Virus genome (UHGV): UHGV-0334146
Length of the DNA stretch: 47,430 nt
Reading direction: 5' to 3' (one strand)
Source of the DNA: a virus
This document shows positions 1 through 47,430 of this stretch, piece after piece; within the stretch, counting starts at the first letter, position 1; every line of letters starts with the position of its first letter. A program made the position numbers and the translations under genes. The notes under the pieces are model-generated. The model did no database searches and was not told the DNA's origin. It worked only from the letters and a program-made list of their open reading frames with translations.

Positions 1-140
1 GGGGACGGACTTCTGAACTACTGACAGGCAAGAGATGCCCCTCAAAGGCAGAAATCGCGATACTACGTGAACTTCTGGGACTCAGCGCGGATATTTTGAT
101 TCCGCGTGTACATTTGGAGGAAGCATGTCCGAAGAACTGA
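1..140 (+). CDS. XRE-family HTH DNA-binding protein, 3' portion. The gene is split by the window boundary; its 5' portion is 47334..47430
   Basis: Joining the end of the window to its start continues the 47334.. reading frame with no stop for 46 more codons (…SQSELAKYLKS|RGRTSELLTGKRCPSKAEIAILRELLGLSADILIPRVHLEEACPKN*). This is a typical XRE C-terminal segment. The stop is at 138-140 and overlaps the next gene's ATG at 125. Confidence 0.5.
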   Translation, partial: GRTSELLTGKRCPSKAEIAILRELLGLSADILIPRVHLEEACPKN

Positions 141-508
141 CGTTGCTACCGTGTCCATTATGTCAAGCAACAGCCCATGTTGAATACCACAATGGATATT
201 TACGTGTGATATGTGAAGGCGAACCGGGATGCCCGTTCAGAATGGGCGGAAAGAGGTTTGTTTTTACCGATGAATGCTATGACTGGTGGAACAACCTGCC
301 CCGTGCGCTGACGTGGACGGACGAGCCGCCGAAGGTGCCGGGGTGGTACTGGTTCAAGGATGAATATGGCATCCGCATCGCATGGATCAAGCATGACTCT
401 CGTAAAATAAACGAATTATATGCTGTGATTGGAGGTGTTGGTAACTGGATGTCAACCTTGCATGGACAATGGGCTGGCCCCATCCTCGAACCCCGCGAAC
501 CGAAGTAG
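125..508 (+). CDS. Lar-family restriction-alleviation-like / DUF551-like protein
   Basis: 127 aa. The N-terminus LLPCPLCQATAHVEY…C…C matches the Lar-family Cys motif. The C-terminal half is W-rich (PGWYWFKDEYGIRIAWIKH) and resembles DUF551. RBS GGAGGAAGC precedes the ATG. Confidence 0.45.
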   Translation: MSEELTLLPCPLCQATAHVEYHNGYLRVICEGEPGCPFRMGGKRFVFTDECYDWWNNLPRALTWTDEPPKVPGWYWFKDEYGIRIAWIKHDSRKINELYAVIGGVGNWMSTLHGQWAGPILEPREPK

Positions 509-531
509 CCCCGAAAGGGGCTTTCCTTTTT
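508..531 (+). terminator. Intrinsic terminator after the Lar-like gene
   Basis: GCCCC-GAAA-GGGGC hairpin followed by TTTCCTTTTT, immediately after the stop at 506-508. Confidence 0.5.
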
Positions 532-543
532 CTGGAGGAGAAC

Positions 544-1035
544 ATGCGAAGACCCATCAACCCCGTAATCCCGTACCCGCACGAGGCCATTCAGCACACC
601 CGCTGCGTTCTGGCCCTGTCCATGATCACCGTGGCGCTATCCCTCCTCAAGCCGGAAATGCTGGTACAGCTTGGCGACCTTGGCAGACAAGTCGAGAAGG
701 TCAACCGCTGGATCGACCGATGTAGCGATGATGTCCAGCGCAGGCTGTCTGCTGGCGCAAAGCGAGATCTCGACAGGAGGTTCCATATCCTCGCGGAACA
801 CGTCGATTCTGCACTTGCTGAAACCGATGACGCCAAGAAATGGAGCCTGTGGGCCTCTGGAGTGTGGGCCGGGCTCACCTTTCTCGAAGACGCCCGGAAC
901 ACCTGCCCCGTCTACTTCCGGGGCCTTCATTGGCACAACCTGCTCAAAACGCTGACCACCCTGTGCAATGCGCTCGCAAAGGTCGACCCGAAGATCGCTG
1001 AGATTGGGACGCGGGTGTACGAGCGGGCCGCGTAG
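544..1035 (+). CDS. Hypothetical protein
   Basis: ORF 469..1035 trimmed to M26 (MRRPINPV…), which follows RBS GGAGGAG. The upstream 25 codons overlap the terminator. Confidence 0.5.
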   Translation: MRRPINPVIPYPHEAIQHTRCVLALSMITVALSLLKPEMLVQLGDLGRQVEKVNRWIDRCSDDVQRRLSAGAKRDLDRRFHILAEHVDSALAETDDAKKWSLWASGVWAGLTFLEDARNTCPVYFRGLHWHNLLKTLTTLCNALAKVDPKIAEIGTRVYERAA

Positions 1036-1045
1036 GGAGGACAAG

Positions 1046-1381
1046 ATGGAAACACTCACCGCCGACGAGATGAGCGAACGACTCGGCATCAGCCGGGAAA
1101 CGTTCCGTAGAATCTGGAAAATATACCCCCATATCCCTGTAGGACGCGGAAAAACGCTCCGCTCCGTCCGCTTCCTTTGGGATAGCGATACACTCAAAGA
1201 GGTTTCTCATGTCCATCAGGAAATACAAGACGAAGAATGGTATGCGATACGCGGCGGAAGTGTTCGAAGGAGGGCAAAGAATCGCGTACCGGGGCGGATT
1301 CTTGAGCAAGATGAAGGCGCTCGAATGGGAATCAATCGTCAAGAAATCCGCAACTATGCCCAAACGCTTGGCCTTGTATGA
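1046..1381 (+). CDS. Excisionase / AlpA-like HTH DNA-binding protein (putative Xis)
   Basis: Strong RBS GGGAGGACAAG-ATG. The N-terminus METLTADEMSERLGISRETFRRIWK…IPVGRGK…RFLW matches the AlpA/Xis HTH pattern. The ORF runs to 1381 and overlaps the integrase start by 173 nt in another frame, so the C-terminal part is uncertain. Confidence 0.45.
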   Translation: METLTADEMSERLGISRETFRRIWKIYPHIPVGRGKTLRSVRFLWDSDTLKEVSHVHQEIQDEEWYAIRGGSVRRRAKNRVPGRILEQDEGARMGINRQEIRNYAQTLGLV

Positions 1382-2237
1382 GGTTTCGGCTCTCTATCTT
1401 CAAAAACGCGAAGGAAGATGCAAGAAGAACACACTCATCTATAAGAAAAGCGTTCTTCGAAAGCTAAACAAGTTCATCGGACCTAAAACCGAATTCTCAA
1501 CTATCACAAAAAACGATCTGGAAGCCTTTCTTGAAGCAGCCAAGGAAGCCGTGAGCGCAAAATCCGCGAACAAGTACCGTATCGAGTTATCAGCGCTTTA
1601 CTCATGGGCCGCACGAGAGGGGTACGTTCCGGTCAATATTGCGCGCCAGACTGAGCCTTTCGCCACAGTGCAGGCCGTGAAATATATTCCACCGAAAGGT
1701 GACGTTGCCAAGCTCATGTCCTGCGCTACAGGGTTCGAGCGGGATTTCCTGCTCTGCCTTCTCCATACGGCGGGGCGCATTTCCGAAATCCGCGAAATGG
1801 CGTGGGAAGATGTCGATCTGGAAAACAGGACCGTCCGGCTGTGGACAAGCAAACGCCGGGGCGGGAACCGGGAATCACGCACGATTGCCATGAGCCCTAC
1901 ATTATATAGCGTGCTGTTCCGTCTCTATGCCTTACGTGAAAATGAGCGGTTCGTTTTTGAAGCCCCCGGAACGGGTCTTCCATACCCGCGCACCACGCCG
2001 CGCATCAAGTACCTTATGAAACGCCTTTGCGAGAAGGCGGGCATACCGTTCTTTGCGGCCCACAGCCTGCGCCACTTCATGGCTACCCATCTTAAAGACC
2101 CGCGCCGGGCGCAAAAGGTGCTTGGACACATGAACATCCGCACCACAGAGATCTATTTGCATGACCTTGGCGTTGATAGAGAAGCTGCGGGTATTTTTGA
2201 GGACATCACGCATGGAATCACGCATGAAGGTGATTGA
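1209..2237 (+). CDS. int: Tyrosine recombinase / phage integrase
   Basis: 342 aa. N-terminal arm-binding-like segment (MSIRKYKTKNGMRYAAEV). C-terminal catalytic signature …HSLRHFMATHL…GHMNIRTTEIYLH… (R-H-R-Y type). It lies directly next to a tRNA 3'-end fragment. Confidence 0.9.
   Translation: MSIRKYKTKNGMRYAAEVFEGGQRIAYRGGFLSKMKALEWESIVKKSATMPKRLALYEVSALYLQKREGRCKKNTLIYKKSVLRKLNKFIGPKTEFSTITKNDLEAFLEAAKEAVSAKSANKYRIELSALYSWAAREGYVPVNIARQTEPFATVQAVKYIPPKGDVAKLMSCATGFERDFLLCLLHTAGRISEIREMAWEDVDLENRTVRLWTSKRRGGNRESRTIAMSPTLYSVLFRLYALRENERFVFEAPGTGLPYPRTTPRIKYLMKRLCEKAGIPFFAAHSLRHFMATHLKDPRRAQKVLGHMNIRTTEIYLHDLGVDREAAGIFEDITHGITHEGD
2205..2225 (+). promoter_or_regulatory. Putative integrase arm-type binding sites, left arm (2 x ATCACGCAT)
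   Basis: ATCACGCATGGAATCACGCAT, two 9-bp direct repeats spaced 12 bp apart at the 3' end of int. The same 9-mer recurs twice on the other side of the att core. Confidence 0.35.
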
Positions 2238-2243
2238 GATACG

Positions 2244-2283
2244 AAAAAAGGGCTTGTTGGATTTCAACAAGCCCTTGAAATTT
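2244..2283. terminator. Hairpin terminator between int and the att core, stronger on the minus strand
   Basis: AAAAAA-GGGCTTGTTG-gattt-CAACAAGCCC-TTGAAATTT: a perfect 10-bp stem with an A6 tract upstream, which becomes T6 downstream on the minus strand. Confidence 0.5.
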
Positions 2284-2284
2284 A

Positions 2285-2330
2285 TGGCGGAGAGGGGGAG
2301 ATTCGAACTCCCGGTACCTTTTGAGTACAC
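2285..2330 (-). other. attP core carrying the 3' end of a tRNA gene (T-arm, acceptor 3' strand, CCA); fragment only
   Basis: The reverse complement reads …GGTACC-GGGAG-TTCGAAT-CTCCC-CCTCTCC-G-CCA, i.e. T-stem/loop, 7-nt acceptor strand, discriminator G and CCA. The complementary 5' acceptor strand (GGAGAGG) is absent within 90 nt, so this is an att-type partial tRNA rather than an intact gene. Confidence 0.55.
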
Positions 2331-2434
2331 ACGATTTCCAATCTTGTGCATGGGTATCTATGCATACGCATTTAGCTAAAAACAAAGGATATTACGGTAC
2401 AAACTGGTATACACCAAACATCTACACAAAGTAA

Positions 2435-2458
2435 ATCACGCATAGAATCACGTATAGA
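2435..2458 (+). promoter_or_regulatory. Putative integrase arm-type binding sites, right arm (ATCACGCATAGA / ATCACGTATAGA)
   Basis: Tandem 12-bp direct repeats sharing the ATCACG(C/T)AT core with the left-arm copies. They flank the att core on the opposite side. Confidence 0.35.
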
Positions 2459-2459
2459 A

Positions 2460-2516
2460 AATCCCCCTCTCATGATATGCCTCATCAGGGGCAGAACATG
2501 GGAGGGGGATTTTTTT
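2460..2516. terminator. Large hairpin with flanking A4/T7 runs; probable bidirectional terminator closing the tail operon and int
   Basis: AATCCCCCTC…(32-nt loop)…GAGGGGGATT followed by TTTTTTT and preceded by AAAA. It lies between the Tfa stop at 2523 and the att core. Confidence 0.4.
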
Positions 2517-2522
2517 GTATAT

Positions 2523-3062
2523 TCAATCCGACTTGTTCGCCACGAATCGGATCTCGTCAGGCCACGGACATTTCGGATCGTCCGGTCCTTCCCAAGGGAA
2601 GCCCTCCTGCTGCGGCAAATCGCGGAGTGCTTGCCTATATACCAGCAGCGCGGCATAGTCTTCCCCGGTTATCGAAGTTTCGATATTCCCTGCGGTCTGT
2701 TCCTTGTGCCGTTCGACAAGCCATGTCGTCGCATCAAGGCGGCGGTCACGCTCGGAACGGATGCGGGCGGCGCGGGCTGGCGTTGAGTTGTACTCGGCAA
2801 TCCGGGAGGCTTCGGCTGTTGCGGCCTCTTCATCGAGTCGGGCCTTTTCCGCTTCCCACAGCGTGACGAAGGGAGCGACATCCACTTCATAATCATCGGG
2901 CGTCAATGGGTGGTTGATGTCGTCCGTCCATTCGATATGGCCGTTATCGCCGTGCCACTGGAGCGCGTGCATATTCTCAGGTGCGGGGAAGTCGAACTGC
3001 AGCGGGGTGCCGTCAACGATGATGAGGCGGTCGGACGGAACTATTATAACATGTTGTTTCAT
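2523..3062 (-). CDS. tfa: Tail fibre assembly protein (Tfa family chaperone)
   Basis: 179 aa. The C-terminal block ALLVYRQALRDLPQQEGFPWEGPDDPKCPWPDE is the conserved Tfa motif. It is immediately downstream of the tail fibre gene. Confidence 0.75.
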   Translation of the reverse strand: MKQHVIIVPSDRLIIVDGTPLQFDFPAPENMHALQWHGDNGHIEWTDDINHPLTPDDYEVDVAPFVTLWEAEKARLDEEAATAEASRIAEYNSTPARAARIRSERDRRLDATTWLVERHKEQTAGNIETSITGEDYAALLVYRQALRDLPQQEGFPWEGPDDPKCPWPDEIRFVANKSD

Positions 3063-3119
3063 ATAAACTTCTCTGGTTGTTGTAATTATAAAAAGGTGAT
3101 TCTATGATAAGTTTGTGGG

Positions 3120-4064
3120 TCAATCTTCCGGGAGTTTGACGCAGTACACCAGCTTGTAGTACGGGGGGACCGTGGAGACGGCGGAAGCTGTTGCTGTGTG
3201 CGTGTGAGTAGCGTCAGTGATGCCGTGAGCGTGTGCTTGTGAGCCACCAGCCGAATTAGTGGAGTTGGACATAAGACTCCCTACATCTGTGTTTCCTTCC
3301 ACACCTGCGCTATTATTGTTATTTCCTAGGTACCCATTCAGAGAATGATTATGGATCGCCAGCATATTCTCGGTAAGAGTGGTCCCCTGAACGGAAATAT
3401 TGCTTGCTGAGTTAGCAACCGTAATCGTGGGGGTGGCGCTTATTTCTCCGCCCGATTCTCCAGCTTCATTGACATTCTTCACACATGCGATGAACCTGCT
3501 TCGCAGGTCTGGCACCGTGCCGCCTCGCCCATCGCTGCCGCCATCGCAAAAGAGCCAGCCCGTATCGGGTTCGGACTGTCCCCAGAAGATGGGGTTGCGG
3601 TTGGCTGGCCCGCCGAGTTTCACGTTATAGAACGGCACGACTTCGCCGGGAATCCTCCCACCGCCTGCAACAGAAGCCTTCCAATACACCCCCGTGTCGG
3701 TTGTCGGATTCTTTGCCCCAACCCCCGGGACGTCCGGTCCGCTCGACTGTTGAGCCACGTACTCGATGCCGTTGCTTCCCATGACGTGGCACCCGGCAAT
3801 ATAGTCGAGCGTCGCTTGCCATGGATAAACGCAGCCGGATTGCTGGAAAAAAGCGTGTTGCCCAAGCAGGTTGAAAAGCGCATTCATCCATGCACGTTCG
3901 ACCATGACGCCGCCCGCGTCGGGGTCGACCTGCGTGATGAACGGAAAGAGATCCCGGAAAGAAGGAATGCCTTGACCTGTCGGGGTCATCTCAGGGATCT
4001 GCACGGTATCCGCTGCATATCCCAAGACGTTGGGCATGATGCTAGGAGTCGAGGGAATAGGCAT
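3120..4064 (-). CDS. Tail fibre protein with a phage tail-collar domain
   Basis: 314 aa. The collar-domain motif is present: WLFCDGGSDGRGGTVPDLRSRFIACV … HAHGITDATHTHT…VPPYYKLVYCVKL. The C-terminal (distal) half is noticeably AT-richer than the rest of the genome. Confidence 0.8.
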   Translation of the reverse strand: MPIPSTPSIMPNVLGYAADTVQIPEMTPTGQGIPSFRDLFPFITQVDPDAGGVMVERAWMNALFNLLGQHAFFQQSGCVYPWQATLDYIAGCHVMGSNGIEYVAQQSSGPDVPGVGAKNPTTDTGVYWKASVAGGGRIPGEVVPFYNVKLGGPANRNPIFWGQSEPDTGWLFCDGGSDGRGGTVPDLRSRFIACVKNVNEAGESGGEISATPTITVANSASNISVQGTTLTENMLAIHNHSLNGYLGNNNNSAGVEGNTDVGSLMSNSTNSAGGSQAHAHGITDATHTHTATASAVSTVPPYYKLVYCVKLPED

Positions 4065-4770
4065 CTACAGGGCCTCCATACGGCTGAAAAACGCCGTTGT
4101 TGAAATTCCGACCGCCGGATCCGGCGAAACCGAAGGTATGTTTCGGGATGACTTGATAGACGTCATAGCCGACGCCCGCAGGCTTTGGGGGAACGTCATC
4201 GCGCAGGAGAAGCGCACGCTCGTATGGCTGGAGCTTGAAGCCGATAACGTAGCGTATTTTCATCGTTCCGACATGCACGACGGCAATATGACCGCGATCC
4301 GAGAAAAGCCAATGAACGATCTTGTTCAAATCTAGGAGGCTGCCGTCGGTGATGTTCGAAGCTGCTTTCATCCAGATTAAAAGATGATATGCGTTATCTT
4401 GAAGTATGAACGTGTTCGATTCGCTCTCATATGCAAAAGGACCGTGCCCAAAGTTGCTGAGGTTTGAACCGGAGAAACCGAACGGCTTGATGTCCGTCGC
4501 CTCTACTTCAAGCGTACGCGGAATGGCGACGATGCGTCCCCACACGTCAAGCCCCCATCCGAATGCCGTTTCTGGGTCAAAGACGGACTCATAGAACGCC
4601 GCAATATCCGCCGTGGGCTCAATGGCGGTATTCATCGATTCGATGAGCGCCAGCAGCCGTTCCGAGTTGTCGTACTGCGAAAGTATCGTTTCGCGCCAGT
4701 TATCCACGGCCCGACCTCGTTTCGATAATAGTGACAGTGACGTTGTCGGAGACGAGCGTGGGGGCTTCAT
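4042..4770 (-). CDS. Baseplate / tail protein (P2 gpI / Mu gp48 / DUF2313-like position)
   Basis: 242 aa between the baseplate-J-like and tail fibre genes. The call rests on position and size. The start overlaps the J-like gene by about 70 nt, so the true start may be internal. Confidence 0.4.
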   Translation of the reverse strand: MKPPRSSPTTSLSLLSKRGRAVDNWRETILSQYDNSERLLALIESMNTAIEPTADIAAFYESVFDPETAFGWGLDVWGRIVAIPRTLEVEATDIKPFGFSGSNLSNFGHGPFAYESESNTFILQDNAYHLLIWMKAASNITDGSLLDLNKIVHWLFSDRGHIAVVHVGTMKIRYVIGFKLQPYERALLLRDDVPPKPAGVGYDVYQVIPKHTFGFAGSGGRNFNNGVFQPYGGPVDAYSLDS

Positions 4771-5953
4771 CTATATTGATGGTGATGTAGTCGCCCCATG
4801 TTGGGGAGCTTTCGCCGACGGGCGCCGCGATTTCGACACTCACCAAGTCGGTAACGCCCGTTCCGAGCACTGCGGAATAAAAGCGGCTGGCATACACCGT
4901 ATCCCCGATATGAACGCGCTGGCCCGTATTCCCGCAGGCGTCGGCGGTTTCTCCGTAGAACTCGGCGACAACAGCGGACTTGATGAGCTCTTCGACGTTG
5001 CTCGGCATTGAGGCATTTTTGCGGATAGTCACCTGAATGCCCACCGGAAGCGATTCCGGGCGCTCAAAGAGCACTGTTTCGACCGCTCCGGTTACAGGAT
5101 CAGTCACAGTGACTCTGATGTTGCCGTTGTAATCACATCCGGCGGAACAACGGGCGTAAATGGCCTCAGCAATATCATTATCCGTCGCGCTGCCGACGAC
5201 CGCCACATAAATTGAGTGCGGCTTGAGCGTGACGCCCTGCACTTCAAGCGGCGCGCTGGTTTTGTTCTCGCGCACACAGACATCAAGCACGCCATCCAGA
5301 TCGCCGACGTTGGCATAGACGGCGGCGGCAACGCTCCGGGCGTTCTTCGCGACGCTGGCGTAGCGCCGGGACTCGAACGCGGACCGGCTCTCGACGTTTT
5401 GCCCGGTGATCCCGACTTCATTGGTGATCGTGTCCCATCCGGGGATAGTACGCACGATCGTGGTCACGGTTCCCTGCCGGATTTCAATAGGTCCCGGAAC
5501 CTGACAGGCAAAATCAAGGATAATACTGCCGGATTGGGGGATCGTCCCCCCCGTTTGACAGACCAAAATGTTCCCGTCCGCATCTTTTGCAAGCGCCGGG
5601 GCGTCGCTACCGATGCCGGGGATGACGGTGCCGGGAAGCCCCGTACAAGTACAGGGGACGACCGTGGAGCATGCGGGCTGCCGGGTCAGAAAGTAAATCT
5701 TGGCGAGCGCGTCTTGATAGATACCCTCCGCAGTCTTGGGGTTGAACATATTCGCGAGGAACAAAAGCTGGCTGTTCTTGTCCTGCACGATGGCCGTTTC
5801 GGATGTGATGAGCTGTCCCTGCGGCGTGGCCGGATCCGGGTTCAGCCGATTGTCGAATGCCGCCTGCCAATTCGTTTCGACAGCGTCCCGGACGGTCGCG
5901 GTATCGGGTACGACCGGGCCGTTTTCGGTAAAATCGATGCTAGACTGCGACAT
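4700..5953 (-). CDS. Baseplate J-like protein
   Basis: 417 aa. Size, position upstream of the gpI-like and fibre genes, and N-terminal composition are typical of the Baseplate_J (P2 gpJ / Mu gp47) family. Confidence 0.6.
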   Translation of the reverse strand: MSQSSIDFTENGPVVPDTATVRDAVETNWQAAFDNRLNPDPATPQGQLITSETAIVQDKNSQLLFLANMFNPKTAEGIYQDALAKIYFLTRQPACSTVVPCTCTGLPGTVIPGIGSDAPALAKDADGNILVCQTGGTIPQSGSIILDFACQVPGPIEIRQGTVTTIVRTIPGWDTITNEVGITGQNVESRSAFESRRYASVAKNARSVAAAVYANVGDLDGVLDVCVRENKTSAPLEVQGVTLKPHSIYVAVVGSATDNDIAEAIYARCSAGCDYNGNIRVTVTDPVTGAVETVLFERPESLPVGIQVTIRKNASMPSNVEELIKSAVVAEFYGETADACGNTGQRVHIGDTVYASRFYSAVLGTGVTDLVSVEIAAPVGESSPTWGDYITINIDEAPTLVSDNVTVTIIETRSGRG

Positions 5954-6374
5954 CTGCGGTTTCCCCCGTCTCTGTAGTGATGCGGATCGTCCCGCTCAAG
6001 ATGCGTTTTTCAAGCCGGGAAAGCTGCGTATCAGCCTGCGCTACGCCGGGGACTTCAAGCGCACGGGCATTCGAGCGCGCACGCACGAGCTCGGCGGGAG
6101 GGAGGGACCCAAGCTCACGCATGAAGTACGTGATTCCGTCTTGCTGCGCGTAGTACGGTTCTCCTTGGAATGTGCGTACATACGATGCGACATCCTGCAC
6201 GATACGCATAGTCCCCCCTGCCGAAGCAAGATTGCCCCCCACGGAGAGCGTCAAATCCCACTGTTCATCAAGACGTAATGACAGGAGCCCCGAATCTACA
6301 ACTTCGGCAGATGATTGCACTTCATCACGAATATTGGACAGCGCGCGTACGTTCAAAACCGTTCGGAAATTCAT
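5940..6374 (-). CDS. Small baseplate wedge protein (gpW/gp25 or DUF2634 position)
   Basis: 144 aa immediately upstream of the J-like gene with an overlapping stop and start. There is no clear GPW_gp25 motif, so the call is positional. Confidence 0.35.
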   Translation of the reverse strand: MNFRTVLNVRALSNIRDEVQSSAEVVDSGLLSLRLDEQWDLTLSVGGNLASAGGTMRIVQDVASYVRTFQGEPYYAQQDGITYFMRELGSLPPAELVRARSNARALEVPGVAQADTQLSRLEKRILSGTIRITTETGETADVAV

Positions 6375-7213
6375 GATGCTGCCTTATCTGCAAGCCGAGC
6401 CTGCGCAGCGGCGACAAGCGTTGCTATGTCCCGCCACTCTCCATCGCCACAGAGCACGTAGGTGGCTTGTCCGGCGGCTGCGGGCGGAACAAGTCCGGAC
6501 GTTCCGGCTGCCGATGCCGTCGCGCCCTGCATTTCAGGCACGGAGATGATGCCGTTGATAGTGCGTATACCATCACCCAAGTTGCTCGTGAGAATCGCCT
6601 CACGCCACGGATAGTAAGAAAACGTATTATCCGAGTTAAAGAAACGCGTTCTATAATACATCCTGATGACTCTACCACCAATGGCGATAGAAAATTCCTG
6701 TATCCCATTGCCAGTATGATAAACATTCGCAACCCTCAGCCGCGCGGAGTAATTGCCACTCACCTCCAAAGGCGTGTTATTCACCACAGGGGTAAATGAA
6801 AAAAACTCACTGCGCAGGTATAAGGAATACTCGCCATTGACCCACCATTTATCGTCATTCAGGTTAAGCGTCGCGGCGTCATCAGCCGACGTCTTCGTAA
6901 ATCTTTGGATAGGCGGCGTACCAATCTGCCCTCTCTTGCTCGCAAGATCCTCAAGGTTCCCCCCAATCGCCACGTCTTTCACGGTGATCGCGCCGTCCGC
7001 TTCGGTCGTGGTCTTCCCGTCGACAAGGTTCGACGCCTGAGCACGCTCAAGTGCCTCGTTTGCCGTGGTTTGTGCAACTATCGCAGTAGACTGTGCTGCG
7101 TCTGCGGCTCCCTGCACTTGCTGAAAGAACCGTGTGGTTTGTCTCTCGAATTCGCTTCCGGAAAGCGGTCCTGTCGGCGGATGGTACTGAAAATCAGGCA
7201 TAACACCCTCCAT
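6371..7213 (-). CDS. Fibre / spike-tip-like protein inserted between the baseplate spike and the wedge
   Basis: 280 aa. Coiled-coil-like N-terminus, a central low-GC domain (about 6560-6900) and a fibre-like C-terminus (…ATYVLCGDGEWRD…). Its start is coupled to the gpV-like stop (ATG 7211-7213 overlapping TAA 7213-7215). Confidence 0.35.
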   Translation of the reverse strand: MEGVMPDFQYHPPTGPLSGSEFERQTTRFFQQVQGAADAAQSTAIVAQTTANEALERAQASNLVDGKTTTEADGAITVKDVAIGGNLEDLASKRGQIGTPPIQRFTKTSADDAATLNLNDDKWWVNGEYSLYLRSEFFSFTPVVNNTPLEVSGNYSARLRVANVYHTGNGIQEFSIAIGGRVIRMYYRTRFFNSDNTFSYYPWREAILTSNLGDGIRTINGIISVPEMQGATASAAGTSGLVPPAAAGQATYVLCGDGEWRDIATLVAAAQARLADKAAS

Positions 7214-7935
7214 TACTGTGGTTGTCCGGATATGCCGGAACCGGGCTCGACCCCGGTATGAACATGGGTTTCCAAGACCTTACCGTTACTCTCAACCGTC
7301 CCTCCCATGTTCGTGAGTCCGCCGGAGAACCGGGCCGGGCCGCCGTCACCCTGCGCCGTGCCCGTCCACGTCAAGGATCCGTTGATGCGCACATCGGCGT
7401 TGATGGTGAGGCCGTTTTCCGCCGTCAGGACGGAAGTTTCCCCGTGCATCGTCAGTTTGGCCACTCCTTCGATGGTGACGCCCTCGTCGTCGACCAGCAC
7501 ATAGCGTTCCGGCGCGGCGTTCAAGAAGCCTCCGAGATAGAAGCCGTCGCCTTTGCTCATGGCGCGGGCTGACCCCGGATTGACGTTTCCATCCTTCCCC
7601 CGGCTTTCCTTGAGCGATTCCGTGTCGCGCATGGCGTAGACGGCGAGGCCGATGTCACCCGGCTGAGGGTCGATGACGAGGGCGTTTTTTCCGCCCTGAA
7701 TGCGCAGGTAGGGAAGCTTGAAGAGCACGCTCTGCTCCTGCGCCTTCTGTTCGCCCGTCACCAAGTTGATGAGGGGTTGCACGTCGACGAAGCCCACCGG
7801 GGAGACGCCCGAGCCGGAGACGGCGACCACGCGAACGGGTTCCGCCGTGGCGATGCGCCCGAGCATCTGGCTGATCATGAAGTCCTGCGCGTTGTACTCG
7901 CTGGAATTTGTCGAGAGGCCGCGTTGTCCCTGCAT
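7213..7935 (-). CDS. Baseplate central spike, gpV / Mu gp45-like
   Basis: ORF trimmed to M21 (ATG 7933-7935), coupled TAATG with the upstream gene. The N-terminal …RIATAEPVRVVAV… and the C-terminal KVLETHVHTGVEPGSGISGQP are typical of Phage_base_V / COG4384 proteins. Confidence 0.6.
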   Translation of the reverse strand: MQGQRGLSTNSSEYNAQDFMISQMLGRIATAEPVRVVAVSGSGVSPVGFVDVQPLINLVTGEQKAQEQSVLFKLPYLRIQGGKNALVIDPQPGDIGLAVYAMRDTESLKESRGKDGNVNPGSARAMSKGDGFYLGGFLNAAPERYVLVDDEGVTIEGVAKLTMHGETSVLTAENGLTINADVRINGSLTWTGTAQGDGGPARFSGGLTNMGGTVESNGKVLETHVHTGVEPGSGISGQPQ

Positions 7936-8837
7936 TATTTCTTGTCCTTCTTCGGCTTCGCGCCGGGATAGCTTGCCTTGATCTGACTCACCCACTGCGT
8001 TGCTCCGGGATAGCCTGCCTGCAATTTGTGGCTTAGGCTCACGATCTGCCAGAGGCCGGAAGCGCGGGGGACGATGCTCTCAATCCGCACCGGGCCGCCA
8101 AGCTGGAGCTTCGGCTCGTAGATGCCTTTCACCGTCACGCCTTCGTTGTCGAAGCTCGGATAGCCAATCATGCCACTTTTCGCGGACCAGACGGGCGTCG
8201 AGCCGCCGTCATCGCTGCGAAGCGTCGCAAGTGGGGAGATGACCATCTCGCCATCGTCCACGATGAGGTCAATACGGGCATCGTGGGCAAGCTGCTGCGC
8301 CTGTTCCATCGGGCCCCCGACGATAGCGACATTGCGAAGGGAAACGGACACGCCTCTGTTGACGAAAGCGAGCCCCATTTGCTTCGCAAGCCCCTGCATG
8401 AGCGTGGCAACGTCCTGCGAGCCCTGCGCCGTCAACGGCGGCACGGGCGTGATGCTGGCGACGTATCCCGTGATGCACTCGACGTCGAAAGAAGGGTCCG
8501 GCGCCGCGTTGAAGTTCGGGACGGCGCTCACGATATCGCCGGAGAATGCTAGCGACATCCCGTGCTCTTCATCGCCCGCGTACACGGCAATGCGGTTTTT
8601 CGACGCCTGCAACGGCTTGAACGCCAGCGTCGTCAGAGTCTCCATGTCCGCCAATGGCATGTTGAAAATCTTGACCTTGGCCTTGTTCTTCTCTTTCCCA
8701 CCGGGTTTCTGAATGTCCACATCCATGCCGAGCCTGATAATCTTGGTGTTCGCACCTTGCCCGGTAGCCGTGTTGAAGCCGCCCTCGGAAAGCGTAATGT
8801 GCGCTTCAAGCTGCTTTTTGGTGAAGCTCGTGTTCAC
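7935..8837 (-). CDS. Baseplate hub-like tail protein (Mu gpP / P2 gpD position)
   Basis: 300 aa directly upstream of the spike gene. The call is positional. Confidence 0.4.
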   Translation of the reverse strand: MNTSFTKKQLEAHITLSEGGFNTATGQGANTKIIRLGMDVDIQKPGGKEKNKAKVKIFNMPLADMETLTTLAFKPLQASKNRIAVYAGDEEHGMSLAFSGDIVSAVPNFNAAPDPSFDVECITGYVASITPVPPLTAQGSQDVATLMQGLAKQMGLAFVNRGVSVSLRNVAIVGGPMEQAQQLAHDARIDLIVDDGEMVISPLATLRSDDGGSTPVWSAKSGMIGYPSFDNEGVTVKGIYEPKLQLGGPVRIESIVPRASGLWQIVSLSHKLQAGYPGATQWVSQIKASYPGAKPKKDKK

Positions 8838-9136
8838 AGCGTTTCCCCTTCTTCGACATAAACGAGCTGGAATCGGTCGCCGAGGCCCGACCAGTGCGGA
8901 TCCTCTTCGCCCTGTATATCGACAAAGTAGAGCTGCCCCCGGAAGGCGAGATAGTCGTACAGCTTCAAGCCGACGAGGTTACGGCAGATGACCCCAGACC
9001 AGATGACCGTCTGGTCGACAGCAAGGTCGCAGTACAGGTTCACGCCTCGGGAGATGAACCGGAGGGTGCAGTTCTGTTCCCCAAGCACAATCTGGAGGCT
9101 CTGGTTCGGCTCCTGTCGGAGCGGTACGGTCATCAT
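8834..9136 (-). CDS. Hypothetical tail protein
   Basis: 100 aa, overlapping start and stop with its neighbours inside the tail operon. Confidence 0.35.
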   Translation of the reverse strand: MMTVPLRQEPNQSLQIVLGEQNCTLRFISRGVNLYCDLAVDQTVIWSGVICRNLVGLKLYDYLAFRGQLYFVDIQGEEDPHWSGLGDRFQLVYVEEGETL

Positions 9137-9690
9137 CCGAAAATCCCCTCGCCTAGCTTTTTCAGTGTGCTTTTTTGCGTCGTCTGCCCCTGTTGTTTCC
9201 CGGCATCCGTGGTGCTTGCGTCGGTCGGATTCTTTGCCTGCGCCTTACTGATTGGCTTTATCGTTTCGTTGCTGTACTGCGGATCGACCTGCCGGATCTC
9301 TTGCAGCATGAGCCCTACAAGCAGCCTGTCCACACCGTTTTCGGCCTTGCGGTCGTAGTCGTAGGAGACAAGGTTGTAGTCGAGAAACGTTTTTTCCGGG
9401 GTGACGATGCTCACGAGGTCGGTGCTTTCCGCCAGCTTGTCCAGCGCCGTCAGAAACGCCGCAAGCTCGTCGCTCTTCCCCGTGCGGCCCAGCACGACCG
9501 ATATCGCCGTGGGAGAAGCGACCTTGTTGTAATCCGCGAAACTCCCTTTCTCGACCGGGTTGGAGCTGATTTTGTTCTCGGCCTTGATCGAGCAGGAAAA
9601 GAATGTGTCGAAGTCGAGGGCCTTGGCGCCGTCTTTATCGAAAATCGACCAGTTGCCGGGCTGTCCCGGCGGGAGCGCGCCGAATGCCAT
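9133..9690 (-). CDS. Hypothetical tail protein located just after the tape measure gene (XkdP / distal-tail position)
   Basis: ORF trimmed to MAFGALPPG…. Its ATG at 9688-9690 lies 1 nt after the tape-measure TGA at 9692-9694. Confidence 0.35.
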   Translation of the reverse strand: MAFGALPPGQPGNWSIFDKDGAKALDFDTFFSCSIKAENKISSNPVEKGSFADYNKVASPTAISVVLGRTGKSDELAAFLTALDKLAESTDLVSIVTPEKTFLDYNLVSYDYDRKAENGVDRLLVGLMLQEIRQVDPQYSNETIKPISKAQAKNPTDASTTDAGKQQGQTTQKSTLKKLGEGIFG

Positions 9691-9691
9691 G

Positions 9692-11500
9692 TCAGTACCC
9701 GAATGCGCTGTCTGCTTGCGCGGTTTGATTACGAAGTGCCGGAACCACTCCTTGGGCCATCCCTTCCGCATCTGTAGCCTGCGTGTAGACCTTGACCTCA
9801 CCCACATTGGTGGTTGACGTCATCTGACGCGAATTGTTGACGTTGCTCACGCTTCCCGGACGCGCATCCCCGGCGCGCACCTGCGGCGGCAGAATAGACG
9901 GGCGGACATCACTAACCCGCATCGAATCGGCGACGCCGCCGGGCTTGGCCTCGGCCTTCGTTTCTTCCGGGCGCGAAGACTCATCGCCGCCGAGCCAGTC
10001 CTTGATCCAGTCGGGAAGCAAATTGTAGAGCTTCTGGGCTACCCAGTTCAGCATTTCGACAAGCACATCGTTGATTTTGGAGATGCCTCCCCAGATCGTT
10101 TTGAGGGCTTCGATAACGCCTTTTCCGTCCAGCGTAAGAACGGAGTTGAAGAGCTTGGCGACCCCCGAAAGGGCATCCCAGACGCCCCCGAGGATACTTT
10201 TGATGCCTTCCCAAATAGCCTTGAAACGGGCCCCGATTTCGTCGCCGGTTCCGAACATCGCCCAGAGTCCGGAAAGTGCGGATTCTCCGCCGTTGATGTA
10301 GGTAATGAGATCGTCGACAACTAGCGCGATTGCGCCGATGGCCGCAATCAACGGCGTAAACGGGGCAATCGCAGCCCATGCCGCCGTCGCCATCGCGGTC
10401 AGGGCCGGAAGCATGAGCGTCGTAATGACCCCGGCCAACGCCGTAAAGAAGACGATCACGAACTGCTTGTTTTCTTTCACCCACCCGAGGAGGTCGCCGA
10501 GCAGGTTCGTCAAAAACGTGATCGCAGGGGAGACGGTGCTGGCGAAAAGGGCTGAGATGGCCTCCCATGCGTCATTGAGCCGCTGCTGCGCCTCCCGTTG
10601 CTTCTTCGCGTTTTCGATGTCCTGCTTGCTGTAGATGGCTTGAGCCTTCTGGACTTTCAGAAGATCCTCAATCCCTTTGCGGCCTTTAAGAATGAGCGGG
10701 ATGGTCTTTTCGTCGAAGCCTATCTGCGTGAGGATTGAGGTCGCTTTCTGGCGGTCGATTTTTGACGTGGCGTCGGAGAGACGAAGGAGTCCTTCTTCAA
10801 AGGAAACGGCCTTCCCTTTCGCATCCGTGAAGCTCACCCCCAAGTCTTTGGTCGCGTCTTTGAGCGGCCCCGAGTCGTGCAGGATGAGATCCTGCATCCA
10901 GTCGCCCAGATCCATGAACCGGGTCGAAAGCTCCTCGGCGTCAACCCCGGCGGAGGCTGCCGTCCTTTGCCATGCCTGCCAGTCTTCAATGCTCATGCCG
11001 AGCGCGTCCGAAGTCTTCTCAATAGCCTGAGCCTGCTCGTAATACTGCGCTATGGAGCTTTTCAGGATGGAAACGCCGCCGATGACGGCGAGGGCCTGCG
11101 CTGCCACGCTCTTGAGCCGTTCAAAGCCAAACGCGCCTTTGTCCGCCGCGTCTTCCAGCGAAACGCCCAATCTTTTCGCGGCGGCATCTAGGGCCTCAAG
11201 ACGTTCTTTTGCCGCTCCGGTGCGGATAAGCTCCTCGCGCATCCGCTGATACTCTTTCGTAACCTCACTAATTTCGCGGCCTTTTTGCACGGCTTCCTCA
11301 AAAGCGGCCTGCAACGAAGAGGCGGCATCGGCAGACTGGCCAAGTCCTTGGGCCCCCTTGACGCCTGCGTCATATGTCGCGCGCCCCGCGTCAACGGCTG
11401 CGGCCTGCACGCCGTCCAGTCCTTTTTGGGCGTTCTGCACCTGAGCTTTGAAAGCCCCTGCGGAGAGGATGAGGGAAACGACGAGTTCACCTGCGTTCAT
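9692..11500 (-). CDS. Tail tape measure protein
   Basis: 602 aa, Ala/Gln-rich with coiled-coil character and a central hydrophobic block (FVIVFFTALAGVITTLMLPALTAMATAAWAAIAPF…). It sits between the chaperone genes and the baseplate genes. Confidence 0.8.
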   Translation of the reverse strand: MNAGELVVSLILSAGAFKAQVQNAQKGLDGVQAAAVDAGRATYDAGVKGAQGLGQSADAASSLQAAFEEAVQKGREISEVTKEYQRMREELIRTGAAKERLEALDAAAKRLGVSLEDAADKGAFGFERLKSVAAQALAVIGGVSILKSSIAQYYEQAQAIEKTSDALGMSIEDWQAWQRTAASAGVDAEELSTRFMDLGDWMQDLILHDSGPLKDATKDLGVSFTDAKGKAVSFEEGLLRLSDATSKIDRQKATSILTQIGFDEKTIPLILKGRKGIEDLLKVQKAQAIYSKQDIENAKKQREAQQRLNDAWEAISALFASTVSPAITFLTNLLGDLLGWVKENKQFVIVFFTALAGVITTLMLPALTAMATAAWAAIAPFTPLIAAIGAIALVVDDLITYINGGESALSGLWAMFGTGDEIGARFKAIWEGIKSILGGVWDALSGVAKLFNSVLTLDGKGVIEALKTIWGGISKINDVLVEMLNWVAQKLYNLLPDWIKDWLGGDESSRPEETKAEAKPGGVADSMRVSDVRPSILPPQVRAGDARPGSVSNVNNSRQMTSTTNVGEVKVYTQATDAEGMAQGVVPALRNQTAQADSAFGY

Positions 11501-11750
11501 TGAATCTGCTCCAGAGGCGTTGGTTGTGGCCGTCCACGGCGATGATTTCCATCAGCTCGTAGGCATCGGACAGGCCGTACACTGTTTGCATTTCGTGCAA
11601 CGTCGCGAGGTTCCGGCTTACCGGGATGCCGACGCATCCGGGGAGGTTTGCGTAGTCCCGGAGCCCGAGGGGCTGAGGATCTGCGACAGGCGGGAGGTCA
11701 AGCCCTCGCCGCCATGCAAAAAATCCAGACAGACGGCGATAGCCTCCCAA
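11487..11750 (-). CDS. Probable -1 frameshift extension of the tail assembly chaperone (GT-like product)
   Basis: The ORF lies in the -1 frame relative to 11618..12127 and overlaps its 3' end. It ends 13 nt inside the tape measure start. A T6 run (plus-strand A6 at 11718-11723) lies in the overlap. Confidence 0.4.
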   Translation of the reverse strand: MGGYRRLSGFFAWRRGLDLPPVADPQPLGLRDYANLPGCVGIPVSRNLATLHEMQTVYGLSDAYELMEIIAVDGHNQRLWSRFNERR

Positions 11751-12127
11751 CGCAGGCGGTAGATCGTGCCCACATCCTCGACATGGGCGTCGAGGTTTTG
11801 CGGGGTAAGCCTGATGACGTCATCGGGCTTGCCGGGGTTCGGGACGCGGTAAATTTGCCCGAGAAGCTCGTCATAGAGCGGTTCGGCCTGTTCCCACCGG
11901 AGCCCTGAGAGCCCCCGGAGCCCGGCGGAAAGCAGCGCGGTGGTGTTCGATGACGCTGAAAGCGTTCGGATGTCGGCGGGCATCTCGGAACCGAAGACGG
12001 CGAGCAGCGCACGGGCGGCCCATTTTTCCAGCTTGGTGACGGGCATTTCCTTGACCTTGAAGGTCTTCCCGGCGTCGCGGCCCTTGTCGATGGCAATGAT
12101 CTTTTCGTTGAGCATGACGGCCTCCAC
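11618..12127 (-). CDS. Tail assembly chaperone (G-like)
   Basis: 169 aa between the tube and tape measure genes, with a -1-frame ORF overlapping its end. Confidence 0.55.
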   Translation of the reverse strand: MEAVMLNEKIIAIDKGRDAGKTFKVKEMPVTKLEKWAARALLAVFGSEMPADIRTLSASSNTTALLSAGLRGLSGLRWEQAEPLYDELLGQIYRVPNPGKPDDVIRLTPQNLDAHVEDVGTIYRLRWEAIAVCLDFLHGGEGLTSRLSQILSPSGSGTTQTSPDASASR

Positions 12128-12130
12128 GGT

Positions 12131-12580
12131 TTAAAGCGGACTCGCGGTCCACTGGTCGAAGGTGATGACGAAGGCGCTCGCTTGCAAAGTCTGAGCGGCG
12201 TTGGGGCTGGACTGTACGGAGGTGAGGCCGCCCCGCTTCCCGGTGATCTTCCGGTTGATGCTCGGCATGGCGAACTCGGCATTGCAGAGCATCACTTCCC
12301 GGGCGGTTTCCTGATACGTCGCCCAATCTTCCATGATCTGACGGCTCGGGCTGTCCGCCGCGAGGGTGATTGTCACTTCCTTGTTGGTCGGCACCCACCC
12401 GAAGGAGGTATGCCCGTCAACGCCCTTTTCCGCGACGACTGGGGTATTCGTGGCCACGCTGACCATCGCGTCGGTACTGAACCCCTCGATCTGCACGGGG
12501 CTGTCGTAGAGCCCGGGGACCGTCAGGAAAAGCGTGCAGTTCGCCGCTGTAATCGTCATGTTGCCGAAGTTGTCAGCCAT
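12131..12580 (-). CDS. Tail tube protein
   Basis: 149 aa immediately downstream of the sheath gene. Size and position are canonical. Confidence 0.6.
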   Translation of the reverse strand: MADNFGNMTITAANCTLFLTVPGLYDSPVQIEGFSTDAMVSVATNTPVVAEKGVDGHTSFGWVPTNKEVTITLAADSPSRQIMEDWATYQETAREVMLCNAEFAMPSINRKITGKRGGLTSVQSSPNAAQTLQASAFVITFDQWTASPL

Positions 12581-12591
12581 GTTTTACCTCA

Positions 12592-14097
12592 TCACTGAAT
12601 GGCCGTGGCAGGCATGACGATTTGCTGCACGCTGCCGCCGTCCATGTAGTAAAATTTGCATTCGGGGGACTGGCGTTGTCCGCGTACGGTCGCGCCGGGG
12701 TCCTTGACCTGCATGTACCAGCCCTGCGTTTCAAGCGTCTGGGAAACGTCCAGCCCGATTTCCGCGAGGAGCTGCACCTTTTGGGTGTTCGAGAGGGTCA
12801 CTCCCGTGCGGATAGCCCCGAAGTCGAGAAACCGCGTGATGGTGTCGAGGCAGGCCGTGCGGATCATGCCGTAGCCGCTCTCGTTGTAAGGGATGCACTT
12901 TACGGCCTTGAACAGATCAAGGAGGTTAAGCTGGAGACCGTCTTTAATGGCGATGGCGTCAAGGTACGTGTCGAGCCAGCCCCATTTACCGGAAACCTGC
13001 CCATTCTGGAAAAACTTGAACTGGCTGGAGGCCGTGGCGAAGTCCGCATAGCAGTTGTAGCCATTGGCGATCAGCGCATCATAGTTCTCGTCGTTGTCGC
13101 AGGTTACGGCAAGCCCTTCGCCTTGCTTGAAGGCGAAGGTGAGCCGTCCGTTCGTCTCTTCAAAGTTGATGGAGGCCGCCGTGCCCATGACCCATGCGGC
13201 GAGCTCAGGCGTGTTGAACACGGGAACCGTCCCGTCGAGTTCGAGCACCTTGGAGATCTGATACCCCGCCGAGGCCGTGGAGCCCGCGACCTGCGCGGCG
13301 TTGTCGGTATCCCACATCACATAGACAAAACGGGTGTCATACCCGGCGCACCACTGGGCGAGCGCGATCTTGTCGTCAAGCTCGGGCTCCCATACCGTTG
13401 AGAACGTCACCCAGTCACGGGCGTACAGGAGCACGTTGGTCATGCAGTCGGGGAGCGTCTGGCCAGCCATGCCGACGGATTGGACGGCCCCGGACTGTTC
13501 GGTGAGCAGCAAAAGCGCGCCGAGGTCGGTCCCGGCTTCCGGCGGCGTCGGAAAGGCCACGGCGGAACTTGCCCCGGTCGTCGGGCTGTCGATCTGGAAC
13601 GCCCCGGTCTGGCTGGAGTACGTCACCTTCGCCCCGGTCGCGCCCGCCGTCGTGAGCGCGGTCTGGATCGCCTCCGCAACCTGCGAGAAGCTGGTTGCAG
13701 CGGACAAATCCACGGAGGAAAGCGTGTGCGGCGTGTTGTCGATGGAAATAACCATCGCGCCGTTGGTGACGGCCTGCAACACGGCGAGATTGCCCGTATA
13801 CTTCGCGCCGCGCAGCCATGCGCCCACGGCCTCGCCGTTGTACCGGGCAAAGAAAATCTTGTCCGGGAGGCTCGTCGTATTCACGTAACCGGAGAAGTAC
13901 ATGGAAGCCATAGTTGCCTCCTCCGAAAGCGAGCCGAAATAATTCGCCACGGCCTGCGCGCTTGCGAACTGCACGACACGACCTGCGGGCAAAAGCTCGG
14001 ACTGCGAAAGGATGAGCCCGGCGAAGGTCAGGCCCGGCGTGCCGCCCTCGATGATGCGGGGGATGATTTGAACCAGTTTGTCGGCATTGACGCTCAT
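12592..14097 (-). CDS. Tail sheath protein
   Basis: 501 aa. It is the largest gene upstream of the tube/chaperone/tape-measure block. Confidence 0.65.
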   Translation of the reverse strand: MSVNADKLVQIIPRIIEGGTPGLTFAGLILSQSELLPAGRVVQFASAQAVANYFGSLSEEATMASMYFSGYVNTTSLPDKIFFARYNGEAVGAWLRGAKYTGNLAVLQAVTNGAMVISIDNTPHTLSSVDLSAATSFSQVAEAIQTALTTAGATGAKVTYSSQTGAFQIDSPTTGASSAVAFPTPPEAGTDLGALLLLTEQSGAVQSVGMAGQTLPDCMTNVLLYARDWVTFSTVWEPELDDKIALAQWCAGYDTRFVYVMWDTDNAAQVAGSTASAGYQISKVLELDGTVPVFNTPELAAWVMGTAASINFEETNGRLTFAFKQGEGLAVTCDNDENYDALIANGYNCYADFATASSQFKFFQNGQVSGKWGWLDTYLDAIAIKDGLQLNLLDLFKAVKCIPYNESGYGMIRTACLDTITRFLDFGAIRTGVTLSNTQKVQLLAEIGLDVSQTLETQGWYMQVKDPGATVRGQRQSPECKFYYMDGGSVQQIVMPATAIQ

Positions 14098-14115
14098 TGC
14101 GCCCTCCTGTGTTTG

Positions 14116-14601
14116 CTATGCCAGCGGATGCACGGAAAGTTCCGCGTCGGTAAAAGTATCCATCTCAACGTGTTCAACGCGGTTTGCCTGAATCAGTACA
14201 TTGAGCATAAAGCGGGGGTTGTACTGCTCGTCACCTTCCGCCTGTGTCATGTCCTGCGGGTCTTCGACGTACAGGGGGGCAATCCCGTACGTCTGGAGGA
14301 AGCGGCACCCCACGCCGTCGCGCAGGAGCGTTGCGAGCGTTTGGGCGCGGTCGGCGGCGGTCGGCCCATAGACGTCGAGCTGTATCCGGCGGCGCTGCGG
14401 CTGTACGATGGTTGTCCCGCCGCACTCCGTTTGATGCAGGTTCGTCGAGAGGCGCGTCATGGTCATGGGGGTAACGAGCACGTAGCTTTTCGTCTTCGGC
14501 TTGCTCACGCGGTTGACGTAGCCGCGCACAACAACGGCGGAATCGCCGAGGTAACGCTTACAAAAATCGCCGAGGGCCTGCACGAGGATGCCGTCACTCA
14601 T
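14116..14601 (-). CDS. Tail completion / neck protein (hypothetical)
   Basis: 161 aa directly upstream of the sheath gene. The call is positional. Confidence 0.4.
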   Translation of the reverse strand: MSDGILVQALGDFCKRYLGDSAVVVRGYVNRVSKPKTKSYVLVTPMTMTRLSTNLHQTECGGTTIVQPQRRRIQLDVYGPTAADRAQTLATLLRDGVGCRFLQTYGIAPLYVEDPQDMTQAEGDEQYNPRFMLNVLIQANRVEHVEMDTFTDAELSVHPLA

Positions 14602-15025
14602 CGTCTCCCCCTTTGGGCGGTTCCGTGGCCCCGACTTCCGGCGGCGCGGTTTCCCGGAGCTTCACGCACCGGATTTTCGTCCAGCCCGCCGTGGGATTCC
14701 AGCGCTCCAGAACTTGATCTACCTGCCACTCGGCGCCATCCCAGTAGAGAAGATCGCCGCCCTGCTCCGCCGGACGATCAAGGGCCGACCAGTCCCCTGA
14801 AAGATAAAAGTCGTGCCAGATCGTGTTCTGGCGCTGCTGCACGAGGAATTGCAGCGTATTGTCGGCGACAGGCTGCGGCTGCGCCATAACTTCCACGGCG
14901 GGGGCCCATGCCGGGACCTGCTCATACTGCGCGGTTATGGTGAAGCCTGTGGAGACGAGAATCACGACCGACTGGAAAGGGTTCACGATGCTGATAAGCG
15001 GACGCACAAGTTCATGGAGATTCAT
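14594..15025 (-). CDS. Head-tail joining protein (hypothetical)
   Basis: 143 aa in the neck module, overlapping start and stop. Confidence 0.4.
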   Translation of the reverse strand: MNLHELVRPLISIVNPFQSVVILVSTGFTITAQYEQVPAWAPAVEVMAQPQPVADNTLQFLVQQRQNTIWHDFYLSGDWSALDRPAEQGGDLLYWDGAEWQVDQVLERWNPTAGWTKIRCVKLRETAPPEVGATEPPKGGDDE

Positions 15026-15594
15026 CTTTTGACTACCTCGTAATCGATGGACTTGAGCAGGCTTCCGGAATCGATGAGCGTCCCCTTTCCCGCGCCCTTG
15101 GCGTTTTTGCGGCGCTTGGTGGATTCGGCGTTGTCCGGGGGCATATTGCTCTTAATCGTCGCCTGAATGTCGTCTGCCATGCGGCGTCCCACAAGCCGCA
15201 TCGCATCTTTCGGCGTCCGTCCGGCTTCCAACGCTTCCGCGAGGTTATCGCACCATGCATCCGCCTTGGCATCGAGCGTTGAGCGCAGGAAAGGCCGGGA
15301 GGGGATGGTGACGGTGTGGGCTTTGACCGTCGCATCCTGCGCAAAATCACTTTTGCCCTTCTTCACGAACCGATTCCCGACGCTGCCGTTACGCTTCCGC
15401 TTGAAGTACAAGGTTTGCGTCCGCTCAGGGATTTCGATTGTTGCGCCGTATTCGTTGTACGCCGCATACTCCGCGACGGGAGTACTACCTTCGCCCCGCG
15501 TCGCATTTTCGAGCACCCCGGCCTTCACGACGATATCGGGGGTAATGTACCGCTTGAGCAGCTTTTCGAGTTCTCCGGACACCATTACCCCCAT
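15022..15594 (-). CDS. Virion morphogenesis / tail completion protein (Mu gpG / P2 gpS-like)
   Basis: ORF trimmed to M63 (MGVMVSGELEK…). …AEYAAYNEYGATIEIPERT…RPFLRS… resembles the Phage_tail_S motif (YA.IHQFGG…R.FLG). The upstream 62 codons overlap the preceding gene. Confidence 0.45.
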   Translation of the reverse strand: MGVMVSGELEKLLKRYITPDIVVKAGVLENATRGEGSTPVAEYAAYNEYGATIEIPERTQTLYFKRKRNGSVGNRFVKKGKSDFAQDATVKAHTVTIPSRPFLRSTLDAKADAWCDNLAEALEAGRTPKDAMRLVGRRMADDIQATIKSNMPPDNAESTKRRKNAKGAGKGTLIDSGSLLKSIDYEVVKR

Positions 15595-16016
15595 GGATGC
15601 CAATACCGGGCGGCATAGTAGCGCCCGCCTACGGCATAGGGCTGGATGGCCTGCCAAAACGTCTGTCCGCACGGTGTCTGGTTGTAGAACGCCTTCCCCG
15701 TCGCCGTGGGCACGGAGAAGCTGATGCTGATAGTTCCTTCCGTCGCCGAGGCCACTGGCCCGGCCTGCCCCATCGGCCACAAGGCCAGCGTCGCCAGATG
15801 GCAGACGAGGAGGTACAGCAGCGTCTTGCGGATCATGACGCCGTGGACCGGGTCATAGGGAACCGGGGATGAGTTTGTGTTGTCCAAGAGCAGACAGGCG
15901 ACGTCGAACGCCTGCCGAAGCTGTGCATCGGTCAGGAGGGGCTGCCCGGTCTTCGGATCGACGAAGCGCGGATAGGCCTCCCGGAACTCCTGCGGGTCAA
16001 AGACAACAACAGCCAC
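15585..16016 (-). CDS. Head-tail connector / neck protein (hypothetical)
   Basis: 143 aa in the neck module. Confidence 0.4.
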   Translation of the reverse strand: MAVVVFDPQEFREAYPRFVDPKTGQPLLTDAQLRQAFDVACLLLDNTNSSPVPYDPVHGVMIRKTLLYLLVCHLATLALWPMGQAGPVASATEGTISISFSVPTATGKAFYNQTPCGQTFWQAIQPYAVGGRYYAARYWHPWG

Positions 16017-16019
16017 GGG

Positions 16020-16433
16020 TTAGAACCCCACCTTGCTCTGGAGCGGTTCGGTCTGCGCCTTGGGGTCGTTCTCCACATCCACGGGCTCCAGCCCGTTGCG
16101 CAGTTCCGCCCTTTCGTCGGCCTCGTCCACGGCGTCGGCCTTGCGCGCCTGCGCGAAGATAAGCCCGGACTTGAAGATTTCCATGTGCGGCCCATAGGTC
16201 TTTTCAATGTACGCCCAATCGTCGGCGTTCACCCGCGTCAGCCCAAACGCGCCCACGGGCAGCACGCCCTTTTCCTTTCCGCGCAGGCTGGCGGCGTTGC
16301 CTTCGATGAGCACCTTGCGTCCGTCGGGCATGGGGAACGTGATCCCGGTCGTCCGGTTCAAGGCGACCATCACGGTATCCGTCTTCGTCGCCTGCGTTGT
16401 TTCCGGGGCGGTATTCTTTTTGGGTCTGGCCAT
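16020..16433 (-). CDS. Hypothetical protein, first gene of the neck/tail operon
   Basis: ORF trimmed to M12 (MARPKKNTAPE…), which follows RBS GGAGGGA. The late-promoter motif lies 56 nt upstream. Confidence 0.45.
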   Translation of the reverse strand: MARPKKNTAPETTQATKTDTVMVALNRTTGITFPMPDGRKVLIEGNAASLRGKEKGVLPVGAFGLTRVNADDWAYIEKTYGPHMEIFKSGLIFAQARKADAVDEADERAELRNGLEPVDVENDPKAQTEPLQSKVGF

Positions 16434-16488
16434 ATCTCTGTATCCCTCCGTTGTTTTGGTCATCATGGCAAAAGAGCCGGGACGAAAT

Positions 16489-16507
16489 CACCGTGAACAA
16501 AGTTCGG
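16489..16507 (-). promoter_or_regulatory. Late-operon conserved motif, copy 1 (tCACCGTGAACAAaGTTCGG)
   Basis: One mismatch to the 18-mer found at four sites. It sits in the 41-nt gap between the ant stop (16508) and the tail-operon start. Confidence 0.5.
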
Positions 16508-17296
16508 CTATGCAGCACGGCGAAGGCGGTACTTGCCCAGCATGTTCAGGTCGTTTTTCAGGGCCAGCCGGAAGGCTTCGATCACGTCGACGTGGTACGC
16601 CTTCACGCTCCCGAAACGGCTGTCCTCGATTTCCCGGATTTCGTAATCCATACGGCGGGACATATCGGAAAGCTTGCGTCCCGCGACGGAGTACGCGGCT
16701 GGCGTATCTGCGAAGACGTCAAGGAACCACGGGATGCCCTTCACGGACTTGTAGTCCCTGCCCCGCCCAAGTTCGTTCTCAAGAGCCGCAGCCTTGCGGA
16801 CGGCTGCGGAGGCGGTTGCCATCGCGGTGGCCTCGCGGTGTGAACCGATTTCGGCCTTGGTGCGGATAGCCTCGTCGCGCTCGGCTTCGATGCGCCTGAT
16901 GGTGTCCTGCGCGACCAGCACGGCGCGGGCGAGGATGGCTTCGGGGGTATCGTCCGGCTTGGCTATCAGGTAACCGCCCACCTTACGAATGGAGGGGATA
17001 ACCTCATGCGTCACCCACCGCTTGAACGCCTTGGCTTCGGGCTTGCGGGAACGCAGGATGAGGGAATACAGGCCCGGTTCGGAAATAATTGTCATTTCCT
17101 GCTTTCCACCGGGGGTGTCCATACTATGGACGCCCTTTTCATCCTCATCCAGAAGTGCAAGGCTTGAACGAGGGTTGCCCATTTCAAGAATATCGCACAC
17201 GTCTTTCGCCACGAACCATGGTTGCACCTTGCGCTCAACAACGCGAAGGGAACCGAACTTTTCATGCTCGAAAAGAGCCAAGGGGGAATTTTCCAT
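16508..17296 (-). CDS. Antirepressor, BRO-N domain with a KilA-C/ANT-like C-terminus
   Basis: Trimmed to M52 (MENSPLALFEHEKFGSLRVVERKVQPWFVAKDVCDILEMGNPRS… is the Bro-N signature), which follows RBS GGAGGTG. The conserved late motif lies 54 nt upstream. Confidence 0.7.
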   Translation of the reverse strand: MENSPLALFEHEKFGSLRVVERKVQPWFVAKDVCDILEMGNPRSSLALLDEDEKGVHSMDTPGGKQEMTIISEPGLYSLILRSRKPEAKAFKRWVTHEVIPSIRKVGGYLIAKPDDTPEAILARAVLVAQDTIRRIEAERDEAIRTKAEIGSHREATAMATASAAVRKAAALENELGRGRDYKSVKGIPWFLDVFADTPAAYSVAGRKLSDMSRRMDYEIREIEDSRFGSVKAYHVDVIEAFRLALKNDLNMLGKYRLRRAA

Positions 17297-17349
17297 CGCT
17301 GCACCTCCATAGTGTTTTGGAGATGATGCCGCATGGCGGCGTGGGGGCA

Positions 17350-17367
17350 CACCGTGAACAAGGTTCG
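17350..17367 (-). promoter_or_regulatory. Late-operon conserved motif, copy 2 (CACCGTGAACAAGGTTCG)
   Basis: Exact 18-mer 54 nt upstream of the antirepressor ATG. A minus-strand terminator lies immediately beyond it. Confidence 0.5.
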
Positions 17368-17374
17368 TACAGGC

Positions 17375-17397
17375 AAAAGAAAAGCCCCTTTCGGGGC
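17375..17397 (-). terminator. Intrinsic terminator on the minus strand
   Basis: Minus strand reads GCCCC-GAAA-GGGGC followed by TTTTCTTTT. It insulates the plus-strand moron block from the late promoter copy. Confidence 0.45.
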
Positions 17398-17470
17398 GGA
17401 GGGCGGCGGCGGTGGATTTTTGGAACGGCCTATGCCATGATAGCCTCATCTATAATAAGGGGGATGATGT

Positions 17471-18070
17471 ATGGCTACCTACATCAAGTTTCTGGCAGGG
17501 GACTACGGGAAAGAAGAATATATTTACATTAAAAATAAAAACAAGTTGCGTTGCTCTTCAAAAATGTTTGGAGCAAAGGAACTTTTTCTTTCCAGTATTG
17601 CCTCTTGCGAAGTAGCCAATGAAGAATCGGTCAAAAAGCTCGGCGGAACTTTGGGAGGCGCACTTGTCGGCGGCGTCTTGCTTGGAGGCATCGGAGCGGT
17701 TGCGGGTGCGGTAGCTGGAGGCAAGACGACTGAGTCTACCGTCATTATTGAGTTCAAAAATGGAAATAAGGCATTGGCAAAGGTGAATAGCCCCATGATG
17801 GAGGTTATCCGCGCACACCTTTTTGATGACCAATTGGCCCAAGAGCGTGGAGAACCAAACCCGCTTATACATCATGAACGTTCTCAGACGCCCCCTAAAA
17901 AAATTGCCCTTATCATTGGAGTGCTGATAACAGTAGTGCTAGCCGTATTGTGGCTGAGTTGTGCCCTCCAAACGCCGCCCAATACGAATGGGGCCTTGTT
18001 ATGGGGAATCCTCACTATCCTTTCCGGACTGTATTCTTGGAAAATCTATAAGAAAATATATAAATCTTAA
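17471..18070 (+). CDS. Glycine-zipper membrane protein (moron)
   Basis: 199 aa. GxxxG repeats (LGGTLGGALVGGVLLGGIGAVAGAVAGG) plus two C-terminal TM helices. About 40% GC against a genome GC of roughly 60%. TATAAT at 17451-17456 and RBS AAGGGGGA lie upstream. Confidence 0.55.
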   Translation: MATYIKFLAGDYGKEEYIYIKNKNKLRCSSKMFGAKELFLSSIASCEVANEESVKKLGGTLGGALVGGVLLGGIGAVAGAVAGGKTTESTVIIEFKNGNKALAKVNSPMMEVIRAHLFDDQLAQERGEPNPLIHHERSQTPPKKIALIIGVLITVVLAVLWLSCALQTPPNTNGALLWGILTILSGLYSWKIYKKIYKS

Positions 18071-18105
18071 TATATTAACTTGAATCCGAACAGGGAGAGA
18101 GGACC

Positions 18106-19176
18106 ATGGATTTTTCGGAAAGAATTGCTGAATTGTCGAAAAAGGTAAAGAATCTGGGAGATAGCCTCAAGACCGAAGAGGCCACGAAAAACGCCTTGGT
18201 GATGCCTTTTATCGCGGCCCTGGGATACGACGTTTTCAACCCTGCGGAAGTCGTGCCCGAATTTTCAGCCCCCATCGGCGAATATAAGGACGCCCGCGTG
18301 GACTATGCGATTCTTGTGGACGGCAAGCCTATCCTTCTTCTAGAGTGCAAGGCTTTGGGCACGTCTCTCGACATGAAGCACTGCAACCAGCTACAGCTTT
18401 ACTTCCACGGAACGGAAGCCCCTATTGCCATTCTGACAGACGGCAACCGCTACCGGTTCTATTCCGATCTTGAAACTGCCAACAAAATGGACAGCAAGCC
18501 CTATATGGAGTTCGTCCTTGACGATATGGACGAAATGCTGCTCCCGGAACTGCGCAAACTGGCAAAGGGCAAGTTTGATCGGGATGCCTGCATGAGCGCG
18601 GCAAACGAACTCAAGTACAACCGAGAGTTCAAACGCCTCATGTCCGAACAAATGGAAAAGCCGCACGAAGATTTCGCGCGCTTTTTCATCGGCCAGACGT
18701 ATGATGGACGTATCACGCAAAACGTTCTGGATCGCTTCACTCCAATCCTTACCGCTGCGCTTGACCAGTTCATCAACGACCGCATCAACGACCGCTTGAA
18801 AAATGCCATGACGCAGCAGAAACCGGAAATTGTAGAGATAGAGTCCGAAGATACCCCACAAGGAAAAGAGCAGGATTCGCGTATAGTCACCACCGAGGAA
18901 GAAAAAGAGGCGTATTACCTTGTCAAATCGCTTCTGATGGGCACCGTTGATCCGGGGCGCGTAGCCATGCGGGACAGTATCAGCTACTGCTCCATCCTTC
19001 TTGACGACAACAGGCTCAAGCCTCTGTGCCGCCTGTATTTCAACGGAAAACAGTGGAGGGTCGGACTGTTTGATGGGGAGAATAAGGACGCAAAGGAAGA
19101 CATCGAAAAACTGGAAGATATTATCCCCTTTGCGGATCGAATCCGGGCTACGGCCTTGAAATACGATAACAAGTAA
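18106..19176 (+). CDS. PD-(D/E)xK nuclease-fold protein with an HSDR_N (type I R-subunit N-terminal)-like domain
   Basis: 356 aa. EEATKNALVMPFIAALGYDVF…VDYAILVDGKPILLLECKALG parallels the EcoKI HsdR …FADYVLFVGLKPIAVVEAKR motif (D…E-x-K). Low GC. RBS GGGAGAGAGGACC precedes the ATG. Confidence 0.6.
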   Translation: MDFSERIAELSKKVKNLGDSLKTEEATKNALVMPFIAALGYDVFNPAEVVPEFSAPIGEYKDARVDYAILVDGKPILLLECKALGTSLDMKHCNQLQLYFHGTEAPIAILTDGNRYRFYSDLETANKMDSKPYMEFVLDDMDEMLLPELRKLAKGKFDRDACMSAANELKYNREFKRLMSEQMEKPHEDFARFFIGQTYDGRITQNVLDRFTPILTAALDQFINDRINDRLKNAMTQQKPEIVEIESEDTPQGKEQDSRIVTTEEEKEAYYLVKSLLMGTVDPGRVAMRDSISYCSILLDDNRLKPLCRLYFNGKQWRVGLFDGENKDAKEDIEKLEDIIPFADRIRATALKYDNK

Positions 19177-19527
19177 AACTTTCCAACGTGGCGTTGCCCG
19201 CCAATGATGAAGAACATCCAGATGCGGGCAATGCCACTGCTTTTCTCTTTACATTTTCCGAGTTTTGTGCTGTCTTTTGTGTACGGGCTTCAGAACCCCG
19301 TAGGCGGACAAACGCCACCCGATAGCATGGCGCTTTTTTATGCCCTTTTTCCAAAGTCAAGAGTTTTTCTTGGCTGTCTTTTGGGCTATTATTGCATCCA
19401 ATGTTTGCCGGGTGTGGCGGATATGTCCAAGCGAAAGCTAAAGGCCGCCAGCGGTTCCTACGCCGTTCTGAACACCCGGCGCTTTCTATTTCAGAGAGTG
19501 TAATTCAGACAATGTAGGAGTTGCATT

Positions 19528-20448
19528 ATGGAAATGGCCCTAATCTTCAACGAATTTATCTTCACGCCTGTCACTCACCAAAACAGTCTCTGGATTCGTT
19601 CTTCTGAATTGGCTAAAGCACTTGGCTATTCCGACGACCGCAAGGTTGGTGTGCTCTATGCCCGACATAAGGATGAATTCTCCAATAATATGAGCGTGGT
19701 TCTCAATTTGAGTACCACGGATGTACCCGCTATGAATCGCATCTTTTCCCTTCGCGGTTGCCATTTGGTTGCGATGCTAGCGCGTACTCCTATTGCCAAG
19801 GCCTTCCGCAAGTGGGTGCTAGACGTCATCGAGCAGTACGGCGACAGGGTGCCAGTTGAAAGCCCTGTGACGCTCAACGATGAGCTGATCAGTGCGGCGG
19901 AACGTGCCGAACTCAAGCTCATCGTAGACGCCAAGCTCTCAACATACCCCGCCGCCGTGCAGGGCAAGGCCCGCGCCGAGATATGGGCGAAGCACAACCG
20001 CCATTTCCGCATCGCGGAATACAGCCAGCTCCCGGCCCGGCTTATGCCCGAGGCCCGCGAGTTTCTGCTTTCCGTCCGCGTCCGCGCCATCAATGCCATA
20101 CCCACGGCGGAATCCGCGATCCCGTACCCGTCGCTTCCCGTCGCATCGTCACTATACCGCGACCGCGTGAGGGAGCTTGAACGGCTCGAACAGGATTGGA
20201 TGGAACTTGCAGTCCTGATCCGCGACCGCGCTTATGGACTGGAACGAGACTTCCGCCGAGTGACGCAAGGAACGTATCCCGAACTGCTCCGGCATGTATC
20301 GCCATCCGGGAAGACGCCCGTTGACGCGCTTATCCAGCTCATGACAGCCCCAACCTACACCGCCCGGCAAAACCTCGAATCCGCGCTTGATGATATGCGT
20401 CTTGCCATCCGTGCCGCGAAGACCGCGAACAGGTTGATGCTAGGGTAA
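19528..20448 (+). CDS. BRO-N domain protein (antirepressor-like)
   Basis: 306 aa. The N-terminal FIFTPVTHQNSLWIRSSELAKALGYSD… is a Bro-N signature. RBS GTAGGAG. Confidence 0.65.
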   Translation: MEMALIFNEFIFTPVTHQNSLWIRSSELAKALGYSDDRKVGVLYARHKDEFSNNMSVVLNLSTTDVPAMNRIFSLRGCHLVAMLARTPIAKAFRKWVLDVIEQYGDRVPVESPVTLNDELISAAERAELKLIVDAKLSTYPAAVQGKARAEIWAKHNRHFRIAEYSQLPARLMPEAREFLLSVRVRAINAIPTAESAIPYPSLPVASSLYRDRVRELERLEQDWMELAVLIRDRAYGLERDFRRVTQGTYPELLRHVSPSGKTPVDALIQLMTAPTYTARQNLESALDDMRLAIRAAKTANRLMLG

Positions 20449-20503
20449 TCCTTGGCAAGCCTACATGAATCATATAAGACTTTACCAACGGAGGGATTCC
20501 CCC

Positions 20504-20815
20504 ATGCTGCTGTTCGATGATGGGAAAAAGCTTGAAAAGGCCGTCGGCGAGGAAGCCGCAAAAGCCATCGTGGAAGTACTGGAACGCTTTGACGAGAGTC
20601 AAAGGAACGCCAGTGCTACCAAGGGAGATCTGCGCGAAACTGAACTGCGGTTGCAAAAAGAAATTCGGGAATTGGACCTGAAAGTGCAAGCGGAGATCGA
20701 AAAAATTCGTGCTGAAGTGTTGAAGGTCAAGTATGATCTTTTGAAATGGCAAATTGCCATAGGGTTTGCCCTTGTCGCAGTTATGGCCAAGGGCTTCGGC
20801 TGGCTCGGATTCTAA
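20504..20815 (+). CDS. XhlA-like coiled-coil membrane protein
   Basis: Trimmed to M14 (RBS GGAGGGA). Coiled-coil N-terminus and a C-terminal TM (WQIAIGFALVAVMAKGFGWLGF). Confidence 0.45.
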   Translation: MLLFDDGKKLEKAVGEEAAKAIVEVLERFDESQRNASATKGDLRETELRLQKEIRELDLKVQAEIEKIRAEVLKVKYDLLKWQIAIGFALVAVMAKGFGWLGF

Positions 20816-20838
20816 TAAAGAAAGAATATCGTAGAAAA

Positions 20839-20872
20839 GGGGTGGCTTTAAGAGCCGCCCCTTTTTGTTTTT
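20839..20872 (+). terminator. Strong intrinsic terminator
   Basis: GGGGTGGC-tttaaga-GCCGCCCC followed by TTTTTGTTTTT, with AAAA upstream. Confidence 0.65.
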
Positions 20873-20915
20873 CTGCCTCTCCCTTCTGTTACTGATGAGT
20901 TAAAAAAGATAAAAC

Positions 20916-20961
20916 TTTTTTTGAAAAAATTGTTTATTTTTTCAAAAAATGGTGCTATTGT
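20916..20961 (+). promoter_or_regulatory. Promoter with a 13-bp inverted-repeat operator upstream of the three-gene moron
   Basis: TTTTTTTGAAAAAA-ttgttta-TTTTTTCAAAAAA (two mutually inverted AT palindromes), then TGcTATTGT as a -10-like element, then RBS AAAGGAGAAG and the ATG at 20994. Confidence 0.45.
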
Positions 20962-20993
20962 ATTTTCAACGAAAGGGTAAAGGAGAAGCCACC

Positions 20994-21497
20994 ATGAAGC
21001 TGTACCACGGAAGCATGATTGAACATTTGGCTATCTCTAACTCAGGAACAGGGTTAGGGTATAACTTCGGAGCGATGTTCTTTGCCCGCACGTATGGAAC
21101 AGCAAAGGGATACGGAGATTACGTCTACCAGTGCGAAGTAGACGTCAAGGATATCTTTTTTACGGAAGACCTTCCGTATCTTGATGACGGTGCTGCGGGA
21201 ACGGCTCTACGTGAAATTATGGAAGAGCGCGGGATAGACGAAATCCATTTTGATCTATGCTGGCAAGCCGTGGTTTCGGAAGAACTGGACTTTCAAGAAC
21301 GAGGAGACTGGGCAGACCTTCTCGGAATGGACGAGGACGACGCGGGTTGGGAGGCTCAGGCCATGCGTATCGCCTTTGCCCGTAAGTTGGGCTTCAAGGC
21401 TGTTGGAATGGATGACGAATGTGGAAGTATCGCGGTTCTTCCCGAGTTCATAAAGCTGGAAGCGTCAACGGAGGCAGACGATGAAGAGGAAGACTAA
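20994..21497 (+). CDS. Small acidic protein; possible minimal PARP-like (H-Y-E class) ADP-ribosyltransferase
   Basis: 167 aa. The N-terminal MKLYHGS…NFGAMFFARTYGTAKGY…YVYQCEVD resembles the PARP catalytic H-G-S, Y-x-F-G-x-G-x-Y-F-A and Y…E elements. The C-terminal 50 aa are highly acidic (…EASTEADDEEED). About 45% GC. The fold assignment is an inference. Confidence 0.45.
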   Translation: MKLYHGSMIEHLAISNSGTGLGYNFGAMFFARTYGTAKGYGDYVYQCEVDVKDIFFTEDLPYLDDGAAGTALREIMEERGIDEIHFDLCWQAVVSEELDFQERGDWADLLGMDEDDAGWEAQAMRIAFARKLGFKAVGMDDECGSIAVLPEFIKLEASTEADDEEED

Positions 21498-22872
21498 GAT
21501 AGACATCGACGATCTTATCGATTTCAGTTCAAAGCTGGTGAACTCGAATTCCAGCATCGGTATTCGCTTGTCGTCGGGTGCCGCGCTCTCCCTTCCGTAC
21601 CTGTCCACGAGGACATGTCTTGCGGCAGGGATTTCTATGCCGCTGGATACGGCAAACGGGGCCAAGGATGTGGGAAAGGTAAGTGCTCTATACAAGACAC
21701 TCGAAGAGGGGGAGGAAGGAGAGAAAGCAGATACAGAGGCGGCATTGAAGAAAATCCGTAAAACAGGATTTGCCAGAAAAACAGAGTCTGTCGACAGACG
21801 GATTCGTCAACTGCTCATCCCTAAAGACGTACCCTCTGGGTATGTCTCTTTGTCTCCCCTCCCCTCCATTGGACTTTCCGTTTTGCTGTTAGGAGCCGTT
21901 ACAAGGCATAATCAAGATGTCTTTTCAAAAAAGAAGGAAGGTATCAAAATTCGACGGGCACATCTCGCTTTGGGCGGGGCAAACCCTCAGAATCTAGGAT
22001 ACGCTGCGTCCAAAAAGGCGATACAATATCCTGTTTTTCTTTCTACACCCAAATCCGTGCGCGGAAATGCCAGCCGTCAGGCGTCAGGAAAGGGAACTTA
22101 CCTGATCCTTTCCAATCTCTTTGTGCAAACGGCAAACATCTTGACGAATTATACTATGCTCAACGGCGCGCCCCTCTTTGCAGCATGGGGGATGGGACAT
22201 GCACTGGAGCGCGAGATGCATGGTCCCAAAGTTACCGGAGTATGCCTTGTTGTGCATAGCATCGAACCCCTTGGGGAGCATGAAACCGCTATTTTCGAGC
22301 CTAGCCAAAGATTAGGAGCGGCTTTTACTTTTGAAAAATCCCGTAACGGGAGCGACTACGCAAAAGGCTCCACACATCTCTCTTTGCAGCCCGGTGCAAC
22401 GGGGCATATACGGGTGAGCCTTATCTTTGAACTGTCGGAAGCCCTGCATTCCGTACCGAACGCCGTGGATCTTTTCTTGAACTTCGGAAAGTTCTCCGGT
22501 GGGCTGATCACTTCATACGACGCCCCGGCTTTGCATGATGACCGCTCTACGCTTCTAGAGTGCATTCCCGCCGGGAAAGTTGTTTTGGATCGGCGCGACG
22601 TTATGAGCCCTGGAAACCCCATTGAACAGCTTGTAACCGCGATAGGAACGTACAGCGGAAAATGGCTGTCCGCAACGAATATCGGTTTTTCAGCAATCAC
22701 AGACTTTCAAGTTCGCGGAGGGGCACGGAACGGGTGCCTCCATGCTTTTGCGGAGCCGCTGATCGGCATTACAGAATACGTCTCTACTGAAAAGAGGATA
22801 CACGGGTATTTCTGGCGCAGCCAGTGGGAAGAAGATAGCTTTTTGATGAGGGGAGATTCAACAAATGAATGA
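21481..22872 (+). CDS. Hypothetical 463-aa protein with no recognisable domain
   Basis: It overlaps the preceding gene by 17 nt and the following gene by 8 nt, which indicates translational coupling. Low GC. No Walker, HTH or nuclease motifs were recognised. Confidence 0.55.
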   Translation: MKRKTKIDIDDLIDFSSKLVNSNSSIGIRLSSGAALSLPYLSTRTCLAAGISMPLDTANGAKDVGKVSALYKTLEEGEEGEKADTEAALKKIRKTGFARKTESVDRRIRQLLIPKDVPSGYVSLSPLPSIGLSVLLLGAVTRHNQDVFSKKKEGIKIRRAHLALGGANPQNLGYAASKKAIQYPVFLSTPKSVRGNASRQASGKGTYLILSNLFVQTANILTNYTMLNGAPLFAAWGMGHALEREMHGPKVTGVCLVVHSIEPLGEHETAIFEPSQRLGAAFTFEKSRNGSDYAKGSTHLSLQPGATGHIRVSLIFELSEALHSVPNAVDLFLNFGKFSGGLITSYDAPALHDDRSTLLECIPAGKVVLDRRDVMSPGNPIEQLVTAIGTYSGKWLSATNIGFSAITDFQVRGGARNGCLHAFAEPLIGITEYVSTEKRIHGYFWRSQWEEDSFLMRGDSTNE

Positions 22873-23086
22873 TGCACAAGAAAAAAAGCAGGGGGGACGC
22901 CGTAAAGGATCTGGACGTAAAAAAAAGGTTGAAAATCGTGCAACAGTAAAGACTGTATCTATGCCGGATCATGTCTGGGAACGGCTGAACGATGTATGTA
23001 CGGATAGGGGTATCCTACGCTCACAGGTAGTACGGGAAGCAGTCGAGATGTGGCTGGACGCAAATATACAGCAGCTTGGAAAATGA
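22865..23086 (+). CDS. Ribbon-helix-helix (CopG / ParD-like) DNA-binding protein
   Basis: 73 aa. A basic N-terminus is followed by …TVKTVSMPDHVWERLNDVCTDRGILRSQVVREAVEMWL, a classic RHH β-α-α pattern. Confidence 0.6.
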   Translation: MNDAQEKKQGGRRKGSGRKKKVENRATVKTVSMPDHVWERLNDVCTDRGILRSQVVREAVEMWLDANIQQLGK

Positions 23087-23099
23087 CGCCTGACTACGT

Positions 23100-23140
23100 A
23101 AAGAAAGCCCCAACCGCCTGTTTAACGGTTGGGGCTTTCG
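23100..23140. terminator. Bidirectional intrinsic terminator between the moron and the capsid gene
   Basis: AAAGAAA-GCCCCAACC-gcctgtttaac-GGTTGGGGC-TTTCG. Confidence 0.65.
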
Positions 23141-23159
23141 CATGGAGGGAAGGATGGGA

Positions 23160-24173
23160 CTAGGCTCCAGTCATTTGCGCAAAGGCAAAGGGCATGAGCA
23201 CGATACCGCCGTAGGTGGTGCCGACGAACTTCTGACGGAAGCTGGACAGGTCGGGCACGACGCGTCCAGCACGCATCTTTTCTCCGAAGGCCAGCGTGCC
23301 GGATCGCTGCCCGTTCACTTCGGGGGCGATGAGGAACATGGTTTCCCCGGCGGTCATGCTGTGCAGCTCGGGGACGGTCACGATGTCAATGCGGGTGAAG
23401 TACCGCTTCAACATATCCAGCACGGACACGTTGAAATCGGTAGCCGCGCCGAGGCGAACGGCCAGTTCGGGGGAGAGGCAGAGCTTGAGGGGCGTGTCTT
23501 TGTCAATAAGGCCGCTGGACTGCTCGGAAAGCTGTGCGAACAGGGCGAGGACGTCGTTGTAGATTTGCACCGTGGTCTTGTCGGCCCATTTCGTGGAGCC
23601 GCCCGTGCCCGTGGCCCCTGCGGTGATCGCAGCAGGGAGGTTCGGATCGTTGAGGATGCCGTAGATTTCCTTCCCGGCGACGCCGAGCAGGTAGAAACGG
23701 TTCTGGTCGATGTCGATGACGTTGGCGGCCGCACGCTGCTTGGAGGCAGCGAGGTTGACTTTCGCCGTGCTCGACATGTCCACTTCAAAGTCTCCGTAGG
23801 TGATGGACGTCTGGAAGACGTACTGCACGCGGGTTTGCCATTCGGAGTTCACGCCCGAAGTCGTGCCGTTGGCATAGTCGGAATACGGCTCGGTCTTTCC
23901 GGTCATTTCGTCCACGCGCCACTTCATGTACGGGGTCGTCCAATCGCCCTTCTTCTCTTCACCGAAGATTTCACGGGCGCGCCGGGGCGCGGTCAGGATT
24001 TCGATGACCATCGGGTCGATATACGCCAGAAGCTCGGCGGGGACGGTCGTGTTCGGAGTAGTGATGAGCGCGGCGTCCTGCGCAATGCGGGCGCGGTTCT
24101 CCGGAGTTGCCCACATGCGGGCGCCCGGGAAGATAAAGCCGTAGCGCTTGGCCTGTTCAAAAGTCGGATTCAT
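23160..24173 (-). CDS. Major capsid protein
   Basis: 337 aa. It is the last gene of the portal→protease/scaffold→capsid operon. RBS AGGAGGTACTAC-ATG. Confidence 0.6.
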   Translation of the reverse strand: MNPTFEQAKRYGFIFPGARMWATPENRARIAQDAALITTPNTTVPAELLAYIDPMVIEILTAPRRAREIFGEEKKGDWTTPYMKWRVDEMTGKTEPYSDYANGTTSGVNSEWQTRVQYVFQTSITYGDFEVDMSSTAKVNLAASKQRAAANVIDIDQNRFYLLGVAGKEIYGILNDPNLPAAITAGATGTGGSTKWADKTTVQIYNDVLALFAQLSEQSSGLIDKDTPLKLCLSPELAVRLGAATDFNVSVLDMLKRYFTRIDIVTVPELHSMTAGETMFLIAPEVNGQRSGTLAFGEKMRAGRVVPDLSSFRQKFVGTTYGGIVLMPFAFAQMTGA

Positions 24174-24183
24174 GTAGTACCTC

Positions 24184-24822
24184 CTACGCTCCGGCGGCGG
24201 CTGCGCCGAGGTTGGTGCGGGCCTGTTCCGCAGTGGTTGCGCCAGTTCCGCCGTTGGCCACGCCGAGCGCTCCGGTGGCGTTGCTGAAATCTTTCTGCAT
24301 CAGGTTCGAGGTGTCGCCGCCGGATCCCGACGCTGCGGCCTGTCCCCAATTGCTGATGATGATCGGTTCCCCGATTTCGCCGGGCGTCTTGACGACCCAC
24401 CCCGTATCGAGGTGCGTGGCGTCGGGGGTCCCGGTGCTGATTGAACCGTCAGCGGTGGAGGCAAGGACAGCCTGCCCCACCGTGGCCTTGGTCGTGGAAA
24501 CGGCCCAATAGTCGCCCTTTACGGCCACGGTGAGGTTCGAGCCTGCCGGGACGGTCAAAGTGCCGTCAGAAAGCAGTTCGTAGTTCACGTAGTTGATGAC
24601 GCGCTCCACGAAGCCGAGCACGGCTGTGGCGGTGCCAGCAACGTTGGTGGCCTGCGTGTTGTCGATCACGCCGGAATCCACGACGGGGAAGACGAAGCGC
24701 CCCACAGGGAGGGCCACCGCCGCCAGAGGGTTGAGCGGGGTGTAGATGCTCTGGTCGGGCGTCGCTTTATCGCCAGCAACGCCGGGAGCGACGGAGAGAT
24801 TGACTTGGGACTGCAAAGGCAT
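24184..24822 (-). CDS. Head structural / decoration-like protein (hypothetical)
   Basis: Trimmed to M41 (strong RBS AGGAGG). Gly/Thr-rich. It sits between the scaffold and capsid genes. Confidence 0.4.
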   Translation of the reverse strand: MPLQSQVNLSVAPGVAGDKATPDQSIYTPLNPLAAVALPVGRFVFPVVDSGVIDNTQATNVAGTATAVLGFVERVINYVNYELLSDGTLTVPAGSNLTVAVKGDYWAVSTTKATVGQAVLASTADGSISTGTPDATHLDTGWVVKTPGEIGEPIIISNWGQAAASGSGGDTSNLMQKDFSNATGALGVANGGTGATTAEQARTNLGAAAAGA

Positions 24823-24832
24823 GGTGTGCCTC

Positions 24833-26548
<1,716 letters not shown>

Positions 26549-27331
26549 CTAGTCTCCAAATTCAGGAATAACGGCCCGGTACGTGCATTGGCACCCCGGA
26601 AGCTCACCGCAAAGCACTTTGCGCTTCACGTCAGAGTCGTAAAGACCTTCCGTGATGACGAACTTTTTCCCATTCATGAGCTGGTGGGTATGGCGGCTCG
26701 TTTTCTTTCCCGGCACATGTACCCAGACGCCTTCGGTGATGCCGAGTTCCTTGTCCTGTACCCGCTTGATGGCCTCGGTCGCCTTGTTGGATTGATCGCG
26801 AGCAATGAATTCGGCCCGGCGCCGGGTGATCTCGTACCGCTTGTGCAGTTCGTCGGCGAGGAACTCCACGTCCCTGCCCATGCTGGCGGAACGCTGTACT
26901 AGCCCCGTTACTTCCGTGAAATAGTGCTGCGGAATGGATTTGATGAGATTGACATTTTCCTCGAAGAGGGCCCGCGCCACGTCGCTCATGGCCCTGCTTC
27001 CCTCCATCCTCACCGTGAAGCCCGCATCTTTGAGGGCCTGCCTCATCCCGGCTTCCGTGCGCCGCCTCGTACTGCCCACGAACTCCCGTGCAAAACTCTC
27101 CGCGCTTTCCCTCCACCGCTTCGTCCAGTACCGGAACAGGCTCTTGAGGCGGTCTTGTAGGTCACTCGCCGGGGACGCATCCTGTGCTATGCGGGTTTCC
27201 TGCTTCCTGTACTCGGCGCGCAGCCACCACACGACGGAACGCTGCATCTCGTCGAGAAGCGACACCAGCCGCTTCCGGTATTTCGCCCGGATGCCCGCGT
27301 TGGGCTTGATGGCGCGGATGACCTTAGCCAT
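26549..27331 (-). CDS. Minor head morphogenesis protein (Mu F / SPP1 gp7-like)
   Basis: 260 aa directly after the portal gene. C-terminal …GVWVHVPGKKTSRHTHQLMNGKKF… resembles the Phage_Mu_F motif. Confidence 0.55.
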   Translation of the reverse strand: MAKVIRAIKPNAGIRAKYRKRLVSLLDEMQRSVVWWLRAEYRKQETRIAQDASPASDLQDRLKSLFRYWTKRWRESAESFAREFVGSTRRRTEAGMRQALKDAGFTVRMEGSRAMSDVARALFEENVNLIKSIPQHYFTEVTGLVQRSASMGRDVEFLADELHKRYEITRRRAEFIARDQSNKATEAIKRVQDKELGITEGVWVHVPGKKTSRHTHQLMNGKKFVITEGLYDSDVKRKVLCGELPGCQCTYRAVIPEFGD

Positions 27332-28868
27332 AGACGGCCCCTGCCTTGTCCACGTCGTCGATGTCGGGCATCAAGCCCCCTTCCCCGGCTTCCGGCAGGG
27401 CGTCGGGCATTCCGTTGCCCTGCGGCACTTCCGCCGGGTCTATGTCGGAGAAGCCGCTGTCCGGGTCACTGGCAAGGGACTGCCGGGCCTCTTCCTGAGA
27501 GATGATGTCCCGATCCATGTAGACGGCGATGGTGTCGGCCTTGGTCTTCTGGAGCGTCGCAAGGGCTGCCCTGTCCTCTTCGCCGAGGGGCGCGAAGTCG
27601 AAAGTCACGGAAGGGTCGATGGTTCCGCGCAGGTAGAGCTGAATACAGTCGAGCGCCTTCTTGATGCCGTCGCGCAGGACTTTCTCCTGCTGGCTCCTGA
27701 CATGGTCGTAGTAGTTGCGGATGTCCGATTCGCCCGTGGCATTGAACCCTGACGGGCTGATGCCAAGCAGCTTGACCGCCGGAGTGCGGTTCAGGGCGGC
27801 GAGAATTTCAAGGGACTGGCGCACGATGTCGGTCACGCCGGAAAGCGGGGTTTCCAGCTTGACCACGTCTTCTGATTCTTTGTCGACGGCAAGCACGCCG
27901 TCATTGGTCATGGACTGGATCATGTACCGGATGCGTGCATCGATCTGTGCCGTGCCCCCCGACGCGTACAGGATGTCTTCCATCTTCGTCTTGAAGACGG
28001 TCAGCGAAAACTTGGTCAGCAGCCGGGCTTCGGCGGCGCGGCATTCCTGAAAATGCAGGACGTAATCCCAGAGGATCTGAGCTTGTGGGATGCCCAAAAA
28101 ATTGTAGGCTGGACGGAGCAGCACCGGGCATTCGTTCGCAACCAATCGGATGAGGCGCGAGGCGTGCACCCGCTGCCCGAGCACCCACCACCAGCGCGGG
28201 CGGAAGTAGTCCGGCTCAAGCGGCGAAAGGCTGTTGTAGTCTCCGGGGAAGACGTTCACGGGGTCGATGACGACGAAGCGCAGCACGCCGCCGGGCCTGA
28301 GTTCGGCGGAATACGGGCTGACGTTCAGCGGGCGTTCCAGCTCTTCCCCGACTGCTCCGGTGTCGATGAAAAGGAAGGCCCCGCCCTCGTACCCCACAAG
28401 CTCGGTCGCCTCATGGAAAAGGCGTTGCAGTGCGAACCTCTTGCACGCCTGCGCAAGGTCGGTGAGCAATGACTCGTCGCCGCCCTCCCCTTCGCGCTTG
28501 AACTCAATCCATGCTCGGGTCATGTCGTCGGATACCGTCTCGACGCAGGCACGGATCAATCCATTCTGGGCAAGGTTCTGGAGGACGCCGTAGCCCATGA
28601 ATTGCGGCGCAATCCCGACCCCAAGCTCAAGCGAGTGCTGGAGCAGGGAATAGACGCCGGAATCCGCAAGCCGCGCATCCATCGCAAGCTGCACCTCTTC
28701 GGGCGCGCCGAGCGTCTTCGCAGGACCGTACAACCGGCTGATGTCGTCGGGCGTAGGTGGCAAAGACTGAGCAAGGCCGCCGCGCACGTCCGGGGAGAGA
28801 TTCAGACGGCGCGACGGTTGCACTTGAGGTATGGAGGTGGCGTGTCGATAAGTGCGCTTCTTGCTCAT
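27324..28868 (-). CDS. Portal protein
   Basis: 514 aa. It is the first gene of the head operon, with the late motif 34 nt upstream. Acidic C-terminus. Confidence 0.65.
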   Translation of the reverse strand: MSKKRTYRHATSIPQVQPSRRLNLSPDVRGGLAQSLPPTPDDISRLYGPAKTLGAPEEVQLAMDARLADSGVYSLLQHSLELGVGIAPQFMGYGVLQNLAQNGLIRACVETVSDDMTRAWIEFKREGEGGDESLLTDLAQACKRFALQRLFHEATELVGYEGGAFLFIDTGAVGEELERPLNVSPYSAELRPGGVLRFVVIDPVNVFPGDYNSLSPLEPDYFRPRWWWVLGQRVHASRLIRLVANECPVLLRPAYNFLGIPQAQILWDYVLHFQECRAAEARLLTKFSLTVFKTKMEDILYASGGTAQIDARIRYMIQSMTNDGVLAVDKESEDVVKLETPLSGVTDIVRQSLEILAALNRTPAVKLLGISPSGFNATGESDIRNYYDHVRSQQEKVLRDGIKKALDCIQLYLRGTIDPSVTFDFAPLGEEDRAALATLQKTKADTIAVYMDRDIISQEEARQSLASDPDSGFSDIDPAEVPQGNGMPDALPEAGEGGLMPDIDDVDKAGAVYG

Positions 28869-28901
28869 GTGCCCATAATGCTACGAGCCAAAAAGAAAAC
28901 A

Positions 28902-28919
28902 CACCGTGAACAAGGTTCG
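28902..28919 (-). promoter_or_regulatory. Late-operon conserved motif, copy 3 (CACCGTGAACAAGGTTCG)
   Basis: Exact 18-mer 34 nt upstream of the portal ATG, in the divergent region shared with the plus-strand endA-like gene. Confidence 0.5.
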
Positions 28920-29004
28920 GGGGGCTTGGCTGTGGGACACCTTTCATATTGTATCAATATAGATTAATCTATATATACATGGATACCTTTAGGGAGGTAT
29001 CCGC

Positions 29005-29751
29005 ATGTACAAAAGCATCATGGTGTTTCTGCTGGCCGCGCTGGTTATGACGTCCGAGGCGCAGGCCGCGGGCAACGAATGGAACGATTCGTTCAGCAAG
29101 GCCAAGAAGACGCTGGAACGGCAGGTCTATTATGACCATCGGATCACGCTCTACTGCGGGGCGGCGTTCGACGAGAAGAAGAACGTCACCCTGCCGGAGG
29201 GTTTTACTGCCGCGAAGCACGAGAAGCGGGCCGGGAAGGTGGAATGGGAACACGTGGTCCCCGCCGAGAACTTCGGGCAGGCTTTTCCGGAGTGGCGCGA
29301 GGGGGACGCACAGTGCGTGGACGCGAAGGGGAAGGCATTCAAGGGCCGCAAGTGCGCGGAAAAGGTGAACCGGGAATACCGCCTCATGCAAAGCGACATG
29401 TACAACCTCTATCCGGCCATCGGTGCGGTCAACGCCCTGCGCCAGAATTACAACTTCCAGATGCTGCCCGGCGAGGAGCCGGATTTCGGAAGCTGCGGGA
29501 TGAAGATCGCCGACCGCAGGGCCGAGCCGCCCGTCCGGGCGCGGGGACAAATTGCCCGGACCTACAAGTATATGGCCGACGCCTACGCCCCGCGCTACCG
29601 CATGAGCCGCCAGCAGACGCAGCTCATGGACGCATGGGACAAGATGTATCCGGTTGATGCGTGGGAATGCACGCGGGCCAGACGTATTGAAAGACTACAA
29701 GGTAACGAGAACCCTTTTGTGAAGGAAAGATGTCAAGAAGCAGAACTCTAA
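29005..29751 (+). CDS. endA: Secreted endonuclease I (EndA / Dns family periplasmic or extracellular DNase)
   Basis: 248 aa. Signal peptide MYKSIMVFLLAALVMTSEAQA|AG. Strong colinear similarity to E. coli EndA: KVEWEHVVPAENFG, SDMYNLYPAIGAVNALRQNYNF, AEPPVRARGQIARTYKYM, SRQQTQLMDAWDKMYPVDAWECTRARRIERLQGNENPFVKERC. It has its own AT-rich promoter (TTGTAT-17-TATATA) and RBS AGGGAGGT. Confidence 0.85.
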   Translation: MYKSIMVFLLAALVMTSEAQAAGNEWNDSFSKAKKTLERQVYYDHRITLYCGAAFDEKKNVTLPEGFTAAKHEKRAGKVEWEHVVPAENFGQAFPEWREGDAQCVDAKGKAFKGRKCAEKVNREYRLMQSDMYNLYPAIGAVNALRQNYNFQMLPGEEPDFGSCGMKIADRRAEPPVRARGQIARTYKYMADAYAPRYRMSRQQTQLMDAWDKMYPVDAWECTRARRIERLQGNENPFVKERCQEAEL

Positions 29752-29765
29752 CTCTTTACATTCAT

Positions 29766-31229
29766 TTATATTCTCCTTCCCATACGTGGCTGATTGAGGA
29801 TGGCGGGGTTGATGCACATGGGCCGCTTGGTATCGAAATCACGCAGCGCCTGTGTTGTGGCGTCCACTTGGTCGTCGTGGGGCGCACCGGGGAACTGTGT
29901 CAGTTCCGCGACGTACTCCCGCGCCCACGGGCAATGCTCAGGGTGCGGGAGCAGGACGTTCCCGGCCTCGAAGAACGTGGTCACGGCATGGGCCCGGGCC
30001 GTCTTGCTGCCGTCCGGCTCCACGGGGATGATACCGGGCACAGCATGTTTCAGCGCGTCGATAACCGCCGGGCCGTTGGCCTTATCCTCCACCAGCTTAC
30101 GGGCTGCGCCGGGCCATTTAGCGGCGAGCGCCCGGAACGCGGCGACCGTATCCGTAAATCCCATGCGCCGCCGGACCTGATCGAGGAGGTAGCGGTCGGC
30201 CCCCTTGCGGCCCCACACCTGCCCCACAACAAAGTCGGTATCGTCGCCGTCTTTGAACGTCATATCCCACGAGATAAGGAGCTGGTCGAACTGCTCCGGA
30301 AGGTCTTTGGGGAGCCAGAACCGCAGCCACTCGGATTTGAAGATGGCGCCGCCGTCTGGCGTAGGCCGCTGCTGGTACAGGGCTTCCCAGTCGCGTGTGC
30401 CGAGGGCTTTCTTAATGGCAAGAAGCTGCTCCAACGGGTAGCGTTCAGGGTGTAAGGCTTCACCTGCCCTACGGTGCAGCTCGTCTTCCGTTGCGATGGC
30501 GGGGAAGTTCACTACGCGCCAGTGGTCGCCCTCCCCCCGTGCGGCGGCCTCAAGCAGCCTCCCTGAGAGGTCAGCCATGTGCCAGCGAGTGTTGATGATG
30601 AGCACCCCTCCACCGGGCGCGAGGCGCGTGTACAGCGTGGACGTGTACCAGTCCCAGACGTTCTGGCGGATGGTCGGGGAATCGGCGGACGCCCGGTCCT
30701 TGAACGGGTCGTCGACGATGACGATATGCCCGCCCATGCCCGTGATGCCGCCGCCCACGCCAGCGGAACGGTAGCATCCAGCGTGCCCCACTACCTCGAA
30801 TATATCCGAGTTGCGGAGGTAAGAGCCGTTCCCTACGGTGCGGATGTTCTTGCCATAGAGGGCTGTTCCCGGGAAGAGTTCCCGGTATTCCGGGCTGTCG
30901 ATGACGCGCTGGACGTCGCGGTTCATGCGCGAGGACAGGTCGGCGGCGTAGCTCGTGGAAATAACGGATAGATCGGGATAGCGGCCCAAGGCGTAAGCCG
31001 GGAAGCGGCGGGAGGCGAGCTCGCTTTTCCCGTGGCGCGGGGGCATAGTCAGCATGAGGCGCGGGGAACGCCCGGCTACGACATCTGCAAGGAAAGCGTC
31101 AAGCTCGGAACAGATTTCCTCATGTACCCATCCCATGCGGTAGCTGGGCATGGTGTAGCGCACGAAGGCCGCGAGACAGCTACGGGCCAGTGCCTTCCGG
31201 ATATCGGAAAGGATGGCGGGGCTACTCAT
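29766..31229 (-). CDS. terL: Terminase large subunit
   Basis: 487 aa. ATPase and nuclease regions are present (…LTMPPRHGKSE…, …VIVDDPFKD…). Its start overlaps the terS stop. Confidence 0.85.
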   Translation of the reverse strand: MSSPAILSDIRKALARSCLAAFVRYTMPSYRMGWVHEEICSELDAFLADVVAGRSPRLMLTMPPRHGKSELASRRFPAYALGRYPDLSVISTSYAADLSSRMNRDVQRVIDSPEYRELFPGTALYGKNIRTVGNGSYLRNSDIFEVVGHAGCYRSAGVGGGITGMGGHIVIVDDPFKDRASADSPTIRQNVWDWYTSTLYTRLAPGGGVLIINTRWHMADLSGRLLEAAARGEGDHWRVVNFPAIATEDELHRRAGEALHPERYPLEQLLAIKKALGTRDWEALYQQRPTPDGGAIFKSEWLRFWLPKDLPEQFDQLLISWDMTFKDGDDTDFVVGQVWGRKGADRYLLDQVRRRMGFTDTVAAFRALAAKWPGAARKLVEDKANGPAVIDALKHAVPGIIPVEPDGSKTARAHAVTTFFEAGNVLLPHPEHCPWAREYVAELTQFPGAPHDDQVDATTQALRDFDTKRPMCINPAILNQPRMGRRI

Positions 31230-31761
31230 GATCCGGCGTTTTGAAGGCTTCCTTCGTCAGGCGAAGCAGCTCGTCCGGGGAGAGGTGTGAGAGATCCACC
31301 GGACGCTGAGATAGGGAACCGTCGGATGAAGTGTGATCCAAGGCGGTTTTGTCCACGATGCCCCACGCCTTGCGCTCTCCCTCCTGCCGGATCTTGATCG
31401 TCTCGGCGGTGATCTTGGCGAGCTTGGCCTTGTCGAAGCTGCCCTCGGACAAAGCCTCATCAATAAGAGCCTGATGCCGATCCCATTCCCGTTGGTGGCG
31501 GGTGATGACGGCGGCCTTGGCTTCGGCGGCGCGGTCCAAGGCTTCGGCCTTTTTTTGAGGGTTGCAGCCTGCAACCACGCCCACAACCTTGGCCTCTGCC
31601 ATGCGGTTCACGGTGCCGGAAATATCCTGCACCCATCCTTCGGCCCGGATGCGCTTTTGTATTGCCGTCCGGCTCACACCGTACCGCTTGGACAGATCGG
31701 ACTGGCTCGCCCCTACTTCGTACTCGGCACGGATGGATTCCCAATCAAATCGTGCAGCCAT
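31222..31761 (-). CDS. terS: Terminase small subunit
   Basis: 179 aa. N-terminal HTH SQSDLSKRYGVSRTAIQKRI. It lies immediately upstream of terL with an overlapping stop and start. Confidence 0.6.
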   Translation of the reverse strand: MAARFDWESIRAEYEVGASQSDLSKRYGVSRTAIQKRIRAEGWVQDISGTVNRMAEAKVVGVVAGCNPQKKAEALDRAAEAKAAVITRHQREWDRHQALIDEALSEGSFDKAKLAKITAETIKIRQEGERKAWGIVDKTALDHTSSDGSLSQRPVDLSHLSPDELLRLTKEAFKTPDHE

Positions 31762-32206
31762 CGTCGCACCCCCCGTTTGACCTGCGTTCTTCCTGTTCTC
31801 TCAAAAAACTTTCATGCCCTCGTTTCTCCTCTTCCTCGGGCCTCGTACTGTGCGTCAAATCATACTCCCAGGGGGCCCTTTTCCTCTTCAAATGCGGACA
31901 CCGGTGACCGGTCTGATAGGACACCGGTGTCCGGTCCACTCTTCCAGTACTCTTTCCAGAACCGGCAGCCAAAACCGAGGAGCGTCCGGTTGCCGTGGAA
32001 GTGAACACCCCGGAGGATACGAGCGCAGCAACGGCCCTGCGCACTGTTCGCACAGACACGCCGCACTCCTGCGCGACGGTTTCCTGCCGCACGCGGATTT
32101 TTCCGGTCCGTTTGTCCATGTGTAGGGCGAGCACCATACCTACAAGCTTTTCCGTTGGAGGAAGTTCTGCCTGAAGAAGCTGACGCTGGAGCGCGTAGGT
32201 GTCCAT
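31745..32206 (-). CDS. Winged-helix (HTH_36-like) DNA-binding protein; the C-terminal half is doubtful
   Basis: The N-terminal 70 aa form a clear HTH (LPPTEKLVGMVLALHMDKRTGKIRVRQETVAQECGVSVRTVRRAVAALVSSGVF). The C-terminal half is low-complexity and contains two palindromic DNA repeats, so it may be non-coding. Confidence 0.4.
   Translation of the reverse strand: MDTYALQRQLLQAELPPTEKLVGMVLALHMDKRTGKIRVRQETVAQECGVSVRTVRRAVAALVSSGVFTSTATGRSSVLAAGSGKSTGRVDRTPVSYQTGHRCPHLKRKRAPWEYDLTHSTRPEEEEKRGHESFLREQEERRSNGGCDDGCTI
31895..31936. repeat. Two direct copies of a 14-16-bp palindrome (CCGG(A/T)CACCGGTGTCC), 24 bp centre to centre, about 135-175 nt upstream of terS
   Basis: GGACACCGGTGTCC is a perfect 14-bp palindrome and GGTCACCGGTGTCC is a near-palindrome. 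It is a candidate pac or regulator-binding site. Confidence 0.45.
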
Positions 32207-32223
32207 TCATGCACAGGGCATTC

Positions 32224-32496
32224 TCAAAACATCCGGCCCACAATGGCACCGATGCAACCGCCAACTCCCGAGAGGGCGGTTATGATGGCGATGGCCGTTG
32301 TCCTGCTGCCCTGCCGCTCCCCGCGTTCCCGCGCGCACGTCTCGGCCATAACCGAGATATGATCCTCAAGATCCCGAATGCGTTTTCCATGATCGCGGAG
32401 TTGCGTGAGTATCGCGTCGTCAAGCCGCTGGTTGAGCGCTTCGAGCAATGCCTCAATGCGGGAAAGCCGGGATTCGTGGTCCAGTGTATGCTCCAT
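32224..32496 (-). CDS. XhlA-like lysis-associated membrane protein
   Basis: 90 aa. Coiled-coil N-terminus and a C-terminal TM (TTAIAIITALSGVGGCIGAIVGRMF). It is the last gene of the lysis cassette. Confidence 0.4.
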   Translation of the reverse strand: MEHTLDHESRLSRIEALLEALNQRLDDAILTQLRDHGKRIRDLEDHISVMAETCARERGERQGSRTTAIAIITALSGVGGCIGAIVGRMF

Positions 32497-32819
32497 CAGC
32501 TTCCAGCCTCAACGCCCTTGATCCACAGGAGCAGGTTCCCGGCCTCTCCTGCGGGCAGGTGCACCCACTCGCCGGGCTCGGTGAACGTCTCGCCCCGGTA
32601 GGTGTAGGACCACTCACCCGTCACGACGGCCCCCGGCGTCAGCGGAGCCGGGCTTGTCGCGGCGGTCGGTTCCGCCCATCGAGCGCACCCACTCGCCGCC
32701 AGCGTCATCACAAACAGCAGCGCGATCAGCCTCGCGGCGTTCGCCGTACCGTTGACGCAGCCACAGCGTGATGAGTTCAACGAACGAGGTGAGGAACTCA
32801 AGGACGGCCCGCACATCAC
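32496..32819 (-). CDS. Lipoprotein, probable o-spanin-like (Rz1-like) protein
   Basis: 107 aa. Lipobox …LIALLFVMTLAASGC. Its start overlaps the holin stop. Confidence 0.45.
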   Translation of the reverse strand: MMCGPSLSSSPRSLNSSRCGCVNGTANAARLIALLFVMTLAASGCARWAEPTAATSPAPLTPGAVVTGEWSYTYRGETFTEPGEWVHLPAGEAGNLLLWIKGVEAGS

Positions 32820-33106
32820 TTTCCCGTCACGGCCTTGACTTCGGCCTTCACGGTTTCGGACTTGCCGTCAGCCACGGCCCCCCTGTTCTGCCCGAAGTGC
32901 GCGGCAAGGGCGTGCGTCCAACGGTAGAAGGCGGCATAAAGCCCGGTCTGTTCCTTGGGGACGGGCATCCAGACGGTGGCCACGGCGCACAGGCCGCACA
33001 CGGTCATGACCACGCCGAGGGAGGTCACGAGCCACGCCGCATCGGGATACTGCGCGGAAAGGCTCATCAAGGTCGAAAGGATGAAATCAATCACGGTCGC
33101 TTCCAT
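32816..33106 (-). CDS. Holin (putative)
   Basis: 96 aa. Hydrophobic TM core (AWLVTSLGVVMTVCGLCAVATVWM) and a charged C-terminus. It lies directly downstream of the endolysin gene. Confidence 0.45.
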   Translation of the reverse strand: MEATVIDFILSTLMSLSAQYPDAAWLVTSLGVVMTVCGLCAVATVWMPVPKEQTGLYAAFYRWTHALAAHFGQNRGAVADGKSETVKAEVKAVTGK

Positions 33107-33492
33107 CAGTACTTGCCTCCATGCTGGTAGAACGCCACGTCACGCGGCTTGTCCGGGTCGTTGTCCACATGAATCCACGTCGGGGCCAGCTCGATGCGCC
33201 GGAATCCGACTTCAAGCAGGGCTTGCAGCATGACGAAACGGGAATGGGAATCCACACAGCGGATATCCACAGCGTAGCCGCGAGTGTGCGCTGAGGTGGG
33301 CACGCCGCCGACCGCCTTGTTGTGCTTCGGGCAGCGGTACGCGGAAGAAAGGGGGAACGGGATGCCCGCCAGATCGCGGGCCTCATCGAGCATCTGGAGC
33401 AGATCGGCGTCCATCTTCTCCATGCCCGCGCCGCACCCGCACTTGCAGCGGAATTCGAGGGGAGAGAAGTGACGCAAGGGAAGAACAGCCAT
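33106..33492 (-). CDS. Endolysin, peptidase M15 (Zn D-Ala-D-Ala carboxypeptidase / L-Ala-D-Glu peptidase fold)
   Basis: Trimmed to M36 (RBS AGGAGGA). Zn-ligand pattern SAHTRGYAVDI … WIHVD (H-x6-D … H) typical of Peptidase_M15_3. Confidence 0.8.
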   Translation of the reverse strand: MAVLPLRHFSPLEFRCKCGCGAGMEKMDADLLQMLDEARDLAGIPFPLSSAYRCPKHNKAVGGVPTSAHTRGYAVDIRCVDSHSRFVMLQALLEVGFRRIELAPTWIHVDNDPDKPRDVAFYQHGGKY

Positions 33493-33538
33493 AAAAATCC
33501 TCCTGCATCCACTCTCGCACAAGAGAATAGGGGGAGGA

Positions 33539-33555
33539 CACCGTGAACAAGGTTC
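33539..33555 (-). promoter_or_regulatory. Late-operon conserved motif, copy 4 (CACCGTGAACAAGGTTC)
   Basis: It lies 47 nt upstream of the endolysin ATG and abuts the stop codon of the Mor-like gene (33555-33557). Confidence 0.5.
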
Positions 33556-33947
33556 TACAACAGCCGATATTGCTGCTGTGGTTCCGGGTTCCCGCAAAGC
33601 TGCTTTTTGAGCCGACGGACGTACCTGGTGGTCACGCCAAGGGCTTCGGCGATGGCGTCCGGCTTCTCCCCTGCTTCCAGACGGGACAGGATACGTCTTT
33701 TGAACGGTTCACCACGGCGCAGGTTGGGCACGACGATCTGCATCCCCCCAAATTCGGTGCAGAGGGCCGCCATACGCTGCCGACCAAGCAGCTCCAAAAG
33801 AAAACCTGTGGGCTTCCGGGGGATAAAGTATGAACGTCCACCGCACTGTGCGCAGAGGATGACCGCCCCCACGTCACCGATGGCCTCTGACAGTTCGAAC
33901 TGGCTCACCCACACGTCACTCATGAGCACCAACCTTGTGTTCCCCAA
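33555..33947 (-). CDS. Mor-family transcriptional activator (Mu Mor / C-like late activator)
   Basis: 130 aa. The C-terminal HTH EKPDAIAEALGVTTRYVRRLKK and the GG.QhYIPR element (CGGRSYFIPRK, with a second copy FGGMQIVVPNLRRG) match Mu Mor (…LGGGQVYIPRG…LTTRYGVTFNTVYKAIRRMRR). Confidence 0.7.
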   Translation of the reverse strand: MGNTRLVLMSDVWVSQFELSEAIGDVGAVILCAQCGGRSYFIPRKPTGFLLELLGRQRMAALCTEFGGMQIVVPNLRRGEPFKRRILSRLEAGEKPDAIAEALGVTTRYVRRLKKQLCGNPEPQQQYRLL

Positions 33948-34200
33948 GCCATAGCCGCAGTGCGGTCACAGCTACATCGAGGGCTTCGTCGCGGATACGC
34001 TCCGGAGTTTCGTGCTCAACGGCGTGTACAAGCTCACGGTACTCCCCCCCGATAACACCAAGCGCGTGGTATTTGCCCTCAGCAAAAACAGGGTGCTTCA
34101 CACGTGCTTCCGACAGCCGCTGCATGAGCGCCGCAAGAGCCTTTTCACCAAGTATCGTGATGTCGATGTTATGCACTGATAGCCTCCCTGTGCGCGTCAA
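33916..34200 (-). CDS. MazG-like nucleotide pyrophosphohydrolase (small, putative)
   Basis: 94 aa. …YHALGVIGGEYRELVHAVEHETPERIRDEALDVAVTALRL resembles the MazG EExxE/D helical core. Confidence 0.4.
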   Translation of the reverse strand: MTRTGRLSVHNIDITILGEKALAALMQRLSEARVKHPVFAEGKYHALGVIGGEYRELVHAVEHETPERIRDEALDVAVTALRLWLGEHKVGAHE

Positions 34201-34351
34201 GCTCGTCGGTATAAGCGCATACGCCGTACCCGAGATGAGTTGCCCTATCGCAATCGTGGACGGGGTAGGCGTAGCGGATCATGAGCAGGCGGCTAATTCC
34301 GGTGTAGGCTGTGATGGCCTTCCAGCCGAGCAGCAATTTCCGTTCATTCAT
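34169..34351 (-). CDS. Small hypothetical protein (possible HTH)
   Basis: 60 aa from M23 of ORF 34169..34417 (MNERKLLLGWKAITAYTGISRLLMIRYA…). Confidence 0.3.
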   Translation of the reverse strand: MNERKLLLGWKAITAYTGISRLLMIRYAYPVHDCDRATHLGYGVCAYTDELDAHREAISA

Positions 34352-34779
34352 TGCGCTTCCTCCTGTGTGTACACGGCTACCTCCCAATGCGGGACTGCTG
34401 CGTAGCATTTCGAGCAACGCAGGGACACCACCTGCCTGTCGTCGCCCCAGAACCCGGTGCGCGACATGGCGTCTTTGAGCTGCTTCGCCATGTTGTCGAG
34501 GTCCGGCTTCTTCGTATGGGCGATTTCGCCGCGTAACATGGCCTCTCGTTGTTTTTTCGGGGTCGACGCAGGTATCGGCATCCCCGCGATAAATTCGAGC
34601 ACGAGAGGTCCTTCTAGAGGCTTTTTCGGGGAGCGCGCAGAAAGGAGATCGTCAAGCACGGCTTCCGCGCTCTTCTGCCCGGCGGACTTGTAGGCCACGC
34701 TGTGCCCACAACGGACGGTGTGCCGGACTCGGGCCTGTGCCGTGGGCGTGCAGTTCAGGACAAAGCGGTAGGCTGTCAC
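34348..34779 (-). CDS. rusA: Holliday-junction resolvase RusA
   Basis: 143 aa. …PDLDNMAKQLKDAMSRTGFWGDDRQVVSLRCSKCYAAVPHWEVAVYTQEE aligns with E. coli RusA …[50 protein letters not shown]. Confidence 0.85.
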   Translation of the reverse strand: MTAYRFVLNCTPTAQARVRHTVRCGHSVAYKSAGQKSAEAVLDDLLSARSPKKPLEGPLVLEFIAGMPIPASTPKKQREAMLRGEIAHTKKPDLDNMAKQLKDAMSRTGFWGDDRQVVSLRCSKCYAAVPHWEVAVYTQEEAQ

Positions 34780-35204
34780 TGCTCCATCCCCAACGCCCGG
34801 AGATTGGCAAGCTGTTCGTTCAAGGGCATATCCGGCCTACCCTGCTTCCTGGCGTCCATCTTCCCCCGCAGATTGGCGAGGATCTTCGCGCACCAGTCGG
34901 CGCCCTCTTCGCAACGCTCATCGAACGTCTTTGTTCGCTCAGGAAGTGCCAGTGCATCGGCCTGCGCCGTTTCTCCCCGCCGCAATTCGTCGCAATGTGC
35001 CCAGATGTCGGCCACAGTCGGGAAGTAAGCCGAATTGCGGCGGTATTGCTTCACGGCGCGTTCCACGGTTTCGGGCGAGAACTCCGCGAGGTCTTCGGCC
35101 CAATCCTCAGCCAAAATTTGCAACTGTGCTGGCGTCCTACCTGCTTGCGGGTAATGCAGCGCCAGATTGACCAGCAGTTGAAGCGTGAAGTCCGGGTTGT
35201 GCAT
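34776..35204 (-). CDS. Hypothetical protein (replication-region)
   Basis: 142 aa with overlapping start and stop in the replication gene block. Confidence 0.4.
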   Translation of the reverse strand: MHNPDFTLQLLVNLALHYPQAGRTPAQLQILAEDWAEDLAEFSPETVERAVKQYRRNSAYFPTVADIWAHCDELRRGETAQADALALPERTKTFDERCEEGADWCAKILANLRGKMDARKQGRPDMPLNEQLANLRALGMEQ

Positions 35205-36174
35205 GTTGAGCCCTCCTTGCCTGTAAAAGCATTTTCGCCATGTCGTCGTTGTCCTGTACCCGCTGCTGCGCTACGGTAGCCACCCGGGGCCGCGCCTGTT
35301 CGCCGTTGCCGCCCTGCTCAGCGGGTTCGGGCGGCTTTCGCAGCCAGTATTCCCGCTTGAGGAAATTTGCCGCCGTGGGGATATATCTGCCACCCTGCCG
35401 CTTCCATGCCTCGGAGTCCTCCCACTGCCCTAGAGCGTCGAGGATGCGAGGCAAGCCGGGAAGAGCACGGTTGGACTCAAGGGCTACCCATTCGCCCACG
35501 GCTTCGCTCCTGCCTCCCCGGTGCTGTTCCGGGAACGCCTCGAAGAACTCGTCAAACGCCAACGAGGGCTGACGAGAAAGGACGGCTTCCGGCTCTGGAT
35601 TTTCCGCCGGGCGTTCAACGCGCGCGTGCGCGTTAAGCACACTCTCTTCTTTTACGTTTGGAGTAGGAGAAGGAGCAGGAGTAGAACGATCCGTACTACG
35701 TTCGTTCAACGCCGTATCTACGTTCGTATTACGCCGTATGTACGGCGTACCATCGGCGTACATACGATACTCTTCCTGCGTAAGTCCCTTCACTCCATCA
35801 TCACGCATAGATTTAGCTATCTCGGGGAATTTTCTTGCAAAACGAGAAAGCCTTGCGGCATCGCTACGGGTATCGGCTTCACTTGCCCACGGGTTATGTT
35901 CCTGCCAATCGTGCAGGGTGTACCCGTCAGGGCTTTCGTCAATCCACATGCCAAGGCAGGTGTCGAAAAATTTCCGTTCTTCACCCTGCCAGTCCGCTGC
36001 AAGTTCGACGTCCTCCCAGTCCATGCCGGAAAGGTCCCCGTTCGGGCGATTCACAGCAGCCCACGCCCACAGAACTTGCAGGGAGCGTATCCCCTCAAGC
36101 CCCAGACGGCGGGCAGTCTTCTTTGTCTTCGGGTGTTGCCAAAACCCGACGGATAACCTGATATCACTGTTCAT
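35137..36174 (-). CDS. Replication protein, phage replisome-organizer-like N-terminal region (putative)
   Basis: Trimmed to M27. N-terminal …WQHPKTKKTARRLGLEGIRSLQVLWAWAA…DWEDVELAADW…FFDTCLGMWIDESPDGYTLHDWQEHNPW, then a long low-complexity tail. Confidence 0.4.
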   Translation of the reverse strand: MNSDIRLSVGFWQHPKTKKTARRLGLEGIRSLQVLWAWAAVNRPNGDLSGMDWEDVELAADWQGEERKFFDTCLGMWIDESPDGYTLHDWQEHNPWASEADTRSDAARLSRFARKFPEIAKSMRDDGVKGLTQEEYRMYADGTPYIRRNTNVDTALNERSTDRSTPAPSPTPNVKEESVLNAHARVERPAENPEPEAVLSRQPSLAFDEFFEAFPEQHRGGRSEAVGEWVALESNRALPGLPRILDALGQWEDSEAWKRQGGRYIPTAANFLKREYWLRKPPEPAEQGGNGEQARPRVATVAQQRVQDNDDMAKMLLQARRAQHAQPGLHASTAGQSGAALPASR

Positions 36175-36297
36175 CACGCCACTTTTCCCTTGACGGAACG
36201 CCCTGTTACGGGCATACTCATCTTGTCGTTTCGATGAATCCGCATGTTTCATCCCCCTTTGGCCCTCTGGGAGAACAGGGGGCCTTTTCTTTTGCCT

Positions 36298-36777
36298 TCA
36301 CATGATCCGTAAATCTTTTCTGCGCCTGTCGGGAAACCAGCCATCCAAGACGCCCCATCCCCACCACACGGCGATGACGGACGCAAACGGGGCGCAGTTT
36401 CTTGCTTCGCCGAACCGCAGTCTCCCGGCGATAAAACGCAGGTCGGCCTTTCCGTTCACGTGTTCCTGCCACCATCGTGTTTCGGGGCGGGCAGGGAGAA
36501 GCCCGACGACCAACGCGCCATGTTCCGCTTCCCTGTGGGCCTTCTTGACCCACGGTCCGATCTCGCGACCGTAGGGCGGGTTCATCCAGCATCGCTCTCC
36601 ACCCCACGATTGACCAAGTCCATCCAGTTCTCGCGTAAAGTACCGCTTTACCTTTGCGTTCTTGTCACTCGCGCACACGTCAAGCGTGAACTGGAACCGC
36701 TTGTCCAGAGCGTCAAAAAGCTCTTGCGGAGTAGACCAATCGATTGATTTGCTTGAAAACAAGACACTATCGTTCAT
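36298..36777 (-). CDS. dam: Phage DNA N6-adenine methyltransferase (Dam family)
   Basis: 159 aa. SIDWSTPQELFDALDKRFQFTLDVCASDKNAKVKRYFT…GLGQSWGGERCWMNPPYG…LLPARPETRWW matches the phage Dam motifs, including NPPY. Confidence 0.8.
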   Translation of the reverse strand: MNDSVLFSSKSIDWSTPQELFDALDKRFQFTLDVCASDKNAKVKRYFTRELDGLGQSWGGERCWMNPPYGREIGPWVKKAHREAEHGALVVGLLPARPETRWWQEHVNGKADLRFIAGRLRFGEARNCAPFASVIAVWWGWGVLDGWFPDRRRKDLRIM

Positions 36778-36980
36778 TCTGATCCTTCAAGTTCTACTTC
36801 AACAATGTCCGGCCTCTTCTCGCAGTACAGGCGGCAGAAGTTCACGTCTTTGACGAACCCGTTTCGAGACGTCCACGCCGGGACTCCGTACTCTTTCGAC
36901 CAGTCAGCAAAGCACAGGACGCGCCGCCCATCACGGTGAAGCCGACCGTGATGGCAGGGGCCAGGCCCTACCAGTCCCAT
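36774..36980 (-). CDS. Small hypothetical protein
   Basis: 68 aa with overlapping start and stop. Weak support. Confidence 0.3.
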   Translation of the reverse strand: MGLVGPGPCHHGRLHRDGRRVLCFADWSKEYGVPAWTSRNGFVKDVNFCRLYCEKRPDIVEVELEGSE

Positions 36981-37405
36981 TCCATCCCCCCGGATCTTCT
37001 TCCGTGAAATTCGTATGAGGGAAGCCCCTCAGCGTCGGATCCTTTACGCAACTTTTCCCAGCATTGAGGGCATCTGTAGTCAGTGATCCACCGCCCACAG
37101 CTCTTGCCGGCAACCCCCGCGCACAGATGCTTTCCCTTGCGGGGGTCTGCCTTGGCTGCGCTTTTTTTTGCGAGATACGCTTCCCGGCTCAAGCCGCTTT
37201 GCGCTGCGCTGGCACAGATGCGGGAGCAAAAACGCGGGTTCTTGCGGTTGAGGGGATTGAACTCCTTTCCGCAGCATTCGCACTTGGCCTCTTTTTTCTG
37301 GGTGGCGGCAATCTGGCACTCCTTCGAGCAGTACCTTGCCGAATGCTCGCGGCTGGGAGTCACCTCAAACATCCGACCGCACTGTTGGCAAATCAGGATC
37401 GGCAT
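36968..37405 (-). CDS. Cys-rich zinc-ribbon protein
   Basis: 145 aa with at least six CxxC pairs (CQQCG, CSKEC, CECCG, CSRIC, CPQCW). Confidence 0.45.
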   Translation of the reverse strand: MPILICQQCGRMFEVTPSREHSARYCSKECQIAATQKKEAKCECCGKEFNPLNRKNPRFCSRICASAAQSGLSREAYLAKKSAAKADPRKGKHLCAGVAGKSCGRWITDYRCPQCWEKLRKGSDAEGLPSYEFHGRRSGGMEWDW

Positions 37406-37857
37406 TCTCCCTTCCTCCCTTCATGCTGCACAGCCGTCTCCGTTTCCATCAGGTCGATGATCAGGGCCCCCAACAGCTTTGCCCGCACCTTCTGCGGCGC
37501 ATTCCTACGTATGGCCCTTTGCAGGTCTGCAAGACGCTCCACATCATCGAGCTGTTCGCCTTCCACGCCCTTGTCAGGTTCCGCACACATCGGAAGAAGC
37601 GAAAATCCGAGATCCGCCGCAAGAAGCTGGAGGGCGGACACGTCGCCCGTTTGATGCATGATGAACGCAGCCTGTTCCAACCCGAGCTTGACGGACGTGC
37701 GGTCGGCGTAGGGATTGAGGACATTGCCGAGACTCGACGGAGCCATATCCATTTCCGCCGCCATTGCTCGGACGCCGCCGGGATACTTCTTCACCGCCGT
37801 CTGTACGGCTTCGATAACGTGTTCAAGTGTGGGGATTGTCATCATTTCACCGTTCAT
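37393..37857 (-). CDS. CII-like regulatory protein (phage 186 CII / CP76 family)
   Basis: Trimmed to M16. …GVRAMAAEMDMAPSSLGNVLNPYADRTSVKLGLEQAAFIMHQTGDVSALQLLAADLGFSLLP parallels 186 CII …LNPEQPHQFTPPELWLLTDLTEDSTLVDGFLAQI…. Confidence 0.55.
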   Translation of the reverse strand: MNGEMMTIPTLEHVIEAVQTAVKKYPGGVRAMAAEMDMAPSSLGNVLNPYADRTSVKLGLEQAAFIMHQTGDVSALQLLAADLGFSLLPMCAEPDKGVEGEQLDDVERLADLQRAIRRNAPQKVRAKLLGALIIDLMETETAVQHEGRKGECRS

Positions 37858-38092
37858 TCTGTTTGTGTGCCGCCCTATTCTGGGGGCATGGAACTTGTTC
37901 ACCTACTCCTCACCCTGCGCGGCCCTGTCTGGCGCGTCCGCATCCTGTCCGGCGGGACCATCAGCTGGAAGTGCTACCGCGCCGAGGACTACCCCACACC
38001 AGAAGCCGTGGCCCGGCGGTGCGCGGAGGGGCTAGTCTCTGGGCATGAAAACGACAAGCATGACGAGCCCCACGGCAACGGCGAGGAAAAAG

Positions 38093-38326
38093 TTATTCAG
38101 CATGGCTCACCTCTTCGAGTTCGGTGGGAGTGCTGGGGGCGGCTATAAGCCGCTCTTCATTTCTAACTAAAAAGTCCAGCAATTTATCATAGGCGCTCTG
38201 TCGCCTTTTTGGAGCAGACAAGAGCCGACACAAGGTAACGGGATGGATGCCTACAGCTTTGGCAAGGGCTACTTGCGTCCATCCTCTCTTCTTCATCAGT
38301 TCTTTTGCAGCGTATTCGATATTCAT
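38093..38326 (-). CDS. Cro-like XRE-family HTH repressor
   Basis: 77 aa. HTH GWTQVALAKAVGIHPVTLCRLL. It is divergent from the CI-like gene across an operator-rich 92-nt region. Confidence 0.6.
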   Translation of the reverse strand: MNIEYAAKELMKKRGWTQVALAKAVGIHPVTLCRLLSAPKRRQSAYDKLLDFLVRNEERLIAAPSTPTELEEVSHAE

Positions 38327-38418
38327 GTGGAAATATTAGCTCATTCACTATTCAATGGTCAAGCAAATTTGCAAATTAAAAAATTGCTTTTATTAGCGCG
38401 TATGCTAATGGTGTAACC
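38327..38418. promoter_or_regulatory. Divergent immunity-region promoters with operator-like palindromes
   Basis: AATTTGCAAATT is a 12-bp perfect palindrome at about 38366-38377. ATTAGC-n6-GCTAAT lies at about 38392-38409, with a third ATTAGC at about 38335. The region is AT-rich. Confidence 0.5.
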
Positions 38419-39165
38419 ATGGGTAAAACAGACTGGATCATTAAATTTTTTGAGTCCAAAATTGGGCACGGGAAGGAATTCGCCACACGAGTTGATATGG
38501 CGAGGTTTTTAGGGTTGTCCCCAACGCAACAGACAAAATTGTTCAATTTTTTGAAAGGTTCAGACACGCAATATAAGGCCGTCCTAGATTGGTTTGAACG
38601 ACTTGGGGGCAAGTTCGAATCGGAGACTACACCTTCTAAAAACGTCTGCTTCATCGATGCGCGTGTGGCCCCCGCAGGCAATGCTCTCCCCCCTCCCCCG
38701 GATGAAGACTACCTCGCCGTTCCCCTTGTGGAAGAAGTTGGCGCGGGGCCCGGTATCATTCCACAAAATGAACTCATCTCGTGGTTCCTCGTCTGGCGTC
38801 ACCAGCGGGCCATTCAACACAAGCGTGACCTCATTGCCGTCATGCTGGGCAAACACTCAACGTCTATGGTTCCCACGCTCAAGCCACAAGACATTGTGCT
38901 TGTAGACCGACAAGATAAAGACGTGATGAACTTCAAAGGTAGGATCATGCTTGTCCTCGATCCTTTCGACGGCAGCGGAAAAATCAAGCGTGTGGCGGCA
39001 GAAAACCAGCCGAAAAAGCGCGACTATCGCATCACCTACTATTCGGATAACGCCGCCGAGAATCCCCCCGAGGTCTACAGCCTTATGGAAGACTTCGAAG
39101 GGGACTGGAACAAGTCCATCGTCGGGCGGGTTGTATGGGCGTGGAGTGACGTGAGCTGCAAATAA
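38419..39165 (+). CDS. CI-like repressor with a C-terminal S24 (LexA-type) autopeptidase domain
   Basis: 248 aa. Ala-Gly site (VAPAGNAL), Ser motif STSMVPTLKPQDIVLVD and Lys (GKIKRV). Confidence 0.75.
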   Translation: MGKTDWIIKFFESKIGHGKEFATRVDMARFLGLSPTQQTKLFNFLKGSDTQYKAVLDWFERLGGKFESETTPSKNVCFIDARVAPAGNALPPPPDEDYLAVPLVEEVGAGPGIIPQNELISWFLVWRHQRAIQHKRDLIAVMLGKHSTSMVPTLKPQDIVLVDRQDKDVMNFKGRIMLVLDPFDGSGKIKRVAAENQPKKRDYRITYYSDNAAENPPEVYSLMEDFEGDWNKSIVGRVVWAWSDVSCK

Positions 39166-39179
39166 CCGTGGAGAGCCCC

Positions 39180-39614
39180 ATGTATAAAATCTATCAGGCT
39201 GGCCCCCTTTTCTCAGATGCGGAACAGTCGTGGCACGGTAAACTTTCCGAGCGACTGCGTGCAGCAGGGCACTCCGTGGTCTGGCCGGGAGACTTGCTCA
39301 CCTCAGACCGAATCAAAGCCGCTGGCCCGGGGGCAATCTCCCTTATCTTTGATACGTGTCGAAACGCCATTGATTGCAGTACCTGTGTTGTCGCCCTGCT
39401 TGATGGCACTCAGGTTGATGACGGCACGGCTTGGGAAATCGGGTACGCCTATGCCAAAGGGCTTCCTATCTTTGGTATCCGCACCGACTTTCGACAAGGC
39501 GGGGATACGCCGTTTAACCACATGAACAGTATGATCGAGGGTTGCCTGTACGGTTTTGCCGCAGATATCGACGGGCTTTTGCTGATGATGTGTGCGGCCT
39601 CATGTAGCAAATGA
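39180..39614 (+). CDS. Nucleoside 2-deoxyribosyltransferase-family protein (Nuc_deoxyrib_tr / DNPH1-like)
   Basis: MYKIYQAGPLFS…, IDCSTCVVALLDG, DDGTAWEIGYAYAKGLPIFG and D.R are hallmark motifs. RBS GGAGAG. Its start is 15 nt after the CI stop, so it is co-transcribed. Confidence 0.7.
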   Translation: MYKIYQAGPLFSDAEQSWHGKLSERLRAAGHSVVWPGDLLTSDRIKAAGPGAISLIFDTCRNAIDCSTCVVALLDGTQVDDGTAWEIGYAYAKGLPIFGIRTDFRQGGDTPFNHMNSMIEGCLYGFAADIDGLLLMMCAASCSK

Positions 39615-39648
39615 AAATCCCCGCCGAAGCGGGGAAAAGGAGTTGTAA

Positions 39649-39849
39649 ATGTTTCAGTATAAAGTTTGTACTAGGATCGATCTGCAAAACTCTGATGATG
39701 AAGCTACAACACAAGATTGGCTAAACGAGCAAGGACGGGAAAATTGGGAACTTGTTTCGTGCATTCCCTTAGGAACTGAAACAGAGGAAAACGGTTTTTT
39801 CAGAAATACAATTCGCTACGTATTTAAACGCGAAATCCAACGATCTTAA
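39649..39849 (+). CDS. DUF4177-like small protein
   Basis: 66 aa. MFQYKVC…DWLNEQGRENWELVSC. RBS AAAAGGAG. Very low GC. Confidence 0.5.
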   Translation: MFQYKVCTRIDLQNSDDEATTQDWLNEQGRENWELVSCIPLGTETEENGFFRNTIRYVFKREIQRS

Positions 39850-40615
39850 AAGATACTAAGCAGGCTGATTTGTCTTTGTCTGATGTAACATTTCCATCTT
39901 CATCAACACAAAACACACCTTCGATGACAGGTCCAAAAGTTGGAGATTTTGGGTACAATTCTTGCTGTGCCACGTCTGCGCAGGCCTTGCGGTAGTTTTC
40001 GGTAGCATCATTGGCCCCTACCGTGAGGAAGTTCAAAAAATCTTTGTACTTCGTGATTCATCTGCAGCCCCTCCTCGCGAGGGGCTTTTTTGTGCCCTAT
40101 GGGACGTGACCACCGATGCCTTCATTGTGTCGGCGGTTATTGTTTTACCTTGTTATTATCGAATACGCAAATTCATATTGACTCATTGTTAGCGAATTTG
40201 CTATTATCTCTTCACGACGAACGGGGAAGGCGAACACGGCGCGGCAACGGCCCGCCGAAAGCTGAAACCGGACGGAGGAAGCCCCAACAAGTACGAGCAC
40301 GGCAAGCGCAAGCCTTTGGGAGCGGGAAGCACGCGACGGCAGGAAATGGGGTGATGTGGAGACAGGCCGCGTAGGGACGGCGGGACGGAAAAACGGCTGA
40401 AAAGAAGGCCGAAGCGTAAAGCGCACCGAAGCGACGGGGGCCGAGCCGACCAACAGGGCCCACGGTTACGACACAAAGATCGGGCCGTGAAACGTGATGA
40501 AATACGAATTTTTACATCCGGGCGGTCAGTTGACTTTCTGACAATTCACCGCCCCGCATGGGAGCGCGCCCCGGCGGGGATTGGCCCCGTCGGGTGCTTG
40601 CCTTGAATCATCGAA

Positions 40616-40640
40616 GCCCGGAACTACGCCGGGCTTTTTC
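40616..40640 (+). terminator. Intrinsic terminator or attenuator just upstream of the early gene block
   Basis: GCCCGG-aactacg-CCGGGC followed by TTTTTC. Coordinates are anchored to ORF 40581. Confidence 0.4.
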
Positions 40641-40688
40641 ATTGATTCCGGGACTCCGGAACGAACTTCAAAACAGAGGAGAATAGCC

Positions 40689-40913
40689 ATGATGCAGTTC
40701 ATCGTAATTTCGCATTCGGAAAGCGGCCCATTGGTTGAGGAGTTCGAGACGAAGGCGAAGGCGGTAGACTTCGCGGAGGCTGTAGCCAGTGATGGTATGC
40801 CATCGACCATACTCATGAGAATTTCCGGGATTCCCGCAGTCTTGCCAGAACGCGAAGATTGCGGCGTTCTCCCCGGCATCGACTTCCCCGCAACGCTGCA
40901 CCCCGCTTGGTAA
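40689..40913 (+). CDS. Hypothetical protein
   Basis: 74 aa from MMQFIVISHSE…. RBS AGAGGAGAA. Confidence 0.45.
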   Translation: MMQFIVISHSESGPLVEEFETKAKAVDFAEAVASDGMPSTILMRISGIPAVLPEREDCGVLPGIDFPATLHPAW

Positions 40914-40997
40914 AGCGCCTAGCCCCGCACTTGCCCCGGATTCCGGGGCAGGAAACGGGATTGGGACGCCGATCCAGACTTCAATAGGAGAAAGATT

Positions 40998-41243
40998 ATG
41001 GCTCAAACATTCTTCTGCATCGAAACCGGGAATTCGCTCTACGGCGGAACGGTCAGACACTTTTTCAATTCACCCGCAGCCGTGATGTCGTTCCTCAAGG
41101 CGACACGGGAGGGCTGGAGCCTCCGGGCGGCGGAATGGGATGATGGGGAACTCGTCCCCACGCGGCCCATCACCAACTGCCAGTTCATCGACGAGGATGG
41201 CGGAATCGACGCCGTTCTTGAACGGCTGGAGGTGGCGGCATGA
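40998..41243 (+). CDS. Hypothetical protein
   Basis: 81 aa. RBS AGGAGAAAG. Confidence 0.45.
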   Translation: MAQTFFCIETGNSLYGGTVRHFFNSPAAVMSFLKATREGWSLRAAEWDDGELVPTRPITNCQFIDEDGGIDAVLERLEVAA

Positions 41244-41395
41244 TCAAAGAAGTGTACGTAACCCCTCCCGGCAAGAAGCGGTTCCCAATGCCACCTCAGC
41301 GCGAGCGTTTGGCACCCCCTCCGTGGGCGTTGGGCGTGGTCCTCATGGTTGTGGCGATCTTCATAGGCTCATGCGAATGGGCGAGGGGGATGTGA
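41240..41395 (+). CDS. Small membrane peptide (51 aa, putative)
   Basis: ATGA overlap with the upstream stop. MIKEVYVTPPGKKRFPMPPQRERLAPPPWALGVVLMVVAIFIGSCEWARGM has one TM. It is below the 60-aa cutoff of the ORF track. Confidence 0.3.
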   Translation: MIKEVYVTPPGKKRFPMPPQRERLAPPPWALGVVLMVVAIFIGSCEWARGM

Positions 41396-41472
41396 TGAGG
41401 CCAGAAGCCGATATGTACGACGCGGAGAGGGAAAGCGTAGACCGCACGATTCCCGATGAACCCGAATACCAC

Positions 41473-41494
41473 GGCCCCCAAAAGGGGCCTTTTT
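41473..41494 (+). terminator. Weak intrinsic terminator before the erf-like gene
   Basis: GGCCCC-caaaa-GGGGCC followed by TTTTT. Confidence 0.35.
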
Positions 41495-41527
41495 AGTTCC
41501 CGCCGATGAGCAGTGAAAGGTTGAAAT

Positions 41528-42196
41528 ATGGAAGCGAAAATTTACGGCGCGATTATCGCGGTCATGCGAGATTGCGGCTCCATCGGAAAGGACAGGCAAA
41601 CCAGTGGGTTTGCATCTTTCAAGTTCCGAGGAATTGATGATGTCTACAACGCCTTGCACCCAGTCATGTCACAGCATGGCGTGTTCTGTGTGCCGGAGGT
41701 GCTGGAAACGACACGCGAGGAGCGGGCGAACGCCAAAGGCACGGTCATGGCTTATGTGACCGCGAAGGTGCGTTTCACGTTTTACGCTGAGGACGGTTCC
41801 AGCGTTCATTGTGTGACAGTAGGCGAAGCGATGGACAGCGGAGACAAGGCCTTGCCCAAGGCGCAATCTATTGCCATGAAATACGCCATGTTCCAGACGT
41901 TCTGTATCCCTACGGAGGAAATGCCTGACCCAGACGCCGAAACGGATCACCTCGCTCCCAAAAACGGGGCCGTACAGCAACGCGCAAAGGCAAAGGCGGA
42001 AAATGCCAGCCCGATGACGCCGGAACAGTCAAAGGCCCTCATGTCTTATCTGACCAAACGGCATGGTGACAGCCGAGCGGATTACCTTGCCGAACTTTCA
42101 CGATTCTTCGGGCGGCCCATTGCAAGCTCCCGTGAATTGACGAAGGCAGATGTTTCCGAATTTCTGAACGCCGTCAACGGAGGACAAAATGGCTAG
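41528..42196 (+). CDS. ERF-family single-strand annealing recombinase
   Basis: 222 aa. N-terminal KIYGAIIAVMRDCGSIGKD…FKFRGIDDVYNALHPVMSQHGV… is a pattern typical of ERF. The gene is adjacent to ssb. Confidence 0.65.
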   Translation: MEAKIYGAIIAVMRDCGSIGKDRQTSGFASFKFRGIDDVYNALHPVMSQHGVFCVPEVLETTREERANAKGTVMAYVTAKVRFTFYAEDGSSVHCVTVGEAMDSGDKALPKAQSIAMKYAMFQTFCIPTEEMPDPDAETDHLAPKNGAVQQRAKAKAENASPMTPEQSKALMSYLTKRHGDSRADYLAELSRFFGRPIASSRELTKADVSEFLNAVNGGQNG

Positions 42197-42584
42197 CCTC
42201 AATCGTGTTGAAATCATCGGACGCCTTGGACGCGATCCAGAACTCAAATATTCCCAGAACGGAGCGGCAATTTGCCGTCTCAATGTCGCTACTGACGAAA
42301 GTTACACGGATCGGGAAGGAAAACGGGTGCAAAAGGCCGAATGGCATAGCGTCGTTGTATTCCAGAAGTCCGCTGAACATTGCAGCCAGTACTTGAGCAA
42401 GGGAAGCCTTGTATTCGTGGAGGGTTCATTATCTACACGAGAATGGCAGGATCAGCAGGGACAGAAGCGCTACACTACGGAAATCAAAGCGCAGCGCATC
42501 CTATTCCTCGACAAAAAGGATGGAGGAAAATCCGGTTCATCATTCCCCTCTGAATCTTCCGGCATGGACAATGTGCCCTTTTAA
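42189..42584 (+). CDS. ssb: Single-stranded DNA-binding protein
   Basis: 131 aa. MASLNRVEIIGRLGRDPELKY… OB-fold signature, a Gly/Ser-rich tail and a C-terminal DNVPF acidic tip. Confidence 0.85.
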   Translation: MASLNRVEIIGRLGRDPELKYSQNGAAICRLNVATDESYTDREGKRVQKAEWHSVVVFQKSAEHCSQYLSKGSLVFVEGSLSTREWQDQQGQKRYTTEIKAQRILFLDKKDGGKSGSSFPSESSGMDNVPF

Positions 42585-42595
42585 CGAGGTGAAAC

Positions 42596-43093
42596 ATGCC
42601 GACCTTCAACGAAATCCAGCAAGAAATCGCCGGGATGCTCTGCATCCCCGATGAAGAGCTTACCCCGGAACAGCGCGAGGCGATGAATGTCTATATTGAT
42701 GAACTCGCTAAACTCGAAGCCGACAAGGTGGATGGGTTCGGACAATTCCTGAAAATTCAGTCGACACTTGCCGAAGCTTGCAAGGAAGAGGCCAGACGCC
42801 TTGCAGCCAAGGCGAGGACAGCGGAATCACGCCTTGCATGGCTCAAGGAACACTACACCATCGCACTCAGGGAAAACGGCCTCAAGAAAGTATCCGGCAA
42901 CGCCTACACAATCAGCGTTCGGGAAACTGAGGCTGTAGCGGTAACGGCGCAAATGGAAGAACTTCCCGAACTGTACCGCCGCACAAAGACGACAGTGGAG
43001 CCGGACAAGCCCACAATCAAAGAAGCCCTCAAAGGCGGATTGACCATCCCCGGCTGCGCTCTGGTGAAGACATACAGCTTGCAAGTACGATAA
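42596..43093 (+). CDS. Sipho_Gp157-like protein (recombination-module accessory, Gam-like coiled-coil)
   Basis: 165 aa coiled-coil protein immediately after ssb. Confidence 0.45.
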   Translation: MPTFNEIQQEIAGMLCIPDEELTPEQREAMNVYIDELAKLEADKVDGFGQFLKIQSTLAEACKEEARRLAAKARTAESRLAWLKEHYTIALRENGLKKVSGNAYTISVRETEAVAVTAQMEELPELYRRTKTTVEPDKPTIKEALKGGLTIPGCALVKTYSLQVR

Positions 43094-43139
43094 CCACCCC
43101 GGCCTGGCTCACCACCGGGCCTTTCTTTTGGGAAAGACT

Positions 43140-43373
43140 ATGATCGTATGGCATGTGACCACGGTAAAGAAGCTTAAGCGTTACAAGGATTCGGGGGGCA
43201 TTCTTCCGCCCGTCAGGGCGTGGGATAGTCTTCCCGCAGCCGAACGTTTTTCAAAACAGACAGGGCGCAAGGTGATTCTTCGTTTGAAATTCCCAAACAC
43301 GGCGGAACGGCTTCCCGGTCATCGTGGGGAAGCCTTTGTACTCAATGAAAAGTATAGGCTCACAAGCATATGA
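43140..43373 (+). CDS. Hypothetical protein
   Basis: From M5 (MIVWHVTT…). 77 aa. Confidence 0.4.
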   Translation: MIVWHVTTVKKLKRYKDSGGILPPVRAWDSLPAAERFSKQTGRKVILRLKFPNTAERLPGHRGEAFVLNEKYRLTSI

Positions 43374-43386
43374 GGTGAGATGAATC

Positions 43387-43788
43387 ATGAGTGTTGATTT
43401 GTACGGGGATTACACGGCTGAGGTACTTTCGCTTCCACAGCAATGGCGGGAACAAATGTGGTTAGCCAACGGAGAAACCGGAATTTCTTCTAAAACGATT
43501 CACGCAGTCTTAACCGGAATGGTCGACAACACGGTTTTCAATACCAGTCCTTCATGGTTTAGATACGATACACCTCATGACCCGTCTGATTTCCGACGCT
43601 GTTATCTCCTGCTCAAGTTCATACCGGAATGGAAGCAACGCTTACATGAGGTTGCGGAAAGATTCCCGAAATGGAAACCCTTTGTCGAACATTGGGATGA
43701 ATTGACGTGTCTTTATGAAGAGGAGCGAGATAGAAGCGATAGGCACGCGCCAAAGCTATTTGCTAAAATTATGGCATTGGAAAGTTAA
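43387..43788 (+). CDS. Hypothetical protein
   Basis: 133 aa, low GC. Confidence 0.45.
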   Translation: MSVDLYGDYTAEVLSLPQQWREQMWLANGETGISSKTIHAVLTGMVDNTVFNTSPSWFRYDTPHDPSDFRRCYLLLKFIPEWKQRLHEVAERFPKWKPFVEHWDELTCLYEEERDRSDRHAPKLFAKIMALES

Positions 43789-43791
43789 GCT

Positions 43792-44043
43792 ATGCCCGAC
43801 ACCGACGCCCTCCCCGACATCAGACTAAAATGTCCTGATTTGGCATCAATAATTCCGGGACGCCGTTTCCTCTACCGGGCAAAGGTAGGCGGCGAACGCC
43901 AAACCGTCACCGTTACGGCCTCCTGTGCCCCGTATCCCCGTGATTTCGGGAAGGGACGCAAGGCTATGTACGTCACCGTGTACGGCTACGAGGGGAAATG
44001 GACGGTCCCGGCAAGCAAGCTGAGGATTGCGGAGAAAGTATGA
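43792..44043 (+). CDS. Hypothetical protein
   Basis: 83 aa. Confidence 0.4.
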   Translation: MPDTDALPDIRLKCPDLASIIPGRRFLYRAKVGGERQTVTVTASCAPYPRDFGKGRKAMYVTVYGYEGKWTVPASKLRIAEKV

Positions 44044-44378
44044 AAGTAAAAAAATATGTTTGTCCGATATGTCATAAAGAGTATCTTACATATCAGCAAG
44101 CTGAAAGATGCCTTGATGACTGTAAAGACAATGCTTCTGTGGAAGAATTTGTATGTAACTTTGAAGATCTACACGGATACGAGATCGACAGCATTATCGG
44201 AAAGTGCACAAGCTGCGAACACTGCGATGGTAAAGGTACATATTTCGCAGCTTGTCCGTTGAAAGCAACCGGGAAAAAACGCGAAGGATGTGCAGCGTAT
44301 ATTCCCGCACACGATCTGCATACTGTTTGCTCTCGATATAACTATCTCCAAAAGATCGGACAGTTACCTCAATATTGA
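44040..44378 (+). CDS. Cys-rich zinc-ribbon protein
   Basis: From M15 (MKVKKYVCPICHKEY…CTSCEHCDGKG…). Low GC. Confidence 0.45.
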   Translation: MKVKKYVCPICHKEYLTYQQAERCLDDCKDNASVEEFVCNFEDLHGYEIDSIIGKCTSCEHCDGKGTYFAACPLKATGKKREGCAAYIPAHDLHTVCSRYNYLQKIGQLPQY

Positions 44379-44460
44379 AGCACCCCACGCCCCGCCCTCC
44401 CCCGGCGGGACTTTTCATACCCCAAACCGTGGGCCGCGCATACGAATCACGCGGGGAAAC

Positions 44461-44733
44461 ATGCAAAAATACCGCAAAAAGCCCGTTGTGATTGAGGCCG
44501 TTCAATGGTGGCGCGATGGGCATGGAAACAACAACTTCGCTGAGGTAGAAGCCCTGAATAGAGGTTCCTGCCGAGAATTGCTGGTGAACGAGGATGGCGA
44601 TCTAATCATCTTCACGCTTGAAGGCCAGCTCCTTGCATCTCCCGGTGACTACATCATCCGGGGTGTGAAAGGTGAGCTGTATCCATGCAAGCCTGACATC
44701 TTTGATGCCACCTATGAAAAGGTGGACGAATGA
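44461..44733 (+). CDS. Hypothetical protein
   Basis: From M58 of ORF 44290.. (MQKYRKKPVVIEAVQW…GDYIIRGVKGELYPCKPDIF). Confidence 0.4.
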   Translation: MQKYRKKPVVIEAVQWWRDGHGNNNFAEVEALNRGSCRELLVNEDGDLIIFTLEGQLLASPGDYIIRGVKGELYPCKPDIFDATYEKVDE

Positions 44734-44810
44734 CGAAATGGGAAAGGCGGCTCACGTGGGTGTGGGTCGCCTTCTTCGTGTGGGTGGTCTGGATTGTGTG
44801 CGTGGAGTAA
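44730..44810 (+). CDS. Tiny hydrophobic peptide (26 aa)
   Basis: ATGA overlap with the upstream stop. MTKWERRLTWVWVAFFVWVVWIVCVE is a single TM helix. It ends 3 nt before the TTG start of the MTase gene. Confidence 0.3.
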   Translation: MTKWERRLTWVWVAFFVWVVWIVCVE

Positions 44811-44813
44811 CCA

Positions 44814-45521
44814 TTGAAAAAAACGATTGTTGGTGATGCGATTATTTACTGTGCCGATTGTCGGTCTATTCTTCCCACGCTGGATACTGTAGATGCAGTA
44901 GTTACAGATCCTCCATATGGCATCGCATATCAAAGTGGATATGCGACAAAAAAGCTTTGGGCTGCAGGGAAGAAGATCGCAGGAGACGAGACAACGGCGG
45001 TTAGGGATGAGGCCTTACAGCTTTGTCATAATCTTTGCTCTCCCATGCTGGTTTTTGGTTCTCATAAAGCCAGGCCACCAGAGGGGACAAGACATATTCT
45101 GATCTGGGACAAGGGTCCAGCTCTCGGAATGGGAGCGCTGGACCTTCCGTGGAAACCTTCTATTGAAGAGATCTATGTCCTTGGGAAGGGCTTCGTAGGA
45201 AAACGTGATGAAGGTTCCGTTATCTACTGTCCCCCGGTGCAGAGTATGGCGAAAAATGGTCGGAAGCATCCGAATGAAAAACCAGTTCCGTTGCTACGGC
45301 GGCTCATAAAGAAGTGCCCCGAAGGGACTATCCTTGATCCTTTCATGGGAAGCGGTGCCATAGGTGAAGCCGCTCTTTTAGAGGGCAGGCGTTTCGTAGG
45401 CATCGAAATTGAGCAGAAATTCTTTGAAATTGCTAAAAAACGCCTTGAATATGCTGAACACTCGATAAGCTTGCTGCAGGGGCGCGGCTGCATGAACAAC
45501 GCGCGGGGTGAAATATGCTGA
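44814..45521 (+). CDS. DNA methyltransferase (amino-MTase, β-class: DPPY motif IV before FxGxG motif I)
   Basis: 235 aa with a TTG start. …AVVTDPPYGIAY… then …ILDPFMGSGAIGEAA…. Low GC. Confidence 0.75.
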   Translation: MKKTIVGDAIIYCADCRSILPTLDTVDAVVTDPPYGIAYQSGYATKKLWAAGKKIAGDETTAVRDEALQLCHNLCSPMLVFGSHKARPPEGTRHILIWDKGPALGMGALDLPWKPSIEEIYVLGKGFVGKRDEGSVIYCPPVQSMAKNGRKHPNEKPVPLLRRLIKKCPEGTILDPFMGSGAIGEAALLEGRRFVGIEIEQKFFEIAKKRLEYAEHSISLLQGRGCMNNARGEIC

Positions 45522-45805
45522 CGGAACAGGAAAGGAAGTGGCTAAAACAGAGAGATAGAAATCTGTTTTCTTTCGGTCTTTACTTAGTTTTTACCCCGGG
45601 GATGAGTCCGGCATTGATAGACTACCGCGACGCCGCCGAGTTCGAGGCGAGAGTGTCACGGTGTATCGCTGAAAATGCATCAGAACTAGATATGATATCT
45701 AATAACTTGCAGTTCCTTGATGGTTTCAAAGCCAAAAGCCTAGCGTGGTACATCCTGCGGGAAGCCCGTATCGCCGTTGAAGAGGAGATGAAAGTCAGTG
45801 AATAA
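45515..45805 (+). CDS. Hypothetical protein
   Basis: 96 aa with overlapping start and stop. Confidence 0.4.
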   Translation: MLTEQERKWLKQRDRNLFSFGLYLVFTPGMSPALIDYRDAAEFEARVSRCIAENASELDMISNNLQFLDGFKAKSLAWYILREARIAVEEEMKVSE

Positions 45806-45989
45806 ATACGATCTGGTTAACTCAGTATGGGCTGTACGCATGGCGTTGCATGATGTCCGCCCTGCGGATTCTCACAGCAATAAAAATCTGAACCGTGCGC
45901 ATAAGTTACTGAGGGAGCTTATTGCAACGTATGGAACAGAGAGAGGGGAAGAAAGGGAGGAGATAAACAATGAACGAAATCACGCTTGA
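45798..45989 (+). CDS. Hypothetical small protein
   Basis: 63 aa. Confidence 0.3.
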   Translation: MNKYDLVNSVWAVRMALHDVRPADSHSNKNLNRAHKLLRELIATYGTERGEEREEINNERNHA

Positions 45990-46200
45990 ATCCATCATGC
46001 AGTGCTCGAAAGAGGCAATTGCGCGGGCATATATGTGCAAAATCGGTGCATCGGTTTATACTCGATGCCCGCTACATGGCGAAGAAACAGAAAATTGCCC
46101 TATGAAAGAGGTGTGGTGCTCAGACGTTACTCCTCAAGCTTGGGAAGAAGTGCTGAACAACGCGCAGGAGAAGAAAGATGACCGCACAGGAATGGCTTGA
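45970..46200 (+). CDS. Hypothetical Cys-containing small protein
   Basis: 76 aa. Confidence 0.35.
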   Translation: MNEITLESIMQCSKEAIARAYMCKIGASVYTRCPLHGEETENCPMKEVWCSDVTPQAWEEVLNNAQEKKDDRTGMA

Positions 46201-46540
46201 CGAGCTTGAACGGCTTAGGAAGGCGGCGACGCCGGGGCCGTGGAGTAAAAGCGAACAGGGCACGAATGAAACGTATCATCATCGTATTGAACGGTACTAT
46301 GGTGGCAAAGAAGTTCCTGAGCATATTGCCTATGTCTTCTTGCCAAATGTTTTTGGTAACTTACATGACGCCGCATACATCGTCGCCGCGTGCAACGCCG
46401 TGCCGATGCTGGTGGAGATGCTCAGAATTGCCGTATGTATGATTGAAGCTCGGAATGCGCAGAGAGCACGCAAAGGAGAAAAAATACCTGTGGACGATGT
46501 GATGCATTTGCTTTTTACCATAACGGAGCCGAAAGAATGA
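46178..46540 (+). CDS. Hypothetical protein (possibly ead/Ea22-like; ATPGPW motif)
   Basis: 120 aa. …LRKAATPGPWSKSEQ…. Confidence 0.4.
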   Translation: MTAQEWLDELERLRKAATPGPWSKSEQGTNETYHHRIERYYGGKEVPEHIAYVFLPNVFGNLHDAAYIVAACNAVPMLVEMLRIAVCMIEARNAQRARKGEKIPVDDVMHLLFTITEPKE

Positions 46541-46671
46541 TCACCACCGAAGAACTCTGAGAACTTGCTGTCCTATTTATTGAAGATGCTTGGCAGTGGG
46601 AAGCGTTCATAGCGTGGGCAGAAGCTCAAGGTTACACACACGAAGAGATAGATGAGGCACGAGGAGAATGA
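46537..46671 (+). pseudogene. Small paralogue of the next gene, interrupted by an in-frame TGA (MITTEEL*ELAVLFIEDAWQWEAFIAWAEAQGYTHEEIDEARGE*)
   Basis: It begins with the same 18 nt (ATCACCACCGAAGAACTC) that open the next gene at 46674-46691. Its TGA at 46558-46560 is in frame, and a further 36 sense codons run on to a TGA that overlaps the next ATG. Confidence 0.35.
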
Positions 46672-47159
46672 CCATCACCACCGAAGAACTCGCCCGCATC
46701 CGGGCCGCCGCCGTTGGCGACATGCTCGGAGACTCCAAGGAACTCGACGGAATGGGGCCTGCGGTTACGATTTTCAGGCTGTGCCGGGAACTGGAACTAG
46801 CACGGAAACACGCCGTCACCATGTCAGAAGTAGCAGCCGCAGCATATGGCGGAAAAATCCCGTCACCGTTGCCCGGTCATACTCACATGACCGAAGAAGA
46901 ATTTACCGAAAGATATAACTGCCCTTGGTGTGGCGGTTCTGGTCACATCGACGATTGCGATGAAGCAGACAAGCAGGTCAAGGCTCAACTGGAACGGATG
47001 GATCGGGAAGCGAAGGTCCTCAGTATCTGGCTTGCAAACGCATATATCGACATCGATCTCATGCCCGAGATCGAGTCTGGTGGGATGAATCCACCGTTGC
47101 CTGAAGATGTACGGGAAGCCGCACGCGAGGCTGCTAGAAAAGATGAACTCCAAACGTGA
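46668..47159 (+). CDS. Hypothetical protein (MTITTEEL…; CxxC…H Zn-like motif)
   Basis: 163 aa. RBS GGAGAA. Confidence 0.5.
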   Translation: MTITTEELARIRAAAVGDMLGDSKELDGMGPAVTIFRLCRELELARKHAVTMSEVAAAAYGGKIPSPLPGHTHMTEEEFTERYNCPWCGGSGHIDDCDEADKQVKAQLERMDREAKVLSIWLANAYIDIDLMPEIESGGMNPPLPEDVREAAREAARKDELQT

Positions 47160-47337
47160 AAGAAATGCCGCAATGGTATGGGCATTGGCAGAATTGCTTG
47201 CAATCTCTGGCGGATGTGAAGGATGTAATCTCAGGGGACTGCACAGTTGTCAGGATATCGTATCCAGAAAACTGTGCTGGATCAAAAAGGCCGATGAGAT
47301 GATCAAAAGGCGCAAAGCCGTGGAGGATGGAAGATGA
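47143..47337 (+). CDS. Hypothetical small protein
   Basis: Its stop is coupled to the next gene by an ATGA overlap. The start could be 47143 or 47182. Confidence 0.3.
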   Translation: MNSKRERNAAMVWALAELLAISGGCEGCNLRGLHSCQDIVSRKLCWIKKADEMIKRRKAVEDGR

Positions 47338-47430
47338 ACGAGGACGCCTTGTTCACAGCAAGACTCATCAGAACTGCGATGGGACATCTTGGCGTTTCTC
47401 AGTCTGAGCTGGCAAAGTATCTGAAAAGTC
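47334..47430 (+). CDS. XRE-family HTH protein, 5' portion (continues at 1..140)
   Basis: MNEDALFTARLIRTAMGHLGVSQSELAKYLKS… is a classic HTH. There is no stop before the window ends. Confidence 0.6.
   Translation, partial: MNEDALFTARLIRTAMGHLGVSQSELAKYLKS

Follow-up and report, generated by a model that had tools for sequence, protein, structure and literature searches.

In bacteriophage Mu, the promoter Pm carries the Mor dyad at -51 to -36 (centre -43.5), right past the stop codon of the activator gene itself, and has no -35 hexamer (PMC4287176). There is one such promoter, from which the next regulator is expressed. Four late promoters of Mu (Plys, PI, PP and Pmom), with lysis, head, tail or baseplate genes each served by one of them, share one common site for the small Mor/C-family HTH protein C, which overlaps the -35 region; their -35 hexamers are weak or absent, and the gene for C is followed immediately by the first of these promoters and then by the endolysin gene (PMC4461284). 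The activator gene gp27 of the Rhodobacter phage RcapMu, which is also Mu-like and transposable, likewise lies directly upstream of the endolysin gene. In P2, P4 and 186, a small phage-encoded activator (Ogr, Delta and B, respectively) contacts the host RNA polymerase, and several late operons lacking a good -35 share one upstream activator site; these activators, zinc-finger proteins unrelated to Mor/C, act near -55 at a TGT-N12-ACA dyad. In lambda, the late regulator Q, encoded by the last early gene before the lysis genes, works by antitermination at a single late promoter (PR') with a qut site, so that terminators are read through.

Temperate phages of Bilophila wadsworthia, a sulfite-reducing gut bacterium of clinical relevance, form an unstudied group; a literature search for late regulation in phages of this species retrieved no paper. 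The DNA analysed (the window) comprised 47,430 nt of a Bilophila prophage, which most likely has a switch of the well-known Mor/C type. A megablast search of positions 16000-34500 against GenBank phages gave no match, and hence there is no annotated close relative among them.

The whole window was searched with the 18-bp box CACCGTGAACAAGGTTCG, and four matches with three or fewer mismatches were found on the + strand, compared with 0.07 expected by chance; none of 100 shuffles reached four. As all four matches lie on the + strand, the box reads CGAACCTTGTTCACGGTG along the minus-strand (late) genes. All four copies were intergenic and oriented along the downstream genes, with gaps of 55, 53, 33 and 47 nt between the end of the box and the start codon for boxes 1-4, respectively. 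Pairwise identity among the copies was 94 % (0.94) within the box and 24-30 % in the flanks; it rose again, to 0.61, at the -10. The initial annotation had described four same-orientation copies with at most one mismatch, 34-56 nt upstream of the first gene of the tail unit and of the antirepressor, portal and endolysin genes. The copies and the identity of the genes were confirmed, and the distances were close to those measured (33-55 nt); the coordinates were right for boxes 2 and 3, whereas the ends of copies 1 and 4 were off by one (Table 1). Its proposal that the boxes mark restart points after opposite-strand morons held for two of the four, since such inserts precede only the portal and antirepressor boxes, whereas the other two come after same-strand genes and the portal box is also present in two relatives (L008 and L035) in which the terminase and portal genes adjoin. 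The two weaker copies that it listed do exist, GGAACTTGTTCACC at 37889-37902 (+) and CCTTGTTCAC (+), the latter at 47347-47356 rather than 47343-47352, but both were at chance level and were rejected as functional boxes: they share just an 8-10-mer core with the box and lack GGTG, an 8-mer is estimated to occur about 1.4 times by chance in the window, and the copy at 37889-37902 was present in only one of 77 loci.

Table 1. Positions of the boxes, predicted promoter elements and associated genes in the window
Feature	Position	Strand	Remarks
Box 1 (P_tail)	16489..16506	minus	CGAACTTTGTTCACGGTG; one mismatch; begins 2 nt past antirepressor stop codon
Box 2 (P_ant)	17350..17367	minus	CGAACCTTGTTCACGGTG; no mismatch
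Box 3 (P_portal)	28902..28919	minus	CGAACCTTGTTCACGGTG; no mismatch
Box 4 (P_lys)	33539..33556	minus	AGAACCTTGTTCACGGTG; one mismatch; overlaps TAG stop of Mor-like gene
P_tail extended -10	16462..16470	minus	TGcCATGAT; hexamer 21 nt past box 1; predicted +1 near A16455
P_ant -10	17323..17328	minus	CATCAT; 21 nt past box 2; predicted +1 near A17316
P_portal -10	28875..28880	minus	CATTAT; 21 nt past box 3
P_lys extended -10	33511..33519	minus	TGcGAGAGT; 22 nt past box 4; predicted +1 near A33504
Intrinsic terminator	17374..17397	minus	GCCCCGAAAGGGGC then TTTTCTTTTG; late strand, just upstream of box 2
Tail/connector unit, first gene	16020..16433	minus	phrog_2085
Bro-N antirepressor-like gene	16508..17296	minus	Pfam Bro-N 7.1e-25; PHROG 130
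Portal gene	27324..28868	minus	33 nt past box 3
153-aa HTH protein	32206..31745
Endolysin-type gene	33106..33491	minus	first of late unit 1; M15-peptidase type by homologues
Mor/C-family late activator gene	33555..33923	minus	122 aa; TAG stop overlaps box 4
CI-like repressor	38419-39165

A -10-like element was present 21-22 nt past each of the four boxes (CATGAT, CATCAT, CATTAT and TGcGAGAGT), and three of the four promoters had the extended -10 motif TGn. Among 16 representatives of the promoter classes, 15 had NANNNT at offset 21 or 22, for which the chance probability is approximately 0.10 each, and an A was found at the predicted +1 in 51 of the 58 unique contexts. P_lys of the relatives conserved TGn together with NAGNGT. 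This spacing places the box at about -51 to -34 relative to the predicted +1. A consensus sigma-70 scan recovered none of the four box sites, indicating that the promoters are without a recognizable -35; the -35 window reads TGATTT, TGTGCC, TGTGTT or TGTCCT.

The genes behind the boxes form four predicted late units. In the first, the endolysin-type gene, whose homologues carry Peptidase_M15_3 whilst the window protein itself had no Pfam match, is followed by holin/spanin-like small ORFs, TerS (31761..31222) and TerL (31229..29766); an unrelated lysozyme takes its place behind the box in some relatives. The Bro-N antirepressor-like gene constitutes a single-gene unit between boxes 2 and 1, and the tail/connector unit extends as far as a tail-fibre assembly gene (3062..2523) and includes the sheath gene (14097..12592), all on the minus strand. 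The window also encodes a tyrosine integrase, CI/Cro/CII-like genes and a replication initiator.

The early rightward operon (cro-like, cII-like, replication, RusA, activator) ends with the candidate activator gene, which directly precedes the endolysin gene; box 4, described in the initial annotation as abutting the stop codon of this gene, overlaps it. The product of the gene matched PHROG 836, 'late transcriptional activator' (1.8e-14), and scored 23.1 bits against Pfam Mor (PF08765), under the cut-off of 24.9, whilst nine of 12 close homologues (69-95 % identity) matched the Pfam model, the best at 1.1e-7. Comparison by hhalign with an alignment that included Mu Mor, Mu C and RcapMu27, together with two bridging sequences found with a profile made in this analysis, gave 98.8 % (E 1e-16); Mu Mor was not recovered when PDB sequences were searched with the activator alignment as a profile. 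The closest annotated homologue was the RcapMu late activator gp27 (34 % identity over 84 % of the protein). By profile comparison, the window protein, which holds the position of lambda Q, is a member of the Mor/C family rather than of the Q family. It was the only Mor-family protein encoded in the window; two relatives (L013 and L014) have a second such gene. The recognition helix, GVTTRYVRRL, was invariant among activators of 69-98 % identity.

Approximately 40 related Bilophila-type IMG/VR contigs carried the same box, one per junction class and up to five per phage, at the lysis, portal, antirepressor and tail junctions and in some cases also before a 90-aa gene or baseplate genes. The prophage of B. 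wadsworthia ATCC 49260 (L001, L069 and L071) has these boxes too. The box lay right past the activator stop codon in all 15 loci retrieved via activator homologues, which had been fetched by protein homology alone, independently of the motif. Flanks, and even downstream genes and endolysin types, differed among relatives sharing the box. As the relatives are fairly close, part of this conservation reflects shared descent; the two most distant activator homologues (P0022 and P0023) lie on contigs of insufficient length for their boxes to be delimited. Random intragenic copies in relatives, which the initial annotation had listed as an outcome against a promoter role, were not found in those examined, and nor were antisense copies. 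In a sister lineage with an activator 53 % identical, GTTCAGGGTG followed after 21 nt by TGgCAnnGT precedes the lysis and packaging genes; the left half of this box is shifted by 1 bp and it has G at -38. A gapped scan of IMG/VR with GTTCAGGGTG-N18/19-TGGCA returned mostly chance matches. The G at -38 was considered as covariation with the altered recognition helix of that lineage, but this was rejected because the P_lys box of one relative (L098) has G at -38 despite an unchanged activator helix; no covariation between activator and box was found, the C/G difference at -38 being tolerated with the same helix.

Compared with Mu Pm, the predicted box position nearly coincides with that of the Mor dyad, the site likewise starts right past the activator's own stop codon and a -35 hexamer is again absent. 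On the other hand, three of the four window promoters have the extended -10 TGn, which Pm lacks, their dyad symmetry is only partial, and the window sites would directly drive structural and lysis genes. The C-dependent promoters of Mu are matched in number, in having one common site (here a candidate activator site) that overlaps the -35 region, in their poor -35 hexamers, in the allocation of lysis, head, tail or baseplate genes and in the small HTH activator encoded immediately ahead of the first late promoter and the endolysin gene. The site sequences are nevertheless unrelated, as the initial annotation had stated: those of Mu are long CCGG-containing dyads past the C and Mor stop codons, whereas the window site is the asymmetric GAACCTTGTTCACGGTG, in which symmetry is confined to GAAC-N3-GTTC (centre -45) and CAC-G-GTG (centre -37) and the invariant bases run asymmetrically as far as -34. 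There is also no separate middle stage (Mor then C) in the window, a single activator ending the early operon, and one unit is predicted to be leaderless. Mu-like transposable phages are characterized by transposase A/B, ends of the Mu type and an early/middle/late cascade using both Mor and C. Unlike Mu and RcapMu, the window phage is non-transposable (integrase, CI/Cro/CII, TerS, TerL); Mor/C-type control would thus operate in a phage of lambdoid organization, with the activator in the Q slot. In place of a single Q-dependent promoter there are four dispersed promoters, each with its own -10 and often preceded by a terminator. The late promoters of P2, P4 and 186 are analogous in function.

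We conclude, with a probability of about 75 %, that the box serves as operator for the Mor/C-family activator encoded by the phage itself, creating four activator-dependent late promoters. What the DNA shows is the repeat with its geometry and conservation, the gene order and the family of the protein; binding of the box by this protein, the positions of the starts and late expression are inferred. The Mor-like activator site at a late promoter, first suggested by the initial annotation, is supported in silico by geometry, synteny, conservation and terminators. In the proposed mechanism, the activator would accumulate as the last product of the early operon and then occupy a site that overlaps the -35 region (about -51 to -34), where it would recruit RNA polymerase as Mu Mor and C do; host polymerase of the sigma-70 type would read the box together with the -10 located 21-22 bp downstream, without a -35. 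This would switch on the lysis genes and terminase (unit 1), the genes from portal to capsid on a leaderless mRNA (unit 2), the Bro-N antirepressor (unit 3) and the connector, tail, baseplate and fibre genes (unit 4), with terminators or opposite-strand inserts closing one unit and the next box opening the following one. The result is a testable regulatory map for temperate phages of B. wadsworthia, comprising one activator, a defined operator, four predicted starts and a predicted leaderless mRNA. Late operons and cargo genes of related metagenomic phages can be annotated by means of the box, which might also be developed into an inducible promoter part for an organism that is difficult to manipulate genetically.

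The Mor-like protein is linked to the box only by position and synteny, and Mor and C sites are typically full dyads, which the box is not. The promoters could accordingly be genuine late promoters at which the box is read by another factor, i.e. a host regulator, an alternative or ECF-type sigma factor or another DNA-binding protein of the phage, such as the CII-like protein, the 153-aa HTH protein or the Bro-N protein. The GAAC of the box resembles ECF -35 motifs. We regard this as unlikely, as in every relative the stop codon of the Mor-like gene is followed by the box, an order like that in Mu and RcapMu, and no sigma-factor match was found among the window proteins scanned. Moreover, nothing was conserved 16-17 nt past GAAC, the conserved element being the sigma-70-like NANNNT 21-22 nt past GGTG, and CII-type activators drive lysogeny promoters rather than structural genes, their TTGC-N6-TTGC site being absent. 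The ECF-sigma and CII-site readings were therefore rejected on spacing and biology.

As it lies over the -35 region, the box is also well placed to be a repressor operator or a silencing site that keeps the late genes and inserts off in the lysogen, and the window encodes a CI-like repressor. However, promoters with no -35 and only weak -10 hexamers should be inactive unaided and need no repressor, no copy lies in the divergent cro/cI region, the expected place of immunity operators, and the adjacent gene is from an activator family, all of which makes repression highly improbable.

Mosaic breakpoints among the relatives fell exactly at the 5' edge of the box, and one downstream promoter was found joined to three to four unrelated upstream flanks. 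Many of the boxes in relatives come after an intrinsic terminator, with at least five different hairpin-plus-T-run terminators located 12-18 nt upstream, and the opposite-strand inserts just upstream of boxes included endonuclease I, a ParA-like gene and a Cas8f/Cas5f-like gene. Such breakpoints and exchanged flanks would be expected if the box were mainly a recombination or module-boundary sequence (an exchange linker or a nuclease/homing target) with no role in transcription, but this would not account for a -10 at fixed distance, an A at +1, copies that are always in the sense orientation, terminators upstream or the predicted leaderless portal start. A shared promoter would in any case serve as a recombination linker as a by-product, and we give a purely recombinational role even less credence than repression. 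A combined reading, in which terminator, box, -10 and gene form a portable late-expression cassette, the box doubles as a recombination joint, the head unit is leaderless and a Mor-family protein reads an asymmetric site, is put forward only tentatively and may well not hold in full; on it, the Bro-N antirepressor and the 90-aa protein would be plugged-in, self-contained, activator-driven late units.

Least probable of all is that the box acts as RNA, in processing, antitermination (put/nut-like) or translation of a long late transcript: it would be transcribed if P_lys reads through, and GAAC/GUUC could pair as a 4-bp hairpin, but the four box regions had no common fold (z-scores -0.30, -2.45, +0.29 and +0.20), the window contained no Rfam family, and the distance to the start codon varies (33-55 nt) whilst that to the -10 is fixed.

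The start of the portal gene also counts in favour of the activator-dependent arrangement. Its ATG (28868) is the seventh base past the -10 CATTAT and coincides with the predicted +1; no Shine-Dalgarno sequence is present, and an in-frame TAG lies five codons upstream. In the relatives, the 6-nt gap between the -10 and the ATG was constant in length and variable in sequence, and changes at codon third positions showed that portal coding begins at this ATG. The position of the ATG exactly at the predicted +1 suggests that the transcript of the head unit is leaderless.

The gene map built from protein-family scans (see table) is therefore that of a phage lambdoid in organization and not transposable. 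The phage is a temperate Bilophila myovirus in its integrated state, and Bilophila wadsworthia ATCC 49260 carries a homologue of its activator that is 98 % identical.

Features of the window (genes from protein-family scans; spacers lie between box and -10)
Feature	Position	Strand	Details
Integrase gene	1209-2237	+	
Tail, baseplate and fibre genes	16433..2523	-	
Tail box	16489-16506	-	-10 region TGcCATGAT; spacer 16468-16488
Bro-N antirepressor gene	17296..16508	-	
Antirepressor box	17350-17367	-	-10 CATCAT; spacer 17329-17349
Terminator ahead of antirepressor box	17397..17384	-	plus T-run
Low-GC insert	17471-23086	+	
Gene for 463-aa protein, in low-GC insert	21481-22872	+	between head and tail modules
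Capsid, protease/scaffold, Mu-F-like and portal genes	28868..23160	-	
Portal box	28902-28919	-	-10 CATTAT; spacer 28881-28901
Endonuclease I gene	29005-29751	+	
TerL, TerS and lysis genes	33491..29766	-	
Lysis box	33539-33556	-	-10 region TGcGAGAGT; spacer 33517-33538
Mor-like (activator) gene	33923..33555	-	
RusA, replication initiator, methyltransferase, HNH protein, CII-like and Cro-like genes		-	beyond Mor-like gene
CI-like repressor, leftward operon with Erf		+	after Cro-like gene

The initial annotation had proposed a conserved 18-mer ahead of the late segments. This box, read on the minus (late-gene) strand as CGAACCTTGTTCACGGTG, was indeed found four times with at most one mismatch, each copy being intergenic and oriented towards the next gene, against 0.07 copies expected by chance at up to three mismatches; none of 100 shuffles gave four. 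Pairwise identity among the copies was 94 % within the box and 24–30 % in the 39 nt upstream, the 21-nt spacer and the stretch past the -10. Two weaker copies had also been listed; both are present (37889-37902 and 47347-47356, the second not at 47343-47352), but were rejected as they have only an 8-10-mer in common, of near-chance frequency, and lack the GGTG end.

In all four copies a -10-like hexamer lies 21 or 22 nt past the last G of the box, whilst the corresponding -35 windows read TGATTT, TGTGCC, TGTGTT and TGTCCT, and a sigma-70 consensus scan called none of the four sites. In the predicted numbering the box spans -51 to -34 and the hexamer is set at -12 to -7. When 58 unique contexts of the window and related phages were compared, information content peaked a second time (C-12, A-11, T-10, A-8, T-7), and the predicted +1 was A in 51. 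Of 16 promoter-class representatives, 15 had NANNNT at offset 21 or 22, compared with 0.10 per promoter in the shuffled control. Reading of the box by another protein or by a sigma factor ranks lower, because the ECF spacing shows no conservation and none of the window proteins scanned matched a sigma factor. A repressor operator also ranks lower, since promoters without a -35 should be inactive unaided. The spacers are pyrimidine-rich with a nearly A-free coding strand; in the 58 contexts A was absent at -29, -27, -25 to -24, -22 to -19 and -17. The antirepressor and tail promoters have in common the initial transcribed sequence CCAAAACA right past the -10 (17316-17308 and 16455-16447, minus strand), suggesting that a duplication of one promoter produced the other.

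The portal ATG is the seventh base past the -10 hexamer, has no Shine–Dalgarno sequence ahead of it and is preceded by an in-frame TAG five codons upstream. The 6-nt gap between -10 and ATG is constant in length in relatives and variable in sequence (gggcac, gctccc, gccctc, gccccc, ggcccc), and third-codon-position changes among relatives show that coding begins at this ATG. This evidence fits the predicted start site independently, and the ATG at the predicted +1, the missing Shine–Dalgarno sequence and the conserved gap length imply a leaderless head-gene mRNA.

The product of the gene ending at the lysis box, 122 aa long and with a C-terminal helix-turn-helix, matched PHROG 836 ‘late transcriptional activator’ (1.8e-14). 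Its Pfam Mor score (23.1 bits) was slightly below the cut-off of 24.9, and nine of 12 close homologues matched Pfam Mor (best 1.1e-7). The group profile matched an alignment holding Mu Mor, Mu C and RcapMu gp27, together with two bridging sequences recruited with the activator's own profile, at 98.8 % probability over 116 columns; the best annotated match was the RcapMu late activator (34 % identity). Searches for similar folds, run with an AlphaFold model (pLDDT 79), returned generic helix-turn-helix domains only and did not recover Mu Mor. At the profile level, the protein belongs to the Mor/C family. Its recognition helix, GVTTRYVRRL, was unchanged throughout homologues of 69–98 % identity. 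In some relatives a further Mor-family gene (L013 295-711 and L014 2388-2807) lies upstream of RusA and encodes a protein of 138-139 aa with 28 % identity to the late activator, an arrangement that recalls the Mor-then-C cascade of Mu; in the window an unrelated 142-aa ORF occupies that place.

Fifteen loci were retrieved by activator homology alone (69–98 % identity), without use of the motif. All 15 had a box directly past the activator stop codon and again before portal or baseplate genes, and none had intragenic or antisense copies at up to four mismatches, so the random intragenic placement that would have spoken against a promoter was not seen. An exact-match scan of IMG/VR gave 62 stretches from about 40 contigs, all but one in the same phage group. 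The 130 box occurrences reduce to a small set of junction classes. Besides the lysis class, which has either an M15 peptidase or an unrelated lysozyme downstream, there are portal, antirepressor and tail classes, one class ahead of a 90-aa gene and one ahead of a baseplate ‘sheath-initiator’ gene, with one box per class on a contig and at most five per phage. One and the same downstream promoter was found behind three or four unrelated upstream flanks, and two relatives (L008 and L035) retain the portal box though TerL and portal genes adjoin. These comparisons point to boxes that are standing features of module junctions, with inserts landing just upstream of them. Many boxes follow a late-strand intrinsic terminator at 12-18 nt, built from at least five different hairpins. 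A recombination joint only ranks lower, as it leaves the fixed -10, orientation and terminators unexplained; an RNA element likewise, the box regions having neither a common fold nor an Rfam match.

In a sister lineage the activator is 53 % identical (helix GVTERYVRIL), and the boxes TTGAACAAGTTCAGGGTG and TAGAAGTCGTTCAGGGTG, each with TGgCACAGT or TGgCATGGT 21 nt further on, stand before endolysin and packaging genes. Across this larger evolutionary distance the geometry and the right 10 bp have thus persisted, whereas the left half differs. Covariation of helix and box is not claimed, since G at -38 also occurs in one box of a phage whose helix is unchanged.

A Mor/C-type activator-dependent late promoter is the best-supported reading, and the copies, geometry, activator family and conservation in relatives uphold the initial proposal of a late promoter or Mor-like activator site. 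The activator would be produced as early transcription ends, bind the box over the -35 region and recruit host polymerase to a -10-only promoter, starting four units (lysis and packaging, head, antirepressor, and tail). The promoters would work like those of Mu C (Plys, PI, PP, Pmom) and Mor (Pm). At Pm, which lacks a -35, the Mor dyad spans -51 to -36, centred at -43.5 (PMC4287176), the position also predicted for the Bilophila box. In Mu the Pm-bearing region lies directly past the Mor stop codon, and Plys and the endolysin gene come right after that of C, just as the endolysin gene comes after gp27 in RcapMu; the window matches this order with activator, box overlapping the stop codon, and endolysin. 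However, the site is unrelated in sequence to the Mu dyads, as already noted from the sequence, and is only partly symmetric; the window has no middle stage, the phage is not Mu-like, and one unit is predicted to be leaderless, unlike in Mu. In the literature searched, no paper dealt with late regulation in Bilophila phages.

The opposite-strand inserts directly upstream of late boxes vary between relatives. The endonuclease I gene precedes the portal box in the window, and a ParA-like or 208-aa gene lies at this junction in relatives. The larger insert (50 % GC, compared with about 60 % for the phage), before the antirepressor box, encodes an HSDR_N-domain protein, a second Bro-N protein and the 463-aa protein, which resembles a Cas8f/Cas5f fusion (PADLOC: Cas8f over residues 10-193, 2.8e-20, and Cas5f over residues 208-453, 1.9e-21; Pfam Cas_Csy2, 1.9e-10; weak PDB match to a 695-aa Cas8). 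Neither a repeat array nor a cas7, cas6 or cas3 gene was found near it, and it could be a decoy or anti-CRISPR protein, or else what is left of a type I-F3-like system. In a sister-lineage phage (L078 12610-12862) three 28-nt repeats (GAAACACCCCCACATGTGTGGGGAAGAC), spaced 61 nt apart, resemble a mini CRISPR array with 33-nt spacers and are followed by a 24-nt tandem duplication just upstream of the second late box.

Within the replication-initiator gene (35137..36252) a 22-nt unit, CCGTATCTACGTTCGTACAACG, is repeated in tandem about 2.5 times (35691-35749) and looks like origin iterons. Between the cro-like and cII-like genes lies a hydrophobic 23-codon ORF (MLNNFFLAVAVGLVMLVVFMPRD; 38021-38092, minus strand) with a Shine–Dalgarno-like GAGGTGAG.

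Follow-up and report, generated by a model that had tools for sequence, protein, structure and literature searches.

The AcrIF11 family of anti-CRISPR ADP-ribosyltransferases (structures 6KYF and 8DWQ) modifies Csy1, that is Cas8f, as the sole protein in cells (PMC12421852). Recognition of Cas8f needs the assembled complex, Cas7f contacts included, and AcrIF11Pae2 requires H20, Y46 and D146/E147 both for ADP-ribosylation and for phage protection, while AcrIF11 homologues work alone in Pseudomonas (PMC12421852). The residue modified by AcrIF11 in PA14 Cas8f is N250; its role, that of K247 and those of the Cas8f helical bundle, including Cas2/3 recruitment, have been described previously (bioRxiv 10.1101/453720). 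AcrIB3 and AcrIB4 set the precedent for Cas-derived anti-CRISPRs (bioRxiv 10.1101/2023.06.24.545427; PMC13131331), whereas AcrIF3 resembles the helical bundle and binds Cas2/3. Single polypeptides with a Cas8f-like and a Cas5f-like part are found in type I-F3 (Tn7-like CAST) systems, such as Vibrio cholerae Tn6677 (6PIG) and 9VTQ. With regard to regulation, the RHH protein Aca14 of Pasteurella multocida was shown by experiment to bind an AT-rich inverted repeat at the acr promoter, and an operon near that of Aca14 encodes AcrIF6 together with a Cas5f homologue (PMC13551039). We compare with these systems a three-gene island in a 47,430-nucleotide stretch of viral DNA, referred to here as the window, which in our judgement is quite likely the anti-CRISPR (acr-aca) operon of a temperate, contractile-tailed Bilophila phage or prophage.

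Layout and control of the island

The features of the island, together with a protospacer elsewhere in the window, are as follows.

10914-10945, + strand: protospacer within the tape-measure gene, corresponding to a spacer from a type I-F CRISPR of a Bilophila genome
20834-20866, + strand: intrinsic terminator of the upstream gene (20465-20815), left island boundary
20917-20949, no strand: putative operator, two AT-rich palindromes overlapping the promoter
20921-20950, + strand: sigma-70-like promoter, TTGAAA-18-AAAAAT, 9/12 matches in a consensus scan
20994-21497, + strand: acrIF11-family gene, 167 aa
21006-21008, 21093-21095 and 21414-21419, + strand: its key codons for H5, Y34 and D141/E142
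21481-22872, + strand: cas8f(truncated)-cas5f fusion gene, 463 aa
21505-22056, + strand: part from Cas8f (aa 9-192), its N-terminal core with the GGANPQN loop
22057-22095, + strand: linker (aa 193-205) between the Cas8f and Cas5f parts
22096-22869, + strand: Cas5f-derived part (aa 206-463), complete Cas5f
22865-23086, + strand: RHH gene, 73 aa
23103-23139, both strands: bidirectional hairpin terminator and right island boundary, flanked by the RHH gene (+) and the major capsid gene (-)

The preliminary description of this DNA, made from its letters alone, had outlined three coupled genes between two terminators, on the strand opposite the capsid genes, and this outline stands. The three + strand ORFs overlap by 17 nt (acrIF11-family/fusion) and 8 nt (fusion/RHH), and each is preceded by a GGAG-type ribosome-binding site. 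On the left, the island is bordered by a block of accessory genes on the + strand (for a Bro-N antirepressor and a 116-aa membrane protein), on the right by the major capsid and cement genes on the - strand. The left terminator forms a 15-pair stem with 7 GC pairs and a T-run (-25.4 kcal/mol, z -4.9). The right hairpin, located between convergent genes, has a GC-rich stem of 14-16 bp and a T-rich tail on the capsid-gene strand, with folding energies of -28.3 kcal/mol (+) and -29.7 kcal/mol (-) and z-scores of -4.7 and -5.9, respectively; it was not picked up by the consensus scan because its + strand loop measures 9 nt. The GC content had been put at about 44%, but amounts to 49.4% for 20880-23140, as compared to 56.7% for the window.

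Within 20300-23400, the promoter-like site is the only match of the consensus scan, and its surroundings have a GC content of 31%. Taken alone, the match is weak, because shuffled sequences averaged 2.5 matches. As originally described, the site is overlapped by two mutually inverted AT-rich palindromes, TTTTTTGAAAAAAT (20917-20930) and ATTTTTTCAAAAAA (20936-20949), which are 100% complementary and start 20 bp apart. This pair is conserved together with the RHH gene found here: it is also present upstream of the operon in the related loci L010, L012, L013, L015, L017 and L020 and, slightly changed, in L011, L016 and L018, and was not found in L001/L003, whose RHH is a different one. The 73-aa protein itself yields Pfam signals under the gathering score (RHH_1, E 0.018; RHH_3, E 0.035), matches to the phrog_876 transcriptional repressor (1e-4) and to the CopG-family regulator 7BY2 (E 0.006), and has a pI of 10.0 with a basic N-terminal arm. 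These signals agree with the initial assignment as an RHH regulator behind an inverted-repeat operator and suggest a putative Aca-type autorepressor, which would bind the two promoter-overlapping palindromes and shut the operon after an initial burst, as Aca proteins do. With Aca14 it shares small size, an RHH identity, a place within an acr operon and an AT-rich inverted repeat over the promoter (PMC13551039). It differs in the length of its basic arm and in an operator made of two copies of a 13-bp palindrome, 20 bp apart.

The AcrIF11-family protein and type I-F CRISPR in the host genus

By profile match, the 167-aa protein is an equivalog-level member of the AcrIF11 family of anti-CRISPR ADP-ribosyltransferases (NCBIfam NF052490.1, E 2e-27, 96.8 bits against a cutoff of 50). 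A PDB sequence search returned only AcrIF11Pae2 (8DWQ, 1.4e-8) and AcrIF11Pae1 (6KYF, 1e-5), and PF26151 AcrIF11_ADP_ribosyl is present in all homologues with precomputed Pfam annotation (28/32). In the alignment, H5, Y34, D141 and E142 are invariant among AcrIF11-family homologues and coincide with H20, Y46 and D146/E147 of AcrIF11Pae2, so that the H/Y nicotinamide-pocket pair and the D-E catalytic loop are both conserved. Further shared traits are the length class, the location in a phage acr operon that includes a regulator gene, and a type I-F host genus in which the target asparagine is conserved. In contrast, identity to the characterised Pseudomonas proteins is about 30% or less, the C-terminus carries an acidic tail, and the host belongs to the Desulfovibrionaceae, its Cas8f having N, not K, at the PA14 K247 wedge position.

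The preliminary description had proposed an undescribed PARP-like ART. The enzyme class was right, the H-G-S histidine and the F-A-x-x-Y tyrosine matching AcrIF11Pae2 H20/Y46, whereas the protein turned out to be an equivalog of a described family. Its suggested catalytic acid, E48 in YVYQCEVD, has to be replaced by D141/E142, as homologues carry K, Q or a gap at the E48 column. Similarly, the supposed 50-residue polyacidic DNA-mimic tail comprises just 12 residues (156-167, 8 of them D/E), and residues 118-147 represent conserved AcrIF11 fold including the catalytic D141/E142 loop. Structure prediction from a shallow alignment gave a pLDDT of 56.7, a value too low to confirm the ART fold.

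What the operon counters is shown by the protospacer context: the type I-F CRISPR of the host genus. Bilophila sp. genomes contain complete I-F1 loci, and two of the spacers they carry agree with this phage family in 28-30 of 32 bases, next to a CC PAM. For the spacer located at L021 15053, agreement with the tape-measure protospacer extends to 30/32 bases (E 1.8e-8), and the 5' flank ...TCC contains the 5'-CC PAM. The GTDB representative of B. wadsworthia was not among the I-F matches, the I-F hosts being other Bilophila species-level genomes. Against such a system, and judging by the characterised family members, the gene 1 product may act catalytically on surveillance complexes that are already there at phage entry. 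With NAD+ as donor, it would attach ADP-ribose to the Cas8f asparagine that reads the PAM (PA14 N250) in the assembled complexes, which would abolish DNA binding.

The genes had also been taken for a toxin-antitoxin, abortive-infection or new defence module in which the ART would be the toxin, the RHH protein the antitoxin and the 463-aa protein their partner. An enzyme, a partner and an RHH protein behind an operator do give a superficially similar outline, and the 167-aa protein has a weak Pfam ART-PolyVal match (E 0.11). We nevertheless consider this reading most improbable, as the ART is an equivalog of a family that modifies only Csy1 in cells (PMC12421852), the partner protein is Cas-derived, PADLOC assigns no defence model to proteins 1 and 3 and nothing but Cas models to protein 2, and the variable composition of the locus is typical of acr loci. 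Likenesses to DarTG and CmdTAC found no support either; the anti-defence logic named alongside them was the right category.

The Cas8f-Cas5f fusion

The 463-aa protein, previously thought to be without a recognisable domain, is a phage-specific fusion of a truncated Cas8f with Cas5f and a candidate defective-subunit anti-CRISPR. PADLOC models match it as Cas8f (E 2.8e-20, aa 10-193) and Cas5f (E 1.9e-21, aa 208-453), and Pfam Cas_Csy2 scores 40.9 bits against a gathering score of 25. The Cas8f part is 31.6% identical to residues 74-308 of the 475-aa Bilophila Cas8f and 30% identical to residues 41-275 of the 453-aa Lawsonia Cas8f. Aligned with PA14 Csy1, it stops near residue 270-275, ahead of R282 of the helical bundle, and lacks this C-terminal Cas2/3 recruiter, the mapping beyond the GG-x-x-P-Q-N loop being a distant alignment. 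Fusion N171 (21991-21993) corresponds to PA14 N250 and is invariant in 67/67 sequences, including all fusion homologues. The linker has no counterpart in Cas8f or Cas5f. The Cas5f part is 42% identical to residues 3-268 of the 277-aa Bilophila Cas5f and 41% identical to residues 2-273 of the 278-aa Lawsonia protein, and keeps all 43 columns that are invariant across fusions and bona fide Cas5f. The predicted structure, again from a shallow alignment, had a pLDDT of 41.6, too low to confirm the geometry of the fusion.

Among 1.84 billion cluster representatives, a single 50%-identity cluster covers both halves, and the fusion is confined to Bilophila phages. In bacterial I-F loci where both genes could be checked, cas8f and cas5f are separate ORFs (60/60). 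The nearest relatives of the fusion are such separate genes in Desulfovibrionaceae I-F1 operons with Cas2/3 and Cas1, and the fusion event is thus independent of those in type I-F3, even though I-F3 Cas8/Cas5 proteins are its best profile-level PDB matches. The latter are also longer (about 700 aa for full-length genomic proteins, L090-L093; 511-695 aa for solved chains), and PADLOC Cas85f models match only the last 60-77 residues of the fusion. We propose that the phage acquired a cas8f-cas5f pair from an I-F locus of the Desulfovibrionaceae type and reshaped it. Cas8f would have lost its first ~40-70 and last ~170 residues, leaving the core, a 13-residue linker and a complete Cas5f.

Could the gene be a functionless cas remnant of imprecise excision, with AcrIF11 and the RHH protein alone being of importance? 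The fusion is deleted in the sister phages L018 and L020, which keep acrIF11, and truncated in L019, and its NCBI label is merely Csy2. Both halves, however, evolve under purifying selection (dN/dS 0.12-0.23, with synonymous divergence saturated), as compared to about 0.5-0.9 for the linker in 5/6 pairs, the remaining pair having no non-synonymous change. Moreover, the ORF is intact across lineages down to 59% identity, all Cas5f-invariant residues are kept, and the place of the gene is always within the acr operon, before the gene for the regulator. A mere remnant is therefore very unlikely. Because L018 and L020 dispense with the fusion, its contribution may still be small or conditional.

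Relatives also speak to whether the genes form one unit, as the preliminary description had supposed. They occur together in most of them, ten related IMG/VR phage loci and L005 having acrIF11, fusion and RHH side by side, but the acr locus is variable and its modules can be separated. L001/L002 show a rearranged gene order, L003 has a GNAT gene in place of acrIF11, and L008, L009, L019 and L005 contain insertions of additional GNAT and 56-aa genes. In every related locus with an intact fusion and readable downstream sequence, an RHH gene follows.

This separability bears on the idea that the fusion helps AcrIF11, be it as a substrate mimic, as an enzyme-buffering sponge or as an adaptor to Cas7f-bound complexes. 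The target asparagine in all fusion homologues, the translational coupling of both genes in this phage and the dependence of AcrIF11 on an assembled complex with Cas7f contacts (PMC12421852) are in keeping with a helper. Given that L003 has the fusion without acrIF11, that L018/L020 show the reverse, and that AcrIF11 homologues act alone in Pseudomonas (PMC12421852), we regard such a role as quite unlikely.

As a defective subunit, the single-chain fusion would probably form a 'tail' module, a rival of the host's own Cas8f:Cas5f heterodimer for binding to the crRNA 5' handle and Cas7f backbone. Since the lost C-terminal part corresponds to the helical bundle, with its R-loop channel arginines and Cas2/3 recruitment helix, complexes bearing the fusion would be unable to recruit Cas2/3 and probably also to lock the R-loop. 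The fusion would hit newly assembled complexes, in the manner of AcrIB3/AcrIB4, and for this reason would complement AcrIF11. What a pure decoy has no obvious need of is the AcrIF11 target asparagine, which the fusion keeps.

Alternatively, the fusion could team up with host Cas7f, Cas6f and crRNAs in a nuclease-free complex serving the phage or prophage, for example by CRISPRi-like silencing of competing phages or plasmids, type IV and I-F3 systems being precedents for Cascade use without a nuclease. A complete Cas5f with all family-invariant residues, the retained PAM-reading loop of Cas8f, purifying selection on both halves and the likeness to natural fusions of nuclease-free I-F3 systems would suit such a hijack, and viral cas genes that possibly stimulate immunity in lysogens were discussed by Katz et al. 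Yet the operon-mate AcrIF11 would inactivate any complex with the conserved asparagine, the hybrid included, and stable DNA binding is hard to reconcile with the missing N-terminal arm and R-loop channel arginines. In the window, we found no crRNA source, tniQ or other effector, no cas7f, cas6f, cas1 or cas2/3, and no CRISPR repeat or Rfam match; near the fusion gene, no transposition, cas7 or cas6 genes were identified. Hijacking of the host complex is thus unlikely.

The defective-subunit reading is consistent with several traits shared with AcrIB3/AcrIB4: a phage-borne homologue of a Cascade subunit, about 40% identical to host proteins and in its own clade, orphan and beside other acr genes, with a functional element lost. 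Differences are the target (type I-F vs I-B), the presence of two subunits in one chain, and the missing parts, which are the helical bundle for nuclease recruitment and the N-terminal arm of Cas8f, not the Cas5 hook. AcrIB4 represents the opposite piece of the large subunit, its C-terminal domain alone. Like AcrIF3, the fusion would exploit the dependence of type I-F on the helical bundle for Cas2/3 recruitment; but it is a Cas8f without the bundle that would act inside the complex, and it has detectable homology to Cas8f, which AcrIF3 does not. While the AcrIF11 family is already known, the fusion is new as a putative member of the 'viral cas gene as anti-CRISPR' class. Its two halves were already entered as orphan cas hits in Table S3 of Katz et al., and the NCBI label of the protein is simply Csy2.

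Organization of the operon and its phage setting

From its sequence, the island at 20880-23140 appears to be a real and coherent anti-CRISPR operon, in which two components are ordinary and the third, a fusion of Cas8f and Cas5f, represents an uncharacterised variant within a class that was described recently. As a whole, the window is a temperate phage or prophage with a contractile tail, and its genes include those for integrase, tape measure, tail sheath, portal, large terminase, head protease, major capsid and cement proteins. The operon lies in a + strand accessory block (17.4-23.1 kb) that also has an HSDR_N-type endonuclease, a Bro-N antirepressor and a small membrane protein. Its three ORFs overlap by 17 nt (genes 1 and 2) and 8 nt (genes 2 and 3).

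Features of the operon and its boundaries
20834-20866: strong terminator of the preceding gene
20994-21497, + strand: gene 1 (assigned to the AcrIF11 family), ORF, 167 aa
21481-22872, + strand: gene 2 (cas8f-cas5f fusion), ORF, 463 aa
22865-23086, + strand: gene 3 (ribbon-helix-helix, RHH), ORF, 73 aa
23103-23139: GC-rich hairpin, 14-16 bp, between the island and the convergent major capsid gene

For gene 1, the start at 20994 was preferred over a longer ORF beginning at 20949, because all homologues start with MKLYHGS and an AAGGAG motif precedes this position. The stretch 5' of the gene has a GC content of 31% and contains a promoter-like TTGAAA-18-AAAAAT site, which is overlapped by a pair of palindromes (20917-20949), TTTTTTGAAAAAAT and ATTTTTTCAAAAAA, that are mutually perfect reverse complements with starts 20 bp apart. 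The GC content of the island as a whole is indeed lower than that of the window (56.7%), but amounts to 49.4% rather than the approximately 44% of the preliminary description.

Within the accessory block, the segment 17471-19176 (+) encodes a 199-aa protein (phrog_20920) and a 356-aa HSDR_N-domain endonuclease (phrog_4225, E 1e-114). The GC content of both genes is also low (47-51%), and a role in host interaction is possible for them as well. On either side of the block lies a Bro-N/Ant-type antirepressor gene (16508-17449, -; 19528-20448, +), and the alleles found at the same position in related phages differ (49-99% identity), pointing to mosaic exchange around the acr operon. The gene at 20465-20815, a conserved neighbour of the acr operon in almost every related phage, encodes a 116-aa protein combining a coiled coil with a hydrophobic C-terminal segment (CCDC90-like, below threshold). 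On the other side of the operon, a 381-aa ORF (23142-24287, +) running antisense to the major capsid gene (23160-24173, -) is almost certainly a spurious high-GC shadow ORF.

An AcrIF11-family enzyme and a candidate repressor

Gene 1 can be assigned to the AcrIF11 family of anti-CRISPR ADP-ribosyltransferases. The NCBIfam equivalog for these enzymes, NF052490.1, matched with 96.8 bits against a cutoff of 50 (E 2e-27), spanning aa 1-147 of 167 and 140 of the 142 profile positions. Pfam PF26151 (AcrIF11_ADP_ribosyl) is present on all gene 1 homologues in a large protein collection that have precomputed Pfam annotation (28 of 32); our local Pfam copy returned only a sub-threshold ART-PolyVal match. 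When gene 1 and its family profile were compared with PDB sequences, the only matches were 8DWQ (1.4e-8) and 6KYF (1e-5), both AcrIF11. The former is AcrIF11Pae2 (mBio 2025, PMC12421852), for which H20/Y46 and D146/E147 were found to be needed both to ADP-ribosylate Csy1 (Cas8f) and to protect the phage, with Csy1 being the sole detectable cellular target of AcrIF11 (PMC12421852). H5, Y34 and D141/E142 of gene 1 align with these residues and are invariant among 17 homologues of 53-95% identity, so the histidine and tyrosine proposed as catalytic in the preliminary description were correctly chosen. The third proposed residue, E48, falls at a position that varies among homologues (K, Q or gap), and the presumed 50-residue acidic DNA-mimic tail turned out to be a conserved part of the C-terminal fold followed by a 12-residue acidic tail. 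An AF2 model of gene 1 reached a pLDDT of 56.7, with values below 50 in the beta-sheet region, and a Foldseek search of the PDB with this low-confidence model gave only noise and no match at E <= 0.001; confidence was low for the models of both gene 1 and the fusion, as no more than 16-17 sequences, all close relatives, were available for them. The island had further been likened to ADP-ribosyltransferase toxin-antitoxin, abortive-infection and DarT-like systems. We rejected this reading on the basis of the PADLOC, Pfam and NCBIfam results: with PADLOC, neither protein 1 nor protein 3 received a family and protein 2 matched Cas models only, and none of the island proteins matched DarT, DarG or CmdT in Pfam and NCBIfam.

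The 73-aa product of the last gene of this acrIF11-containing operon comprises a basic arm followed by a ribbon-helix-helix. It scored just under the Pfam gathering thresholds for RHH_1 (E 0.018) and RHH_3, and matched the CopG-family structure 7BY2 in the PDB (E 0.006) and the transcriptional repressor family phrog_876 in PHROG; small proteins at the same position in other loci exceed the RHH_1 threshold. Across the sister phages, the palindrome pair is kept wherever a 73-aa-type RHH protein is present and is absent where a different RHH occurs, in line with the initial suggestion of an RHH regulator behind an inverted-repeat operator. A precedent is provided by Aca14 (WP_005725436.1), an RHH protein that represses acr operons via an AT-rich inverted repeat at the promoter (2026, PMC13551039), and an operon near the Aca14 locus encodes AcrIF6 together with a Cas5f homologue (PMC13551039). 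Like Aca14, the 73-aa protein is a small RHH protein within an acr operon whose promoter is overlapped by an inverted repeat, and by analogy we consider it a putative Aca-type repressor of the operon.

Anatomy and ancestry of the Cas8f-Cas5f fusion

The 463-aa protein, for which no recognisable domain had been seen, proved to carry two. PADLOC identified Cas8f at aa 10-193 (E 2.8e-20) and Cas5f at aa 208-453 (E 1.9e-21), and the Pfam Cas_Csy2 match exceeded the gathering score. Compared to the Bilophila proteins, the fusion covers residues 74-308 of the 475-residue Cas8f (32% identity) and 3-268 of the 277-residue Cas5f (42% identity), and an alignment with Csy1 places the end of its Cas8f-derived part near residue 270-275 of the Pseudomonas aeruginosa PA14 protein. 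In the Pseudomonas complex, the PAM is read by N250, the residue that AcrIF11 modifies, the DNA vise includes an N-terminal arm (R24-R58), and Cas8f's helical bundle, extending from about R282 on, contributes arginines that complete the R-loop channel and an R390/N393/L395 helix that recruits Cas2/3 (bioRxiv 10.1101/453720). Given that the bundle begins only at about R282, the fusion is devoid of the nuclease-recruiting bundle, and it retains the core contacting Cas5f, the crRNA handle and the PAM. Its N171, located in a GGANPQN loop, aligns with PA14 N250 and is invariant in all 67 sequences of an alignment including P. aeruginosa Csy1. The N-terminal arm may likewise have been lost, which we state more tentatively because the alignment is distant in this region. 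The position equivalent to the PA14 K247 wedge is an asparagine in 62 of the 67 sequences (Desulfovibrionaceae/Acinetobacter-type Cas8f subfamily), so strand splitting in these I-F systems may differ from the Pseudomonas model.

The Cas5f half retains all 43 positions that are invariant among bona fide Cas5f proteins of its subfamily. The fusion differs from a bona fide Cas5f (Csy2) in two respects: it scored 38.3 bits with the Csy2 equivalog TIGR02565, far under the cutoff of 154.1, and it does not lie between cas8f and cas7f in a cas operon; it is placed in a phage accessory region, with acrIF11 on one side and the RHH gene on the other. Elsewhere in the window, there is no homologue of Cas7f, Cas6f, Cas1 or Cas2/3, and neither a CRISPR repeat nor an RNA anti-CRISPR nor any Rfam family was detected in it.

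The fusion was also compared with the Cas8/Cas5 fusions of I-F3 CAST elements. These measure 511-701 aa among the examples seen and include the Cas8 helical domain, compared to 463 aa for the phage fusion, whose match to the PADLOC Cas85f models is confined to aa 381-457. They are also encoded together with cas7, cas6 and tniQ/tns, whereas the window has no cas7f or cas6f homologue, and general rather than dedicated profiling of its genes returned phage genes throughout, with no tniQ or tns among them. We rejected derivation from an I-F3 CAST because the nearest relatives of the fusion are separate I-F1 genes. Scanning species-representative genomes with the family alignment yielded 73 loci; the closest, with 38-43% identity, come from Bilophila, Desulfovibrio, Lawsonia and Mailhella and are type I-F1 operons in which cas8f and cas5f are neighbouring yet separate genes. 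The two were separate ORFs in 60/60 bacterial loci in which both could be checked, the only fusions among the scanned bacterial loci being 700-aa CAST-type proteins of Vreelandella and Oleiphilus, and a single-protein scan of the species-representative genomes revealed no fused gene. Plasmid matches comprised ordinary I-F operons only, plus plasmid H4, which carries the Cas8f-like half alone. GenBank phages showed no DNA match to window 19000-25000 and no protein match to the fusion. An exhaustive HMMER search over 1.84 billion cluster representatives returned just one cluster that spans both halves, with every other match confined to one of them, and a second homology search using the alignment added no further relatives. 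Full-length relatives (60-99% identity, 460-472 aa) occur only in gut metagenomes and Bilophila genomes, where they sit in phage contexts.

The fusion sequences form a monophyletic clade of their own. Monophyly is the one feature that the neighbour-joining tree of the Cas8f half supports, the tree being unstable because of its long branches and because half of the columns are missing. Pairwise dN/dS values were 0.12-0.23 for both halves, even with saturated synonymous sites, and approximately 0.5-0.9 for the 13-residue linker in five of six pairs, indicating relaxed constraint on the latter. These values argue for a phage gene under selection rather than debris.

The class in which the fusion would fall is that of AcrIB3 and AcrIB4, the viral Cas-derived type I-B anti-CRISPRs. 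Like these proteins, it shares homology with a Cas subunit of the host's own CRISPR type, is an orphan in an element without CRISPR array or cas operon, resides beside known acr/aca genes (overlapping acrIF11 upstream and the RHH gene downstream), and belongs to a clade apart from bona fide Cas proteins that has lost a functional element, here the bundle and the N-terminal segment. The use of viral cas genes as anti-CRISPRs is already known (Katz et al.), and Table S3 of that work contains, for the Bilophila wadsworthia 3_1_6 provirus IMGVR_UViG_2562617176_000002, a cas8f at 16736-17317 and a cas5f at 17348-18115. The two matches lie 612 nt apart and thus in the same reading frame; evidently, the pair is the same fusion gene counted as two orphan matches. 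In the literature, we found no paper treating the fusion as a fusion, analysing its losses or testing it, and none linking Bilophila to anti-CRISPRs. The undescribed system anticipated in the preliminary description is not borne out, the AcrIF11 family, RHH Acas (as of 2026) and the Cas-derived anti-CRISPR class all being known.

Variation of the locus, host CRISPR pressure and proposed mechanism

The co-occurrence of the three genes in other genomes was confirmed, with acrIF11, fusion and RHH gene being adjacent in ten related IMG/VR phage loci plus L005, a further related phage locus; in eight of the loci keeping all three genes, the capsid genes alongside are almost identical to those of the window. 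Around this arrangement, gene content varies. Two phages (L001 and L002) show the order fusion, 56-aa RHH gene, acrIF11, and a third (L003) carries a 118-aa GNAT acetyltransferase in place of acrIF11. In four others (L008, L009, L019 and L005), a GNAT gene and/or a 56-aa gene is found directly upstream of acrIF11, and in L008 and L009 both genes are demonstrably located between the operator pair and acrIF11.

Additional genes at the acr locus of related phages
L003, 5010-5366: GNAT gene
L005, 59-229: 56-aa gene
L008, 4947-5303: GNAT gene
L008, 5324-5494: 56-aa gene

L009, L019 and L003 carry the same genes as L008. The 118-aa GNAT protein matches Pfam Acetyltransf_7/1 above the gathering score. 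Their position makes these genes further candidates for enzymatic anti-defence functions, similar to that of AcrVA5, an acetyltransferase anti-CRISPR. The fusion was deleted in two phages that keep acrIF11 and the RHH gene, leaving its last 38 codons in L018 (6001-6120) and its first 22 codons in L020 (6001-6066); in L019 (6001-6111), it consists of the first 37 codons only, acrIF11 is kept, and no RHH gene was detected downstream of the truncated fusion. These deletions and the truncation mark the fusion as an accessory, dispensable module, and the locus as a whole behaves like an acr locus. L001, the most divergent fusion-bearing phage, lacks the AT-palindrome operator and encodes, at 6253-7718, an NYN-domain protein and a HicB-like antitoxin directly upstream of its fusion gene.

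Type I-F1 loci are present in Bilophila (L021 and L023). The L021 locus, from Bilophila sp. MGYG-HGUT-01277, contains cas2/3, cas8f, cas5f, cas7f, cas6f, cas1 and, in addition, arrays whose repeat is GTTATCCGCCGTGTAGGCGGTTTAGAAG. Of 853 spacers from the I-F loci examined, exactly two gave an alignment of at least 24 nt with this phage family; each aligned along its whole 32-nt length, and both belong to the same MGYG-HGUT-01277 array. One pairs with window 10914-10945 in the tape-measure gene (30/32 bases), the other with sister phages (L011 9519-9550 and others; 28-30/32 bases), and each protospacer is preceded 5' by CC, the type I-F PAM. The Bilophila spacers are a direct link between host and phage.

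We propose the following course of events. Upon entry, the strong promoter would fire, and AcrIF11 would act catalytically on complexes that already exist, ADP-ribosylating the asparagine with which Cas8f reads the PAM. Wherever complexes assemble on new crRNAs, the single-chain Cas8f-core/Cas5f would be a competitor of the host heterodimer, and complexes containing it should fail to recruit Cas2/3. Finally, accumulating RHH protein would close the operator pair. The AcrIF11 and RHH steps draw on family precedent, and the fusion step, which we infer from its anatomy, on the precedent of AcrIB3/AcrIB4. Retention of the AcrIF11 target residue in the fusion may simply follow from retention of the loop, or it may allow AcrIF11 to silence hybrid complexes too. 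A more far-reaching and, in our estimate, improbable reading is that the fusion turns the crRNA-loaded backbone of the host into a phage-controlled, nuclease-free hybrid complex, which would amount to re-wiring rather than simple inhibition. Under this reading, AcrIF11 could switch off DNA binding by the hybrid early in infection, because the fusion keeps the target asparagine, and low-level fusion in an RHH-repressed lysogen could maintain a CRISPRi-like activity that is independent of Cas2/3, or shield the prophage against self-targeting.

If active as an inhibitor, the fusion would be the first Cas-subunit-derived anti-CRISPR of type I-F, the first with two subunits welded in one chain and the nuclease-recruiting domain removed, and a natural experiment on which parts of Cas8f and Cas5f are sufficient for assembly. 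The combination with an enzymatic Acr suggests that labour is divided, with AcrIF11 acting on pre-existing complexes and the fusion on new ones. A compact Cas8f-Cas5f module without the bundle could also serve nuclease-free type I-F tools. The locus records an arms race in Bilophila, a gut pathobiont, and its analysis corrects two RefSeq labels, that of the fusion (WP_417023524.1, 'type I-F CRISPR-associated protein Csy2') and that of the AcrIF11 homologue ('hypothetical protein').

Follow-up and report, generated by a model that had tools for sequence, protein, structure and literature searches.

The window analysed here, the whole 47,430-nucleotide stretch of virus genome UHGV-0334146, belongs to a temperate phage that infects Bilophila wadsworthia, a bacterium of the gut, and contains an endA-like gene between the genes for the portal protein and the large terminase (TerL). 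The features of this locus are as follows, in window coordinates.

27324-28868, minus strand: portal gene (PF06381, E = 1.5e-80), left flank of an insertion hot spot
28921-29785, no strand assigned: cargo cassette of ~0.86 kb, which takes the place of ~28 bp of the empty TerL-portal junction
28949-28977, plus strand: candidate promoter, TTGTAT (28949-28954) and TATATA (28972-28977) separated by 17 bp, in an AT-rich stretch and read from the sequence
28957-28974, no strand assigned: perfect palindrome of 18 bp, ATATAGATTAATCTATAT, spanning the promoter spacer and -10 hexamer; candidate operator
28977-29008, plus strand: tentative 5'-leader hairpin, which pairs the ribosome-binding site (28992-28997) and the AUG
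29005-29751, plus strand: endA-like gene, encoding a 248-aa Endonuclease I (PF04231) precursor identical to WP_302785192.1, 'endonuclease [Bilophila wadsworthia]'
29005-29067, plus strand: predicted Sec-type signal peptide, residues 1-21, with predicted cleavage between AQA and AG, assigned by eye from sequence features
29766-31229, minus strand: large terminase gene (PF03237 and PF17289, Terminase_6N/6C), right flank of the hot spot

The endA-like gene (endA) is antisense to both of its neighbours, the portal gene on one side and the large terminase gene on the other, and converges with the latter, whose stop codon (29766-29768) lies 14 nt past that of endA (29749-29751). The domains of the flanking genes confirm the placement of endA between portal and terminase on the opposite strand, as given in the original prediction, and its host-like base composition was likewise confirmed, with a GC content of 0.60 in endA and 0.62-0.64 in the adjoining genes. 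A misassembly peculiar to one isolate, raised at the outset as a possible objection, was rejected, since numerous independent assemblies, as well as a cultured strain, show the same arrangement. Among gut-metagenome assemblies, 57 indexed blocks contain the identical protein, with the order portal-endA-TerL in all six locations listed for this exact protein; 94% alleles occupy the same site as the endA of the window; the cultured strain B. wadsworthia ATCC 49260 has endA, as a 97% allele, at the same site and in the same arrangement; and in all contigs examined the gene lay between portal and TerL. A DNA search of a phage collection with the 4-kb region returned distant terminase matches only and no related isolated phage. 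A protein search of the phage collection gave only six records, comprising four predicted Helicobacter prophages, an unannotated 2.7-kb 'Salmonella phage' fragment and a Salmonella chromosome scaffold.

The product of the open reading frame at 29005-29751 matched PF04231 (Endonuclease_1) in Pfam with an E value of 1.5e-29 and 103.9 bits, against a cutoff of 25. A phmmer search of the PDB retrieved Vibrio endonuclease I chains only (E = 1e-46 to 1e-50), including Vvn (1OUO, E = 4.5e-50) and the V. cholerae enzyme (2G7E, E = 1.2e-46), in near-colinear alignment over residues 29-244. Identity was 43% to Vvn and ranged from 41 to 43% across Vvn, V. cholerae Dns and E. coli EndA, in agreement with the EndA/Dns homology first proposed. 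The score against the NCBIfam EndA equivalog PRK15137 fell below its cutoff (198.4 versus 372 bits), and we therefore consider the phage protein to be an EndA homologue, not an orthologue.

The catalytic residues, singled out for checking in the original prediction, are intact: in an alignment of 38 homologues, K34, E82, H83, R115 and N143 of the EndA-like protein were invariant, and they align with K28, E79, H80, R99 and N127 of Vvn, whose roles are described in PMC5758888 and PMC3593177. By extension from the family, H83 would act as the general base, E82 and N143 would hold the metal and R115 would stabilise the scissile phosphate, and the mature protein would be a sequence-nonspecific, Mg2+-dependent beta-beta-alpha-metal nuclease. 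The AF2 model of the protein (pLDDT 84.6, pTM 0.80) had as its best Foldseek match 1OUP_A (E = 1.6e-17, TM 0.87, rmsd 2.0 Å); target-normalised TM scores against Endonuclease I structures were 0.87-0.91, and the first non-family match after these reached only E = 0.5. A Vvn-type fold is thus predicted from the model, with a His-Me finger and a C-terminal helical domain backing it. A BFVD fold search with the same model identified homologues from giant viruses only.

Phage EndA shares its family and predicted fold with Vvn, V. cholerae Dns and E. coli EndA (PF04231, His-Me finger group 9), along with the catalytic E-H, N and R, the DNA-contacting Lys, an N-terminal export signal and a similar size. 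In contrast to these enzymes it is encoded by a phage and not a chromosome, falls below the EndA equivalog cutoff, contains a clade-specific insertion of 13 residues around W97-K113 in the alignment, and has six of the eight Cys residues of Vvn. The conserved six are C51, C104, C117, C164, C222 and C243; the two absent from the alignment correspond to the second Cys in 'CGC' and to the Cys in 'ETC', both motifs of Vvn. In Endonuclease I, four disulfides (eight Cys) are thought to confine activity to the oxidising periplasm, and the Bilophila host is a strict anaerobe that produces sulfide. Given the reduced Cys complement and such a host, disulfide-dependent activation of phage EndA may differ.

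By manual criteria, the precursor is predicted to be exported via a Sec-type signal, as initially claimed. Its N-terminus, MYK-SIMVFLLAALVM-TSEAQA up to the predicted cleavage site and AGN beyond it, begins, by eye, with a basic segment, continues with a hydrophobic core of 12 residues and has Ala at -3 and -1, and the same inspection found no Cys after the cleavage site and no twin-Arg. Across 38 homologues the N-terminal sequence is variable and its hydrophobic character is kept; the alignment to mature Vvn begins at residue 29, past the signal peptide; and in the AF2 model helix 2-15 is detached, with pLDDT below 50 at residues 16-20. As expected for the family, Sec export and signal-peptide cleavage would be followed by folding in the periplasm.

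We investigated the distribution of endA among related phages. The edges of the cassette were defined by alignment with five empty-site relatives (L045, L033, L035, L041 and L042), with a precision of about ±7 bp, and the right edge falls in TerL, within its final ~5 codons; the TerL C-terminus reads RMGRRI-stop in the window versus RIGYRFR-stop in empty-site phages. Thirty close relatives comprised 18 with intact endA, one with a remnant (L032, residues 15-105 only), five with an empty site and six with other arrangements, while none of 55 more distant relatives (portal identity below ~90%) carried the gene; related phages with endA at this site, which it had been proposed to look for, are therefore confined to the closest ones. 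The same TerL-portal site holds other cargo in relatives, namely Ant-like proteins, a SocA/Panacea pair, a lipoprotein and an IS element. Thus, endA is optional cargo in a TerL-portal hot spot, variably present in close relatives and missing from the more distant, and since only the closest relatives have it, with presence/absence polymorphism, we interpret it as a moron-type cargo gene. We hold the EndA-family identity and moron status of the gene with high confidence.

Some of this cargo is of conflict type (the Ant-like proteins and the SocA/Panacea pair), which would suit a function of endA in superinfection exclusion, whereby a periplasmic, nonspecific nuclease cuts rival phage or conjugative DNA as it crosses the envelope, and from which prophage carriers would profit. 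However, a trans-envelope channel normally protects phage DNA during injection, and no Endonuclease I family member is documented as blocking phage infection in the literature cited here, making this a very improbable function.

The gene is under purifying selection, with a dN/dS of 0.08-0.09 (30-70 synonymous changes per endA comparison), alongside 0.04-0.09 for portal and TerL. A pseudogene reading was rejected on this ratio and on the invariance of the catalytic residues. The single remnant and the five empty sites might be expected of a functionless passenger, or of an assembly artefact, but the same ratio and residues, and the recurrence of the locus in assemblies and a cultured strain, effectively refute such an explanation, to which we attach almost no probability.

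An endA gene 84% identical to that of the phage was identified at a chromosomal locus (L129), adjoining a RecQ gene named 'uncultured Bilophila sp.', and the palindrome arms, ribosome-binding site and start context of the chromosomal Bilophila endA are common to the phage copy. As the promoter region, 18-bp palindrome and leader hairpin are also present at the chromosomal gene, the host lineage is the probable source from which endA was captured. A recent low-GC import was rejected, given the GC content of the gene and the chromosomal Bilophila homologue with the same leader. Within endA, a mosaic patch is present at 29300-29550, for which chromosomal and Mu-like copies are candidate sources.

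The region upstream of endA is near-invariant across alleles that have a coding dS of 0.22-0.67, and is recognisable 5' of the chromosomal Bilophila endA. The hexamers and 17-bp spacer put forward as a σ70-like promoter are present, but their strength had been overstated: they match seven of 12 consensus positions, and the candidate cannot be upgraded because a consensus promoter scan of 28500-30200 reported no promoter. The divergent 'portal late promoter' invoked on the other side is unsupported. Cassette-free relatives have the TerL stop only ~61 bp from the portal start, with the 52 bp adjoining the portal start unchanged. A terminator scan of both strands over 28500-30200 found no terminator-like site, including none between endA and TerL.

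The palindrome ATATAGATTAATCTATAT occurs once in the window, and shuffles gave no match; across 170 loci it was found only ~35-50 bp 5' of endA, chromosomal locus L129 included. From its sequence, it is a candidate operator of a putative dimeric regulator. A repeated phage operator was rejected: the palindrome is single in the window and lies only upstream of endA, and hence does not form a phage-repressor operator set. The ribosome-binding site (GGGAGG, 28992-28997) lies 7 nt 5' of the ATG and within the leader hairpin, which has a folding energy of -13.9 kcal/mol (z -3.4), and three further native-leader variants form equivalent hairpins at -17.6, -17.3 and -18.7 kcal/mol. Covariation in seven sequences of four types was not above shuffles (85% of cells pair, with one compensatory GC-to-AU pair), and we regard the hairpin as tentative. 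Unrelieved, it predicts poor translation of endA; together with the palindrome that covers the promoter, the hairpin, by hiding the ribosome-binding site and AUG, would probably hold expression low or conditional.

We additionally identified copies of endA in other elements. A close copy (P0155), indexed in 521 blocks, is present in an unrelated Mu-like Bilophila prophage, where it starts 12 nt downstream of an HTH_3 gene at the repressor position, itself divergent from the transposase operon. An endA copy in D. desulfuricans abuts a 5'-truncated comM, a hint from a relative that bears on natural competence, and a further copy in Desulfovibrio adjoins a tape-measure gene.

The endA gene lies on the opposite strand to the late operon and has a conserved AT-rich upstream region, with weak hexamers, a negative promoter scan and no terminator. 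From this anatomy, the upstream region would drive endA antisense to the late TerL-to-portal transcript, so that the gene could be made in the lysogen with the late operon silent. Expression in the lysogen appears moderately probable; the strand, the near-invariant upstream region and the Mu-like copy behind a repressor-position gene are observations in its favour. A lytic function would instead have periplasmic EndA freed at lysis to digest viscous host DNA and allow virions to disperse, in keeping with the position of endA inside the morphogenesis module and with S. pyogenes prophage DNases, which are discussed as induction-linked (PMC3258162). However, being antisense, endA is not co-transcribed with the late operon, and it would be exposed to collisions with strong late transcription, given no terminator on either strand. 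The Mu-like copy, moreover, occupies a lysogeny-expressed position behind the repressor-position gene, and the five close relatives without endA keep the same head genes. We consider a lytic function improbable.

Known systems offer several parallels. In V. cholerae, IdeA (ICE VchInd5) and SxnA (ICE SXT) are also exported Dns-family nucleases on a mobile element, and both abolish natural transformation (PMC7693049; PMC12378983). Their carrier is a conjugative element, whereas that of the Bilophila endA is a phage, and IdeA escapes the HapR/QstR repression of chromosomal dns, whereas the Bilophila cassette keeps a chromosomal-type upstream region. With this native promoter the cassette may add gene dosage and not, unlike IdeA, escape host regulation. 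The Dns of CJIE1 (CJE0256), a Mu-like prophage of Campylobacter jejuni, is likewise a prophage-encoded exported DNase that inhibits transformation (PMC12378983); its gene carries the annotation 'endonuclease I precursor' (PMC4202330). The 'Endonuclease I precursor' proteins of predicted Helicobacter prophages are 30-32% identical to the Bilophila phage EndA, and the H. ganmani prophage copy also lies within a small opposite-strand island. The CJIE1 and Helicobacter copies are nonetheless distant in sequence and belong to another host phylum and other phage backbones; the closer architectural parallel to CJIE1 is the Bilophila Mu-like prophage copy, whereas that of the window lies in the head module. 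Finally, the Streptococcus pyogenes prophage DNases Spd1 and Sda1 are also secreted beta-beta-alpha-metal nucleases carried as prophage cargo (PMC3258162), but differ in being of the Endonuclease_NS type (group 5, PMC5714182), in Gram-positive secretion and in a documented role against neutrophil traps. The arrangement in the window, originally presented as unusual, is real in its location and strand but less unusual than supposed, in view of the ICE (PMC7693049) and CJIE1 (PMC4202330; PMC12378983) precedents.

The biological roles first suggested for the nuclease are reasonable as possibilities. Considered as a whole, the proposal that endA encodes an exported, active, lysogeny-expressed, DNA-degrading conversion factor is on balance likely. 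By analogy with IdeA, SxnA and the CJIE1 Dns, its selective benefit would most likely be the destruction of double-stranded DNA at the periplasm or cell surface; transformation-type uptake would be blocked, which would protect resident prophages from recombinational curing, and extracellular DNA would be degraded too. Endonuclease I nucleases reduce transformation (PMC5714182), and on this analogy an anti-uptake role for EndA is plausible, though at rather less than an even chance. Counting against this explanation as the best available are the weak promoter that fails the scan, the hairpin, the six-Cys complement in a sulfide-producing anaerobic host, the retained chromosomal-type promoter, and the five of 30 close relatives without endA together with one decayed copy.

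The exported nuclease might alternatively act mainly on extracellular DNA, in biofilm remodelling or dispersal, in cutting NETs or mucus DNA, or in nucleotide, phosphate or nitrogen supply, with the phage gaining via a fitter lysogen. The Endonuclease I family is exported and nonspecific; biofilms are affected by V. cholerae Dns/Xds (PMC3212620) and by Bdellovibrio Endonuclease_1 proteins (PMC3593177), and are removed by Campylobacter prophage/extracellular DNases (PMC4372405); and DNA supports the growth of E. coli (PMC9273947). Moreover, as the native host-type promoter is retained, endA behaves like an extra host gene copy. However, E. coli EndA and Vvn are periplasmic, and a benefit to the host leaves unexplained why the B. 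wadsworthia gene sits on two unrelated prophages and not on the chromosome; we consider this explanation somewhat unlikely.

Returning to the destruction of incoming DNA, a stronger version would be that unrelated Bilophila prophages have repeatedly captured a host-lineage periplasmic nuclease, in the head-module hot spot here and in the repressor operon of the Mu-like phage, with the Desulfovibrio copies as further cases, and use it as a dedicated inter-element weapon, which destroys incoming DNA and so prevents recombinational curing or the entry of rivals, under a conserved two-layer switch of palindromic operator and leader hairpin hiding the ribosome-binding site and AUG. We think this unlikely; if true, exported EndA-type nucleases would make up a regulated module for prophage maintenance or exclusion that is common among sulfate- and sulfite-reducing bacteria of the gut.

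The host, Bilophila wadsworthia, is a pathobiont of the gut that is associated with bile, and to our knowledge almost none of its phage biology has been described. Both the phage and the nuclease occur commonly in metagenomes of the human gut (57 blocks for the exact protein, 521 for the Mu-like copy), and strains that naturally carry endA, lack it or retain a remnant at this one site can serve for comparison as they are. The finding opens no new theme, but extends a known one, Dns/EndA-type nucleases on mobile elements such as Vibrio ICEs and Campylobacter prophages, to phages of the Desulfovibrionaceae. If the enzyme is active, lysogeny would alter how Bilophila handles foreign and extracellular DNA, with consequences for the uptake of genes, the stability of prophages, biofilm and, possibly, DNA traps of the host.

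The segment at 28870-29751 consists of a 136-bp intergenic region and a single ORF, endA, which lies antisense within the head-morphogenesis operon, since the portal and terminase genes around it are both on the minus strand. The ORF map thus bears out the opposite-strand position that had been predicted between these two genes, and the GC content of endA (0.60, similar to neighbouring genes) agrees with the host-like value of about 60% that had been claimed.

Features of the endA neighbourhood (window coordinates, strand, description)
Further left than the portal: MuF-like and DUF2213 head genes
27324-28868, minus: portal (PF06381), left neighbour of endA
28957-28974: perfect 18-bp palindrome ATATAGATTAATCTATAT, overlapping the promoter hexamers
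29005-29751, plus: endA, 248 aa
29766-31229, minus: large terminase, TerL (Terminase_6N/6C), right neighbour of endA
Right side of endA, with the large terminase: small-terminase-like gene

Among Pfam families, the endA product hits Endonuclease_1 (PF04231) with an E of 1.5e-29, well clear of the curated cutoff, and its solved-structure matches are exclusively Vibrio periplasmic/extracellular endonucleases I (Vibrio vulnificus Vvn, 1OUO, E 4.5e-50; V. cholerae and V. salmonicida enzymes, E ~1e-46), with which residues 29-244 align near end to end. The EndA-family homology of the original prediction is therefore upheld. The protein scores 198 bits against the NCBIfam E. coli EndA equivalog model, under the cutoff of 372, which by sequence places it as a family member and not as an EndA orthologue.

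In an alignment of 38 homologues (65-95% identity), residues E80-W81-E82-H83, R115, N143 and K34 were invariant, and a HMMER alignment pairs the conserved residues with Vvn E79, H80, R99, N127 and K28. In Vvn, E79 and H80 are the metal ligand and general base, and R99 and N127 contact the scissile phosphate (PMC5758888, PMC3593177). Inactive catalytic residues on alignment, one refutation envisaged in the original prediction, were thus not found. An AlphaFold2 model (mean pLDDT 84.6, pTM 0.80) superposes on DNA-bound Vvn (1OUP_A) with a TM of 0.87 and an rmsd of 2.0 Å, the next structural match outside the family having an E of about 0.5. Compared to the Vibrio enzymes, the endA clade has an extra 13 residues around W97-K113, and retains six of the eight cysteines. 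The Sec signal peptide claimed for the protein is likewise predicted here by inspection, the N-terminus (MYK / SIMVFLLAALVM / TSEAQA|AG) showing the three regions of such a peptide and both its -3 and -1 residues being Ala. The predicted signal region falls outside the stretch aligning with mature Vvn, and is variable in sequence, with the same character in all homologues aligned.

Taken whole, the window is a temperate phage, with an integrase (1209-2237), a tail module, a low-GC cargo island, a head module, and then lysis, replication and immunity genes. The exact endA protein is deposited as WP_302785192.1, 'endonuclease [Bilophila wadsworthia]', and occurs in 57 blocks of gut-metagenome assemblies in the index, with portal, endA and TerL identically arranged in all six displayed places. 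Alleles of 94% identity occupy the same position, and among reference genomes scanned with the portal protein, B. wadsworthia ATCC 49260 was found to contain the phage, its endA allele (97%) lying at the same site. A misassembly of the locus, the other refutation envisaged, is excluded by this recurrence in assemblies and in ATCC 49260. In two contigs (L001, 6762-10824, and L018), endA and portal are identical, and endA is adjoined by TerL residues 168-487 only, with a TerS-like gene ~2.5 kb further off and unrelated ORFs between; TerL may be interrupted here, or its N-terminus replaced.

We gathered loci via the portal protein, a sampling unbiased toward endA, and then read the content of the TerL-portal interval. 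Among 30 close relatives (portal identity about 92% or higher), endA was intact in 18 and a remnant alone (residues 15-105) in one, while five had an empty site, with ~61 bp from TerL end to portal start, and six had other arrangements without endA. It was found in none of 55 relatives of lower portal identity, whose hosts include Desulfovibrio, Mailhella, Sutterella and Parasutterella. The check proposed originally, whether related phages hold endA at this site, thus identifies a classic moron by distribution. Alignment with empty-site phages delimits the cassette to about 28921-29785, with ~28 bp lost to it and the last five TerL codons rewritten. The junction is a cargo hot spot, as in relatives it is occupied by an IS200/605 element, by a SocA/Panacea antitoxin-like pair or by Ant-like proteins whose heads are of the ORF6N or P22_AR_N type.

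At three such loci (L021, 1818-4053; L037, 3122-4054; L038, 3589-4515), the SocA/Panacea antitoxin-like protein is paired with a protein of 137 aa, and the Ant-like proteins, ~310 aa long, have the C-terminal half in common and swapped N-terminal domains (ORF6N vs P22_AR_N). A Bilophila MAG (L097, 5103-5729) encodes at this site, on the strand of endA, a 208-aa predicted lipoprotein whose signal ends VGC and which has no Pfam match; a second, predicted, exported protein would thus use the hot spot. The TerL genes of the close relatives L043 (3707-4945), L046, L051 and L065 bear an intein-like insertion (CFAAGT...VLVHNC) in which a 213-aa HNH/zinc-finger-like ORF is nested, and the TerL-portal interval of L046 also holds IS200/605-type TnpA and TnpB. 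In another relative (L006, 8613-11171), the TerS-side region is replaced by an epimerase/dehydratase, a TAGT (PF20691) protein and a ParB_N protein, which may form a DNA-modification module.

Elsewhere in the window, the tail and head modules are separated by a low-GC (0.46-0.51) cargo island on the opposite strand, which may serve defence or counter-defence, and a nucleoside 2-deoxyribosyltransferase-family gene is an unusual neighbour for the presumed immunity region.

Other features of the window (coordinates, strand, description)
17471-23086, plus: low-GC cargo island
18106-19176: HSDR_N-domain protein, in the island
19528-20448: Bro-N protein, in the island
21481-22872: 463-aa ORF, in the island, partial match to Cas_Csy2 (PF09614, E 1.9e-10)
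38419-39165, plus: 248-aa ORF, no Pfam match, in the region taken as immunity region
39168-39614, plus: nucleoside 2-deoxyribosyltransferase-family gene (PF05014, E 9e-21), adjoining the 248-aa ORF

Pairwise dN/dS of the window endA allele against ten others was 0.076-0.095 (30-70 synonymous differences), comparable to that of portal and TerL (0.04-0.09), and endA is thus kept by purifying selection. In most of the comparisons the flanks have a lower dS than endA (0.22-0.67 for endA), and differences from all other alleles cluster at 29300-29550 (9-17 per 50 bp), the 5' and 3' parts being near-identical, which indicates mosaic exchange among endA copies through recombination. A chromosomal copy with 84% identity has non-phage surroundings, being adjoined by RecQ, MFS transporter and amidohydrolase genes named 'uncultured Bilophila sp.'. 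Upstream, it has in common with the phage cassette an ATTGTnT motif, the palindrome arms ATATAGAT/ATCTATAT and the start context GGAGGTATCCGCATGTACAA; the cassette accordingly resembles a gene of the host lineage that was taken up together with its control region, which fits the host-like GC.

The sigma-70-like promoter proposed for endA is present as hexamers (TTGTAT, 28949-28954; TATATA, 28972-28977) with a 17-nt spacer, although they agree with the consensus at only 7/12 positions and were not reported by a consensus promoter scan. The overlapping palindrome is single in the window, was matched in no shuffle, and across 170 loci occurs only upstream of endA, the chromosomal copy included, making it a candidate operator for a putative dimeric regulator. 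A leader hairpin is tentatively predicted at 28977-29008 (-13.9 kcal/mol, z -3.4), pairing the ribosome-binding site and AUG. Three other native-leader variants give an equivalent fold (-17.3 to -18.7 kcal/mol) despite differing left arms, with one compensatory GC-to-AU change; covariation over the four sequence types was no better than in shuffles. Approximately 65 bp upstream of endA are near-invariant among alleles with a coding dS of 0.2-0.5, which argues for constraint or recent exchange. The portal late promoter of the original prediction is unsupported, as the 52 bp adjoining the portal start are common to empty-site phages and the consensus scan found no promoter-like site in them, nor a terminator-like site on either strand across 28500-30200. 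Most simply, the portal would be co-transcribed with TerL, reading through the cassette in antisense.

Close endA homologues are cargo of unrelated prophages too. A Mu-like Bilophila prophage (L167/L168, 6296-7744) has a copy, P0155, 85% identical to the window protein and found in 521 assembly blocks, far above the window allele. It starts 12 nt past an HTH_3 gene that occupies the place of a repressor and diverges from the transposase operon; fused behind this gene, the copy is without the leader hairpin (-0.8 kcal/mol). Within a predicted prophage, a copy of 71% identity is found a few kb from the tape-measure gene. In a D. desulfuricans-type contig (L130, 7001-8737), a homologue (71%) and a Bro-N gene lie directly upstream of a comM without its 5' part (the Mg_chelatase match begins at profile position 32 at residue 4), suggesting an element inserted into this competence-associated gene. 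Three EndA-clade paralogues (P0104, P0116, P0119; 69-70% identical to the window protein) are borne by a single 3.34-Mb Desulfovibrio falkowii contig.

A 2017 His-Me finger census contained no viral PF04231 members (PMC5714182 Table 1), and an isolated-phage collection and BFVD yielded no bacteriophage homologue except predicted Helicobacter prophages; a phage-borne copy is thus uncommon in reference sets. The endA protein was already in RefSeq under a generic name, and a mobile element bearing an exported Dns/EndA nuclease is an established concept. Useful additions to this are the polymorphism at the hot spot, evidence that the gene was captured from the host along with its control region, a second capture, in parallel, by a Mu-like prophage, the candidate operator and, tentatively, the leader hairpin.

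Overall, this temperate phage carries as optional cargo an Endonuclease I gene of exported type, which is intact, under selection and preceded by a conserved upstream region of its own. Judged by its family, the product would be a Mg2+-dependent nuclease without sequence specificity, acting after Sec export in the periplasm and possibly also outside the cell. The anatomy suggests that endA would be expressed independently of, and opposed to, late transcription, which points to expression in the lysogen, as does the Mu-like prophage copy behind a repressor-position gene. Rival explanations are a role in extracellular DNA or nutrients, as a lysis helper, or as a phage exclusion factor. Family members reduce transformation (PMC5714182). 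It is abolished by IdeA and SxnA, two Dns homologues encoded on ICEs (PMC7693049), and by the Campylobacter CJIE1 prophage Dns (PMC12378983), annotated 'endonuclease I precursor' (PMC4202330). Campylobacter extracellular DNases remove biofilm (PMC4372405). By analogy with these, the benefit of endA would be the destruction of incoming or extracellular DNA.

What the first reader, a model, noticed from the sequence alone, without database searches (positions are those of the whole stretch)
38327..39614. Immunity switch whose repressor is co-transcribed with a nucleoside 2-deoxyribosyltransferase / DNPH1-family gene
There is a classic divergent CI(S24) / Cro arrangement with palindromic operators (AATTTGCAAATT; ATTAGC-n6-GCTAAT). 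A gene with all Nuc_deoxyrib_tr hallmark motifs starts 15 nt after the cI stop. Members of this fold hydrolyse or transfer the base of (modified) dNMPs. A lysogen-expressed enzyme of this kind could destroy hypermodified nucleotides (for example 5hm-dUMP/dCMP) needed by superinfecting phages, or deplete dNMP pools, in either case acting as a nucleotide-targeting exclusion function.
Basis: partly seen in the sequence, partly recalled or inferred. Interest (0 to 1): 0.6.

Follow-up and report, generated by a model that had tools for sequence, protein, structure and literature searches.

The report
Prophage repressor operon carrying NDT enzyme
A common prophage of the human gut bacterium Bilophila wadsworthia carries a nucleoside deoxyribosyltransferase-type gene as a swappable cargo cassette directly behind its repressor gene, in a slot where related prophages carry anti-phage genes; whether it protects the cell is untested.

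Summary
A lambda-like switch (cro-like gene, operators, S24-type cI) is followed 14 nt after the cI stop by a 144-aa gene that is a strong PF05014 match (E 9e-21). No terminator lies between them.

New findings:
- The stretch between the cI stop (39165) and a terminator/OL-PL region (40066) is a hypervariable cargo slot, the position rexAB occupies in lambda. Prophages with the identical cI carry other cassettes there, or nothing (21 nt).
- In related prophages the cI operon also holds SoFic, PDC-M18 or ThsB-TIR/PDC-M50, stacked beside the NDT gene.
- cI-to-NDT linkage recurs behind four same-strand S24 repressor families and in at least four NDT clades. It is not obligatory: chromosomal homologues exist.
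- The enzyme is NDT-type, not DNPH1-type. It keeps the 5'-OH-binding Asp80/Asn116 and is closest in fold to Desulfotalea NDT (TM 0.83-0.87). The 'middle' catalytic Asp is an invariant Cys60.

Verdict: this is a lysogen-expressed moron encoding a deoxynucleoside-level N-glycosyl enzyme. A defence role is plausible from location only, and nucleoside salvage is a serious rival. The proposed destruction of modified dNMPs is not favoured.

The parts
37393..37902 (-). cII-like activator gene, second gene of the rightward (minus-strand) early operon
   Evidence: PF06892 Phage_CP76 E 3.9e-12; phrog_101 8.2e-14
38093..38326 (-). cro-like HTH gene (77 aa), divergent from cI
   Evidence: ORF; HTH_3 E 1.5e-5, 25.4 bits against a cut-off of 23
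38327..38418 (.). OR-type control region. It holds operator-like sites at 38335-38352 and 38392-38409 (ATTAGC-N6-GCTAAT type), the palindrome AATTTGCAAATT at 38366-38377, and a PR-like promoter on the minus strand (TTGACC-18-TAATAT, 38362 to 38333).
38419..39165 (+). cI-type repressor (248 aa) with an N-terminal DNA-binding part and a C-terminal S24 autopeptidase domain (Ala-Gly site, Ser149, Lys190)
   Evidence: The identical protein is annotated 'S24 family peptidase [Bilophila wadsworthia]'.
39166..40066 (+). Hypervariable cargo slot between the cI stop and the terminator/OL-PL region (rexAB-equivalent position). In this window it holds two cassettes.
   Evidence: Homology to related prophages breaks exactly at 39163/4 and resumes at 40066/7. 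Slot contents vary and empty 21-nt alleles exist.
39180..39614 (+). NDT-type gene (144 aa; alternative GTG start at 39168). Active-site residues are Tyr5, Cys60, Asp80, Glu86 and Asn116-x-Met118.
   Evidence: PF05014 E 9.1e-21; PDB phmmer 7M5H 1e-14 and 7O62 1.8e-9; AF2 pLDDT 92.8; Foldseek 7O62 TM 0.83-0.87; residue mapping
39618..39635 (+). GC-rich hairpin (7 bp, -13.8 kcal/mol) with no U-tract on the + strand. It travels with the NDT cassette and marks its 3' end.
   Evidence: The homology of NDT cassettes in L021, L023 and L030 ends at 39635-39644, and in L017 at 39666.
39649..39849 (+). Second cassette: a 66-aa ORF with an AAGGAG RBS and a weak DUF4177 match. It is shared only with L004.
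   Evidence: PF13783 E 1.2e-4, below the cut-off
40066..40086 (+). Intrinsic terminator (8-bp stem, 6 GC pairs, T6 tail, -15.4 kcal/mol) that closes the cI operon. It is conserved in all related prophages.
40155..40207 (+). OL/PL-type region: promoter-like TTGACT-18-TATTAT (TG-extended) flanked or overlapped by two operator-like sites (40155-40172, 40188-40205). It drives the + strand early operon (ERF, Gp157, methylase).
   Evidence: The operators co-vary with cI type.

Best explanation
The window is a lambda-like prophage of Bilophila wadsworthia. Its immunity region reads: cro, then PR/OR/PRM, then cI, a cargo slot, a terminator, and OL/PL.

The NDT gene is a self-contained cargo cassette (gene plus 3' hairpin). 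It sits in the first position of that slot and is transcribed with cI from the maintenance promoter, so it is made in the lysogen and shut off when cI is cleaved.

The protein is a catalytically competent member of the nucleoside 2'-deoxyribosyltransferase branch of the NDT/DNPH1 superfamily:
- Glu86 is the covalent nucleophile, positioned by Tyr5.
- Asp80 and Asn116 hold the 5'-OH, so the substrate is a 2'-deoxynucleoside rather than a dNMP.
- The Asp that normally contacts the base and the 3'-OH is an invariant Cys60.

It therefore most likely exchanges or removes bases on deoxynucleosides in the lysogen.

Its selective role is inferred, not shown. Because the slot is a hot spot that elsewhere carries anti-phage genes, the most likely role is a lysogen-protecting (superinfection-exclusion-type) function that works by remodelling the deoxynucleoside and base pool.

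Shown: the anatomy, cassette boundaries, modularity, recurrence of the linkage, fold and residues. Inferred: co-transcription, enzymatic activity, substrate class, biological role.
For: Immunity-region architecture:
- Divergent cro and cI, cII, and operators at both OR and PL that co-vary with cI type.
- A 14-nt gap with GGAG and no terminator before NDT; a strong terminator at 40066-40086.

Cargo slot:
- Slot boundaries are exact, and empty alleles exist.
- With the identical cI the slot holds an SDH-type protease plus a 66-aa gene, a 125/167-aa pair, or a 64-aa gene instead.
- NDT shares the cI operon with SoFic (7e-107), with PDC-M18A/B (2e-76, 2e-20), and with ThsB-TIR (3e-38) plus PDC-M50A (2e-20).

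Linkage:
- NDT lies downstream of four same-strand S24 repressor families that share less than 35% identity, and beside a fifth that is convergent (L043). Gaps range from -24 to 51 nt, or one or two cargo genes intervene.
- S24-linked NDTs fall in at least four separate clades of an NJ tree.
- No conserved partner gene exists.

Enzyme:
- PF05014 E 9e-21.
- The closest solved structures are experimentally characterised NDTs: EfPDT 7M5H, DpNDT 7O62 and CtNDT (PMC12372993, PMC10913048).
- Tyr, Asp, Glu and Asn-x-Met are conserved.
Against: - There is no experimental or expression evidence.
- PADLOC has no model matching the NDT; the best hit is ThsB at E 0.059.
- The same Cys-type NDT occurs in ordinary chromosomal neighbourhoods: an SSF transporter and glycosyltransferase; RecD2 helicase; PGK, aminotransferase and ABC transporters. 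This fits a housekeeping salvage enzyme that phages merely captured.
- It is a small, unregulated enzyme with no sensor or partner, unlike known NDT-fold defence effectors (retron type II, ThsI).
- A deoxynucleoside-level activity has no established route to blocking a phage.
- The Cys60 substitution means activity cannot simply be assumed from characterised Asp-type enzymes.
- Hot-spot cargo is not always defensive.
Confidence: 0.55

Rival explanations
1. Metabolic lysogenic conversion. The prophage captured a host deoxynucleoside-salvage enzyme. Expressed with cI, it lets the lysogen interconvert deoxynucleosides and free bases. This would be a fitness benefit in the gut, or a buffer of dNTP precursor pools that lowers thymine-starvation/SOS-type spontaneous induction. 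It would have no direct anti-phage action.
For: - Close homologues sit in non-prophage chromosomal contexts.
- The active site is of the nucleoside type.
- The nearest solved relatives are true NDTs with measured transferase activity (PMC12372993).
- There is no PADLOC hit, no partner or sensor, and constitutive expression would be harmless.
- In CtNDT the mutation of the equivalent Asp (D62N) keeps about 50% efficiency, so a Cys-type enzyme can plausibly still transfer (PMC10913048).
Against: - Its slot-mates in related prophages are a known defence gene and candidate defence systems.
- Repeated, often translationally coupled, placement behind unrelated S24 repressors suggests selection for lysogen-specific expression rather than random capture.
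- Identical-cI prophages do without it.
Confidence: 0.3
2. One reading: a DNPH1-like dNMP N-hydrolase that destroys modified dNMPs (5hm-dUMP, 5hm-dCMP) or depletes dNMP pools needed by superinfecting phages.
For: - It belongs to the same superfamily and has the same Tyr/Glu covalent chemistry.
- DNPH1, MilB and BcmB appear as distant fold matches (E about 1e-4).
- A phage NDT-family enzyme acting on dAMP exists (DmtZ, PMC12884076).
- A 'CMP hydrolase' domain is the predicted effector of type VIII Thoeris (bioRxiv 10.64898/2025.12.03.692087).
Against: - The two phosphate-binding serines of DNPH1 (Ser98, Ser128'; PMC10603095) are Asp80 and Asn116 here. That is the pair which holds the 5'-OH in NDTs (PMC10913048, PMC12884076).
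- Sequence and fold are far closer to NDTs.
- The acid/base Asp of DNPH1 (D80) is Cys here.
Confidence: 0.07
3. A TIR/DrHyd-like NAD+-cleaving enzyme (NADase or signal maker) rather than a deoxynucleoside enzyme.
For: - Weak TIR_2 (E 0.008) and ThsB (E 0.059) similarities.
- DrHyd/NDT-like domains act as NADase effectors in conflict systems and in type II retrons (PMC9503650; titles).
- A ThsB-TIR gene sits next to the NDT in L030.
Against: - The weak TIR hits reflect the shared Rossmannoid fold and fall below thresholds.
- The 5'-OH pocket (Asp80/Asn116) would not take a 5'-diphosphate.
- A constitutive NADase co-expressed with cI would be toxic.
- NDT occurs without any TIR in most loci.
Confidence: 0.04
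4. The enzyme serves the phage's own lytic DNA synthesis (a nucleotide-metabolism auxiliary gene), and its position behind cI is incidental.
For: - Lytic Lactococcus and Enterococcus phages carry NDT genes at about 36% identity.
- One related prophage has a second PF05014 gene in its early operon (L130).
Against: - It lies on the cI side of a strong terminator, outside both early operons.
- The linkage to the repressor recurs in many lineages.
- Expression from PRM would fall, not rise, on induction.
Confidence: 0.04

Closest known systems
Lambda immunity region with rexA-rexB (and other repressor-linked prophage exclusion genes)
   Same: Same position and logic. Accessory genes lie between cI and OL/PL, are transcribed with cI from the maintenance promoter in the lysogen, and are closed by a terminator before PL. 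Operators sit at both OR and OL (lambda layout from established knowledge).
   Different: The cargo is an unrelated single small enzyme, not a two-protein sensor and ion-channel pair. Here the slot is demonstrably modular, with many alternative cassettes and empty alleles. No exclusion phenotype is known.
Tetrameric type II NDT of Desulfotalea psychrophila (DpNDT, PDB 7O62); also EfPDT (7M5H) and CtNDT (8PQx)
   Same: Best fold match (TM 0.83-0.87) and best sequence matches. The equivalents of Tyr16, Asp94, Glu100, Asn127 and Met129 are conserved (PMC12372993).
   Different: Asp74 (DpNDT), Asp60 (EfPDT) or Asp62 (CtNDT) is Cys60 here. Identity is only 28-30% over the structural alignment. The context is a prophage cI operon instead of a chromosome, and activity is untested.
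DNPH1/Rcl, MilB, BcmB (nucleotide N-hydrolases of the same superfamily)
   Same: Same fold and the Tyr/Glu double-displacement chemistry. They appear as distant structural matches (E 1e-4).
   Different: They bind a 5'-phosphate through Ser98/Ser128' (DNPH1) or Ser97/Arg23 (MilB) (PMC10603095). This protein has the Asp/Asn 5'-OH pair instead.
NDT-fold domains used as anti-phage effectors: type II retron effectors (Eco1/Sen2 class) and the 'CMP hydrolase' effector ThsI of type VIII Thoeris
   Same: They belong to the same superfamily and are used in phage defence. The proposed logic is cleavage of an N-glycosidic bond in a nucleotide-type metabolite.
   Different: Those are domains of larger proteins held in check by a sensor (msDNA/RT, or TIR-made cADPR). 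Here a bare 144-aa enzyme is expressed constitutively, and none of the PADLOC models match it.
DmtZ of Z-genome phages (PMC12884076)
   Same: A phage-encoded NDT-family enzyme whose middle triad residue is not Asp (Asn77). It both hydrolyses and transfers.
   Different: DmtZ acts on dAMP (5'-phosphate pocket, no Asp/Asn) in the lytic nucleotide-synthesis programme. It is not linked to a repressor.

Membership tests
Nucleoside 2-deoxyribosyltransferase family (Pfam PF05014) | Profile match above the curated threshold | tested here: met
   74.6 bits against a cut-off of 28.8, E 9.1e-21
Nucleoside 2-deoxyribosyltransferase family (Pfam PF05014) | Catalytic Glu nucleophile with the N-terminal Tyr that positions it | tested here: met
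   Glu86 is invariant and Tyr5 is present in 38 of 40 homologues. Both align with the Glu and Tyr of EfPDT, DpNDT, BpNDT and LhPDT (residues named in PMC12372993).
Nucleoside 2-deoxyribosyltransferase family (Pfam PF05014) | 5'-OH-binding Asp (Glu minus 6) and the Asn of the N-L-M motif | tested here: met
   Asp80 is present in 39 of 40 homologues, and Asn116 and Met118 in 40 of 40. Their role is described in PMC10913048 (D82, N118) and PMC12884076.
Nucleoside 2-deoxyribosyltransferase family (Pfam PF05014) | Third catalytic residue: Asp at Glu minus 26 (Asp72 LlNDT, Asp60 EfPDT, Asp74 DpNDT, Asp62 CtNDT) | tested here: not met
   Cys60 in 40 of 40 close homologues, whereas all four characterised NDTs have Asp in that column. 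Among 143 50%-cluster representatives with the Glu aligned, the residue is Cys in 72, Asn in 36 and Asp in 21.
Nucleoside 2-deoxyribosyltransferase family (Pfam PF05014) | NDT fold | tested here: met
   AF2 model pLDDT 92.8. Foldseek 7O62_B E 9e-10, TM 0.83/0.87. The top 32 hits are all NDT/PDT structures.
Nucleoside 2-deoxyribosyltransferase family (Pfam PF05014) | Deoxyribosyl transfer between bases, measured | not testable with these tools
   Needs an enzyme assay.
DNPH1/Rcl-type dNMP N-hydrolases | 5'-phosphate pocket formed by Ser at Glu minus 6 and Ser from the partner subunit (Ser98/Ser128' in human DNPH1) | tested here: not met
   Asp80 and Asn116 occupy these positions. The DNPH1 residues come from PMC10603095. 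DNPH1 structures match only at E about 1e-4.
Lambda-type CI/Cro immunity switch | Divergent repressor and cro genes, with repeated operators at the divergent promoters and at a second (PL) promoter | tested here: met
   The PL operators co-vary with the cI N-terminal type.
Lambda-type CI/Cro immunity switch | RecA-stimulated autocleaving S24 domain (Ala-Gly site, Ser/Lys dyad) | tested here: met
   The Gly of the Ala-Gly site (G110), Ser149 and Lys190 are invariant across nine repressors, six of which carry PF00717 hits. The protein's own Pfam score is below threshold. Cleavage itself is not testable here.
Known or candidate anti-phage defence systems (PADLOC-DB 2.0) | Match to a defence-protein model | tested here: not met
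   Only ThsB at E 0.059.
Prophage defence/cargo hot spot | Fixed flanks, variable content, and recognised defence genes among the alternative or stacked contents | tested here: met
   Flanks; census including empty alleles; SoFic, PDC-M18 and ThsB/PDC-M50 in the same operon position in related prophages.

The most novel reading that the evidence does not exclude
The Cys-type NDT is a stand-alone, constitutively expressed anti-phage enzyme that acts at the deoxynucleoside/base level. It might swap or strip bases on deoxynucleosides so that an incoming phage's salvage or modified-base pathway is starved or poisoned. This would be a defence principle distinct from the known dNTP- or NAD-depleting systems, and it would be delivered as a cI-linked cassette that moves between prophages of gut Desulfovibrionaceae.
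Probability: 0.25. Interest if true: 0.7.

Novelty: new member of a known kind. Interest (0 to 1): 0.45.

Why it matters
Repressor-linked cargo slots are where prophages keep genes that pay for their upkeep, and they have been a productive place to find new anti-phage systems.

This work maps such a slot precisely in a very common prophage of Bilophila wadsworthia, a human gut pathobiont. The exact cI protein is seen on 346 contigs and the exact NDT protein on 151.

An NDT-type enzyme is one of the slot's most frequent residents, and the association recurs behind unrelated repressors.

- If the enzyme protects the lysogen, it would be the first bare NDT-type enzyme shown to do so, and it would point to deoxynucleoside-level pool editing as a defence route.
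- If it is salvage, it is a clean example of a metabolic gene wired to the lysogenic state.

Either way, two things are concrete and cheap to test. One is the uncharacterised Cys-for-Asp class, about half of the nearest 143 family representatives with an aligned catalytic Glu. The other is the set of unannotated cassettes in the slot: an SDH-type ClpP-like protease plus a 66-aa gene, and a 125/167-aa pair.

Tried and rejected
- **Single-sequence AlphaFold model.** It was unusable (pLDDT 38.7), so I repeated the prediction with a 40-sequence alignment.
- **Genome-contig scan with cI.** It found only one distant relative, Ca. Bilophila faecipullorum. The host was assigned instead from source names.
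- **Conserved partner gene of the NDT.** The genes just up- or downstream in L130, L131, L132, L046, L045, L021 and L048 share no similarity, so a two-gene system was rejected.
- **Known defence membership.** PADLOC gives no hit for the NDT, cI or the 66-aa ORF. NCBIfam gives none for the NDT.
- **Cultured phage records.** There is no close homologue. The only hits are about 36%-identical NDTs in large lytic Lactococcus and Enterococcus phages.
- **Obligatory cI-NDT module.** Rejected. The identical cI occurs with other cargo or none, and NDT homologues occur without any S24 gene within reach.
- **Cys60 as a prophage-specific oddity.** Rejected. Cys is the commonest residue at that column in the wider subfamily.
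- **Literature.** Searches for a stand-alone NDT defence gene found only retron effectors and ThsI.
- **Rfam on 37800-41600.** No match.
- **CRISPR array near the Cas8f/Cas5f-like gene.** None found.
Full report
**What is at the coordinates**

- ORF listing and sequence show a 77-aa gene at 38093-38326 (-) and a 248-aa gene at 38419-39165 (+). They are separated by a 92-bp AT-rich region; GC falls to 0.41.
- The small gene is an HTH_3 protein (E 1.5e-5). A cII-like gene (PF06892, 3.9e-12) and a Dam methylase follow it on the minus strand.
- The 248-aa protein matches PHROG repressor families (phrog_4 1.1e-8, phrog_6201 9.7e-7). Its Pfam S24 match is only weak (E 0.0074, below threshold).
- Aligned with eight other repressors found later, six of which carry precomputed PF00717 hits, it shares the Gly of the Ala-Gly site, Ser149 in S-M-x-P, and Lys190.
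- The identical protein is named 'S24 family peptidase [Bilophila wadsworthia]' by NCBI and UniRef.

**The switch is lambda-like at both ends**

- The 18-bp ATTAGC-N6-GCTAAT motif has four copies with at most 2 mismatches, against 0.87 expected.
- Two copies are in the cro/cI intergenic region. One overlaps a PR-like promoter on the minus strand.
- Two more are at 40155-40172 and 40188-40205. They bracket or overlap a strong promoter-like site, TTGACT-18-TATTAT with a TG extension.
- That promoter points into the + strand early genes: ERF 41528-42196, Gp157, and a methylase.
- Across related prophages, the operator sequence at this second promoter changes together with the N-terminal type of cI. 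This is the behaviour expected of real operators.
- The layout is therefore cro, PR/OR/PRM, cI, a slot, a terminator (40066-40086, -15.4 kcal/mol), then OL/PL. This is the lambda arrangement, with the slot where rexA-rexB lie (lambda layout from established knowledge).

**The NDT gene and its linkage to cI**

- The ATG at 39180 is 14 nt after the cI stop and is preceded by GGAG. No + strand terminator-like site lies between the cI stop and that ATG.
- Family N-termini agree with this start.
- The protein matches PF05014 at E 9.1e-21 and PF15891 at 6.9e-10.
- Co-transcription is inferred from this geometry. It has not been measured.

**The slot is a modular cargo hot spot**

- The identical cI protein is indexed in 664 blocks of public assemblies.
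- BLASTN of the window against related loci shows homology ending exactly at the cI stop (39163/4) and resuming exactly at 40066/7.
- I classified the slot in the window plus 25 loci retrieved with cI, that is, without reference to NDT:

| Slot content | Loci |
|---|---|
| NDT, alone or with another cassette, always in first position | 6 |
| SDH-type ClpP-like protease plus a 66-aa gene | 9 (one also carries NDT) |
| 125-aa / 167-aa pair | 4 |
| Other small genes | several |
| Empty (21 nt) | 2 |

- The NDT cassette has its own boundary. Its homology in L021, L023 and L030 ends at 39635-39644 (in L017 at 39666), just past a 7-bp GC hairpin at 39618-39635 that lacks a U-tract.
- The window's second cassette is a 66-aa ORF with a weak DUF4177 match. 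It is shared only with L004.

**Does the cI-NDT linkage recur?**

Yes, widely, but it is not obligatory.

- NDTs at least 90% identical to the window's sit 3, 41 or 51 nt behind at least two unrelated repressor types (window-type cI and the L030-type GDSMEP repressor, 25% identity) and several immunity variants of the former.
- More distant NDTs (47-72% identity) also follow S24 repressors:
  - L131 and L041 overlap the repressor gene.
  - L048 follows after 65 nt.
  - L130: cI, a 232-aa gene, NDT.
  - L132: cI, PDC-M18A, PDC-M18B, NDT.
  - D. desulfuricans CP176628: cI, SoFic, NDT, SDH-type protease.
- The repressors fall into five groups sharing less than 35% identity. Four are upstream on the same strand. 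The fifth (L043) is convergent.
- In a neighbour-joining tree, S24-linked NDTs occur in at least four separate clades interleaved with unlinked ones.
- In the less biased metagenome scan, 18 of 80 loci had an S24 gene upstream on the same strand.
- No other gene is consistently next to NDT.

**Company it keeps**

- Genes stacked with NDT in the cI operon include SoFic (PADLOC 6.9e-107), PDC-M18A/B (1.9e-76, 2.3e-20), and a ThsB-type TIR (3.1e-38) with PDC-M50A (2.2e-20).
- SoFic is a described defence gene. The PDC entries are candidates only.
- This is guilt by association, not proof.

**Homologues outside prophages**

- P0048 lies between an SSF transporter and a glycosyltransferase.
- P0057 sits in a MarR/DsbA/PALP neighbourhood.
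- A Pfam census of 62 neighbours of Cys-type NDTs with no S24 gene nearby returned mainly housekeeping families: RecD2 helicase, PGK, aminotransferase, ABC transporters and response regulators. A few mobile-element markers also appeared.
- The family is therefore a normal cellular enzyme family that prophages have repeatedly placed in their lysogenic operon.

**What kind of enzyme it is**

- phmmer against PDB sequences finds EfPDT (7M5H, 1e-14), DpNDT (7O62, 1.8e-9), BpNDT and LhPDT.
- With a 40-sequence alignment, AlphaFold gives pLDDT 92.8.
- Foldseek ranks DpNDT first (E 9e-10, TM 0.83/0.87), followed by EfPDT and CtNDT. DNPH1 and BcmB appear only at E about 1e-4.
- PMC12372993 lists the catalytic residues of EfPDT (Tyr5, Asp60, Asp80, Glu86, Asn130') and DpNDT (Tyr16, Asp74, Asp94, Glu100, Asn127', Met129').
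- Mapping onto the window protein gives Tyr5, Cys60, Asp80, Glu86, Asn116 and Met118.

Two consequences follow.

1. **Substrate class.**
   - The Asp/Asn pair binds the 5'-OH in NDTs (D82/N118 in CtNDT, PMC10913048; general statement in PMC12884076).
   - DNPH1 uses Ser98 and Ser128' at these positions to hold the 5'-phosphate (PMC10603095).
   - The expected substrate is therefore a deoxynucleoside, not a dNMP.
2. **The middle residue is Cys.**
   - The Asp at Glu minus 26 is Cys in all 40 close homologues, whereas all four characterised NDTs have Asp.
   - The substitution is not restricted to prophages. Among 143 representatives of the nearest 50%-identity clusters with the Glu aligned, the residue is Cys in 72, Asn in 36 and Asp in 21.
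   - In CtNDT the D62N mutant keeps about 50% efficiency, and D62 contacts the base and the 2'/3'-OH (PMC10913048).
   - In DNPH1 the equivalent D80 is proposed to protonate the leaving base (PMC10603095).
   - A Cys-type enzyme is therefore probably active, but its base specificity, sugar specificity or transfer-to-hydrolysis balance may differ. No Cys-type member has been characterised as far as I could find.

**How it most likely works**

- **Shown:**
  - the immunity-region anatomy;
  - the exact modular slot;
  - the NDT cassette and its recurrence behind repressors;
  - an NDT-type fold and active site.
- **Inferred:**
  - In the lysogen, PRM transcription yields cI, NDT and the 66-aa ORF on one mRNA ending at 40086.
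  - The enzyme forms a Glu86-deoxyribosyl intermediate from deoxynucleosides and passes it to another base or to water.
  - The benefit accrues to the lysogen.
- **Defence or salvage?**
  - This cannot be decided here. I put defence somewhat ahead because of the slot's other contents and the repeated, often translationally coupled, wiring to repressors.
  - Salvage is a serious rival because of the chromosomal homologues, the lack of any regulator, and the absence of a known route from deoxynucleoside chemistry to phage exclusion.

**Comparison with what is known**

- Functionally the arrangement is a rexAB-type, repressor-linked moron.
- Biochemically the protein is an NDT of the tetrameric DpNDT-like group with a Cys variant of the triad.
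- NDT-fold domains are already known as regulated defence effectors: type II retrons and the 'CMP hydrolase' ThsI of type VIII Thoeris.
- Phage NDT-family enzymes are also known in lytic nucleotide metabolism (DmtZ, PMC12884076). I found no report of a bare NDT as a lysogen-expressed or defence gene.
- The gene itself is already annotated as 'nucleoside 2-deoxyribosyltransferase' in Bilophila and Caudoviricetes records.

**Verdict**

The finding is an orderly, well-supported example of a known kind of arrangement, with a new and testable cargo.

- Novelty: new member of a known kind.
- Interest: moderate (0.45).
- The most novel reading not excluded is a stand-alone deoxynucleoside-level anti-phage enzyme. 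I give it about 0.25.

Noticed in passing
window 40208-40500 (+): A long purine-rich untranslated leader follows the PL-like promoter. It is conserved across related prophages, with internal modules swapped out. RNAalifold on six variants gives a long-range closing helix and an inner helix with three pairs changed on both sides. There is no Rfam match at E up to 1. It may be a structured leader or antitermination-type RNA of the early operon.
   Followed up: partly
window 21481-22872 (+), within a + strand island at 17471-24287: A 463-aa protein looks like a Cas8f (N-terminal, PADLOC 2.8e-20) plus Cas5f (C-terminal, 1.9e-21; Pfam Cas_Csy2 1.9e-10) fusion. It is flanked by unannotated 182-aa and 381-aa genes, an HSDR_N-domain protein and a Bro-N protein. 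No repeat array was found anywhere in the window. It may be a phage-borne minimal type I-F-like module.
   Followed up: partly
window 29005-29751 (+); L001-L006 equivalents: An Endonuclease_1 gene (E 1.5e-29) sits on the opposite strand between the portal and terminase genes. Related prophages carry SocA_Panacea or a P22 antirepressor-type gene at that spot, so it appears to be a second variable cargo slot.
   Followed up: no
L001 10780-11867 (same slot as window 39166-40066); L045 5509-6519: The commonest alternative cassette behind this cI is a 295-aa SDH-type ClpP-like serine protease (PF01972 1.1e-8) plus a 66-aa gene. A different SDH-type protease follows the NDT in a D. desulfuricans prophage. 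Neither has a PADLOC match. It is a recurrent, uncharacterised cI-linked cargo.
   Followed up: partly
L030 3472-4638: In a related prophage the NDT cassette is followed by a ThsB-type TIR gene and a convergent membrane protein. These match PADLOC candidate system PDC-M50 (3.1e-38 / 2.8e-35 and 2.2e-20).
   Followed up: partly
L130 7781-8263: One related prophage carries a second, divergent PF05014 gene (160 aa) in its early operon, in addition to the cI-linked NDT.
   Followed up: no
window 39824-40036 (-): A 70-aa TTG-start ORF lies antisense to and overlaps the end of the 66-aa ORF, in the low-GC part of the slot. The hairpin at 39618-39635 has a T-run on the minus strand and could terminate it. 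Its coding status is unknown.
   Followed up: no
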